DNA of 64,000 bases from Mobula birostris (taxonomy: Eukaryota), in the NCBI RefSeq assembly GCF_030028105.1, contig NC_092402.1, positions 64,901,110 to 64,965,109 of the forward strand, read 5' to 3'. The notes beneath the pieces were generated by a model that made no database searches, was not told the DNA's origin, and saw nothing but the letters and a program-made list of their open reading frames with translations. The number at the start of each line of letters is the position of its first letter. The stretch's first letter is position 1. Shown piece after piece: positions 1-64,000 of the stretch. A program made the translations under genes and the position numbers.

Positions 1-470
1 GGGATGTATCTGTCCTGTATCTTCCAAATTGCTCCCAGAGGCTCTAACCATTGTTGCTCTGCCGTCATCCCTGCTAATGTTTCCTTCCGATCAGCTTTGG
101 CCAGCACCCCTCTCATGCCTCTGTAATTCCCTTTACTCCACTGTAATACTGATACATCTGACTTTAGCTTCTCCCTCTCAAATTGCAGGGTGAATTCTAT
201 CATATTATGATCACTGTCTCATAAGGGTTCCTTTACTTTAAGCTTCCTCATCAAATCTGGTTCATTACACAACACCCATTCCAGAATAGCCTTTCCCCAG
301 TGGGCTCAACCACCACCTTCTTTAAAAGGGCCATCTTGTCCGCAATCTACAAATCCTCTCTTGCAATCCAGCATCAACTTGATTTTCCCAATCTATCTGC
401 ATATTGAAATCTGACTATTGTCACATTGCCCTTTGAGATGCCTTGTTTATCTCCCGTTGTAATTTGTTTT
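1..470 (-). mobile_element. CR1 LINE ORF2 fragment, endonuclease/linker region (full fragment at ~15215-15890; also ~30660-31335 and ~47275-47950)
   Basis: ORF 15257-15622(-), MIEFTLQFEREKLKSDVSVLQWSKGNYRGMR...WLTREVK, is typical of CR1 ORF2. Confidence 0.85.
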
Positions 471-589
471 CTTAGTGATTTCCAATTTTCAATTCATCCT
501 ATCTTCCTGCAAATTGTCTACATCCATTCATTCCCTGCCTGTTCACGTGGCTGCATAAGTGGTTCTAAAATGTTCATATCCTATCTACT

Positions 590-1060
590 TCCAACAACCA
601 GTGTTTCAGCACATTCTAGGCATCCACCACTCTCTGTATAAAGAACTTGACTTGTACATTTTCTTTAAACTTTCCTACTTTCACCTTAAATCTACGTATG
701 TCCTCCAATATTTGACATTTCCACCTGGGGAAAAACTCTGATTAGTTACCCGATCTTTACCTCTCATAATTTTATATACTCTTTATCATGTCGCCCGTCA
801 GCCACCAACACATCGAATACACTCCAATCCATACAGCATCCTGGCGAATCTCTTATACATTCTCGGTCCAAAGTCCTTCCATTCTTCCTGCAGTGCAGAA
901 ACCAGAATGGGACAAAATACTCCAAATGTGGCCTAGCCAAAGTTTTGTGTAGCTACAACATGATTTGCCAACTTTAACTCAATACCCTGACCAATGAAGG
1001 CAAGCATAACCTACACCTATTTTACTACCCTAATCTCTTGTACTATCACTTTCTATGGAT
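590..1060 (-). mobile_element. Degenerate CR1 LINE 3' fragment (repeated in each unit)
   Basis: Antisense CR1 3' signatures CCACCACTCTCTG, CCTCTCATAATTTTATATAC and CCAGAA...AATACTCCAAATGTGGCCTA. Confidence 0.7.
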
Positions 1061-1331
1061 ATGCTTTGTAGTTCTTCTTGTAAACTGGAGATTGGAAATT
1101 GCAGGCCTATACTAACTTGAAACAGGTGAGAGACTGTTTCATCCAGGACGCTCACTGCCCATAGATGAAGGTTACTTTCCTCATTCAATTTGGACTGTTT
1201 CCCATGGGATTGTTCTGATTCTTTGTGTCTCTCACTATACCTTTCAACTGGGCAGCATTTACGATGCTCAGAACCCTTGAGAGAAAGGAGAATATTCACA
1301 CGATTAAAATTTTTTTTCATCAGATTCCAAT

Positions 1332-1590
1332 GGCACTGTAGTGCAGTTGTTAGCACAATGCTTTACAGTGTAGACAACTGAGGTTCAATTCCCGCCACTG
1401 CCTGTAAGGAGTTTGTATGTTCTCACTGTGACCGCGTGGGTTTCCTCCGGGTGCTCCAGTTTCCTTCCACAGTCCAAAGACATACAGGTCGGTAGGTTAA
1501 TTGGTCATTGTAAATTGTCCCCTGATTAGGCTAGCGTTAAAAATTGGGCAATATGGCTCGAAGGGCCTGTTCCGCGCTGTATCTCAATAA
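1332..1590 (+). mobile_element. tRNA-derived V-SINE (HE1-like); copies at 16750-17008, 32194-32452, 48812-49070
   Basis: A/B-box head (GGCACTGTAGTGCAGTTG...GGTTCAATTCCC), V-domain core GCGTGGGTTTCCTCCGGGTGCTCCAGTTTCCTTCCACAGTCCAAAGAC, and CR1-like tail GAAGGGCCTGTTCCGCGCTGTATCTC. Confidence 0.88.
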
Positions 1591-1844
1591 GTCGATAAAT
1601 ATGTTCTCTAAGACAATGTAAAAGTAATTTCTTTGGTGAAGGAGGAGCTAGCTGGCTGCTATGCTTGGACTTGTGTGATAGCTTTAAACATATTTTATGT
1701 TTCTTTCAGTAACCTTCCTCTAACTTACAAATTATTTCAAAGTTCTTGAATTTCTGACAAAGGTATGATGGTTTCTCTTTTCAGTACTTGAATAATGTGC
1801 TTAAGCAAAGAAAGAGTCCAGATTGGCAGATTCAAAAATTTCAG

Positions 1845-1850
1845 TTTATT
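1845..1850 (-). terminator. Polyadenylation signal AATAAA of the keratin gene (also 17263-17268, 32707-32712, 49325-49330)
   Basis: AATAAA on the minus strand ~340 nt past the stop codon, followed by a U-rich downstream element (CTCTTTCTTTG). Confidence 0.7.
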
Positions 1851-2191
1851 CAGTGTTACAGAAATGCCACAAAAGATAAATCCCCAACATAAAATGAGTC
1901 AAAATCACAAATCAGAGCACCACATCTAAAACTTTGATTAATTTCCTATTTTCAAAGGCCCAAGAAGTAAAGGATGAACTTTCCACTTTTCCCACAAACC
2001 CAAGTTACAGACTAACTTGACGTTTGCTGTGTATTGGTTAATTTCATGTTGCTTAACTATGTAAAATTGAGTAGAATTCCAAGATCAGGCAGAAAGTTAA
2101 TCTAAACAAGTTAACCACTTCACTGAACAGACTGTGTGAATGAAGTATAAAAACTGGCAAGAGAGTCACCAGAGACATAACTGACAGTAGT

Positions 2192-5100
2192 TTATAACTG
2201 ATTGATTGAAGATCCACTTCTGCTTGAAGAGGTCTGCTGCACTGAGCTCAGAATTACTGCTCTTTTTCCACCAGTTTCCATCTCACTGCCCCCTTTGAGG
2301 TAGCCAGACATACCACTACTTGCGCTGCTGAAATCCCCAAAACTTCCTGTAAAAGGGAGAGGAAAGGAAAAAGACACTTTAGAATATGCATCCTGAAATT
2401 GAGAAAACAATTGCAATGACATCAAGCAGGTCACAATCTTAACAGAGTAAAACAGCCCCAAGTGCTTCACGTAACTTTTAGTAAGCAAATGCTTGACTCT
2501 AAGATTTTATGTATACAGATATATCAAAGCATTTTGAAATCATAAATTTTAAAGGAGAGAGAAAAAAGGTGGAAATGAAATTTCGAGAAAGAAATCACTG
2601 AAATGTAGGAACTACTTATCCATGAGTGCCATTCCATCAGTCATGGCTCAGGGTGTGCAGAGTAGTTTACAGAGACAGGGAAGATCTTTGCTATGGAAAG
2701 ATTTGAAGACTCAGATCTTAAAACTGAGGTATACCAGTTTAGGAGCCAATATAAGTCAGTGAGCACAAAAGATGATGGGGGGTAGAATAATTTATAAAAT
2801 GGACGACATACATTCAGTGGCCTCTTTATTAGGCACACCTTGTACACCTGCTGGCTAATGCAAATATCTAATCAGTCAATTATGTGGCAGCAACTCAGTG
2901 CATAAAGGCATGCAGACATGTTCAAGAGGTTCAGTTGTTCAGATCAAACATCAGATGGGGGAAGAAATGTAATCGAAGTGACGTTGACCCAATTGATTGT
3001 TGCTGTCAGACGGGATAATTTGAGTCTCTCAAGAACTGCTGGTCTCCTGGGATTTTCGTGCACAACAGTCTCTAGAGTTTACGGAGAATGGTACACAAAA
3101 CAAGGACAATCAGTGAGTGGAAGTTCTGTGAGTGAAAAAGCCTTGTTAATGAAAGAAGTCAGAGGAGAAAGGCCAGACTGGTTCAAGCTGACAGGAAGAC
3201 GACAGTAACTCAAATTACTACGTGTCACAACAGTGGTGTGCAGAAGAGCATCTGAAAGGCACATAATGGTTAAACCTTGAAGTGGATGTGCTACAGCAAC
3301 AGAAGACCATGAGCAGGTACCTAATAAGAGTGGCCACTAAGACTACGGTAGCTTTGATTGAAAATAAACTTATTGCAAGAATTGTTAAAGACTTCCACGT
3401 GTTTCTAAAATGACTTCTACCATGACCTGTAGTTTCTCCTCTACCATAATCAATAGAGTTTTTGGCTGTAGTTCATCTATTTCCTGCATTTCTGCTCTCC
3501 ATCCCTCACCTCTCAGACAGAGCAAGGACAGAGATCCTCTAGTCATTATCTTCCACCTCACCAGTTCAGCGTTTAACAGCTCATCCTTTACAATTTGCAC
3601 CAGCTTCCACAATATTCCACAACTGGATACGTCCATACCTTCCCTGCCTTTCATCATGTAAACGAGACTGTTCCCTGGGCAACTGTCTTCTATCCCAATG
3701 TCACTGCGTGTTTTGTGAAATTACAGGAGATGCTACACCTGTCCGTTCATCTCTTTCCTTCCCAGTGTCTGGGGATGCAAACAGTCCTTCAAGTTGGAGC
3801 AGCAATTCACTTGCACTTCTTTCAATCTAGTGTCTTGCACTCAGTGTTCACAGTGTGGTTTCCTCCACCAGCTGCAGACGGAGTGACAACATTGCAGAGC
3901 ACCAGGAGTGACCAAAGCTCCCTTTTGTTGCCTATTTAACTCTCCATCCAGCTCCCACTCTGACCTCTGTCTGTGGCTTCAATTTCTAATATTCAATTTA
4001 TAATATGCTGATATAAGGAGGACCAACATGCGCTTTGCAACTCATTTTCTGTTTGGGCCATGTTGCTGCCTTCTCCACTTGAAATTGAGTACGGCGACAT
4101 AAGGGAACTTAATTCCTCTATTTGCACACCGATTTACCTCACTTTAAAAGTAGGCCTGGCCGACTGGACACGTCAGACAGCCTGACATTTCACACCTTGT
4201 CAAGTTCCTCTGTTTGTATTCTCACTCTCTAACTGCCTCGATTAACCCGTCGACTGGGTGACGCCAACAACTTATCTAAATAGCAATCTTGGCTTCCCCC
4301 TATCTGAGATACTCCCTTGGTCCTATTGACCTGTCCCCCACCTTCCTGGCAACTTAAAACTCTTACTTTCTTTCTTTCTCAGTTGTGATGAGCGACTTTT
4401 GACATGAAACATTGACTCTATTTCTCTTCCCTTGGATGCTACCTGGCCTGCTGCGTATTTCCAGTGTAATTTTTAAATTTCATATTTGTAGCATCTGCAT
4501 TTTTTCACAGTATCAGAGGAGCCCGATGCTCGGTTTTGGATGCTATCACTGAGATCATGATCATAGGTGAGAAATAGGCCTTTGCAGACTTTGGATTATA
4601 GGAAATAAGCTGCCTACCAAATGAGAACAGGGAAGGACTATTCAAAGGTGAAGCATTGTTCAAGTTCAAGGTTATTGTCATTCACTCGTGCACATGTATA
4701 CCGCCAAACCAAACAATATTCCTCCAGACCAAAGTGCACAACATGGTATATACAACTCGCTCAGAACACATAAAGTAATATAGCCACAAATAAATTAACA
4801 AATAATAAGGGTGCATTGACAACACAAGTTAAAAAGTAAACAGTATAACGCTGCTGGTGCTTCATGTGTGATGAGACCTGAGAGGAGGCAGGGAATTCAT
4901 TCGTCTTATGGCCTGGGCTAAGAAGCTGTTTCCTATCATTGGACAATGGTTAAACAAGCAATGGCATCTTTTGTTGCAAACAGGTAAAGAAAGGACAAAG
5001 AGGCATTGCTGACCATGGTCACAATCGTATGGGGTGTCAGGGTGTCATTCAAACCCCAATTTAGGACGCAACGGGACATTTGAGGACTGAAGGCAACAGA

Positions 5101-8100
5101 AAGATGTCAAAGAGGGTGTTGATTTATAAGAAGGAAATGTTAAATGTGAGCCTTTTTTGGGAAGAGTAATTTTAGAGCATGTGAAAGGGAGAAGAGAGCA
5201 ACAAAGGACAGTGAACCATTGATGATATCAATTCAGGAAAATCATTTGGAAAACATTCATAAGAAATACAATCACAGAAATGAGTACCACTGCTCTGAAA
5301 ATGTACAACAGAATGATTTGTAAACAGAACAATGAGGTATCAAGACTTGGAGAAGAACGAAGAATATTTCCAGAATATTCCATTTTTCATTTTGCGGTTT
5401 GTGTTTTGGTCAGTAGTTAAAATTTCAAGCAAGGATTATACGTTCTCTTACCTTGCTGTGAAACTTGTTGGACGCTGAGGGTTTTGACGCCTTCTACCAT
5501 CCTGTTGATAAAGGAAACACTTGTGTAACAACAGCCATTTCTAGGATGTTCAGAAATATATCTTTTTCAAGTTACCAAGGGTTTCCTTCTGAAAGCAGCA
5601 ATGAGCTGCATGGGTGAAGTTGACGGGCACATTGACTCTGTCGAGCCTTGCCCGAGACACTGATTCTGTAAGTTCGAGTGCTGCCGGTGAGCAGCAGTAG
5701 CCTCGTCAGTGTGCGCAGGGAGCTATTTGTCAGCCTGCTTATGTTGTACAGTGCTTCATCCACTGCAGCATCAGGGGAGAGTTCACCTAGTGGTGACTGA
5801 ATCACTGACTAGATGTTCATTCGGAGACTGAGTCGGATGTATTTCTGGGGTCAGATGAAAACCAGCCTTTAAACAAAAGTAAGTGCCACTCCCTGGACCA
5901 AATGCCCCATTAAAGACAAAGACTCTAGTAATGAAGAGTGCAATAAAGAGCCCGTACAGATTGTAATCTGCAAGTACGCAGGACTGTGGCATAAACCCAG
6001 TGTGATATCTGGAACTTGGAAAAGACCAAAGCCCTACCTGATTTCCTCTTGCGCCAGTAGTTTACTGTAGGTGTTAATTTCGATATCCAGAGCCAACTTG
6101 ACATTTATCAGCTCGTCGATTTCACGAGTTTGCTTGGCAATCTCCTGTTTTGCTTTCCTGATGGCTTCTTGCAGATCAACGATATTTTGTTTACTGTCTT
6201 TGAGAGACATCTCGCCACGTTCCTCGGCTTCAGCGATCGCAGCCTCCAGTTTCAAACGCTGAGACACACAGAGGTGAGTGTGGACATTTTTGCAGATTAT
6301 AACATGAAGCCTTGCCAACATCCCCACCCTGCTATCGGAAAGAGCCATACTGAGAGTAGAGTATTGCAGATTGGCTTAGGAGTAATCGAGTTCACAAGGG
6401 TTACAGTGGAAGGAACCAGCCAGGTTGTTACTACTGAAAGTTCCCCAGTGTATGATTTAGCTCAGATTGACCTGTGTTTCAGCTGTCTCTTGGTCATTTG
6501 CTTTGGGCTGGGAAGAGAAAAGTGCAGATGCAAGAGACGGCAGATGCTGCAGTCTGGAGTAAGAAAATAGCAGAACTACTGCAGAAGATCAGCGGGTGAA
6601 GTAGCATCTGTGAAGGCATAAAGAATTATTGACCATTTGGGTCGGGTCGCTGCATTAGGACTCGGGACTTGAGAGGAAAGACAGCTTGCTACCGTCGTTA
6701 GGCCGCAACCAAGATCTCTTGTTTGCTTTCACTTCCTGACTTACCTGCTGCTTTAGATACTCGATGTCCCCAGTCAGCTTACGGATGCGACTCTGCAGAT
6801 CATTACACTCCGATTTGATCACTCGCACTTCTTCCGCATGACCTCCAGGCATTGTGCTGAGTTCCACCATCTGCAAGGAGACACTGGTAGACGTTAGTAA
6901 GGGTTTCTCCTCCCAGCACAGAGGTCAGAGCTATCAATGCACTTCTACGTGGGGCTGGAGCTGGAGCTCACCTTCGCCTTTTTCCAGTTCTCAGCATCAT
7001 CACGGCTTTTATCTGCCATACTTTGGTATTGGGCCTTGACTTCACTGATGATCTGGTCTATGTTCAGGTTGCGGCTAGTGTCCACCTGCACGCTGACAGC
7101 AGTGTTCTGAATCTGTGACTCCAGCTCACGGATTTCCTAAAGATGGGCAGAGCAAAACTAATGTAAGGAGACTGAATTGAACAGCAAAAGGACCAGAAGG
7201 CTCTTGCACCATGTAGCATATTTACCTCTTGGAAGATTGTCTTCAGGAATTCAATTTCATCAGTCAGGCTTTCTAGTTTTGCTTCCAATTCCACCTTGTT
7301 CATGTAGGATTCATCAACATCCTGGAGAGAGTAGGGCACAAGGTTTGTAAATCTATTGAAGACCACTGATATGGTCCTACAGAGAGCTAGAAAGTAGTGC
7401 TCACCTTCTTCACCATGACAAACTCGTTTTCCATTTCAGTTCTCCTGTTAATTTCATCTTCGTATCTGAAATGAACCACTGACGTTACTGGCAAACCCTT
7501 GGAAATCAACATTTCTGTCCCATTTCTTCGACAGGGCCATGCTGGTTGTCGGAACTCCTTGCTCCCTGGTGCTTAGCCAGGGTTTCCTCACACTTCTATT
7601 TATCCCCGTGTGTGCACCGCTCTTCCTGACATTTGATTCCGCAAGACACAGCATCCCGCTACGCCAGACAGGTCGACCGTGCCGCGCCTCGACGGAATGA
7701 AACAACATACGCTGCCGTCCCTGAACTGACGACTATTTCGGTGACTCCCTGAGCTCTGAGTGACACCTCTCTATCCAGACCTCAGTCTTAACGGAGCTCT
7801 CCCCGACGAGCACTTGCCCGACCCAGCTTCCAGACCTCCACTAGCTGCTGTTAGGTTACCAAGAAACCCAGTGGAAAATAGCTGATTGTAACCGGGAATT
7901 GTTCGAACGTTTACCCCGCCCACGATTTGCCCGATTCCGCTCTTTTTTTTCTCTGAACCAGTGAACAGATACGGGACGAGTTACAGATACAGACGAGTTG
8001 GGAAATCCTGGTGGGAGACAGTACACTTACTTGCCCTTAAAGTCCTCAACTAGACCTTGCATCTGCACAAGGTCCGATTCGAACTTCAGCTTCTCCTGCC

Positions 8101-8749
8101 CAAGAGTTTCCAGTTGCCTCTTGAGGTTGTCAATGTAAGTTTGGAACATGTTATCGATGTTGGAGGTGTACGTCCCCTGCCTCTTCAGGAGCTCCAGTTT
8201 GACCTTCAGCTGAGCATTTTGCTGTTCGAGAAGGCGAACCTGCGGGTAAGGAATGAACACACGCTTAGATTTTTGCATTGAGCTGGCGAGGAAGTGAAAA
8301 GAGACATTTGCACAGTGCTGCCAAGACAGGCGCAGACAGAGCTGGATACGGTACGGTACCTGGTTTATGAAACTTGCGAACTGGTTGTTGAGCGTAGTGA
8401 GCTCCCTCGTTTCCTGCATACGAACTTGCTGCAGACTGGTGTCATTTTGTGGTAGCGGGGCGCTTAGATCAAGGGCCGGCATCATCGAACTGGAACTGAA
8501 ATTTGAACTTGAACCGTAACCTGAAGCGTAACTTGAACCGCTTGAACCAAGCCTGAACGATGAGCCAGAAAGTATACGTCTTGCCCCTCCGATACTTGGT
8601 CCAATTCCGGCTCCAGACACACTCATCGCCTTTCTGCTACTAATTCTTCGCGACGACCCCATGGCGCCGCCAAGACTAGACCGCATCGATGGGCTGCCTG
8701 AAAACTGCGTGGTCTGTCTAAAGGACCTTTTGGTGTAAGAGCCGCTCAT
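2192..8749 (-). CDS. Type II keratin (keratin 8-like, divergent), copy 1; 9 exons, 490 aa
   Basis: Exons on the minus strand: 8360-8749, 8031-8239, 7405-7465, 7226-7321, 6972-7136, 6745-6870, 6038-6258, 5452-5501, 2192-2346. Total 1473 nt, all GT-AG, frame continuous. Kozak context is ACCATG. The protein has a Ser/Gly-rich head and the motifs [36 protein letters not shown] and [15 protein letters not shown]. Exon sizes 209/61/96/165/126/221 match type II keratin genes. Confidence 0.95.
2811..3343 (+). mobile_element. Non-autonomous Tc1/mariner-derived element in intron 8; copies at 18229-18761, 33673-34205, 50292-50824
   Basis: TA-flanked inverted ends CATTCAGTGGCCTCTTTATTAGG / CCTAATAAGAGTGGCCACTAAG. 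The interior retains a transposase HTH remnant ([21 protein letters not shown]). Confidence 0.82.
3385..4500 (+). mobile_element. Old degenerate Penelope-like retroelement in intron 8 (repeated in each unit)
   Basis: Collinear similarity to the younger Penelope at 43890-45004, including the [13 protein letters not shown] segment, a GIY-YIG remnant and the tail GATGCTACCTGGCCTGCTG. Confidence 0.7.
4658..4940 (-). mobile_element. 3' end of a Rex1/Babar-type LINE in intron 8 (repeated in each unit)
   Basis: Short-repeat tail TTCAAGTTCAAG followed by TTATTGTCATTC...AAGAAGCTGTTTC, the typical antisense 3' end. Confidence 0.55.
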
Positions 8750-9090
8750 GGTGAAATTAGAGTTTTGTTCTCTGGTTCCGAGTTTGCTGGAGCGATCAGT
8801 CCCGATCTGAACTGCTGGCGCAGGTGAGAGCGGCTTTGAGCTGCTTTTATGAGCAGTGCGGATCTGGGCTTGGTCAGGGTGTCAGCTGACAGAAATGGGC
8901 ATGGTAACATCGAGATAGAGGAGGAGCTAGGCACACCCTCTCCCATGGGTTCCAACCTGTCCGCTTGTGCATGGTAACCGCTCTCGGGGCCTCGGGCCAA
9001 ACTGGCGTCAGCAAGAATGAGTGAGTCCGGGAAACAAGAAGAGCTCCCTCCTGGAGCTCAAGCTACGCCGATCAAGAGCGGAGAAACGAC
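7600..9090. promoter_or_regulatory. CpG-rich region over promoter, exons 1-2 and intron 2 (repeated in each unit)
   Basis: CG dinucleotides are visibly dense (e.g. CGACCGTGCCGCGCCTCGACGG, CGCGACGACCCC) compared with the CpG-depleted flanks. Not computed formally. Confidence 0.55.
8844..8851 (-). promoter_or_regulatory. TATA-like box CATAAAAG of the keratin gene (also 24262-24269, 39706-39713, 56326-56333)
   Basis: The only AT-rich box in a GC-rich stretch, ~95 nt upstream of the ATG, which is compatible with a ~70-nt 5'UTR. Confidence 0.65.
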
Positions 9091-9099
9091 CATTAGGTG

Positions 9100-9330
9100 T
9101 CAGTTTGACTGCCCAACCCACCTGACCCACGGTGGTTGAGATACATTGTACAGATAGGTGGTAGATTCAGAGTATCTCCATCACTGCAAGGCATGCTGGG
9201 ACATTTTGAAAGCAGCTCCCGGTTCCCGGTCATTTTACTTGCCCTCCGAATTCCCATACCGACCTGGCTGCCCTGGACGTCCTGGATTGCAAGGATCATG
9301 CTAGAGGAACAGCACCTCATATTCCCTTTG
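9100..9330 (+). mobile_element. Degenerate Penelope GIY-YIG fragment abutting the array junction (also ~24520-24750, ~39960-40190)
   Basis: Translates to YIVQIGGRF...LEEQHLIF, matching LEDQHLIF of the element at 44318-44611. Confidence 0.6.
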
Positions 9331-9344
9331 CCCCTCCACCTATC

Positions 9345-10110
9345 TTTGCATTGTCTGTAAAATTTGCAATAAAGTCATCAATTCCTTCAACAAATGATTG
9401 ACTTATAATATAAAAAGAATTGGTCCCAACATAGACCCCTGTAAAACACCACTGGTCACTGGCATCCAACAAGAACGGGCTCCCTTTATTCCCACTCTTT
9501 GCCTCCTGCCAATCAGCCACAGCTTTACCCATGCTAGAATCTTCCCTGTAATACCATGTACACGTAGCTTGTTAAGCAGCCTCATGTGTGGCACCTTGTC
9601 AAAGCCCTTCTGGAATTCCAAGTGTACAAGATTAACCAATTCTCCATTATCTATCCTGTTTGTTATTACTTCAAAGAATTCCAACAGATTTGTCAGGCAA
9701 GATTTTCCCTTGAGCAAACCATGCTGAGTACAGCCTATTTTATCTTATGCCTCCAAGTATCCTGACAGCTCATCCTTAATAATCGACTCCAACACCTTCC
9801 CAGCCAATGAGGTCAGACTAACTGGCCTATATTTTCCTTTCTTCTACCTCTCTCCCTCCTTGGAGAGTGGAGTGACATTTACAATTTCCCAGTCTTCTGA
9901 AACCATTCCAGAATCTAGTGATTCTTGAAAGATAACTACTAATGCTTCCACGATCTCTTCAGCCATCTCTTTCAGAACTCTGGTGTGTACACCATCTGGT
10001 CCAGGTGACTTATCTACCTTCAGACCTTTCAGCTTCCTGAGAACCTTCTCTCTAGTTATGGTAACTTCACACATTTCATGCTCCCTGACACCTGGAACTT
10101 CCGCCATACT
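9345..10110 (-). mobile_element. CR1 LINE reverse-transcriptase fragment (also 24763-25528, 40207-40972)
   Basis: ORFs contain KSPGPDGVHTRVLKE, KGKSCLTNLLEFFE, FQKGFDKVPH and SGVLQGSMLGP. The reading frame is broken by frameshifts. Confidence 0.92.
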
Positions 10111-10913
10111 GCCCTCCCCACCTCCCTTATTCGGTTCCATCTTTCACCTTCATCTCCTATCAGATCCCACCATCTGCAACCCTCTGTCACGTCCACATGT
10201 CTCCTCCCAGTCTCTGTCACTATAGGGTCACAATTCTACAGTATCATGGCTGCCTGGTCTTGGCCTCAGCTCCACTTTCTCATCCCCTTCCCATCCCATA
10301 TGTTTGACCGAGTCAGTGGATGCTGGAGCTGGTCTGCACTTCACATTCATCTCTTGCGCAGTGTCTACGTACCACGCAGCTCACTAGTCCTGGCAGTCTC
10401 CCTTTTGTAGCTGTTACGTGAGATGGAGCAGGCCACAGGATGTAGACAGTGGAAACAAAGGCCCTGCCAGAGAACCACCCTGATGGCTTTTTGGCTACTG
10501 ATGTTTTCAAGGGCCCTTAAAACTTTCAGATATTGGTGGTAGTTCGGCATCTAAGTAATTCAAAAGAATAAATGCTGTTGTGAAAATATATTTATTTCCT
10601 GTAGGATGTTCACTTTCTGTAAATGAATGAAAAAATAATACAAATATTCACTAAAGTAAGCAAACTTGTCATTTTAATGAAGGGAAGCAGCACAGATAAA
10701 ATGACTGCGGTCCTGCTAGGTGAAACCTCTATGCTAGTGTAAGCTGAAAGGCCAGAGTAGCTTTGGAGTAAGGACTGGTGCATGTAGCCTTAGCTGGGGC
10801 CTGTGAGTGTGCCCTTGACTACACCTTTGCTTGTGGAAAGTGGGAGGAATCAAAAGAGAAGTTACTAAGGGTAAGGACATGCTCTGCCAGGCAGAGGAAC
10901 AGTGTTGACAGAG

Positions 10914-11033
10914 GACTGCACACACAAAATGCTGGAGAAACTCAGCAGGCAGCATCTGCGGAAAGGAGTAAACAGTTGATATTTCAGGCTGAAACCCTTC
11001 TTCAAGATTTCCAGCATCTGCAGATTTTCTCAC
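10914..11033 (-). mobile_element. Short Penelope-tail-derived element with a 10-bp target-site duplication (also in units 3 and 4)
   Basis: CACAAAATGCTGGAGAAACTCAGCAGGCAGCATCT...GAAACCCTTC...TTCCAGCATCTGCAG, flanked by GTTGACAGAG at 10904-10913 and 11034-11043. Confidence 0.7.
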
Positions 11034-12372
11034 GTTGACAGAGAGTAACTGGTTGCATCATTATTCCGGAGAGATGCTGAGGGCCCAAAGACCATTATGC
11101 GGTAATTCTCTTAGATGTATAGAATTTTCAGCAACCATTATTTTCTGCTGCCTCAAAAGGATTATCTTGTTAACTGATGAAATGCCATCATATATTTACT
11201 GTACTTGATGGTTTCGTGGCACAGGGGTCAGAAAGAATGTGAGAAACCTCCTGGACTTCATGTCCTCATTCAGGTCGGTCTGAAACCTGGGTTTGAGAGG
11301 AACCCACTCGTTGGTGCAAGAACTCAGCCGCGTGTGATGAAAATTGCTAACTACAGAAAAAAAATTGTTTCTCCTGACGGGTGCAACACTACAAATGCTT
11401 CATTTGCTGTAAATTTATGCTGAAATACTCCTCAATACGACTGATCAATGTTAATGCTTAATCGCAACAATTTATATGTGTCAGAATATAGGTAGTGATT
11501 GTCTAATGAAAGGGACTTGACCCTGAAAAGCATTTTTTCAAGCAAAATTTCATAAATGGAGATGGCTGTGTGAATTCCATTAACTTGAACCTGAACTTCA
11601 AATGGTACAATTTGTTATTATGCACCATGATTGACACATCAAGGAGATATAAAGATTTCTAAATAGAAAGCACATACCCTAGAAGGTCAATAAAATTTTT
11701 TTTAAAGTTGTTAACCAACATTTATATATTGATTGTATAAATATATTTGAAACTGTAAAAAACATTGCAACCCATGTTTACAAAGTATCTCGGGTTCCAA
11801 AGAAATGTTTGGAGTTTTCTACCAGGCCAGAGGTCTTCCAGGTTAGTGTATTATTCATGATACCGCACAAAGTTGTTCACAATTCTTGCCTATTATATGC
11901 TATTGTCTTTGTCTCTCTGTGTCCATCAGAATTGTTGCCTTTTATTACCCTCTTGCTACAATTTGGAAAAGCTATGCCAATTGGCTAATGTAGCATATAT
12001 CTTCCCTCACAAGCTTTCCCTGTGCTTTAATTCCCAATTTGGCGAAGCAGTTGACTGAGGTCACAAGTTGAACATGCTTCATATTTGCCTCTATATGTGT
12101 TGCAAAACTGTCTAATATGCCTCCAATGACATTTCTGCTTAGATTTGATCAAGGGCAGCTGATGTCCAATGGGTCTAACAACAGATCTTGGAGAATTCAG
12201 AAAGTGTGATTTTCTTTTTGTGCGATCAGAATGCCACTTTCTTTGTGGGAAGTAAAGACAGTGTCTGGGTGTCTGTGTTTTCTCCAACCACGCTGAGCTG
12301 CTTGGCATCAAATTCTCTTCAGATGCACAATGCGGCAGGTCCTCTCCAATTTGGTCTCATTTGGAAGCTAAT

Positions 12373-12540
12373 AATAGTCATAGGCATAGTCATACTTTAT
12401 TGATCGCGGGGGAAATTGGTTTTTGTTACAGTTGGACCATAAATAATAAGTAGTAATAGAACCATAAATATTTAAATAGTAATATGTAAATTATGCCAGT
12501 AAATTATGAAATAAGTCCAGGACCAGCCTATTGGCTCAGT
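12373..12540 (-). mobile_element. LINE 3' end (Rex1-type) with (ATAGTC)n tail
   Basis: ATAGTCATAGGCATAGTCATACTTTATTGATC...GGAAATTG, a typical antisense LINE tail. Confidence 0.55.
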
Positions 12541-12699
12541 AGCTTCCACTATGAGCTGATGGTAGTACACGTGCAAGTAATTGGTTTGATATTGTCACAT
12601 GTACTGAGAAGATGTAGAGAAATGCTTTTGCTTTGCACGCCATCCAGACAGGGTATCCAAACGTAATAACTTCGAGGTAGTACTAAAGGAATACAGAAT

Positions 12700-12942
12700 T
12701 GTTGAGACGAACAGCTGAACCCAAATGCAGGACACTGATACATAGAGACAGAGTTGACACCGGCAAACAACAGCGCGGAAAGAGAATCTAGAATACACAA
12801 TTGTAAGCGGCCTAGGACGTGAACTAGCACACTGGCTGAAGCAACGATCTGGCGATGAGTGGATGGAAAGCCGGGGTACTTACGCTGCAGGTTAGATGAG
12901 ATTCAGGTACACCGCAATCAGGAAGCCCGGGAGAACAAAAGG

Positions 12943-12985
<43 letters not shown>

Positions 12986-13063
12986 GGAGCTGGAGAAACA
13001 CGCGGGGAAAGGGAATTAGGAGAACATCAGGAATAAATAGAAGGGACGGCCGGGACCGTGACA
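12700..13063 (-). mobile_element. Solo LTR (Gypsy-like) containing a (CA)n tract; copies 28118-28507 and 43562-45126 (interrupted)
   Basis: TG...CA termini (TGTTGAG...CGTGACA) with a perfect 5-bp TSD AGAAT at 12695-12699 and 13064-13068. Confidence 0.85.
12944..12983. repeat. (AC)20 microsatellite; (AC)33 at 28362-28427
   Basis: Read directly. The 26-bp difference accounts for the unit lengths 15418 vs 15444. Confidence 0.95.
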
Positions 13064-14029
13064 AGAATTTAACAGAGCAAGTGCAATACAAGTTGACAAA
13101 TCAGGTTCAAGGTTGACAATACATTTTCACCTAGCAAACACATGGAATTTGTACACATTTATTGTATGTATTTTGCCAATCTCGATAATGAAAGTATTGT
13201 TGTTGACATTTAGATAGCGGTGGCACTTTATTTTCTATGCCTAATTCAGAAGATGAAACCATGCTTAGGATGTTGTTGGGAAATAAGTAGTGTGTAGTTG
13301 GAGATTTTGGTACAAGGCTTTAGAATCACTATCCTGGTTTTCTCAAGGCATCAGCTTTATTTGTGCTCAGGATTATGCATGTTACTTCATGATCTGCAGT
13401 ATTGCATCTCTTGCTGTCAAGTTGCATAATCCATGGTGAGATTCCAACAGATGATCTGCTTGCCCTCAAAAAGCCACTTACACTGCCATTAGTGAATTAT
13501 CGGCAGAGAAGATCACAGAGAAGCTGATGGTGGGGCACGATCAGCTGCATATATAGCTTTAACCATGCTCAAGATGGCAACTACTAACTTGCCAAGCTCA
13601 CCTACTTCTGGCTTAGCCATCGATCCTCAGCAAATTGCTGAGAACAGAACCTTACATTAATGACAGCAGGGATATTGACTCCCTCCTTCACGCCCAAGGA
13701 CAAAGCTGGGAACTGGGCCATGTATGCAGCTGGATGTGGGCAGGAAACATCGATATGAACATGGTCCTGGAACGTGCAGTCAGAAAATGGCCGGGAGGTA
13801 AATGGGTGAATGGAGTATGATTAAGTACCTGGCCAGAATCAAGTTTATAATTATGGCTGAGGTATGACTAGGAGAGGCACCAATTGTGCAACCTGGAGCA
13901 GAGTTAGATGTGCAATAGCTACTCCAGTTAAAAGCAATCGTATGCAACTTCCACTCTGTGTACTTTACTAAATTTAGGGCACTGGAACCTTTGATAATGC
14001 TGCAGTCACATCCCAATAATGTGTTTGAT

Positions 14030-14260
14030 CTTTCAATGACTTCAAGAAGTGGGATGGAGAACACACCCATGTCTATCAATGGTGCTGTAGTGGAGATGGT
14101 TGGGAGTTTCAAATGACCAGGTGTACTTATCACCGACAATTTGTCTTGGCTCAGCTACATGGATGATACAGCCAAGGAAGCACATTAGTGCCTCTACTTC
14201 CTCAGAATTCTAAGGAACTTCAGCATGTCCCTGATGACCCTCACCAATTTTCACAGATTC
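14030..14260 (+). mobile_element. Rex1/Babar-type LINE ORF2 C-terminal fragment, interrupted by an LTR (also in units 3 and 4)
   Basis: GACTTCAAGAAG...GTGGAGATGGTTGGGAGTTTCAAA...CCTCTACTTCCTCAGAA is similar to 63560-63790. Confidence 0.7.
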
Positions 14261-14264
14261 TGTA

Positions 14265-14981
14265 TGTAAGCCCCCCTGGCAAGCCTTAGGGTCGCTCAAC
14301 TTGCTGTCGTCTCGGGAAACAGCCCTCGGCCCCACCAAACTGGGTAATTAAGTTTGCGTGGATGCTGTGTGATGTAACCCACCCTGCCAAATAACAGACA
14401 ATACACCATATATGATAAAATGAATGACAGTTTATAGAGATTACTGGAACTATATAATGAATAGACATAAAATATAAAAGGAAAATGAAAGGCACCACAC
14501 TTATCAAAGTTCAATCTCTTCGTGCACAAACAGTTGGAGCTCTAGTAACGATCCTCTCTTCACCATTCGTTCCCCTCTGACCACTTCGACGTGCCGCCTG
14601 GGACCAACCACGGTGGTCGACCAGGCGCTCCACACGAGTCTGTCGCCGTCTCCTCTCCTCACCGAAGACCCCGGACCTTGGACTCCTGCTCGGGTCCGAC
14701 CCCGTTAGCCAGCTCACAGCACATTGTCCATCCTCTCTCTGTCCATGGCGCCTTCTCCCCAAAAACCCACGCATCATAATAACTTACAGACACACTAGAA
14801 AGAATAACATGGATGCCCATTGGTTCATTTGTTCTCTTATCAACATGATAACCCAAACAAGCTGTGAGCGAGAGAACTTTCTCAGCAGTTAACATAACAA
14901 AGAAGCCATTTTAATTATAACACAACAAAGAAGCCATTTTAATTAGCCTACGCAGTAACATAAAAGAAGAAACCCCTTACA
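14265..14981. mobile_element. Solo LTR; copies 29709-30425 and 46328-47042
   Basis: Inverted termini TGTAAG...CTTACA with an imperfect 4-bp TSD TGTA/TATA. It splits a LINE fragment and has an internal direct repeat ACAAAGAAGCCATTTTAATTA x2. Confidence 0.78.
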
Positions 14982-15039
14982 TATAAAACATACTATCTGG
15001 ATGCTCTGAGTTAGCAAGAATCTATGAACCCCCACCTTA

Positions 15040-15200
15040 AATACACCTGATGACGTGGCCTCCACAGCCAATTATGGCAACAAATTCCACAGATTCACCA
15101 CCCCCTGGCTATAGAAATCTCTCCTAATCTTCATTCTAAATGGACGTCCCTCTATTCTGAGTGTATACCCTCTGCTCTGAGACTCACGCACTATGGGAGG
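15040..15200 (-). mobile_element. CR1 LINE 3' fragment (also in units 3 and 4)
   Basis: GGCCTCCACAGCC...GGCAACAAATTCCACAGATTCACCACCC is an antisense CR1 3' signature. Confidence 0.75.
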
Positions 15201-17609
15201 CTACTTTTGAGATCGTTTTTGATATTGTTGGCTAGCTTACCTTTGTAGCTCATTTTTTAGCTCCTTATGGCTATTTTAGTTGTCTTCTGTTGATTTCTGA
15301 AAGCTTCCCACTCCTCAAGTTTCCCACTAATTTTCCTTCTATTATATGCCCTGTGTTTTGCTCTTATGTCGGCCTTGACTTCTCTTGTCAGCCACTTGCC
15401 TTGAGAATATTTCTTCTTTGGGATGTATCTGTCCTGTATCTTCCAAATTGCTCCCAGAGGCTCTAACCATTGTTGCTCTGCCGTCATCCCTGCTAATGTT
15501 TCCTTCCGATCAGCTTTGGCCAGCACCCCTCTCATGCCTCTGTAATTCCCTTTACTCCACTGTAATACTGATACATCTGACTTTAGCTTCTCCCTCTCAA
15601 ATTGCAGGGTGAATTCTATCATATTATGATCACTGTCTCATAACGGTTCCTTTACTTTAAGCTTCCTCATCAAATCTGGTTCATTACACAACACCCATTC
15701 CAGAATAGCCTTTCCCCAGTGGGCTCAACCACCACCTTCTTTAAAAGGGCCATCTTGTCCGCAATCTACAAATCCTCTCTTGCAATCCAGCATCAACTTG
15801 ATTTTCCCAATCTATCTGCATATTGAAATCTGACTATTGTCACATTGCCCTTTGAGATGCCTTGTTTATCTCCCGTTGTAATTTGTTTTCTTAGTGATTT
15901 CCAATTTTCAATTCATCCTATCTTCCTGCAAATTGTCTACATCCATTCATTCCCTGCCTGTTCACGTGGCTGCATAAGTGGTTCTAAAATGTTCATATCC
16001 TATCTACTTCCAACAACCAGTGTTTCAGCACATTCTAGGCATCCACCACTCTCTGTATAAAGAACTTGACTTGTACATTTTCTTTAAACTTTCCTACTTT
16101 CACCTTAAATCTACGTATGTCCTCCAATATTTGACATTTCCACCTGGGGAAAAACTCTGATTAGTTACCCGATCTTTACCTCTCATAATTTTATATACTC
16201 TTTATCATGTCGCCCGTCAGCCACCAACACATCGAATACACTCCAATCCATACAGCATCCTGGCGAATCTCTTATACATTCTCGGTCCAAAGTCCTTCCA
16301 TTCTTCCTGCAGTGCAGAAACCAGAATGGGACAAAATACTCCAAATGTGGCCTAGCCAAAGTTTTGTGTAGCTACAACATGATTTGCCAACTTTAACTCA
16401 ATACCCTGACCAATGAAGGCAAGCATAACCTACACCTATTTTACTACCCTAATCTCTTGTACTATCACTTTCTATGGATATGCTTTGTAGTTCTTCTTGT
16501 AAACTGGAGATTGGAAATTGCAGGCCTATACTAACTTGAAACAGGTGAGAGACTGTTTCATCCAGGACGCTCACTGCCCATAGATGAAGGTTACTTTCCT
16601 CATTCAATTTGGACTGTTTCCCATGGGATTGTTCTGATTCTTTGTGTCTCTCACTATACCTTTCAACTGGGCAGCATTTACGATGCTCAGAACCCTTGAG
16701 AGAAAGGAGAATATTCACACGATTAAAATTTTTTTTATCAGATTCCAATGGCACTGTAGTGCAGTTGTTAGCACAATGCTTTACAGTGTAGACAACTGAG
16801 GTTCAATTCCCGCCACTGCCTGTAAGGAGTTTGTATGTTCTCACTGTGACCGCGTGGGTTTCCTCCGGGTGCTCCAGTTTCCTTCCACAGTCCAAAGACA
16901 TACAGGTCGGTAGGTTAATTGGTCATTGTAAATTGTCCCCTGATTAGGCTAGCGTTAAAAATTGGGCAATATGGCTCGAAGGGCCTGTTCCGCGCTGTAT
17001 CTCAATAAGTCGATAAATATGTTCTCTAAGACAATGTAAAAGTAATTTCTTTGGTGAAGGAGGAGCTAGCTGGCTGCTATGCTTGGACTTGTGTGATAGC
17101 TTTAAACATATTTTATGTTTCTTTCAGTAACCTTCCTCTAACTTACAAATTATTTCAAAGTTCTTGAATTTCTGACAAAGGTATGATGGTTTCTCTTTTC
17201 AGTACTTGAATAATGTGCTTAAGCAAAGAAAGAGTCCAGATTGGCAGATTCAAAAATTTCAGTTTATTCAGTGTTACAGAAATGCCACAAAAGATAAATC
17301 CCCAACATAAAATGAGTCAAAATCACAAATCAGAGCACCACATCTAAAACTTTGATTAATTTCCTATTTTCAAAGGCCCAAGAAGTAAAGGATGAACTTT
17401 CCACTTTTCCCACAAACCCAAGTTACAGACTAACTTGACGTTTGCTGTGTATTGGTTAATTTCATGTTGCTTAACTATGTAAAATTGAGTAGAATTCCAA
17501 GATCAGGCAGAAAGTTAATCTAAACAAGTTAACCACTTCACTGAACAGACTGTGTGAATGAAGTATAAAAACTGGCAAGAGAGTCACCAGAGACATAACT
17601 GACAGTAGT

Positions 17610-20600
17610 TTATAACTGATTGATTGAAGATCCACTTCTGCTTGAAGAGGTCTGCTGCACTGAGCTCAGAATTACTGCTCTTTTTCCACCAGTTTCCATC
17701 TCACTGCCCCCTTTGAGGTAGCCAGACATACCACTACTTGCGCTGCTGAAATCCCCAAAACTTCCTGTAAAAGGGAGAGGAAAGGAAAAAGACACTTTAG
17801 AATATGCATCCTGAAATTGAGAAAACAATTGCAATGACATCAAGCAGGTCACAATCTTAACAGAGTAAAACAGCCCCAAGTGCTTCACGTAACTTTTAGT
17901 AAGCAAATGCTTGACTCTAAGATTTTATGTATACAGATATATCAAAGCATTTTGAAATCATAAATTTTAAAGGAGAGAGAAAAAAGGTGGAAATGAAATT
18001 TCGAGAAAGAAATCACTGAAATGTAGGAACTACTTATCCATGAGTGCCATTCCATCAGTCATGGCTCAGGGTGTGCAGAGTAGTTTACAGAGACAGGGAA
18101 GATCTTTGCTATGGAAAGATTTGAAGACTCAGATCTTAAAACTGAGGTATACCAGTTTAGGAGCCAATATAAGTCAGTGAGCACAAAAGATGATGGGGGG
18201 TAGAATAATTTATAAAATGGACGACATACATTCAGTGGCCTCTTTATTAGGCACACCTTGTACACCTGCTGGCTAATGCAAATATCTAATCAGTCAATTA
18301 TGTGGCAGCAACTCAGTGCATAAAGGCATGCAGACATGTTCAAGAGGTTCAGTTGTTCAGATCAAACATCAGATGGGGGAAGAAATGTAATCGAAGTGAC
18401 GTTGACCCAATTGATTGTTGCTGTCAGACGGGATAATTTGAGTCTCTCAAGAACTGCTGGTCTCCTGGGATTTTCGTGCACAACAGTCTCTAGAGTTTAC
18501 GGAGAATGGTACACAAAACAAGGACAATCAGTGAGTGGAAGTTCTGTGAGTGAAAAAGCCTTGTTAATGAAAGAAGTCAGAGGAGAAAGGCCAGACTGGT
18601 TCAAGCTGACAGGAAGACGACAGTAACTCAAATTACTACGTGTCACAACAGTGGTGTGCAGAAGAGCATCTGAAAGGCACATAATGGTTAAACCTTGAAG
18701 TGGATGTGCTACAGCAACAGAAGACCATGAGCAGGTACCTAATAAGAGTGGCCACTAAGACTACGGTAGCTTTGATTGAAAATAAACTTATTGCAAGAAT
18801 TGTTAAAGACTTCCACGTGTTTCTAAAATGACTTCTACCATGACCTGTAGTTTCTCCTCTACCATAATCAATGGAGTTTTTGGCTGTAGTTCATCTATTT
18901 CCTGCATTTCTGCTCTCCATCCCTCACCTCTCAGACAGAGCAAGGACAGAGATCCTCTAGTCATTATCTTCCACCTCACCAGTTCAGCGTTTAACAGCTC
19001 ATCCTTTACAATTTGCACCAGCTTCCACAATATTCCACAACTGGATACGTCCATACCTTCCCTGCCTTTCATCATGTAAACGAGACTGTTCCCTGGGCAA
19101 CTGTCTTCTATCCCAATGTCACTGCGTGTTTTGTGAAATTACAGGAGATGCTACACCTGTCCGTTCATCTCTTTCCTTCCCAGTGTCTGGGGATGCAAAC
19201 AGTCCTTCAAGTTGGAGCAGCAATTCACTTGCACTTCTTTCAATCTAGTGTCTTGCACTCAGTGTTCACAGTGTGGTTTCCTCCACCAGCTGCAGACGGA
19301 GTGACAACATTGCAGAGCACCAGGAGTGACCAAAGCTCCCTTTTGTTGCCTATTTAACTCTCCATCCAGCTCCCACTCTGACCTCTGTCTGTGGCTTCAA
19401 TTTCTAATATTCAATTTATAATATGCTGATATAAGGAGGACCAACATGCGCTTTGCAACTCATTTTCTGTTTGGGCCATGTTGCTGCCTTCTCCACTTGA
19501 AATTGAGTACGGCGACATAAGGGAACTTAATTCCTCTATTTGCACACCGATTTACCTCACTTTAAAAGTAGGCCTGGCCGACTGGACACGTCAGACAGCC
19601 TGACATTTCACACCTTGTCAAGTTCCTCTGTTTGTATTCTCACTCTCTAACTGCCTCGATTAACCCGTCGACTGGGTGACGCCAACAACTTATCTAAATA
19701 GCAATCTTGGCTTCCCCCTATCTGAGATACTCCCTTGGTCCTATTGACCTGTCCCCCACCTTCCTGGCAACTTAAAACTCTTACTTTCTTTCTTTCTCAG
19801 TTGTGATGAGCGACTTTTGACATGAAACATTGACTCTATTTCTCTTCCCTTGGATGCTACCTGGCCTGCTGCGTATTTCCAGTGTAATTTTTAAATTTCA
19901 TATTTGTAGCATCTGCATTTTTTCACAGTATCAGAGGAGCCCGATGCTCGGTTTTGGATGCTATCACTGAGATCATGATCATAGGTGAGAAATAGGCCTT
20001 TGCAGACTTTGGATTATAGGAAATAAGCTGCCTACCAAATGAGAACAGGGAAGGACTATTCAAAGGTGAAGCATTGTTCAAGTTCAAGGTTATTGTCATT
20101 CACTCGTGCACATGTATACCGCCAAACCAAACAATATTCCTCCAGACCAAAGTGCACAACATGGTATATACAACTCGCTCAGAACACATAAAGTAATATA
20201 GCCACAAATAAATTAACAAATAATAAGGGTGCATTGACAACACAAGTTAAAAAGTAAACAGTATAACGCTGCTGGTGCTTCATGTGTGATGAGACCTGAG
20301 AGGAGGCAGGGAATTCATTCGTCTTATGGCCTGGGCTAAGAAGCTGTTTCCTATCATTGGACAATGGTTAAACAAGCAATGGCATCTTTTGTTGCAAACA
20401 GGTAAAGAAAGGACAAAGAGGCATTGCTGACCATGGTCACAATCGTATGGGGTGTCAGGGTGTCATTCAAACCCCAATTTAGGACGCAACGGGACATTTG
20501 AGGACTGAAGGCAACAGAAAGATGTCAAAGAGGGTGTTGATTTATAAGAAGGAAATGTTAAATGTGAGCCTTTTTTGGGAAGAGTAATTTTAGAGCATGT

Positions 20601-23600
20601 GAAAGGGAGAAGAGAGCAACAAAGGACAGTGAACCATTGATGATATCAATTCAGGAAAATCATTTGGAAAACATTCATAAGAAATACAATCACAGAAATG
20701 AGTACCACTGCTCTGAAAATGTACAACAGAATGATTTGTAAACAGAACAATGAGGTATCAAGACTTGGAGAAGAACGAAGAATATTTCCAGAATATTCCA
20801 TTTTTCATTTTGCGGTTTGTGTTTTGGTCAGTAGTTAAAATTTCAAGCAAGGATTATACGTTCTCTTACCTTGCTGTGAAACTTGTTGGACGCTGAGGGT
20901 TTTGACGCCTTCTACCATCCTGTTGATAAAGGAAACACTTGTGTAACAACAGCCATTTCTAGGATGTTCAGAAATATATCTTTTTCAAGTTACCAAGGGT
21001 TTCCTTCTGAAAGCAGCAATGAGCTGCATGGGTGAAGTTGACGGGCACATTGACTCTGTCGAGCCTTGCCCGAGACACTGATTCTGTAAGTTCGAGTGCT
21101 GCCGGTGAGCAGCAGTAGCCTCGTCAGTGTGCGCAGGGAGCTATTTGTCAGCCTGCTTATGTTGTACAGTGCTTCATCCACTGCAGCATCAGGGGAGAGT
21201 TCACCTAGTGGTGACTGAATCACTGACTAGATGTTCATTCGGAGACTGAGTCGGATGTATTTCTGGGGTCAGATGAAAACCAGCCTTTAAACAAAAGTAA
21301 GTGCCACTCCCTGGACCAAATGCCCCATTAAAGACAAAGACTCTAGTAATGAAGAGTGCAATAAAGAGCCCGTACAGATTGTAATCTGCAAGTACGCAGG
21401 ACTGTGGCATAAACCCAGTGTGATATCTGGAACTTGGAAAAGACCAAAGCCCTACCTGATTTCCTCTTGCGCCAGTAGTTTACTGTAGGTGTTAATTTCG
21501 ATATCCAGAGCCAACTTGACATTTATCAGCTCGTCGATTTCACGAGTTTGCTTGGCAATCTCCTGTTTTGCTTTCCTGATGGCTTCTTGCAGATCAACGA
21601 TATTTTGTTTACTGTCTTTGAGAGACATCTCGCCACGTTCCTCGGCTTCAGCGATCGCAGCCTCCAGTTTCAAACGCTGAGACACACAGAGGTGAGTGTG
21701 GACATTTTTGCAGATTATAACATGAAGCCTTGCCAACATCCCCACCCTGCTATCGGAAAGAGCCATACTGAGAGTAGAGTATTGCAGATTGGCTTAGGAG
21801 TAATCGAGTTCACAAGGGTTACAGTGGAAGGAACCAGCCAGGTTGTTACTACTGAAAGTTCCCCAGTGTATGATTTAGCTCAGATTGACCTGTGTTTCAG
21901 CTGTCTCTTGGTCATTTGCTTTGGGCTGGGAAGAGAAAAGTGCAGATGCAAGAGACGGCAGATGCTGCAGTCTGGAGTAAGAAAATAGCAGAACTACTGC
22001 AGAAGATCAGCGGGTGAAGTAGCATCTGTGAAGGCATAAAGAATTATTGACCATTTGGGTCGGGTCGCTGCATTAGGACTCGGGACTTGAGAGGAAAGAC
22101 AGCTTGCTACCGTCGTTAGGCCGCAACCAAGATCTCTTGTTTGCTTTCACTTCCTGACTTACCTGCTGCTTTAGATACTCGATGTCCCCAGTCAGCTTAC
22201 GGATGCGACTCTGCAGATCATTACACTCCGATTTGATCACTCGCACTTCTTCCGCATGACCTCCAGGCATTGTGCTGAGTTCCACCATCTGCAAGGAGAC
22301 ACTGGTAGACGTTAGTAAGGGTTTCTCCTCCCAGCACAGAGGTCAGAGCTATCAATGCACTTCTACGTGGGGCTGGAGCTGGAGCTCACCTTCGCCTTTT
22401 TCCAGTTCTCAGCATCATCACGGCTTTTATCTGCCATACTTTGGTATTGGGCCTTGACTTCACTGATGATCTGGTCTATGTTCAGGTTGCGGCTAGTGTC
22501 CACCTGCACGCTGACAGCAGTGTTCTGAATCTGTGACTCCAGCTCACGGATTTCCTAAAGATGGGCAGAGCAAAACTAATGTAAGGAGACTGAATTGAAC
22601 AGCAAAAGGACCAGAAGGCTCTTGCACCATGTAGCATATTTACCTCTTGGAAGATTGTCTTCAGGAATTCAATTTCATCAGTCAGGCTTTCTAGTTTTGC
22701 TTCCAATTCCACCTTGTTCATGTAGGATTCATCAACATCCTGGAGAGAGTAGGGCACAAGGTTTGTAAATCTATTGAAGACCACTGATATGGTCCTACAG
22801 AGAGCTAGAAAGTAGTGCTCACCTTCTTCACCATGACAAACTCGTTTTCCATTTCAGTTCTCCTGTTAATTTCATCTTCGTATCTGAAATGAACCACTGA
22901 CGTTACTGGCAAACCCTTGGAAATCAACATTTCTGTCCCATTTCTTCGACAGGGCCATGCTGGTTGTCGGAACTCCTTGCTCCCTGGTGCTTAGCCAGGG
23001 TTTCCTCACACTTCTATTTATCCCCGTGTGTGCACCGCTCTTCCTGACATTTGATTCCGCAAGACACAGCATCCCGCTACGCCAGACAGGTCGACCGTGC
23101 CGCGCCTCGACGGAATGAAACAACATACGCTGCCGTCCCTGAACTGACGACTATTTCGGTGACTCCCTGAGCTCTGAGTGACACCTCTCTATCCAGACCT
23201 CAGTCTTAACGGAGCTCTCCCCGACGAGCACTTGCCCGACCCAGCTTCCAGACCTCCACTAGCTGCTGTTAGGTTACCAAGAAACCCAGTGGAAAATAGC
23301 TGATTGTAACCGGGAATTGTTCGAACGTTTACCCCGCCCACGATTTGCCCGATTCCGCTCTTTTTTTTCTCTGAACCAGTGAACAGATACGGGACGAGTT
23401 ACAGATACAGACGAGTTGGGAAATCCTGGTGGGAGACAGTACACTTACTTGCCCTTAAAGTCCTCAACTAGACCTTGCATCTGCACAAGGTCCGATTCGA
23501 ACTTCAGCTTCTCCTGCCCAAGAGTTTCCAGTTGCCTCTTGAGGTTGTCAATGTAAGTTTGGAACATGTTATCGATGTTGGAGGTGTACGTCCCCTGCCT

Positions 23601-24167
23601 CTTCAGGAGCTCCAGTTTGACCTTCAGCTGAGCATTTTGCTGTTCGAGAAGGCGAACCTGCGGGTAAGGAATGAACACACGCTTAGATTTTTGCATTGAG
23701 CTGGCGAGGAAGTGAAAAGAGACATTTGCACAGTGCTGCCAAGACAGGCGCAGACAGAGCTGGATACGGTACGGTACCTGGTTTATGAAACTTGCGAACT
23801 GGTTGTTGAGCGTAGTGAGCTCCCTCGTTTCCTGCATACGAACTTGCTGCAGACTGGTGTCATTTTGTGGTAGCGGGGCGCTTAGATCAAGGGCCGGCAT
23901 CATCGAACTGGAACTGAAATTTGAACTTGAACCGTAACCTGAAGCGTAACTTGAACCGCTTGAACCAAGCCTGAACGATGAGCCAGAAAGTATACGTCTT
24001 GCCCCTCCGATACTTGGTCCAATTCCGGCTCCAGACACACTCATCGCCTTTCTGCTACTAATTCTTCGCGACGACCCCATGGCGCCGCCAAGACTAGACC
24101 GCATCGATGGGCTGCCTGAAAACTGCGTGGTCTGTCTAAAGGACCTTTTGGTGTAAGAGCCGCTCAT
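17610..24167 (-). CDS. Type II keratin (keratin 8-like, divergent), copy 2
   Basis: Exons 23778-24167, 23449-23657, 22823-22883, 22644-22739, 22390-22554, 22163-22288, 21456-21676, 20870-20919, 17610-17764. No coding difference from copy 1 was seen. Confidence 0.95.
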
Positions 24168-27100
24168 GGTGAAATTAGAGTTTTGTTCTCTGGTTCCGAG
24201 TTTGCTGGAGCGATCAGTCCCGATCTGAACTGCTGGCGCAGGTGAGAGCGGCTTTGAGCTGCTTTTATGAGCAGTGCGGATCTGGGCTTGGTCAGGGTGT
24301 CAGCTGACAGAAATGGGCATGGTAACATCGAGATAGAGGAGGAGCTAGGCACACCCTCTCCCATGGGTTCCAACCTGTCCGCTTGTGCATGGTAACCGCT
24401 CTCGGGGCCTCGGGCCAAACTGGCGTCAGCAAGAATGAGTGAGTCCGGGAAACAAGAAGAGCTCCCTCCTGGAGCTCAAGCTACGCCGATCAAGAGCGGA
24501 GAAACGACCATTAGGTGTCAGTTTGACTGCCCAACCCACCTGACCCACGGTGGTTGAGATACATTGTACAGATAGGTGGTAGATTCAGAGTATCTCCATC
24601 ACTGCAAGGCATGCTGGGACATTTTGAAAGCAGCTCCCGGTTCCCGGTCATTTTACTTGCCCTCCGAATTCCCATACCGACCTGGCTGCCCTGGACGTCC
24701 TGGATTGCAAGGATCATGCTAGAGGAACAGCACCTCATATTCCCTTTGCCCCTCCACCTATCTTTGCATTGTCTGTAAAATTTGCAATAAAGTCATCAAT
24801 TCCTTCAACAAATGATTGACTTATAATATAAAAAGAATTGGTCCCAACATAGACCCCTGTAAAACACCACTGGTCACTGGCATCCAACAAGAACGGGCTC
24901 CCTTTATTCCCACTCTTTGCCTCCTGCCAATCAGCCACAGCTTTACCCATGCTAGAATCTTCCCTGTAATACCATGTACACGTAGCTTGTTAAGCAGCCT
25001 CATGTGTGGCACCTTGTCAAAGCCCTTCTGGAATTCCAAGTGTACAAGATTAACCAATTCTCCATTATCTATCCTGTTTGTTATTACTTCAAAGAATTCC
25101 AACAGATTTGTCAGGCAAGATTTTCCCTTGAGCAAACCATGCTGAGTACAGCCTATTTTATCTTATGCCTCCAAGTATCCTGACAGCTCATCCTTAATAA
25201 TCGACTCCAACACCTTCCCAGCCAATGAGGTCAGACTAACTGGCCTATATTTTCCTTTCTTCTACCTCTCTCCCTCCTTGGAGAGTGGAGTGACATTTAC
25301 AATTTCCCAGTCTTCTGAAACCATTCCAGAATCTAGTGATTCTTGAAAGATAACTACTAATGCTTCCACGATCTCTTCAGCCATCTCTTTCAGAACTCTG
25401 GTGTGTACACCATCTGGTCCAGGTGACTTATCTACCTTCAGACCTTTCAGCTTCCTGAGAACCTTCTCTCTAGTTATGGTAACTTCACACATTTCATGCT
25501 CCCTGACACCTGGAACTTCCGCCATACTGCCCTCCCCACCTCCCTTATTCGGTTCCATCTTTCACCTTCATCTCCTATCAGATCCCACCATCTGCAACCC
25601 TCTGTCACGTCCACATGTCTCCTCCCAGTCTCTGTCACTATAGGGTCACAATTCTACAGTATCATGGCTGCCTGGTCTTGGCCTCAGCTCCACTTTCTCA
25701 TCCCCTTCCCATCCCATATGTTTGACCGAGTCAGTGGATGCTGGAGCTGGTCTGCACTTCACATTCATCTCTTGCGCAGTGTCTACGTACCACGCAGCTC
25801 ACTAGTCCTGGCAGTCTCCCTTTTGTAGCTGTTACGTGAGATGGAGCAGGCCACAGGATGTAGACAGTGGAAACAAAGGCCCTGCCAGAGAACCACCCTG
25901 ATGGCTTTTTGGCTACTGATGTTTTCAAGGGCCCTTAAAACTTTCAGATATTGGTGGTAGTTAGGCATCTGAGTAATTCAAAAGAATAGATGCTGTTGTG
26001 AAAATATATTTATTTCCTGTAGGATGTTCACTTTCTGTAAATGAATGAAAAAATAATACAAATATTCACTAAAGTAAGCAAACTTGTCATTTTAATGAAG
26101 GGAAGCAGCACAGATAAAATGACTGCGGTCCTGCTAGGTGAAACCTCTATGCTAGTGTAAGCTGAAAGGCCAGAGTAGCTTTGGAGTAAGGACTGGTGCA
26201 TGTAGCCTTAGCTGGGGCCTGTGAGTGTGCCCTTGACTACACCTTTGCTTGTGGAAAGTGGGAGGAATCAAAAGAGAAGTTACTAAGGGTAAGGACATGC
26301 TCTGCCAGGCAGAGGAACAGTGTTGACAGAGGACTGCACACACAAAATGCTGGAGAAACTCAGCAGGCAGCATCTGCGGAAAGGAGTAAACAGTTGATAT
26401 TTCAGGCTGAAACCCTTCTTCAAGATTTCCAGCATCTGCAGATTTTCTCACGTTGACAGAGAGTAACTGGTTGCATCATTATTCCGGAGAGATGCTGAGG
26501 GCCCAAAGACCATTATGCGGTAATTCTCTTAGATGTATAGAATTTTCAGCAACCATTATTTTCTGCTGCCTCAAAAGGATTATCTTGTTAACTGATGAAA
26601 TACCATCATATATTTACTGTACTTGATGGTTTCGTGGCACAGGGGTCGGAAAGAATGTGAGAAACCTCCTGGACTTCATGTCCTCATTCAGGTCGGTCTG
26701 AAACCTGGGTTTGAGAGGAACCCACTCGTTGGTGCAAGAACTCAGCTGCGTGTGATGAAAATTGCTAACTACAGAAAAAAAATTGTTTCTCCTGACGGGT
26801 GCAACACTACAAATGCTTCATTTGCTGTAAATTTATGCTGAAATACTCCTCAATACGACTGATCAATGTTAATGCTTAATCGCAACAATTTATATGTGTC
26901 AGAATATAGGTAGTGATTGTCTAATGAAAGGGACTTGACCCTGAAAAGCATTTTTTCAAGCAAAATTTCATAAATGGAGATGGCTGTGTGAATTCCATTA
27001 ACTTGAACCTGAACTTCAAATGGTACAATTTGTTATTATGCACCATGATTGACACATCAAGGAGATATAAAGATTTCTAAATAGAAAGCACATACCCTAG

Positions 27101-28360
27101 AAGGTCAATAAATTTTTTTTTAAAGTTGTTAACCAACATTTATATATTGTTTGTATAAATATATTTGAAACTGTAAAAAACATTGCAACCCATGTTTACA
27201 AAGTATCTCGGGTTCCAAAGAAATGTTTGGAGTTTTCTACCAGGCCAGAGGTCTTCCAGGTTAGTGCATTATTCATGATACCGCACAAAGATGTTCACAA
27301 TTCTTGCCTATTATATGCTATTGTCTTTGTCTCTCTGTGTCCATCAGAATTGTTGCCTTTTATTACCCTCTTGCTACAATTTGGAAAAGCTATGCCAATT
27401 GGCTAATGTAGCATATATCTTCCCTCACAAGCTTTCCCTGTGCTTTAATTCCCAATTTGGCGAAGCAGTTGACTGAGGTCACAAGTTGAACATGCTTCAT
27501 ATTTGCCTCTATATGTGTTGCAAAACTGTCTAATATGCCTCCAATGACATTTCTGCTTAGATTTGATCAAGGGCAGCTGATGTCCAATGGGTCTAACAAC
27601 AGATCTTGGAGAATTCAGAAAGTGTGATTTTCTTTTTGTGCGATCAGAATGCCACTTTCTTTGTGGGAAGTAAAGACAGTGTCTGGGTGTCTGTGTTTTC
27701 TCCAACCACGCTGAGCTGCTTGGCATCAAATTCTCTTCAGATGCACAATGCGGCAGGTCCTCTCCAATTTGGTCTCATTTGGAAGCTAATAATAGTCATA
27801 GGCATAGTCATACTTTATTGATCGCGGGGGAAATTGGTTTTTGTTACAGTTGGACCATAAATAATAAGTAGTAATAGAACCATAAATATTTAAATAGTAA
27901 TATGTAAATTATGCCAGTAAATTATGAAATAAGTCCAGAACCAGCCTATTGGCTCAGTAGCTTCCACTATGAGCTGATGGTAGTACACGTGCAAGTAATT
28001 GGTTTGATATTGTCACATGTACTGAGAAGATGTAGAGAAATGCTTTTGCTTTGCACGCCATCCAGACAGGGTATCCAAACGTAATAACTTCGAGGTAGTA
28101 CTAAAGGAATACAGAATTGTTGAGACGAACAGCTGAACCCAAATGCAGGACACTGATACAGAGAGACAGAGTTGACACCGGCAAACAACAGCGCGGAAAG
28201 AGAATCTAGAATACACAATTGTAAGCGGCCTAGGACGTGAACTAGCACACTGGCTGAAGCAACGATCTGGCGATGAGTGGATGGAAAGCCGGGGTACTTA
28301 CGCTGCAGGTTAGATGAGATTCAGGTACACCGCAATCAGGAAGCCCGGGAGAACAAAAGG

Positions 28361-28429
<69 letters not shown>

Positions 28430-31400
28430 GGAGCTGGAGAAACACGCGGGGAAAGGGAATTAGGAGAACATCAGGAATAAATAGAAGGGACGGCCGGGAC
28501 CGTGACAAGAATTTAACAGAGCAAGTGCAATACAAGTTGACAAATCAGGTTCAAGGTTGACAATACATTTTCACCTAGCAAACACATGGAATTTGTACAC
28601 ATTTATTGTATGTATTTTGCCAATCTCGATAATGAAAGTATTGTTGTTGACATTTAGATAGCAGTGGCACTTTATTTTCTATGCCTAATTCAGAAGATGA
28701 AACCATGCTTAGGATGTTGTTGGGAAATAAGTAGTGTGTAGTTGGAGATTTTGGTACAAGGCTTTAGAATCACTATCCTGGTTTTCTCAAGGCATCAGCT
28801 TTATTTGTGCTCAGGATTATGCACGTTACTTCATGATCTGCAGTATTGCATCTCTTGCTGTCAAGTTGCATAATCCATGGTGAGATTCCAACAGATGATC
28901 TGCTTGCCCTCAAAAAGCCACTTACACTGCCATTAGTGAATTATCGGCAGAGAAGATCACAGGGAAGCTGATGGTGGGGCACGATCAGCTGCATATATAG
29001 CTTTAACCATGCTCAAGATGGCAACTACTAACTTGCCAAGCTCACCTACTTCTGGCTTAGCCATCGATCCTCAGCAAATTGCTGAGAACAGAACCTTACA
29101 TTAATGACAGCAGGGATATTGACTCCCTCCTTCACGCCCAAGGACAAAGCTGGGAACTGGGCCATGTATGCAGCTGGATGTGGGCAGGAAACATCGATAT
29201 GAACATGGTCCTGGAACGTGCAGTCAGAAAATGGCCGGGAGGTAAATGGGTGAATGGAGTATGATTAAGTACCTGGCCAGAATCAAGTTTATAATTATGG
29301 CTGAGGTATGACTAGGAGAGGCACCAATTGTGCAACCTGGAGCAGAGTTAGATGTGCAATAGCTACTCCAGTTAAAAGCAATTGTATGCAACTTCCACTC
29401 TGTGTACTTTACTAAATTTAGGGCACTGGAACCTTTGATAATGCTGCAGTCACATCCCAATAATGTGTTTGATCTTTCAATGACTTCAAGAAGTGGGATG
29501 GAGAACACACCCATGTCTATCAATGGTGCTGTAGTGGAGATGGTTGGGAGTTTCAAATGACCAGGTGTACTTATCACCGACAATTTGTCTTGGCTCAGCT
29601 ACATGGATGATACAGCCAAGGAAGCACATTAGTGCCTCTACTTCCTCAGAATTCTAAGGAACTTCAGCATGTCCCTGATGACCCTCACCAATTTTCACAG
29701 ATTCTGTATGTAAGCCCCCCTGGCAAGCCTTAGGGTCGCTCAACTTGCTGTCGTCTCGGGAAACAGCCCTCGGCCCCACCAAACTGGGTAATTAAGTTTG
29801 CGTGGATGCTGTGTGATGTAACCCACCCTGCCAAATAACAGACAATACACCATATATGATAAAATGAATGACAGTTTATAGAGATTACTGGAACTATATA
29901 ATGAATAGACATAAAATATAAAAGGAAAATGAAAGGCACCACACTTATCAAAGTTCAATCTCTTCGTGCACAAACAGTTGGAGCTCTAGTAACGATCCTC
30001 TCTTCACCATTCGTTCCCCTCTGACCACTTCGACGTGCCGCCTGGGACCAACCACGGTGGTCGACCAGGCGCTCCACACGAGTCTGTCGCCGTCTCCTCT
30101 CCTCACCGAAGACCCCGGACCTTGGACTCCTGCTCGGGTCCGACCCCGTTAGCCAGCTCACAGCACATTGTCCATCCTCTCTCTGTCCATGGCGCCTTCT
30201 CCCCAAAAACCCACGCATCATAATAACTTACAGACACACTAGAAAGAATAACATGGATGCCCATTGGTTCATTTGTTCTCTTATCAACATGATAACCCAA
30301 ACAAGCTGTGAGCGAGAGAACTTTCTCAGCAGTTAACATAACAAAGAAGCCATTTTAATTATAACACAACAAAGAAGCCATTTTAATTAGCCTACGCAGT
30401 AACATAAAAGAAGAAACCCCTTACATATAAAACATACTATCTGGATGCTCTGAGTTAGCAAGAATCTATGAACCCCCACCTTAAATACACCTGATGACGT
30501 GGCCTCCACAGCCAATTATGGCAACAAATTCCACAGATTCACCACCCCCTGGCTATAGAAATCTCTCCTAATCTTCATTCTAAATGGACGTCCCTCTATT
30601 CTGAGTGTATACCCTCTGCTCTGAGACTCACGCACTATGGGAGGCTACTTTTGAGATCGTTTTTGATATTGTTGGCTAGCTTACCTTTGTAGCTCATTTT
30701 TTAGCTCCTTATGGCTATTTTAGTTGTCTTCTGTTGATTTCTGAAAGCTTCCCACTCCTCAAGTTTCCCACTAATTTTCCTTCTATTATATGCCCTGTGT
30801 TTTGCTCTTATGTCGGCCTTGACTTCTCTTGTCAGCCACTTGCCTTGAGAATATTTCTTCTTTGGGATGTATCTGTCCTGTATCTTCCAAATTGCTCCCA
30901 GAGGCTCTAACCATTGTTGCTCTGCCGTCATCCCTGCTAATGTTTCCTTCCGATCAGCTTTGGCCAGCACCCCTCTCATGCCTCTGTAATTCCCTTTACT
31001 CCACTGTAATACTGATACATCTGACTTTAGCTTCTCCCTCTCAAATTGCAGGGTGAATTCTATCATATTATGATCACTGTCTCATAACGGTTCCTTTACT
31101 TTAAGCTTCCTCATCAAATCTGGTTCATTACACAACACCCATTCCAGAATAGCCTTTCCCCAGTGGGCTCAACCACCACCTTCTTTAAAAGGGCCATCTT
31201 GTCCGCAATCTACAAATCCTCTCTTGCAATCCAGCATCAACTTGATTTTCCCAATCTATCTGCATATTGAAATCTGACTATTGTCACATTGCCCTTTGAG
31301 ATGCCTTGTTTATCTCCCGTTGTAATTTGTTTTCTTAGTGATTTCCAATTTTCAATTCATCCTATCTTCCTGCAAATTGTCTACATCCATTCATTCCCTG

Positions 31401-33053
31401 CCTGTTCACGTGGCTGCATAAGTGGTTCTAAAATGTTCATATCCTATCTACTTCCAACAACCAGTGTTTCAGCACATTCTAGGCATCCACCACTCTCTGT
31501 ATAAAGAACTTGACTTGTACATTTTCTTTAAACTTTCCTACTTTCACCTTAAATCTACGTATGTCCTCCAATATTTGACATTTCCACCTGGGGAAAAACT
31601 CTGATTAGTTACCCGATCTTTACCTCTCATAATTTTATATACTCTTTATCATGTCGCCCGTCAGCCACCAACACATCGAATACACTCCAATCCATACAGC
31701 ATCCTGGCGAATCTCTTATACATTCTCGGTCCAAAGTCCTTCCATTCTTCCTGCAGTGCAGAAACCAGAATGGGACAAAATACTCCAAATGTGGCCTAGC
31801 CAAAGTTTTGTGTAGCTACAACATGATTTGCCAACTTTAACTCAATACCCTGACCAATGAAGGCAAGCATAACCTACACCTATTTTACTACCCTAATCTC
31901 TTGTACTATCACTTTCTATGGATATGCTTTGTAGTTCTTCTTGTAAACTGGAGATTGGAAATTGCAGGCCTATACTAACTTGAAACAGGTGAGAGACTGT
32001 TTCATCCAGGACGCTCACTGCCCATAGATGAAGGTTACTTTCCTCATTCAATTTGGACTGTTTCCCATGGGATTGTTCTGATTCTTTGTGTCTCTCACTA
32101 TACCTTTCAACTGGGCAGCATTTACGATGCTCAGAACCCTTGAGAGAAAGGAGAATATTCACACGATTAAAATTTTTTTTATCAGATTCCAATGGCACTG
32201 TAGTGCAGTTGTTAGCACAATGCTTTACAGTGTAGACAACTGAGGTTCAATTCCCGCCACTGCCTGTAAGGAGTTTGTATGTTCTCACTGTGACCGCGTG
32301 GGTTTCCTCCGGGTGCTCCAGTTTCCTTCCACAGTCCAAAGACATACAGGTCGGTAGGTTAATTGGTCATTGTAAATTGTCCCCTGATTAGGCTAGCGTT
32401 AAAAATTGGGCAATATGGCTCGAAGGGCCTGTTCCGCGCTGTATCTCAATAAGTCGATAAATATGTTCTCTAAGACAATGTAAAAGTAATTTCTTTGGTG
32501 AAGGAGGAGCTAGCTGGCTGCTATGCTTGGACTTGTGTGATAGCTTTAAACATATTTTATGTTTCTTTCAGTAACCTTCCTCTAACTTACAAATTATTTC
32601 AAAGTTCTTGAATTTCTGACAAAGGTATGATGGTTTCTCTTTTCAGTACTTGAATAATGTGCTTAAGCAAAGAAAGAGTCCAGATTGGCAGATTCAAAAA
32701 TTTCAGTTTATTCAGTGTTACAGAAATGCCACAAAAGATAAATCCCCAACATAAAATGAGTCAAAATCACAAATCAGAGCACCACATCTAAAACTTTGAT
32801 TAATTTCCTATTTTCAAAGGCCCAAGAAGTAAAGGATGAACTTTCCACTTTTCCCACAAACCCAAGTTACAGACTAACTTGACGTTTGCTGTGTATTGGT
32901 TAATTTCATGTTGCTTAACTATGTAAAATTGAGTAGAATTCCAAGATCAGGCAGAAAGTTAATCTAAACAAGTTAACCACTTCACTGAACAGACTGTGTG
33001 AATGAAGTATAAAAACTGGCAAGAGAGTCACCAGAGACATAACTGACAGTAGT

Positions 33054-36000
33054 TTATAACTGATTGATTGAAGATCCACTTCTGCTTGAAGAGGTCTGCT
33101 GCACTGAGCTCAGAATTACTGCTCTTTTTCCACCAGTTTCCATCTCACTGCCCCCTTTGAGGTAGCCAGACATACCACTACTTGCGCTGCTGAAATCCCC
33201 AAAACTTCCTGTAAAAGGGAGAGGAAAGGAAAAAGACACTTTAGAATATGCATCCTGAAATTGAGAAAACAATTGCAATGACATCAAGCAGGTCACAATC
33301 TTAACAGAGTAAAACAGCCCCAAGTGCTTCACGTAACTTTTAGTAAGCAAATGCTTGACTCTAAGATTTTATGTATACAGATATATCAAAGCATTTTGAA
33401 ATCATAAATTTTAAAGGAGAGAGAAAAAAGGTGGAAATGAAATTTCGAGAAAGAAATCACTGAAATGTAGGAACTACTTATCCATGAGTGCCATTCCATC
33501 AGTCATGGCTCAGGGTGTGCAGAGTAGTTTACAGAGACAGGGAAGATCTTTGCTATGGAAAGATTTGAAGACTCAGATCTTAAAACTGAGGTATACCAGT
33601 TTAGGAGCCAATATAAGTCAGTGAGCACAAAAGATGATGGGGGGTAGAATAATTTATAAAATGGACGACATACATTCAGTGGCCTCTTTATTAGGCACAC
33701 CTTGTACACCTGCTGGCTAATGCAAATATCTAATCAGTCAATTATGTGGCAGCAACTCAGTGCATAAAGGCATGCAGACATGTTCAAGAGGTTCAGTTGT
33801 TCAGATCAAACATCAGATGGGGGAAGAAATGTAATCGAAGTGACGTTGACCCAATTGATTGTTGCTGTCAGACGGGATAATTTGAGTCTCTCAAGAACTG
33901 CTGGTCTCCTGGGATTTTCGTGCACAACAGTCTCTAGAGTTTACGGAGAATGGTACACAAAACAAGGACAATCAGTGAGTGGAAGTTCTGTGAGTGAAAA
34001 AGCCTTGTTAATGAAAGAAGTCAGAGGAGAAAGGCCAGACTGGTTCAAGCTGACAGGAAGACGACAGTAACTCAAATTACTACGTGTCACAACAGTGGTG
34101 TGCAGAAGAGCATCTGAAAGGCACATAATGGTTAAACCTTGAAGTGGATGTGCTACAGCAACAGAAGACCATGAGCAGGTACCTAATAAGAGTGGCCACT
34201 AAGACTACGGTAGCTTTGATTGAAAATAAACTTATTGCAAGAATTGTTAAAGACTTCCACGTGTTTCTAAAATGACTTCTACCATGACCTGTAGTTTCTC
34301 CTCTACCATAATCAATGGAGTTTTTGGCTGTAGTTCATCTATTTCCTGCATTTCTGCTCTCCATCCCTCACCTCTCAGACAGAGCAAGGACAGAGATCCT
34401 CTAGTCATTATCTTCCACCTCACCAGTTCAGCGTTTAACAGCTCATCCTTTACAATTTGCACCAGCTTCCACAATATTCCACAACTGGATACGTCCATAC
34501 CTTCCCTGCCTTTCATCATGTAAACGAGACTGTTCCCTGGGCAACTGTCTTCTATCCCAATGTCACTGCGTGTTTTGTGAAATTACAGGAGATGCTACAC
34601 CTGTCCGTTCATCTCTTTCCTTCCCAGTGTCTGGGGATGCAAACAGTCCTTCAAGTTGGAGCAGCAATTCACTTGCACTTCTTTCAATCTAGTGTCTTGC
34701 ACTCAGTGTTCACAGTGTGGTTTCCTCCACCAGCTGCAGACGGAGTGACAACATTGCAGAGCACCAGGAGTGACCAAAGCTCCCTTTTGTTGCCTATTTA
34801 ACTCTCCATCCAGCTCCCACTCTGACCTCTGTCTGTGGCTTCAATTTCTAATATTCAATTTATAATATGCTGATATAAGGAGGACCAACATGCGCTTTGC
34901 AACTCATTTTCTGTTTGGGCCATGTTGCTGCCTTCTCCACTTGAAATTGAGTACGGCGACATAAGGGAACTTAATTCCTCTATTTGCACACCGATTTACC
35001 TCACTTTAAAAGTAGGCCTGGCCGACTGGACACGTCAGACAGCCTGACATTTCACACCTTGTCAAGTTCCTCTGTTTGTATTCTCACTCTCTAACTGCCT
35101 CGATTAACCCGTCGACTGGGTGACGCCAACAACTTATCTAAATAGCAATCTTGGCTTCCCCCTATCTGAGATACTCCCTTGGTCCTATTGACCTGTCCCC
35201 CACCTTCCTGGCAACTTAAAACTCTTACTTTCTTTCTTTCTCAGTTGTGATGAGCGACTTTTGACATGAAACATTGACTCTATTTCTCTTCCCTTGGATG
35301 CTACCTGGCCTGCTGCGTATTTCCAGTGTAATTTTTAAATTTCATATTTGTAGCATCTGCATTTTTTCACAGTATCAGAGGAGCCCGATGCTCGGTTTTG
35401 GATGCTATCACTGAGATCATGATCATAGGTGAGAAATAGGCCTTTGCAGACTTTGGATTATAGGAAATAAGCTGCCTACCAAATGAGAACAGGGAAGGAC
35501 TATTCAAAGGTGAAGCATTGTTCAAGTTCAAGGTTATTGTCATTCACTCGTGCACATGTATACCGCCAAACCAAACAATATTCCTCCAGACCAAAGTGCA
35601 CAACATGGTATATACAACTCGCTCAGAACACATAAAGTAATATAGCCACAAATAAATTAACAAATAATAAGGGTGCATTGACAACACAAGTTAAAAAGTA
35701 AACAGTATAACGCTGCTGGTGCTTCATGTGTGATGAGACCTGAGAGGAGGCAGGGAATTCATTCGTCTTATGGCCTGGGCTAAGAAGCTGTTTCCTATCA
35801 TTGGACAATGGTTAAACAAGCAATGGCATCTTTTGTTGCAAACAGGTAAAGAAAGGACAAAGAGGCATTGCTGACCATGGTCACAATCGTATGGGGTGTC
35901 AGGGTGTCATTCAAACCCCAATTTAGGACGCAACGGGACATTTGAGGACTGAAGGCAACAGAAAGATGTCAAAGAGGGTGTTGATTTATAAGAAGGAAAT

Positions 36001-39000
36001 GTTAAATGTGAGCCTTTTTTGGGAAGAGTAATTTTAGAGCATGTGAAAGGGAGAAGAGAGCAACAAAGGACAGTGAACCATTGATGATATCAATTCAGGA
36101 AAATCATTTGGAAAACATTCATAAGAAATACAATCACAGAAATGAGTACCACTGCTCTGAAAATGTACAACAGAATGATTTGTAAACAGAACAATGAGGT
36201 ATCAAGACTTGGAGAAGAACGAAGAATATTTCCAGAATATTCCATTTTTCATTTTGCGGTTTGTGTTTTGGTCAGTAGTTAAAATTTCAAGCAAGGATTA
36301 TACGTTCTCTTACCTTGCTGTGAAACTTGTTGGACGCTGAGGGTTTTGACGCCTTCTACCATCCTGTTGATAAAGGAAACACTTGTGTAACAACAGCCAT
36401 TTCTAGGATGTTCAGAAATATATCTTTTTCAAGTTACCAAGGGTTTCCTTCTGAAAGCAGCAATGAGCTGCATGGGTGAAGTTGACGGGCACATTGACTC
36501 TGTCGAGCCTTGCCCGAGACACTGATTCTGTAAGTTCGAGTGCTGCCGGTGAGCAGCAGTAGCCTCGTCAGTGTGCGCAGGGAGCTATTTGTCAGCCTGC
36601 TTATGTTGTACAGTGCTTCATCCACTGCAGCATCAGGGGAGAGTTCACCTAGTGGTGACTGAATCACTGACTAGATGTTCATTCGGAGACTGAGTCGGAT
36701 GTATTTCTGGGGTCAGATGAAAACCAGCCTTTAAACAAAAGTAAGTGCCACTCCCTGGACCAAATGCCCCATTAAAGACAAAGACTCTAGTAATGAAGAG
36801 TGCAATAAAGAGCCCGTACAGATTGTAATCTGCAAGTACGCAGGACTGTGGCATAAACCCAGTGTGATATCTGGAACTTGGAAAAGACCAAAGCCCTACC
36901 TGATTTCCTCTTGCGCCAGTAGTTTACTGTAGGTGTTAATTTCGATATCCAGAGCCAACTTGACATTTATCAGCTCGTCGATTTCACGAGTTTGCTTGGC
37001 AATCTCCTGTTTTGCTTTCCTGATGGCTTCTTGCAGATCAACGATATTTTGTTTACTGTCTTTGAGAGACATCTCGCCACGTTCCTCGGCTTCAGCGATC
37101 GCAGCCTCCAGTTTCAAACGCTGAGACACACAGAGGTGAGTGTGGACATTTTTGCAGATTATAACATGAAGCCTTGCCAACATCCCCACCCTGCTATCGG
37201 AAAGAGCCATACTGAGAGTAGAGTATTGCAGATTGGCTTAGGAGTAATCGAGTTCACAAGGGTTACAGTGGAAGGAACCAGCCAGGTTGTTACTACTGAA
37301 AGTTCCCCAGTGTATGATTTAGCTCAGATTGACCTGTGTTTCAGCTGTCTCTTGGTCATTTGCTTTGGGCTGGGAAGAGAAAAGTGCAGATGCAAGAGAC
37401 GGCAGATGCTGCAGTCTGGAGTAAGAAAATAGCAGAACTACTGCAGAAGATCAGCGGGTGAAGTAGCATCTGTGAAGGCATAAAGAATTATTGACCATTT
37501 GGGTCGGGTCGCTGCATTAGGACTCGGGACTTGAGAGGAAAGACAGCTTGCTACCGTCGTTAGGCCGCAACCAAGATCTCTTGTTTGCTTTCACTTCCTG
37601 ACTTACCTGCTGCTTTAGATACTCGATGTCCCCAGTCAGCTTACGGATGCGACTCTGCAGATCATTACACTCCGATTTGATCACTCGCACTTCTTCCGCA
37701 TGACCTCCAGGCATTGTGCTGAGTTCCACCATCTGCAAGGAGACACTGGTAGACGTTAGTAAGGGTTTCTCCTCCCAGCACAGAGGTCAGAGCTATCAAT
37801 GCACTTCTACGTGGGGCTGGAGCTGGAGCTCACCTTCGCCTTTTTCCAGTTCTCAGCATCATCACGGCTTTTATCTGCCATACTTTGGTATTGGGCCTTG
37901 ACTTCACTGATGATCTGGTCTATGTTCAGGTTGCGGCTAGTGTCCACCTGCACGCTGACAGCAGTGTTCTGAATCTGTGACTCCAGCTCACGGATTTCCT
38001 AAAGATGGGCAGAGCAAAACTAATGTAAGGAGACTGAATTGAACAGCAAAAGGACCAGAAGGCTCTTGCACCATGTAGCATATTTACCTCTTGGAAGATT
38101 GTCTTCAGGAATTCAATTTCATCAGTCAGGCTTTCTAGTTTTGCTTCCAATTCCACCTTGTTCATGTAGGATTCATCAACATCCTGGAGAGAGTAGGGCA
38201 CAAGGTTTGTAAATCTATTGAAGACCACTGATATGGTCCTACAGAGAGCTAGAAAGTAGTGCTCACCTTCTTCACCATGACAAACTCGTTTTCCATTTCA
38301 GTTCTCCTGTTAATTTCATCTTCGTATCTGAAATGAACCACTGACGTTACTGGCAAACCCTTGGAAATCAACATTTCTGTCCCATTTCTTCGACAGGGCC
38401 ATGCTGGTTGTCGGAACTCCTTGCTCCCTGGTGCTTAGCCAGGGTTTCCTCACACTTCTATTTATCCCCGTGTGTGCACCGCTCTTCCTGACATTTGATT
38501 CCGCAAGACACAGCATCCCGCTACGCCAGACAGGTCGACCGTGCCGCGCCTCGACGGAATGAAACAACATACGCTGCCGTCCCTGAACTGACGACTATTT
38601 CGGTGACTCCCTGAGCTCTGAGTGACACCTCTCTATCCAGACCTCAGTCTTAACGGAGCTCTCCCCGACGAGCACTTGCCCGACCCAGCTTCCAGACCTC
38701 CACTAGCTGCTGTTAGGTTACCAAGAAACCCAGTGGAAAATAGCTGATTGTAACCGGGAATTGTTCGAACGTTTACCCCGCCCACGATTTGCCCGATTCC
38801 GCTCTTTTTTTTCTCTGAACCAGTGAACAGATACGGGACGAGTTACAGATACAGACGAGTTGGGAAATCCTGGTGGGAGACAGTACACTTACTTGCCCTT
38901 AAAGTCCTCAACTAGACCTTGCATCTGCACAAGGTCCGATTCGAACTTCAGCTTCTCCTGCCCAAGAGTTTCCAGTTGCCTCTTGAGGTTGTCAATGTAA

Positions 39001-39611
39001 GTTTGGAACATGTTATCGATGTTGGAGGTGTACGTCCCCTGCCTCTTCAGGAGCTCCAGTTTGACCTTCAGCTGAGCATTTTGCTGTTCGAGAAGGCGAA
39101 CCTGCGGGTAAGGAATGAACACACGCTTAGATTTTTGCATTGAGCTGGCGAGGAAGTGAAAAGAGACATTTGCACAGTGCTGCCAAGACAGGCGCAGACA
39201 GAGCTGGATACGGTACGGTACCTGGTTTATGAAACTTGCGAACTGGTTGTTGAGCGTAGTGAGCTCCCTCGTTTCCTGCATACGAACTTGCTGCAGACTG
39301 GTGTCATTTTGTGGTAGCGGGGCGCTTAGATCAAGGGCCGGCATCATCGAACTGGAACTGAAATTTGAACTTGAACCGTAACCTGAAGCGTAACTTGAAC
39401 CGCTTGAACCAAGCCTGAACGATGAGCCAGAAAGTATACGTCTTGCCCCTCCGATACTTGGTCCAATTCCGGCTCCAGACACACTCATCGCCTTTCTGCT
39501 ACTAATTCTTCGCGACGACCCCATGGCGCCGCCAAGACTAGACCGCATCGATGGGCTGCCTGAAAACTGCGTGGTCTGTCTAAAGGACCTTTTGGTGTAA
39601 GAGCCGCTCAT
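33054..39611 (-). CDS. Type II keratin (keratin 8-like, divergent), copy 3
   Basis: Exons 39222-39611, 38893-39101, 38267-38327, 38088-38183, 37834-37998, 37607-37732, 36900-37120, 36314-36363, 33054-33208. No coding difference from copy 1 was seen. Confidence 0.95.
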
Positions 39612-42600
39612 GGTGAAATTAGAGTTTTGTTCTCTGGTTCCGAGTTTGCTGGAGCGATCAGTCCCGATCTGAACTGCTGGCGCAGGTGAGAGCGGCTTTG
39701 AGCTGCTTTTATGAGCAGTGCGGATCTGGGCTTGGTCAGGGTGTCAGCTGACAGAAATGGGCATGGTAACATCGAGATAGAGGAGGAGCTAGGCACACCC
39801 TCTCCCATGGGTTCCAACCTGTCCGCTTGTGCATGGTAACCGCTCTCGGGGCCTCGGGCCAAACTGGCGTCAGCAAGAATGAGTGAGTCCGGGAAACAAG
39901 AAGAGCTCCCTCCTGGAGCTCAAGCTACGCCGATCAAGAGCGGAGAAACGACCATTAGGTGTCAGTTTGACTGCCCAACCCACCTGACCCACGGTGGTTG
40001 AGATACATTGTACAGATAGGTGGTAGATTCAGAGTATCTCCATCACTGCAAGGCATGCTGGGACATTTTGAAAGCAGCTCCCGGTTCCCGGTCATTTTAC
40101 TTGCCCTCCGAATTCCCATACCGACCTGGCTGCCCTGGACGTCCTGGATTGCAAGGATCATGCTAGAGGAACAGCACCTCATATTCCCTTTGCCCCTCCA
40201 CCTATCTTTGCATTGTCTGTAAAATTTGCAATAAAGTCATCAATTCCTTCAACAAATGATTGACTTATAATATAAAAAGAATTGGTCCCAACATAGACCC
40301 CTGTAAAACACCACTGGTCACTGGCATCCAACAAGAACGGGCTCCCTTTATTCCCACTCTTTGCCTCCTGCCAATCAGCCACAGCTTTACCCATGCTAGA
40401 ATCTTCCCTGTAATACCATGTACACGTAGCTTGTTAAGCAGCCTCATGTGTGGCACCTTGTCAAAGCCCTTCTGGAATTCCAAGTGTACAAGATTAACCA
40501 ATTCTCCATTATCTATCCTGTTTGTTATTACTTCAAAGAATTCCAACAGATTTGTCAGGCAAGATTTTCCCTTGAGCAAACCATGCTGAGTACAGCCTAT
40601 TTTATCTTATGCCTCCAAGTATCCTGACAGCTCATCCTTAATAATCGACTCCAACACCTTCCCAGCCAATGAGGTCAGACTAACTGGCCTATATTTTCCT
40701 TTCTTCTACCTCTCTCCCTCCTTGGAGAGTGGAGTGACATTTACAATTTCCCAGTCTTCTGAAACCATTCCAGAATCTAGTGATTCTTGAAAGATAACTA
40801 CTAATGCTTCCACGATCTCTTCAGCCATCTCTTTCAGAACTCTGGTGTGTACACCATCTGGTCCAGGTGACTTATCTACCTTCAGACCTTTCAGCTTCCT
40901 GAGAACCTTCTCTCTAGTTATGGTAACTTCACACATTTCATGCTCCCTGACACCTGGAACTTCCGCCATACTGCCCTCCCCACCTCCCTTATTCGGTTCC
41001 ATCTTTCACCTTCATCTCCTATCAGATCCCACCATCTGCAACCCTCTGTCACGTCCACATGTCTCCTCCCAGTCTCTGTCACTATAGGGTCACAATTCTA
41101 CAGTATCATGGCTGCCTGGTCTTGGCCTCAGCTCCACTTTCTCATCCCCTTCCCATCCCATATGTTTGACCGAGTCAGTGGATGCTGGAGCTGGTCTGCA
41201 CTTCACATTCATCTCTTGCGCAGTGTCTACGTACCACGCAGCTCACTAGTCCTGGCAGTCTCCCTTTTGTAGCTGTTACGTGAGATGGAGCAGGCCACAG
41301 GATGTAGACAGTGGAAACAAAGGCCCTGCCAGAGAACCACCCTGATGGCTTTTTGGCTACTGATGTTTTCAAGGGCCCTTAAAACTTTCAGATATTGGTG
41401 GTAGTTAGGCATCTGAGTAATTCAAAAGAATAGATGCTGTTGTGAAAATATATTTATTTCCTGTAGGATGTTCACTTTCTGTAAATGAATGAAAAAATAA
41501 TACAAATATTCACTAAAGTAAGCAAACTTGTCATTTTAATGAAGGGAAGCAGCACAGATAAAATGACTGCGGTCCTGCTAGGTGAAACCTCTATGCTAGT
41601 GTAAGCTGAAAGGCCAGAGTAGCTTTGGAGTAAGGACTGGTGCATGTAGCCTTAGCTGGGGCCTGTGAGTGTGCCCTTGACTACACCTTTGCTTGTGGAA
41701 AGTGGGAGGAATCAAAAGAGAAGTTACTAAGGGTAAGGACATGCTCTGCCAGGCAGAGGAACAGTGTTGACAGAGGACTGCACACACAAAATGCTGGAGA
41801 AACTCAGCAGGCAGCATCTGCGGAGAGGAGTAAACAGTTGATATTTCAGGCTGAAACCCTTCTTCAAGATTTCCAGCATCTGCAGATTTTCTCACGTTGA
41901 CAGAGAGTAACTGGTTGCATCATTATTCCGGAGAGATGCTAAGGGCCCAAAGACCATTATGCGGTAATTCTCTTAGATGTATAGAATTTTCAGCAACCAT
42001 TATTTTCTGCTGCCTCAAAAGGATTATCTTGTTAACTGATGAAATGCCATCATATATTTACTGTACTTGATGGTTTCGTGGCACAGGGGTCGGAAAGAAT
42101 GTGAGAAACCTCCTGGACTTCATGTCCTCATTCAGGTCGGTCTGAAACCTGGGTTTGAGAGGAACCCACTCGTTGGTGCAAGAACTCAGCCGTGTGTGAT
42201 GAAAATTGCTAACTACAGAAAAAAAATTGTTTCTCCTGACGGGTGCAACACTACAAATGCTTCATTTGCTGTAAATTTATGCTGAAATACTCCTCAATAC
42301 GACTGATCAATGTTAATGCTTAATCGCAACAATTTATATGTGTCAGAATATAGGTAGTGATTGTCTAATGAAAGGGACTTGACCCTGAAAAGCATTTTTT
42401 CAAGCAAAATTTCATAAATGGAGATGGCTGTGTGAATTCCATTAACTTGAACCTGAACTTCAAATGGTACAATTTGTTATTATGCACCATGATTGACACA
42501 TCAAGGAGATATAAAGATTTCTAAATAGAAAGCACATACCCTAGAAGGTCAATAAATTTTTTTTTAAAGTTGTTAACCAACATTTATATATTGTTTGTAT

Positions 42601-43889
42601 AAATATATTTGAAACTGTAAAAAACATTGCAACCCATGTTTACAAAGTATCTCGGGTTCCAAAGAAATGTTTGGAGTTTTCTACCAGGCCAGAGGTCTTC
42701 CAGGTTAGTGCATTATTCATGATACCGCACAAAGATGTTCACAATTCTTGCCTATTATATGCTATTGTCTTTGTCTCTCTGTGTCCATCAGAATTGTTGC
42801 CTTTTATTACCCTCTTGCTACAATTTGGAAAAGCTATGCCAATTGGCTAATGTAGCATATATCTTCCCTCACAAGCTTTCCCTGTGCTTTAATTCCCAAT
42901 TTGGCGAAGCAGTTGACTGAGGTCACAAGTTGAACATGCTTCATATTTGCCTCTATATGTGTTGCAAAACTGTCTAATATGCCTCCAATGACATTTCTGC
43001 TTAGATTTGATCAAGGGCAGCTGATGTCCAATGGGTCTAACAACAGATCTTGGAGAATTCAGAAAGTGTGATTTTCTTTTTGTGCGATCAGAATGCCACT
43101 TTCTTTGTGGGAAGTAAAGACAGTGTCTGGGTGTCTGTGTTTTCTCCAACCACGCTGAGCTGCTTGGCATCAAATTCTCTTCAGATGCACAATGCGGCAG
43201 GTCCTCTCCAATTTGGTCTCATTTGGAAGCTAATAATAGTCATAGGCATAGTCATACTTTATTGATCGCGGGGGAAATTGGTTTTTGTTACAGTTGGACC
43301 ATAAATAATAAGTAGTAATAGAACCATAAATATTTAAATAGTAATATGTAAATTATGCCAGTAAATTATGAAATAAGTCGAGGACCAGCCTATTGGCTCA
43401 GTAGCTTCCAATATGAGCTGATGGTAGTACACGTGCAAGTAATTGGTTTGATATTGTCACATGTACTGAGAAGATGTAGAGAAATGCTTTTGCTATTCAC
43501 GCCATCCAGACAGGGTATCCAAACGTAATAACTTCGAGGTAGTACTAAAGGAATACAGAATTGTTGAGACGAACAGCTGAACCCAAATGCAGGACACTGA
43601 TACAGAGAGACAGAGTTGACACCGGCAAACAACAGCGCGGAAGGAGAATCTAGAATACACAATTGTAAGCGGCCTAGGACGTGAACTAGCACACTGGCTG
43701 AAGCAACGATCTGGCGATGAGTGGATGGAAAGCCGGGGTACTTATGCTGCAGGTTAGATGAGATTCAGGTACGCCGCAATCAGGAAGCCCGGGAGAACAA
43801 AAGGACCGCCACGCCCACCGTGCCGACACACAGTCACACATACACACACACACACGCACACACACACAAACGCAAACAACATTTAGTTA

Positions 43890-45002
43890 CTTCCTCCACT
43901 ATCAACTCTGCTCTCAAACGCATCTCCCCCATTTCACGCACATCTGCTCTCACTCCATCTTCCCGCCACCCCACTAGGAATAGAGCTCCCCTGGTCCTCA
44001 CCTGCCACCCCACCAGCCTCCGGGTCCAACATATTATTCTCCGTAACTTCCGCCAACTCTGACGGGATCCCACCACTAAGCACATCTTTCCCTCCCCCGC
44101 CTCTCTGCTTTCTGCAGGGATCGCTCCCTACGCGACTCCCTTGTCCATTCGTCCCCCCCACCCCTCCCCACCCCTCCCCACTGATCTCCCTCCTGGCACT
44201 TATCCTTGTAAGCGGAACAAGTGCTACACGTGCCCTTACACTTCCTCCCTTACCACCATTCAGGGCCACAGACAGTCCTTCCAGGTGAGGTGACACTTCA
44301 CCTGTGAGTCGGCTGGGGTGATATACTGCATCCGGTGCTCCCGATGTGGCCTTCTATATATTGGCCAGACCCGACGCAGACTGGGAGACCGCTTTGCTGA
44401 ACACCTACGCTCTGTCTGCCAGAGAAAGCAGGATCTCCCAGTGGCCACACATTTTAATTCCACATCCCATTCCCATTCTGACATGTCTATCCACGGCCTC
44501 CTCTACTGTAAAGATGAAGCCACACTCAGGTTGGAGGATCAACACCTTATATTCTGTCTGGGTAGCCTCCAACCTGATGGCATGAACATTGACTTCTCAA
44601 ACTTCCGCTAATGCCCCACCTCCCCCTCGTACCCCATCCGTTATTTATTTTTATACGCACATTCTTTCTCGCATGCTCCTTTTTCTCCCTCTGTCCCTCT
44701 GACTATACCTCTTGCCCATCCTCTGGTTTCCCCCACCCCTTGTCTTTCTCCCCGGACCTCCTGTCCCATGATCCTCTCATATCCCTTTTGCCTATCACCT
44801 GTCCAGCTCTTGGCTCCATCCCTCCCCCTCCTGTCTTCTCTTATCATTTTGGGTCTCCCCCTCCCTCTCCCACTTTCAAATCCCTTACACACTCTTCCTT
44901 CAGTTAGTCCTGTTGAAGGGTCTCGGCCCGAAACGTCGACTACAGCTCTTCCTAGAGATGCTGCCTGGCCTGCTGCATTCACCAGCAACTTTTACGTGTG
45001 TT

Positions 45003-45004
<2 letters not shown>
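43890..45004 (+). mobile_element. 5'-truncated Penelope-like (Neptune-type) retroelement, unique to the last unit
   Basis: ORF 44318-44611 (IYCIRCSRCGLLYIGQTRRRLGDRFAEH...LEDQHLIF) is a GIY-YIG endonuclease. It has an upstream Cys-rich linker CKRNKCYTCP and the 3' tail GAAGGGTCTCGGCCCGAAACGTCG. It sits in the (CA)n tract of the solo LTR. Confidence 0.92.
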
Positions 45005-45043
<39 letters not shown>

Positions 45044-48000
45044 GACGGGGAGCTGGAGAAACACGCGGGAAAAGGGAATTAGGAGAACATCAGGAATAAA
45101 TATAAGGGACGGCCGGGACCGTGACAAGAATATTACAGAGCAAGTGCAATACAGGTTGACAAATCAGGTTCAAGGTTGACAATACATTTTCACCTAGCAA
45201 ACACATGGAATTTGTACACATTTATTGTATGTATTTTGCCAATCTCGATAATGAAAGTATTGTTGTTGACATTTAGATAGCAGTGGCACTTTATTTTCTA
45301 TGCCTAATTCAGAAGATGAAACCATGCTTAGGATGTTGTTGGGAAATAAGTAGTGTGTAGTTGGAGATTTTGGTACAAGGCCTTAGAATCACTATCCTGG
45401 TTTTCCCAAGGCATCAGCTTTATTTGTGCTCAGGATTATGCACGTTACTTCATGATCTGCAGTATTGCATCTCTTGCTGTCAAGTTGCATAATCCATGGT
45501 GAGATTCCAACAGATGATCTGCTTGCCCTCAAAAAGCCACTTACACTGCCATTAGTGAATTATCGGCAGAGAAGATCACAGAGAAGCTGATGGTGGGGCA
45601 CGATCAGCTGCATATATAGCTTTAACCATGCTCAAGATGGCAACTACTAACTTGCCAAGCTCACCTACTTCTGGCTTAGCCATCGATCCTCAGCAAATTG
45701 CTGAGAACAGAACCTTACATTAATGACAGCAGGGATATTGACTCCCTCCTTCACGCCCAAGGACAAAGCTGGGAACTGGGCCATGTATGCAGCTGGATGT
45801 GGGCAGGAAACATCGATATGAACATGGTCCTGGAACGTGCAGTCAGAAAATGGCCGGGAGGTAAATGGGTGAATGGAGTATGATTAAGTACCTGGCCAGA
45901 ATCAAGTTTATAATTATGGCTGAGGTATGACTAGGAGAGGCACCAAATGTGCAACCTGGAGCAGAGTTAGATGTGCAATAGCTACTCCAGTTAAAAGCAA
46001 TTGTATGCAACTTCCACTCTGTGTACTTTACTAAATTTAGGGCACTGGAACCTTTGATAATGCTGCAGTCACATCCCAATAATGTGTTTGATCTTTCAAT
46101 GACTTCAAGAAGTGGGATGGAGAACACACCCATGTCTATCAATGGTGCTGTAGTGGAGATGGTTGGGAGTTTCAAATGACCAGGTGTACTTATCACCGAC
46201 AATTTGTCTTGGCTCAGCTACATGGATGATACAGCCAAGGAAGCACATTAGTGCCTCTACTTCCTCAGAATTCTAAGGAACTTCAGCATGTCCCTGATGA
46301 CCCTCACCAATTTTCACAGATTCTGTCTGTAAGCCCCCCTGGCAAGCCTCAGGGTCGCTCAACTTGCTGTCGTCTCGGGAAACAGCCCTCGCCCCACCAA
46401 ACTGGGTAATTAAGTTTGCGTGGATGCTGTGTGATGTAACCCACCCTGCCAAATAACAGACAATACACCATATATGATAAAATGAATGACAGTTTATAGA
46501 GATTACTGGAACTATATAATGAATAGACATAAAATATAAAAGGAAATGAAAGGCACCACACTTATCAAAGTTCAATCTCTTCATGCACAAACAGTTGGAG
46601 CTCTAGTAACGATCCTCTCTTCACCATTCGTTCCCCTCTGACCACTTCGACGTGCCGCCTGGGACCAACCACGGTGGTCGACCAGGCGCTCCACACGAGT
46701 CTGTCGCCGTCTCCTCTCCTCACCGAAGACCCCGGACCTTGGACTCCTGCTCGGGTCCGACCCCGTTAGCCAGCTCACAGCACATTGTCCATCCTCTCTC
46801 TGTCCATGGCGCCTTCTCCCCAAAAACCCACGCATCATAATAACTTACAGACACACTAGAAAGAATAACATGGATGCCCATTGGTTCATTTGTTCTCTTA
46901 TCAACATGATAACCCAAACAAGCTGTGAGCGAGAGAACTTTCTCAGCAGTTAACATAACAAAGAAGCCATTTTAATTATAACACAACAAAGAAGCCATTT
47001 TAATTAGCCTACGCAGTAACATAAAAGAAGAAACCCCTTACATATAAAACATACTATCTGGATGCTCTGAGTTAGCAAGAATCTATGAACCCCCACCTTA
47101 AATACACCTGATGACGTGGCCTCCACAGCCAATTATGGCAACAAATTCCACAGATTCACCACCCCCTGGCTATAGAAATCTCTCCTAATCTTCATTCTAA
47201 ATGGACGTCCCTCTATTCTGAGTGTATACCCTCTGCTCTGAGACTCACGCACTATGGGAGGCTACTTTTGAGATCGTTTTTGATATTGTTGGCTAGCTTA
47301 CCTTTGTAGCTCATTTTTTAGCTCCTTATGGCTATTTTAGTTGTCTTCTGTTGATTTCTGAAAGCTTCCCACTCCTCAAGTTTCCCACTAATTTTCCTTC
47401 TATTATATGCCCTGTGTTTTGCTCTTATGTCGGCCTTGACTTCTCTTGTCAGCCACTTGCCTTGAGAATATTTCTTCTTTGGGATGTATCTGTCCTGTAT
47501 CTTCCAAATTGCTCCCAGAGGCTCTAACCATTGTTGCTCTGCCGTCATCCCTGCTAATGTTTCCTTCCGATCAGCTTTGGCCAGCACCCCTCTCATGCCT
47601 CTGTAATTCCCTTTACTCCACTGTAATACTGATACATCTGACTTTAGCTTCTCCCTCTCAAATTGCAGGGTGAATTCTATCATATTATGATCACTGTCTC
47701 ATAAGGGTTCCTTTACTTTAAGCTTCCTCATCAAATCTGGTTCATTACACAACACCCATTCCAGAATAGCCTTTCCCCTAGTGGGCTCAACCACCACCTT
47801 CTTTAAAAGGGCCATCTTGTCCACAATCTACAAATCCTCTCTTGCAATCCAGCATCAACTTGATTTTCCCAATCTATCTGCATATTGAAATCTGACTATT
47901 GTCACATTGCCCTTTGAGATGCCTTGTTTATCTCCCGTTGTAATTTGTTTTCTTAGTGATTTCCAATTTTCAATTCATCCTATCTTCCTGCAAATTGTCT

Positions 48001-49672
48001 ACATCCATTCATTCCCTGCCTGTTCACGTGGCTGCATAAGTGGTTCTAAAATGTTCATATCCTATCTACTTCCAACAACCAGTGTTTCAGCACATTCTGG
48101 GCATCCACCACTCTCTGTATAAAGAACTTGACTTGTACATTTTCTTTAAACTTTCCTACTTTCACCTTAAATCTACGTATGTCCTCCAATATTTGACATT
48201 TCCACCTGGGGAAAAACTCTGATTAGTTACCCGATCTTTACCTCTCATAATTTTATATACTCTTTATCATGTCGCCCGTCAGCCACCAACACATCGAATA
48301 CACTCCAATCCATACAGCATCCTGGCGAATCTCTTATACATTCTCGGTCCAAAGTCCTTCCATTCTTCCTGCAGTGCAGAAACCAGAATGGGACAAAATA
48401 CTCCAAATGTGGCCTAGCCAAAGTTTTGTGTAGCTACAACATGATTTGCCAACTTTAACTCAATACCCTGACCAATGAAGGCAAGCATAACCTACACCTA
48501 TTTTACTACCCTAATCTCTTGTACTATCACTTTCTATGGATATGCTTTGTAGTTCTTCTTGTAAACTGGAGATTGGAAATTGCAGGCCTATACTAACTTG
48601 AAACAGGTGAGAGACTGTTTCATCCAGGACGCTCACCGCCCATAGATGAAGGTTACTTTCCTCATTCAATTTGGACTGTTTCCCATGGGATTGTTCTGAT
48701 TCTTTGTGTCTCTCACTATACCTTTCAACTGGGCAGCATTTACGATGCTCAGAACTCTTGAGAGAAAGGAGAATATTCACACGATTAAAATTTTTTTTAT
48801 CAGATTCCAATGGCACTGTAGTGCAGTTGTTAGCACAATGCTTTACAGTGTAGACAACTGAGGTTCAATTCCCGCCACTGCCTGTAAGGAGTTTGTATGT
48901 TCTCACTGTGACCGCGTGGGTTTCCTCCGGGTGCTCCAGTTTCCTTCCACAGTCCAAAGACATACAGGTCGGTAGGTTAATTGGTCATTGTAAATTGTCC
49001 CCTGATTAGGCTAGCGTTAAAAATTGGGCAATATGGCTCGAAGGGCCTGTTCCGCGCTGTATCTCAATAAGTCGATAAATATGTTCTCTAAGACAATGTA
49101 AAAGTAATTTCTTTGGTGAAGGAGGAGCTAGCTGGCTGCTATGCTTGGACTTGTGTGATAGCTTTAAACATATTTTATGTTTCTTTCAGTAACCTTCCTC
49201 TAACTTACAAATTATTTCAAAGTTCTTGAATTTCTGACAAAGGTATGATGGTTTCTCTTTTCAGTACTTGAATAATGTGCTTAAGCAAAGAAAGAGTCCA
49301 GATTGGCAGATTCAAAAATTTCAGTTTATTCAGTGTTAACAGAAATGCCACAAAAGATAAATCCCCAACATAAAATGAGTCAAAATCACAAATCAGAGCA
49401 CCACATCTAAAACTTTGATTAATTTCCTATTTTCAAAGGCCCAAGAAGTAAAGGATGAACTTTCCACTTTTCCCACAAACCCAAGTTACAGACTAACTTG
49501 ACGTTTGCTGTGTATTGGTTAATTTCATGTTGCTTAACTATGTAAAATTGAGTAGAATTTCAAGATCAGGCAGAAAGTTAATCTAAACAAGTTAACCACT
49601 TCACTGAACAGACTGTGTGAATGAAGTGTAAAAACTGGCAAGAGAGTCACCAGAGACATAACTGACAGTAGT

Positions 49673-52600
49673 TTATAACTGATTGATTGAAGATCCACTT
49701 CTGCTTGAAGAGGTCTGCTGCACTGAGCTCAGAATTACTGCTCTTTTTCCACCAGTTTCCATCTCACTGCCCCCTTTGAAGTAGCCAGACATACCACTAC
49801 TTGCGCTGCTGAAATCCCCAAAACTTCCTGTAAAAGGGAGAGGAAAGGAAAAAGACACTTTAGAATATGCATCCTGAAATTGAGAAAACAATTGCAATGA
49901 CATCAAGCAGGTCACAATCTTAACAGAGTAAAACAGCCCCAAGTGCTTCACGTAACTTTTAGTAAGCAAATGCTTGACTCTAAGATTTTATGTATACAGA
50001 TATATCAAAGCATTTTGAAATCATAAATTTTAAAGGAGAGAGAAAAAAGGTGGAAATGAAATTTCGAGAAAGAAATCACTGAAATGTAGGAACTACTTAT
50101 CCATGAGTGCCATTCCATCAGTCATGGCTCAGGGTGTGCAGAGTAGTTTACAGAGACAGGGAAGATCTTTGCTATGGAAAGATTTGAAGACTCAGATCTT
50201 AAAACTGAGGTATACCAGTTTAGGAGCCAATATAAGTCAGTGAGCACAAAAGATGATGGGGGGTAGAATAATTTATAAAATGGACGACATACATTCAGTG
50301 GCCTCTTTATTAGGCACACCTTGTACACCTGCTGGCTAATGCAAATATCTAATCAGTCAATTATGTGGCAGCAACTCAGTGCATAAAGGCATGCAGACAT
50401 GTTCAAGAGGTTCAGTTGTTCAGATCAAACATCAGATGGGGGAAGAAATGTAATCGAAGTGACGTTGACCCAATTGATTGTTGCTGTCAGACGGGATAAT
50501 TTGAGTCTCTCAAGAACTGCTGGTCTCCTGGGATTTTCGTGCACAACAGTCTCTAGAGTTTACGGAGAATGGTACACAAAACAAGGACAATCAGTGAGTG
50601 GAAGTTCTGTGAGTGAAAAAGCCTTGTTAATGAAAGAAGTCAGAGGAGAAAGGCCAGACTGGTTCAAGCTGACAGGAAGACGACAGTAACTCAAATTACT
50701 ACGTGTCACAACAGTGGTGTGCAGAACAGCATCTGAAAGGCACATAATGGTTAAACCTTGAAGTGGATGTGCTACAGCAACAGAAGACCATGAGCAGGTA
50801 CCTAATAAGAGTGGCCACTAAGACTACGGTAGCTTTGATTGAAAATAAACTTATTGCAAGAATTGTTAAAGACTTCCACGTGTTTCTAAAATGACTTCTA
50901 CCATGACCTGTAGTTTCTCCTCTACCATAATCAATGGAGTTTTTGGCTGTAGTTCATCTATTTCCTGCATCTCTGCTCTCCATCCCTCACCTCTCAGACA
51001 GAGCAAGGACAGAGATCCTCTAGTCATTATCTTCCACCTCACCAGTTCAGCGTTTAACAGCTCATCCTTTACAATTTGCACCAGCTTCCACAATATTCCA
51101 CAACTGGATACGTCCATACCTTCCCTGCCTTTCATCATGTAAACGAGACTGTTCCCTGGGCAACTGTCTTCTATCCCAATGTCACTGCGTGTTTTGTGAA
51201 ATTACAGGAGATGCTACACCTGTCCGTTCACCTCTTTCCTTCCCAGTGTCTGGGGATGCAAACAGTCCTTCAAGTTGGAGCAGCAATTCACTTGCACTTC
51301 TTTCAATCTAGTGTCTTGCACTCAGTGTTCACAGTGTGGTTTCCTCCACCAGCTGCAGACGGAGTGACAACATTGCAGAGCACCAGGAGTGACCAAAGCT
51401 CCCTTTTGTTGCCTATTTAACTCTCCATCCAGCTCCCACTCTGACCTCTGTCTGTGGCTTCAATTTCTAATATTCAATTTATAATATGCTGATATAAGGA
51501 GGACCAACATGCGCTTTGCAACTCATTTTCTGTTTGGGCCATGTTGCTGCCTTCTCCACTTGAAATTGAGTACGGCAACATAAGGGAACTTAATTCCTCT
51601 ATTTGCACACCGATTTACCTCACTTTAAAAGTAGGCCTGGCCGACTGGACACGTCAGACAGCCTGACATTTCACACCTTGTCAAGTTCCTCTGTTTGTAT
51701 TCTCACTCTCTAACTGCCTCGATTAACCCGTCGACTGGGTGACGCCAACAACTTATCTAAATAGCAATCTTGGCTTCCCCCTATCTGAGATACTCCCTTG
51801 GTCCTATTGACCTGTCCCCCACCTTCCTGGCAACTTAAAACTCTTACTTTCTTTCTTTCTCAGTTGTGATGAGCGACTTTTGACATGAAACATTGACTCT
51901 ATTTCTCTTCCCTTGGATGCTACCTGGCCTGCTGCGTATTTCCAGTGTAATTTTTAAATTTCATATTTGTAGCATCTGCATTTTTTCACAGTATCAGAGG
52001 AGCCCGATGCTCGGTTTTGGATGCTATCACTGAGATCATGATCATAGGTGAGAAATAGGCCTTTGCAGACTTTGGATTATAGGAAATAAGCTGCCTACCA
52101 AATGAGAACAGGGAAGGACTATTCAAAGGTGAAGCATTGTTCAAGTTCAAGGTTATTGTCATTCACTCGTGCACATGTATACCGCCAAACCAAACAATAT
52201 TCCTCCAGACCAAAGTGCACAACATGGTATATACAACTCGCTCAGAACACATAAAGTAATATAGCCACAAATAAATTAACAAATAATAAGGGTGCATTGA
52301 CAACACAAGTTAAAAAGTAAACAGTATAACGCTGCTGGTGCTTCATGTGTGATGAGACCTGAGAGGAGGCAGGGAATTCATTCGTCTTATGGCCTGGGCT
52401 AAGAAGCTGTTTCCTATCATTGGACAATGGTTAAACAAGCAATGGCATCTTTTGTTGCAAACAGGTAAAGAAAGGACAAAGAGGCATTGCTGACCATGGT
52501 CACAATCGTATGGGGTGTCAGGGTGTCATTCAAACCCCAATTTAGGACGCAACGGGACATTTGAGGACTGAAGGCAACAGAAAGATGTCAAAGAGGGTGT

Positions 52601-55600
52601 TGATTTATAAGAAGGAAATGTTAAATGTGAGCCTTTTTTGGGAAGAGTAATTTTAGAGCATGTGAAAGGGAGAAGAGAGCAACAAAGGACAGTGAACCAT
52701 TGATGATATCAATTCAGGAAAATCATTTGGAAAACATTCATAAGAAATACAATCACAGAAATGAGTACCACTGCTCTGAAAATGTACAACAGAATGATTT
52801 GTAAACAGAACAATGAGGTATCAAGACTTGGAGAAGAACGAAGAATATTTCCAGAATATTCCATTTTTCATTTTGCGGTTTGTGTTTTGGTCAGTAGTTA
52901 AAATTTCAAGCAAGGATTATACGTTCTCTTACCTTGCTGTGAAACTTGTTGGACGCTGAGGGTTTTGACGCCTTCTACCATCCTGTTGATAAAGGAAACA
53001 CTTGTGTAACAACAGCCATTTCTAGGATGTTCAGAAATATATCTTTTTCAAGTTACCAAGGGTTTCCTTCTGAAAGCAGCAATGAGCTGCATGGGTGAAG
53101 TTGACGGGCACATTGACTCTGTCGAGCCTTGCCCGAGACACTGATTCTGTAAGTTCGAGTGCTGCCGGTGAGCAGCAGTAGCCTCGTCAGTGTGCGCAGG
53201 GAGCTATTTGTCAGCCTGCTTATGTTGTACAGTGCTTCATCCACTGCAGCATCAGGGGAGAGTTCACCTAGTGGTGACTGAATCACTGACTAGATGTTCA
53301 TTCGGAGACTGAGTCGGATGTATTTCTGGGGTCAGATGAAAACCAGCCTTTAAACAAAAGTAAGTGCCACTCCCTGGACCAAATGCCCCATTAAAGACAA
53401 AGACTCTAGTAATGAAGAGTGCAATAAAGAGCCCGTACAGATTGTAATCTGCAAGTACGCAGGACTGTGGCATAAACCCAGTGTGATATCTGGAACTTGG
53501 AAAAGACCAAAGCCCTACCTGATTTCCTCTTGCGCCAGTAGTTTACTGTAGGTGTTAATTTCGATATCCAGAGCCAACTTGACATTTATCAGCTCGTCGA
53601 TTTCACGAGTTTGCTTGGCAATCTCCTGTTTTGCTTTCCTGATGGCTTCTTGCAGATCAACGATATTTTGTTTACTGTCTTTGAGAGACATCTCACCACG
53701 TTCCTCGGCTTCAGCGATCGCAGCCTCCAGTTTCAAACGCTGAGACACACAGAGGTGAGTGTGGACATTTTTGCAGATTATAACATGAAGCCTTGCCAAC
53801 ATCCCCACCCTGCTATCGGAAAGAGCCATACTGAGAGTAGAGTATTGCAGATTGGCTTAGGAGTAATCGAGTTCACAAGGGTTACAGTGGAAGGAACCAG
53901 CCAGGTTGTTACTACTGAAAGTTCCCCAGTGTATGATTTAGCTCAGATTGACCTGGTGTTTCAGCTGTCTCTTGATCATTTGCTTTGGGCTGGGAAGAGA
54001 AAAGTGCAGATGCAAGAGACGGCAGATGCTGCAATCTGGAGTAAGAAAATAGCAGAACTACTGCACAAGATCAGCGGGTGATGTAGCATCTGTGAAGGCA
54101 AAAAGAATTATTGACCATTTGGGTCGGGTCGCTGCATTAGGACTCGGGACTTGAGAGGAAAGACAGTTTGCTACCGTCGTTAGGCCGCAACCAAGATCTC
54201 TTGTTTGCTTTCACTTCCTGACTTACCTGCTGCTTTAGATACTCGATGTCCCCAGTCAGCTTACGGATGCGATTCTGCAGATCATTACACTCCGATTTGA
54301 TCACTCGCACTTCTTCCGCATGACCTCCAGGCATTGTGCTGAGTTCCACCATCTGCAAGGAGACACTGGTAGACGTTAGTAAGGGTTTCTCCTCCCAGCA
54401 CAGAGGTCAGAGCTATCAATGCACTTCTACGTGGGGCTGGAGCTGGAGCTCACCTTCGCCTTTTTCCAGTTCTCAGCATCATCACGGCTTTTATCTGCCA
54501 TACTTTGGTATTGGGCCTTGACTTCACTGATGATCTGGTCTATGTTCAGGTTGCGGCTAGTGTCCACCTGCACGCTGACAGCAGTGTTCTGAATCTGTGA
54601 CTCCAGCTCACGGATTTCCTAAAGATGGGCAGAGCAAAACTAATGTAAGGAGATTGAATTGAACAGCAAAAGGACCAGAAGGCTCTTGCACCATGTAGCA
54701 TATTTACCTCTTGGAAGATTGTCTTCAGGAATTCAATTTCATCAGTCAGGCTTTCTAGTTTTGCTTCCAATTCCACCTTGTTCATGTAGGATTCATCAAC
54801 ATCCTGGAGAGAGTAGGGCACAAGGTTTGTAAATCTATTGAAGACCACTGATATGGTCCTACAGAGAGCTAGAAAGTAGTGCTCACCTTCTTCACCATGA
54901 CAAACTCGTTTTCCATTTCAGTTCTCCTGTTAATTTCATCTTCGTATCTGAAATGAACCACTGACGTTACTGGCAAACCCTTGGAAATCAACATTTCTGT
55001 CCCATTTCTTCGACAGGGCCATGCTGGTTGTCGGAACTCCTTGCTCCCTGGTGCTTAGCCAGGGTTTCCTCACACTTCTATTTATCCCCGTGTGTGCACC
55101 GCTCTTCCTGACATTTGATTCCGCAAGACACAGCATCCCGCTACGCCAGACAGGTCGACCGTGCCGCGCCTCGACGGAATGAAACAACATACGCTGCCGT
55201 CCCTGAACTGACGACTATTTCGGTGACTCCCTGAGCTCTGAGTGACACCTCTCTATCCAGACCTCAGTCTTAACGGAGCTCTCCCCGACGAGCACTTGCC
55301 CGACCCAGCTTCCAGACCTCCACTAGCTGCTGTTAGGTTACCAAGAAACCCAGTGGAAAATAGCTGATTGTAACCGGGAATTGTTCGAACGTTTACCCCG
55401 CCCACGATTTGCCCGATTCCGCTCTTTTTTTTCTCTGAACCAGTGAACAGATACGGGACGAGTTACAGATACAGACGAGTTGGGAAATCCTGGTGAGAGA
55501 CAGTACACTTACTTGCCCTTAAAGTCCTCAACTAGACCTTGCATCTGCACAAGGTCCGATTCGAACTTCAGCTTCTCCTGCCCAAGAGTTTCCAGTTGCC

Positions 55601-56231
55601 TCTTGAGGTTGTCAATGTAAGTTTGGAACATGTTATCGATGTTGGAGGTGTACGTCCCCTGCCTCTTCAGGAGCTCCAGTTTGACCTTCAGCTGAGCATT
55701 TTGCTGTTCGAGAAGGCGAACCTGCGGGTAAGGAATGAACACACGCTTAGATTTTTGCATTGAGCTGGCGAGGAAGTGAAAAGAGACATTTGCACAGTGC
55801 TGCCAAGACAGGCGCAGACAGAGCTGGATACGGTACGGTACCTGGTTTATGAAACTTGCGAACTGGTTGTTGAGCGTAGTGAGCTCCCTCGTTTCCTGCA
55901 TACGAACTTGCTGCAGACTGGTGTCATTTTGTGGTAGCGGGGCGCTTAGATCAAGGGCCGGCATCATCGAACTGGAACTGAAATTTGAACTTGAACCGTA
56001 ACCTGAAGCGTAACTTGAACCGCTTGAACCAAGCCTGAACGATGAGCCAGAAAGTATACGTCTTGCCCCTCCGATACTTGGTCCAATTCCGGCTCCAGAC
56101 ACACTCATCGCCTTTCTGCTACTAATTCTTCGCGACGACCCCATGGCGCCGCCAAGACTAGACCGCATCGATGGGCTGCCTGAAAACTGCGTGGTCTGTC
56201 TAAAGGACCTTTTGGTGTAAGAGCCGCTCAT
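49673..56231 (-). CDS. Type II keratin (keratin 8-like, divergent), copy 4 (retains native upstream flank)
   Basis: Exons 55842-56231, 55513-55721, 54887-54947, 54708-54803, 54454-54618, 54227-54352, 53519-53739, 52933-52982, 49673-49827. It differs from copies 1-3 by S->N in exon 6 (LQSR->LQNR), L->F in the tail (GYLK->GYFK) and a synonymous GGC->GGT in exon 7. Confidence 0.95.
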
Positions 56232-57634
56232 GGTGAAATTAGAGTTTTGTTCTCTGGTTCCGAGTTTGCTGGAGCGATCAGTCCCGATCTGAACTGCTGG
56301 CGCAGGTGAGAGCGGCTTTGAGCTGCTTTTATGAGCAGTGCGGATCTGGGCTTGGTCGGGGTGTCAGCTGACAGAAATGGGCATGGTAACATCGAGATAG
56401 AGGAGGAACTCGGCACACCCTCTCCCATGGGTTCCAACCTGTCCGCTTGTGCATGGTTACCGCTCTCGGGGCCTCGGGCCAAACTGGCGTCAGCAAGAAT
56501 GAGTGAGTCCGGGAAACAAGAAGAGCTCCCTCCTGGAGCTCAAGCTACGCCGATCAAGTGCATTAAAAGACTGTGGACTGCTGTGCCCACTTGACCGGTG
56601 TTTGATATCTGTCGTACAGAGAAGTGGGCTGAGCAGCAGACGAGCGAGCCTTTGTGGATTGAAATTTCTTTTGGGCAGTGTTACAAATTAAGCAATCTCC
56701 TTTGTCCATGAGCAAATCTGCAGCCTCTTTCCGGTATTCAGTTCAAGTACAACAGAGCTGATGATGCTGCTGAGGTGGAAGAATATGGAGCTCGTCCTTC
56801 AATGTCCCTTGAAATTGCTTGCCTGTTTCTGTTTGTCTATGTGTAACATATAATCATTTAAAACTCGAACTCTTGTAAATGTGGAACATTAAAATCATCT
56901 CCTTTACATTACTTAGAAAATCACGGTGCAGAGAGAAAAATAAACTATCGGGGCTGGCTTGTGAAAAACAGAAAAGAATATCGCAGCAGGAGCCATGATT
57001 TGGGAAGAATACATTAAAATTTGAGCTTAGGGGAGTAAAAGAGAACGAAGTTAAACCAGAACACTTGTTTATTCCGTTGTATGGGCATTTTGACACTTGT
57101 TGCATATTTCACTGTAATTGGGCAACATTTAAGCGTATTCGTACATTGATCCAATTGGAAGTGGAACGTCTGCTTTAGTTGCATGATTCTGTGCCAATCC
57201 AATTAAATAGTTTAATTGATTTTTGACCATAAGTGTCATCACCACCACCAAGATTCTTTGGAAGAAAACCCAACCCAGGCTGTTTGAAGTTCATATGAAG
57301 ATTTAATTCTCATTTTTTTTAAATTAAAAGAGTGAAAATATATCTTAAAAAGGCAAAACAAAAATACCCTGTAAAAGCTGCATTGTTGATCTTGGACATC
57401 AGAGAAACCTCTGTTGTCGCTGAATATTTGCAGTAGCCCACTGTTGGAGAAGTAGTAACAATAGTTTGCATTTATATAACACAATTCATAACACATGACA
57501 CTTCACTGGTGTGAAACCATGAATCAGATCCATTTTAAATAGATCAAGTAGGCAGCTATTACAGAGTGCTTTAGAGAGGCTGATGGAGAGATGGTTGAAG
57601 GCTGATACAAGAGTGCAGATGCTTTAATCTGAAC

Positions 57635-57805
57635 CGGAACAAAAAACTGCTAGATTTGCTGAATGGGTCAGGCAGCATCTGTGGAGACAAGAGGACAGTT
57701 GACATTTTGGGTCAAGATCCTTCATCTGGATCGGAATCATCGGCTATCCCTCTGCCTCACAGATCCTGCCTGACACACTGAATTCCCCCAACAGTTTTTT
57801 TGTTT
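57635..57805. mobile_element. Short hairpin-like Penelope-tail-derived element
   Basis: Inverted arms GTCAGGCAGCATCTGTGGAG / CTCACAGATCCTGCCTGAC. Confidence 0.6.
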
Positions 57806-57944
57806 GGCTGCAGGCAGGGGATGCATTGTGGGGTGAAGGAAGTTATGGATGCAAAACAAAAAGGTCACAATTGAGGGGAAAAAAGCAAGAGATCCTGGAG
57901 GGTTGTCAGCTGGAACATGTTATGTAGGTTGAAATCATCATTAT

Positions 57945-59290
57945 AGAGACATCGAGTAGTACAGCATGGAGACAGGTCCTTGAGTGCAACTCAATTTTGG
58001 TGCCAACTAAGTCATGTGTGCCCGCATTTGACCCATATCCCTCTAAATCTCTCTTATCTATGTGCTTATCCAAATATCTTTTAAATGTTATTATTGTACC
58101 TGCCTCAATCACTTACTCTGGCAACTCATTCCATATACCCACCATATACCCACTGATGTCTCCACTGTTGTTGGCAGATTCTCAGATAGTGATAAAGAGA
58201 CATACAGCAGTGAAATAGATCTGTTTGAGTGGTGTCGCATCAACAACCTCACATTCAACATTAGCCAGACCTAGGAATTGATTCTGGACTTCAGGAAGGG
58301 GAAGTTGGGCAAACACACAGCAGTCATTGAAGAGCCAGTGGTGGAAAGGGTGAGCAACTTCAAGTTCCTGGGCATCAGTGTTTTAGAAGAACTACCTGAG
58401 TCCCAACACATTGATGCAGCAGTTCTACTTTATTAGGAATTTGAGAAGATCTGGTATGTCATGAAAGACAAACCAGAAATTTCCCATCAGGTCCCTTTTA
58501 GGAGTTTCATCTCTCAACTTCAACCTATTTCCTCCTGATTTTAGTTCCCTTTCCCTTGGAAAAAGACCATGTGCATTCTCTAAATGATTTTATATACTTT
58601 GTCATCCCCCAGTCTCCTATGTTCCAAGGAACAAAGTCCTAGACTACCCAAACTCTACCCATAGCTCAGGCCCTCAAGTCCTAACAACATCCTTGTAAAT
58701 CTTCTCTACACTCTTTACAGTTTAAAAAAGTATTTCATTTAATGGAGAGACCAAAACTGAATACCGTACACAAAGTCATAAAGGGATTTGAACTCAAGGA
58801 CAAGGCTTTTATATTTGAGATCATGTACTTTCCCTTTGAGCTGGAACGTTCAAGGATATCTTCATAGGAGCTTGAGGAGATAATGGCATGTCACCAGAGA
58901 CTCTTGCAAATTTCTACAGAGATACAGTGGAGAGCATTCTGATTGCTTGTGTAATAGCCTAGTATGGAGGCTCCAATGCCCAGGATTACAAGAGGCAACA
59001 GAAGTTTCTAGACTCATCCAGTTCCATCACAGGCACAAACTTTCCTGCCATCAAGTGGTAGGTTGCTTAGGACTGAGATGAGGTGAAATTTCTTCACTCA
59101 GAGTGTGAAACACCTTTGGAGTTCTGTGGATGCACATCCATTTAGAACAGCGATGGATGGAATTCTGGATTTCAAGGAATGTGTGGATAGTGCTGGAAAA
59201 TGACACTGTGGTAAAGATCAGTCTTTTACCTCAACCGGCTTGAAGGGCCAGATGGCCTACAGATGCTACTATTCTTTATGTTCTTACAAC
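57945..59290. mobile_element. Nested CR1 (minus and plus strand 3' ends) and Rex1-type LINE fragments
   Basis: CR1 3' motifs at ~57950-58145, ~58485-58775 and ~59070-59290. Rex1-like TVVGRFSDSD...WCRINNLTFN at ~58150-58470 and ~58865-59055. Confidence 0.7.
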
Positions 59291-60204
59291 TATTCTGATG
59301 ATTATTGCTTTCCAGATACCAATTTGCCTGTCTACACAGGTTGTTCACTCTACCCTTTTCAGTTTCTCAGTTTTAATGAGGCATGAAACACTTGAATTCC
59401 TGCAACAGGAATACATGAAGAGCAAATGTGAATAGTGGAATGGGTGCACAGTATCCCAAGCTAGCCACCTACTTGCCCTACCTCTGACAGAGTCTCCTGA
59501 TCCCACATAGGGCTCTTCAACCACATCAGAACTCACAGAACTGGACTGAGAGCTCGTCATCCTCCTCAAAGCGGAAAAGAAGATGAAGAAGAAAGTGGAT
59601 GAATTCGACCTGGAAGTTGTAAGATGGGAAACTGAGGACGAGAACATTAAAGTAGTTGTCTAGATGTGACAAATGCATGGATGAGAGTTTCAGCAGCTGA
59701 GGTGATGAGCCAGAGATGGATCTGGATTATGTTACAGAGATGACACTACATGAAAAGCTGTGTTTGAAAAATATAAGTCAAAAGTTGCTTGTAGTCCTTT
59801 GCTTGAGAAACAGGTCACCGCTAAAAGGAAATAAATAAACATTAACATTTTTATAATGCAGCACATTGCAATCTGATGGCTTGGGAACACTCTAGTGCAG
59901 TACAGGTCATTCCAGAATTACTCGCACCCATTTTATGGACACCCTTACATCCAAACAAACTCCCATAAATTTATTAAATTAGAATGGCTGATGTGCACAC
60001 ATACGTTTTCCTTCAGAAAGCAGCAGAACTAGCTTTCCTCTTCGTAGAAATTGTTCTTTCTTATCAGTCTTATGTGCTTTTGATGCCATTTATTAAAATA
60101 CTGTGGAGGTATGGTTACTGTATTGATTTTTGTGTATTTTCCACCTGATGGACAAAATTGACTTTTAGACAATGGAAGCCGATCGCTACCCAGGGTTGGA
60201 CTAT

Positions 60205-60475
60205 ATTGAGGTAGCACTCCAGAGTCACTGTGCTACACTAAACCAGGACTCAGTCTGCCCTCTCGTGGACATAAAGATCACAAAGAACAATTGAATGAAG
60301 AGGAAGGAAATTGTTCAGGACTCCTGGGCCAATATTTCACCATCAGTTAGTGTTATTAAAGCTCATTATCTGGTCATTATCAACTCTTCTGTTTGTAGGA
60401 GCTTGCTGTGTTGGTTATTGTACTGTCTGCACTAACTCAAATTGCTTTATTGGCTTTGGGAGACACTGATGTTGG
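60205..60475 (+). mobile_element. DeuSINE (SacSINE1/AmnSINE1-family) remnant
   Basis: Deu-domain-like blocks GTCTGCCCTCTC-GTGGACATAAAGATC, CCTGGGCCAATATTT, ATTATCTGGTCATTATC and CTGTTTGTAGGAGCTTGCTGTG, matched from memory of the consensus. Confidence 0.72.
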
Positions 60476-60604
60476 GAAATTAAATAGTATTTTCTTCTGT
60501 TAACAGCCATCCAGCCACAATTTGAAAAGTGACATAATTTGTGACTAGAAAGAGGATTACTTTTATCTGGATTGTAAAAGCAATGTTATGACATAAAAGC
60601 CAAA

Positions 60605-61340
60605 ATTGGCTGGTTGAATGATGTTCCAACAACAACCTTGCACTTAACATCAGCAAGGCCAAGGAATTAGTTGTGGACTTCAGGAAGGAGATGTCAGGAG
60701 AACCCACACCAGTCCTCGTCGAGGGATCAGCAGTAGAAAGGGCGAGCAGCTTCAAGTTCCTGGGTGCCAACATCTGATGAGGATGTATCCTGAGCTCAAC
60801 TCATTGATGCGATCATGAAAACACACTGGCAACGATACTTCATTAGGAGTTTGAGATTTGCTATTTCACCAAAGATTCCAGCACATTTCTACAGATGTAC
60901 AGTGGAGAGCATTCTGACTGGTTGCATCACAGCCTGATATGGAGGCTTCAATGTACAGGATCAAAAGAGGCTGCAGAGGATTGTAAACAGAGCTAATTTC
61001 AACATGGTCACAACCCTCCCCACCATCGGGGACGTTTTAAACCGGTGGTGCCTCAAGAAGGCAGCATCCATTGTGAAGGACCCTCACTCTCTGGGGCATG
61101 CCAGCTTCTCATTAAAGATGCCAAGGTACAGGAGCCTGAAGACCCACATTCGACATTTTAGGAACAGCTTCTTCCCCTCCGCCATCAGATTTATGAACAC
61201 TCCATGAACCTATGAACACCACCTCACTATTCCTCTTTTGCGCTGCTTATAGTGATTCTTATGTCTTGCACTGTAGTGCTGTCACAAAACAACAATTTTC
61301 ACAACATACGTCAGTGATAATAAACCTGGTTCTGATTCTG
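60605..61340 (+). mobile_element. Rex1/Babar-type LINE 3' fragment
   Basis: NNLALNISKAKELVVDFRK-like coding remnant, RNSFFPSAIR, and the tail AATAAACCTGGTTCTGATTCTG. Confidence 0.82.
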
Positions 61341-62020
61341 CTGGACCGCCCACAAAAACTTGCTTTTCATTTGAAGTTATATCGTGACCCCTGCGGGCTA
61401 CAAGTTGTTGATGCAACCCCTGGTGTCGCACAATCTCTGTGCTTATAATGGAGCAGTTACATTTATTTTGATGAATTAATATTCTAATATTTTTTGAGAA
61501 TATCTGTTGACTGTGAAGAACTGTTTTGAGATGAAGGAGTCTGGCAGTATTTTTTCCTTTGTGAAAGGTATTACAAAGATTTTGAGAACCTCTTATCATC
61601 CTTGTTGACTTTTATTACTTATTGCAGAATGTAATGTTGCTTTAAAATGTTCAACAATCCCTCCTTGAAGATCTATCCATTTTGCCAGTTTACTCCTGCA
61701 ATTTAATTTGAGACAATATTATGGATTAATTTTTTCTATACCATTTTGTTGCTTCTTTATATGATTTTATAGGTTTTTAGGTTGAGGAATTCATGCAAAA
61801 AGTTGAGAGACAGATTTAATTGCTTCAACCTAGAGGGTTCTATATTGAAGCAAACCCATACGAATAGGTATACAAGCACACTTGTATTCCCAGTCAAATA
61901 CATGCATCTGCGTCAATACACAAATGTGTTCACACACACACACACACACAAACATACATATACACCTTTTCACACATATATTTGCATTTCTAAACATCCA
62001 TGCTGAGATATACAAGTATA

Positions 62021-62556
62021 TGCACTCAGTGCTTGTTAATGCAAATTATCTAATCAGCCAATCACGTGGCAACAACTCAATGCATAAACGCATGCAGACA
62101 TAGTCAAGAGGTTCAGTTGTTACTCAGAAAAAAACATCAGAGTGGAGAAGAAATGTGATCTAAGTGCCTTTGACCATGGAATAATTGTTGGTGCCAGACA
62201 GGGTGGTTTGAGTATCAGAAACTGATGAACTCATTGGGGTATTGATGCATAACATTCTCTAGAGTTTGCAGAGAAAAGTGAAAAAAAAAACAACAAAAAA
62301 CATCCAGTAAGCGGCAGTTCGGTGGCTGAAAATACCTTGTTAATGAGAGAGGTCAGAGGAGAATGGCCATACTGGTTCAAGCTGACAGGAAGGTGACAGT
62401 AACTCAAATAACCACACTTTACAACAGTGGTGTGCAGAAGAGCATCTCTGAATGCTCAACATGCTGAACCTTGAGTTGGATGGGCTACAGCAGCAGAAGA
62501 CGATGAACATACACTTAATGGTCACTTTATTAGGTACAAGATGTACACTGAGTGTA
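62021..62556 (+). mobile_element. Tc1-derived non-autonomous element (same family as 2811-3343)
   Basis: Termini CACTCAGTG...CACTGAGTGTA; the interior is collinear with the intron-8 element. Confidence 0.8.
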
Positions 62557-62619
62557 TATGTAGATACACATAAGTTTACATTCATACATCATGCATATTT
62601 ACACACTCATACCTCCCTT

Positions 62620-64000
62620 TTCTCTGAGGCATTCCCTTGAATTCGATGATTCTATGCCTGTTTGAGAGGGAGAATATAGCTATGGCTGTGAAGATCCTTG
62701 CCACACCCAGTGACCCTGCGATCTCTATCTTGGAGGCCAATATTAGGCTGTCTTTAAGGAGGGTGAACTCTCGCAAAGTGGTAGGCCCCAACAGAGTACC
62801 TGGTAAGGCTCTGAAAACTTGTGTCAACCAACTAGTGGGAGTATTCAAGGACATTTTCAACCTCTCACTGCTACTGTTCCCACCTGCTTCAAAAAGGCAA
62901 CAATTATACCAGTGCCCAAGGAGAATAATGTGAGCTGCCTTAATGACTATCACCCAGTAGCACTCACATCTATCGTGGTGAAATGCTTTGAGAGGTTGGT
63001 TATGACTAGACTGAACTCCTGCCTCAGCAAGGACCTGAACCCATTGCAATTTGCCTATCGCCACAATAGGTCAACGGCAGACACAATCTCAATGGCTCTC
63101 CACACAGCTTTAGACCACTTGAACAACACAAACACCTACGTCAGGATGCTGTTCATTGGCTATAGCTCAGCATTTAATACTATCATTCCCACAAGCCTGA
63201 TTGATAAGTTACAGAACCTGGACCTCTGTACCTCCCTCCATAATTGGATCCTCGACTTCCTAACCAGAAGACCACAACCTATATGGATTGGTGATAATAT
63301 CTCCTCCTCGCTGATGATCAACACTGGCACACCTCAGGGGTGTGTGCTTAGCCCACTGCTCTACTCTCTATATACACATGACTCTGTGGCTAGGCATAGC
63401 TCAAATACCATCTATAAACTTGCTGATGATACAACCATTGTTGGTAGAATCTCAGATGGAGATGAGAGTTCGTACAGGGTGAGATATACCAGCCAGTTGA
63501 GTGGTGTCACAGCAACAACCTGGCACTCAATGTCAGCAAGATGAAAGGGCTGATTGTGGACTTCAGGAAGGGTAAGACGAAGAACACATACCAATCCTCA
63601 TAGAGGGATCAGAAGTGGAGAGAGTGAGCAGCTTCAAGTTCCTGGGTGTCAAGATCTCTGAGGATCTAACCTGGCCCCAACATATCAATGCAGCTATAAA
63701 GAAAGCAAGACAGTGTCTATATTTCATTAGGAGTTTGAAGAGATTTGGTTTGTCAACTAAAACACTTGAAAACTTCTGTAGATGTACTGTGGAGAGCATT
63801 CTGACAGGCTGCATCACTGTCTGCTATGGAGGAGGGAGCAGTGGGCTACTGCACAGGACCAAAAGAAGCTATAGAAAGTTGTAAAATTGGTCAGCTGCAT
63901 CTTGGGTACTCGCCTCCATAGTATCCAAGACATCTTCAAGGAGCGGTGCCTCTGAAGGACGACGTCCATCGTTAAGAACCTCAGCACCCAGGGCATGCCT
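62620..64000 (+). mobile_element. Rex1/Babar-type LINE reverse-transcriptase region, degenerate
   Basis: ORF 62819-63544 contains [38 protein letters not shown] and KLADD, with frameshifts. Confidence 0.9.

Follow-up and report, generated by a model that had tools for sequence, protein, structure and literature searches.

Here, we show that the window, a 64,000-nucleotide stretch of DNA from the manta Mobula birostris, carries a head-to-tail array of intact, near-identical type II keratin genes, with a patchy distribution of differences between repeat units and a short residual homology in the flanking DNA. The explanation we favor as probable is that this keratin array is of old elasmobranch origin, evolves in concert by gene conversion and unequal crossing-over, and has recently re-expanded in the manta lineage, the window capturing the array's 5′ end. 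The genes themselves are already annotated. Concerted evolution of keratins is known in mammals, and the elasmobranch-wide case appears to be what is added here, a modest but real extension.

The repeat spans positions 1–56558. Self-BLAST aligns it to itself head-to-tail with 99.6–99.7% identity at offsets over 9–28 kb, and a 15-kb repeat at >99.5% identity is beyond chance. At the junctions 9076/9077, 24494/24495 and 39938/39939, the 40 bp on either side are identical; at position 56558, the left 40 bp are those of the other junctions and the right side is different. These junctions delimit a partial unit with gene copy 1 (1–9076), from which the array runs on leftward beyond the window, and three full units, each consisting of spacer plus gene: unit A (9077–24494; 15,418 bp, gene copy 2), unit B (24495–39938; 15,444 bp, gene copy 3) and unit C (39939–56558; 16,620 bp, gene copy 4, the 5′-most). 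The unit of 15.4 kb described in an earlier sequence-only reading thus applies to units A and B, while the last unit is 1.2 kb longer. The extra ~1.2 kb (43806–45003, plus strand), found only in unit C and flanked by CA-rich tracts, is a truncated retroelement with a remnant GIY-YIG endonuclease (44294–44608; E 2.8e-5, 24.8 bits against a cut-off of 22.6), presumably Penelope-like. The spacer also holds a reverse-transcriptase remnant (24821–25162, minus strand; RVT_1, E 2.9e-9), about 650 bp upstream of the ATG in copies 1–3.

All four genes lie on the minus strand and have nine exons, a 1,473-nt coding sequence and a 490-residue product. In each, a CATAAAA box precedes the start codon by ~100 nt and an AATAAA signal follows the stop codon at ~350 nt. 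The genes occupy, from start to stop codon, 2192–8749 (copy 1; TATA-like box ~8845, AATAAA ~1845), 17610–24167 (copy 2; ~24263, ~17263), 33054–39611 (copy 3; ~39707, ~32707) and 49673–56231 (copy 4; ~56327, ~49325). In copy 2, the exons are at 23778–24167, 23449–23657, 22823–22883, 22644–22739, 22390–22554, 22163–22288, 21456–21676, 20870–20919 and 17610–17764 (390, 209, 61, 96, 165, 126, 221, 50 and 155 nt). With the border between exons 1 and 2 placed one base over, 8/8 of its introns are GT-AG, and the same border sequences occur in the other copies. Copies 1–3 encode one and the same protein (P0002), with no coding differences among them; copy 4 (P0003) differs at three coding positions, S334N, a synonymous change at G364, and L456F. 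The RefSeq Mobula birostris protein labelled "K8-like" is that of copies 1–3, and a second such RefSeq protein is that of copy 4. These observations bear out what the sequence-only reading had said of the array, namely at least four intact, near-identical tandem copies with an identical junction, each with an open reading frame, splice sites, TATA-like box and polyadenylation signal, and without coding differences among copies 1–3.

Might the array be a product of assembly, in which one or two true copies were repeated through different haplotypes or misjoined reads? The longest identical stretch gives some reason to ask. A tract of 12,441 bp (13940–26380), which takes in the whole of gene 2 and runs across the junction into 1.9 kb of spacer, is 100% identical to 29384–41824, and that length is close to a typical long read. 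Because copies 2 and 3 cannot be told apart across it, the exact copy count could be wrong. Each of the three full spacers, on the other hand, has private variants (9, 3 and 10 among 22 variable sites; 13 transitions and 9 transversions), and two alleles of one locus could not yield three distinct spacer versions, which makes a pure false duplication unlikely. The CA tracts also differ in length, (AC)20 in unit A (12944–12983) and (AC)33 in unit B (28362–28427), one unit has the 1.2-kb insertion, and the orthologue is multicopy in an independent shark assembly. We accordingly give an assembly artefact only a very small probability.

The encoded protein is a type II keratin with a full rod (Pfam Filament, residues 112–422, covering positions 1–312 of the 313-position profile; E 2e-88), flanked by a Ser/Gly-rich head (42% Ser+Gly) and tail. 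Type II keratin genes have nine exons, with internal sizes near 209, 61, 96, 165, 126 and 221 nt, and the manta gene fits this pattern. Among the 120 matches listed, the named ones are keratin 8 (K8)-type or IF-rod proteins without names. The computed pI of 5.6 departs from the neutral-to-basic charge expected of type II keratins, although that charge is typical rather than strict and K8-type keratins are mildly acidic too. A midpoint-rooted tree built on the rods of 28 named proteins has a single clade (support 100/98) of 19 rows, representing 18 elasmobranch species, with subgroups that match known orders; bony-vertebrate K8 and P0114, the other K8-like protein of the devil ray, both lie outside it. 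This separation indicates a paralogue lineage of elasmobranchs rather than K8 itself. The manta protein resembles K8 proteins in its type II rod, with 55–59% rod identity, and in similar exon sizes; it differs in its place in the elasmobranch clade, in its degenerate rod-end motifs and in having no Pfam PF16208 head domain listed. The motifs are degenerate in most members of the clade (compared with TYRKLLEGEE), and the earlier description of a divergent type II keratin, from a ray, therefore holds. Also inside the clade is Q9YH07 of S. stellaris, which we take to be an epidermal type II keratin. With 11 type II proteins as queries, tblastn detected no keratin exon in the 7.4-kb flank (56559–64000). 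An alternative K8-type last exon, sought with the same 11 proteins plus tails in the unit and upstream of copy 4, did not emerge either; among the matches listed, those other than the nine known exons were all weak or of low complexity.

The 5′ edge of the array is where its age can best be approached. All copies have in common 327 bp of 5′ UTR and proximal promoter (24168–24494, minus strand, in copy 2), with four differences between copies 2 and 4. Beyond this segment identity falls sharply, at 56558 for copy 4. Such an edge, together with whole units that are 99.5–99.98% identical inclusive of their transposon remnants, is what one would expect from a fresh segmental amplification of a formerly single gene under selection for large amounts of keratin in a tissue of the manta, for instance the keratinous filter-lobe epithelium. 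Homology nevertheless goes on past the junction. The sequence at 24509–24579, which also follows the junctions at 9077 and 39939, matches the upstream DNA of copy 4 at 56561–56627 with ~66–70% identity after a 12-bp indel, over ~70 bp and on nearly the same diagonal. With 150-bp windows, 0, 0 and 1 of 1000 shuffles reached the observed score under three scoring schemes, and 0/143 real controls did so. With 300-bp windows, 0/1000 shuffles did so in all three schemes, although 6/137 overlapping real windows did in one of them. This continuation implies that the spacer ends in what was once DNA upstream of an old paralogue. Rather than a clean new breakpoint, the junction would then mark the limit of a conversion tract, or else a crossover at the matching position of the promoter, and either of these would require an earlier duplicate.

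Further colinear homology between the spacer and the DNA upstream of copy 4 was sought in 20 windows of 200 bp, and no colinear series was seen. Beyond 56627 there are two matches to the unit that resemble dispersed repeats and nothing further. One 39-bp match, of 26364–26402 to 57669–57707 (E 6e-4), is probably a dispersed repeat.

Divergence between the units is both low and uneven. On the gene side, copies 1–3 differ by 0.02–0.03% and copy 4 by ~0.3%, and the spacers of the three full units differ by 0.31–0.49%. The 16 substitutions that separate units A and B are all confined to 3.4 kb (25963–29383 in unit B; counterpart 10545–13939) and are followed by a gap of 10,560 bp, a length reached in 0/20,000 uniform simulations (dispersion p 1e-4). 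In unit C, divergence is 1.3–1.9% beside the insertion and at the edge of the array compared with 0.27–0.34% elsewhere (binomial p 1e-5 to 4e-7, for windows picked after the list of differences had been viewed). Only 3/19 of the differences at the array edge are of CpG type. Intron 6 holds 6/12 of the intronic substitutions. Patchiness of this sort is what repeated exchange between copies yields, with less exchange beside non-homologous DNA. One caveat is that the pattern comes from three full units, fewer than a four-gamete test needs, and allelic crossover gives the same patchiness. In the epaulette shark, nucleotide diversity is reported as pi 0.002 (PMC10587355); the spacer divergence of 0.3–0.5% is near this value, so allelic crossovers could explain the patchiness instead of conversion.

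Since whole units are only 0.02–0.5% diverged, the latest expansion is recent as judged by sequence, and the number of copies may plausibly vary. At the mutation rate of 7e-10 per generation given for the epaulette shark (PMC10587355), the differences correspond to ~0.2 million generations for copies 1–3 and 2.4 million for copy 4. We claim no date, because a rate from the epaulette shark need not apply to mantas and any conversion would restart the clock.

Comparison with other elasmobranchs bears on both the age of the array and its supposed purpose. For the great white shark, the supplement of PMC11850651 (Table S3) gives a run of seven type II loci, adjacent to one another and to a type I gene. 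As far as the rod sequences in that supplement allow, compared by eye, 5/7 of these loci differ at 0–4 of ~310 positions, and the five are near-identical to the basking shark protein P0006, itself at 65% identity to the manta rod. The manta copies are 99.7–100% identical to one another in the rod, and manta and lamniform proteins are 65% identical. Thus, in manta and, on the sequences available, in white shark, paralogues within a species are closer than orthologues between species, the pattern that defines concerted evolution. The white shark and basking shark rods are only ~5 positions apart, so the similarity of the white shark copies may partly reflect slow evolution after a lamniform duplication. 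The sawfish has a pair of neighbouring type II loci, each encoding 2 Cys, which match the two-member cluster P0007, and this species probably has two near-identical copies of the orthologue. More broadly, 14/18 species-named clusters of the clade have at least two members (>=90% identity), a count in which loci, isoforms, alleles and related species are not separable and which many bony-fish clusters also reach. Members number 4+1 for M. birostris, 1 for M. hypostoma, 12 for the basking shark and 1 for the whale shark.

These comparisons make a fresh amplification for a manta tissue unlikely, though they do not all point one way. In its favor are the single member in M. hypostoma compared with 4+1 in M. 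birostris, and the keratinous epithelium of mobulid filter lobes described in PMC12690469. Against it, the great white shark, from what the supplement gives, has five near-identical orthologues and is not a filter feeder, the whale shark cluster has one member, and the stingray Hemitrygon has the same odd rod-end motif, the form that helix termination takes in the manta protein. The protein also has a single Cys, so that under the definition of cysteine-rich hard keratins as having >=20 cysteines (PMC11850651) it is not of the hard-keratin type. Convergent amplification in filter feeders, which the 12-member basking shark cluster might have suggested, was considered and set aside in view of the near-identical white shark copies and the one-member whale shark cluster. 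The sequence-only reading had derived the array from a single gene by fresh duplication and had linked it to the needs of some ray tissue. The first proposal is not supported, given the flank homology, the patchy divergence and the multicopy orthologues in great white shark and, probably, sawfish; the second, whether put as a ray-specific or a filter-feeder-specific need, is made unlikely by the same two species.

A further sign of long-lived paralogues comes from the congeneric M. hypostoma, whose protein P0004 has 99.0% rod identity to the manta protein and 415/442 identical residues over exons 1–8. Its exon-9 tail is another matter: the best scores are those with skates (z 12.5–14) and, at z 10, with elephant shark and zebra shark, and the score with M. 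birostris is poor (z 2.6). A two-Mobula clade is rejected in the tail tree (p-AU 0.001) and upheld in the rod tree (support 97), where it is a grouping of proteins by type of tail that is rejected (p-AU 0.0002). Four tails of a "DGVT-type", a group named after the alignment was inspected and resting on automatic gene models, form a weak clade with the last 34 residues (88/85), which whole tails leave unresolved (p-AU 0.27). P0004, too, comes from automatic annotation and may be chimeric. Together, the flank homology of ~70% and the discordance between rod and tail suggest, indirectly, that the array is older than the similarity of its copies.

How might an old array come to look so young? We infer the following sequence of events. 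At least two paralogues would have existed long ago, and their diverged flanks would be what now lies upstream of copy 4 and of the internal copies. Exons, introns and the ~330-bp promoter would be kept uniform within a species by gene conversion or by crossover at homologous promoters. Once the genes were near-identical, unequal crossing-over could copy gene and spacer together as one 15.4-kb block, and such block copying would produce whole-unit repeats whose copy number is free to drift. The product would be a cytoskeletal keratin, and a type II keratin is the obligate 1:1 partner of a type I keratin, with which it forms filaments. Identical copies of such a heterodimer subunit would most likely provide extra output rather than a new function, probably in a stratified epithelium such as skin.

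It is also conceivable that there is no lasting array, and that neutral birth and death has produced independent recent duplications in each lineage, with no selection for dosage and with extra copies that are weakly expressed for want of copy 4's distal upstream DNA. What copies 1–3 have in common with copy 4 before the start codon is limited to 327 bp, and one cannot take it for granted that they are expressed; they also have the reverse-transcriptase remnant close upstream. Member counts vary widely across species, and in the part of PMC5540548 available, significant conversion is reported in only 3/19 of the mammalian keratin sets that group by species. We nonetheless consider this account highly unlikely, given that 4/4 copies are intact and that the old paralogous flank and the rod-tail discordance require long-lived paralogues.

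An old array under concerted evolution has partial counterparts among known keratin genes. According to PMC5540548, as far as its text was available, the mammalian K6A/B/C, K81/83/86/87 and K31/33A/33B/34 genes group by species, which is attributed to concerted evolution. The general view of keratin clusters as old, diverged paralogues, from which the sequence-only reading had started, thus stands except for these mammalian sets. The likeness of the manta array to KRT6A/B/C, KRT81/83/86/87 and KRT31/33A/33B/34 is that paralogues are closer within than between species. It differs from them in that introns, promoter and the whole 15.4-kb spacer are homogenized as well, with up to 12.4 kb free of any difference, and in that, to judge from the partial shark data, the elasmobranch pattern spans the shark-ray split, dated to ~265–350 million years in the preprints cited below. 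The mammalian KRTAP1-n array, in which gene bodies are homogenized by conversion and flanks diverge, is similar in this respect (bioRxiv 10.1101/282418, available in part).

The arrangement also recalls vertebrate type II keratin cluster 2, with its head-to-head krt18/krt8 pair and further type II genes, as described by Kimura and Nikaido (10.1101/2020.05.06.063123). Both have tandem type II genes with the nine-exon layout, and the orthologous white shark loci adjoin a krt8/krt18-like pair in the data at hand. That study, in the text available, differs in sampling the elephant shark as its sole cartilaginous fish, in which cluster 2 is described, and in calling copy number constant in fish except for the reedfish, with its 13-gene expansion. 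The same text has no occurrence of "gene conversion", "concerted", "identical" or "X chromosome". PMC8733776, likewise seen in part, has keratin clusters absent from the fish examined. Shark wound-healing and skin-proteome papers name krt8 or K8-like and do not resolve this paralogue, and the available portions of PMC1896152 and PMC2174949 hold nothing on this keratin gene. No description of this array, or of concerted keratin evolution in elasmobranchs, was found among the papers listed from the literature searched, which included few subscription papers. An elasmobranch-wide keratin lineage behind the automatic label "K8-like" appears to persist as a homogenized array, which misfits the view of a static keratin copy number in fish. 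The case is also a caution that copies can be near-identical without being a young adaptation of one species.

Finally, the array may bear on sex-chromosome dosage. In the accessible text of 10.1101/2025.02.26.637739, krt8-like genes are X-linked in 13/13 elasmobranchs compared, and X chromosomes measure 16.4–28.8 Mb, or 45.0–73.0 Mb in Myliobatiformes. The contigs carrying the orthologue in sawfish (16,413,646 bp) and devil ray (73,079,903 bp) match the ends of these published ranges, 16.4 and 73.0 Mb. On the strength of this X-linkage and these contig sizes, the manta array is probably on the X chromosome. Sharks and rays are described, in the part of 10.1101/2025.03.13.642935 available, as having no global dosage compensation, X genes being ~1.5-fold female-biased and the elephant shark being without a heteromorphic X. 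This allows a bolder reading, to which we attach a low probability: that the principal type II keratin of stratified epithelia in sharks and rays became trapped on an ancient uncompensated X and has ever since been held, in both groups, as a self-homogenizing array, a gene-specific dosage compensation by tandem amplification, since one male copy could not match the autosomal type I partner. The presence of krt8-like genes on the X in all 13 species and the female bias of X genes speak for it, as far as those sources go. On the other side, high expression of human X genes does not go with more frequent duplication (PMC4686125, in the portion available), and the array may lie in the shark PAR, like HoxC (PMC10620051, likewise in part). 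If the dosage reading were true, the array would offer a clean test of how a very highly expressed, stoichiometry-bound gene fares on an uncompensated X. Two observations in other species, each from partly available data, run counter to it. In the great white shark, a type I pair whose position is assumed to be autosomal is also near-identical, with 6 differences by eye; and the elephant shark, the species without a heteromorphic X, has a type II cluster of 12 members, which need not all be separate loci.

Two amino-acid differences distinguish copy 4 from the other genes of the array, and outgroup comparison suggests opposite polarities for them. At codon 334 (window 54272), copy 4 encodes N, as do M. 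hypostoma and Hemitrygon, and for this reason the S334 of copies 1–3 looks derived. At codon 456 (window 49717), it is the F456 of copy 4 that looks derived, since Pristis shares L456. Copy 4 also carries a local cluster of differences in intron 6, with six substitutions and one indel falling within about 210 bp (window 53955–54167), as compared to a difference of about 0.2% in the other introns. This cluster is possibly a patch that has escaped gene conversion.

Discordance between rod and tail, seen in Mobula where the M. hypostoma protein resembles that of M. birostris in the rod but not in the tail, has a counterpart in carpet sharks. The exon-9-encoded tail of the zebra-shark model is unlike those of the whale, bamboo and epaulette sharks, even though the rods of these carpet-shark keratins (proteins P0015, P0016, P0127 and P0128) are closely related.

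Unit C alone contains a truncated GIY-YIG retroelement (window 43806–45003), which lies within a CA tract. Either the element inserted there, or it was lost from units A and B through recombination between CA tracts. The left CA tract is degenerate, which hints that the element is old.

Intron 1 (window 23658–23777) is 120 nt long, in frame and free of stop codons in all copies. Its retention would therefore add 40 residues to coil 1A rather than truncate the protein. The promoter and exon 1–2 region (window 23000–24600) is CpG-rich, with an observed/expected ratio of 0.77 versus 0.42 for the whole unit, as would be expected of an active gene.

In window 56559–64000, tblastn with 11 type II proteins as queries found no keratin exons. 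Two repeat fragments upstream of copy 4 (window 60613–60945 and 63496–63832) are 75% identical. A dispersed repeat occurs in intron 8 of all copies (window 18267–18730) and at 62030–62506, with 78% identity between sites; we take it to be, possibly, a Tc1/mariner remnant, and its weak match to HTH_38 (E = 0.0095) falls under the cut-off.
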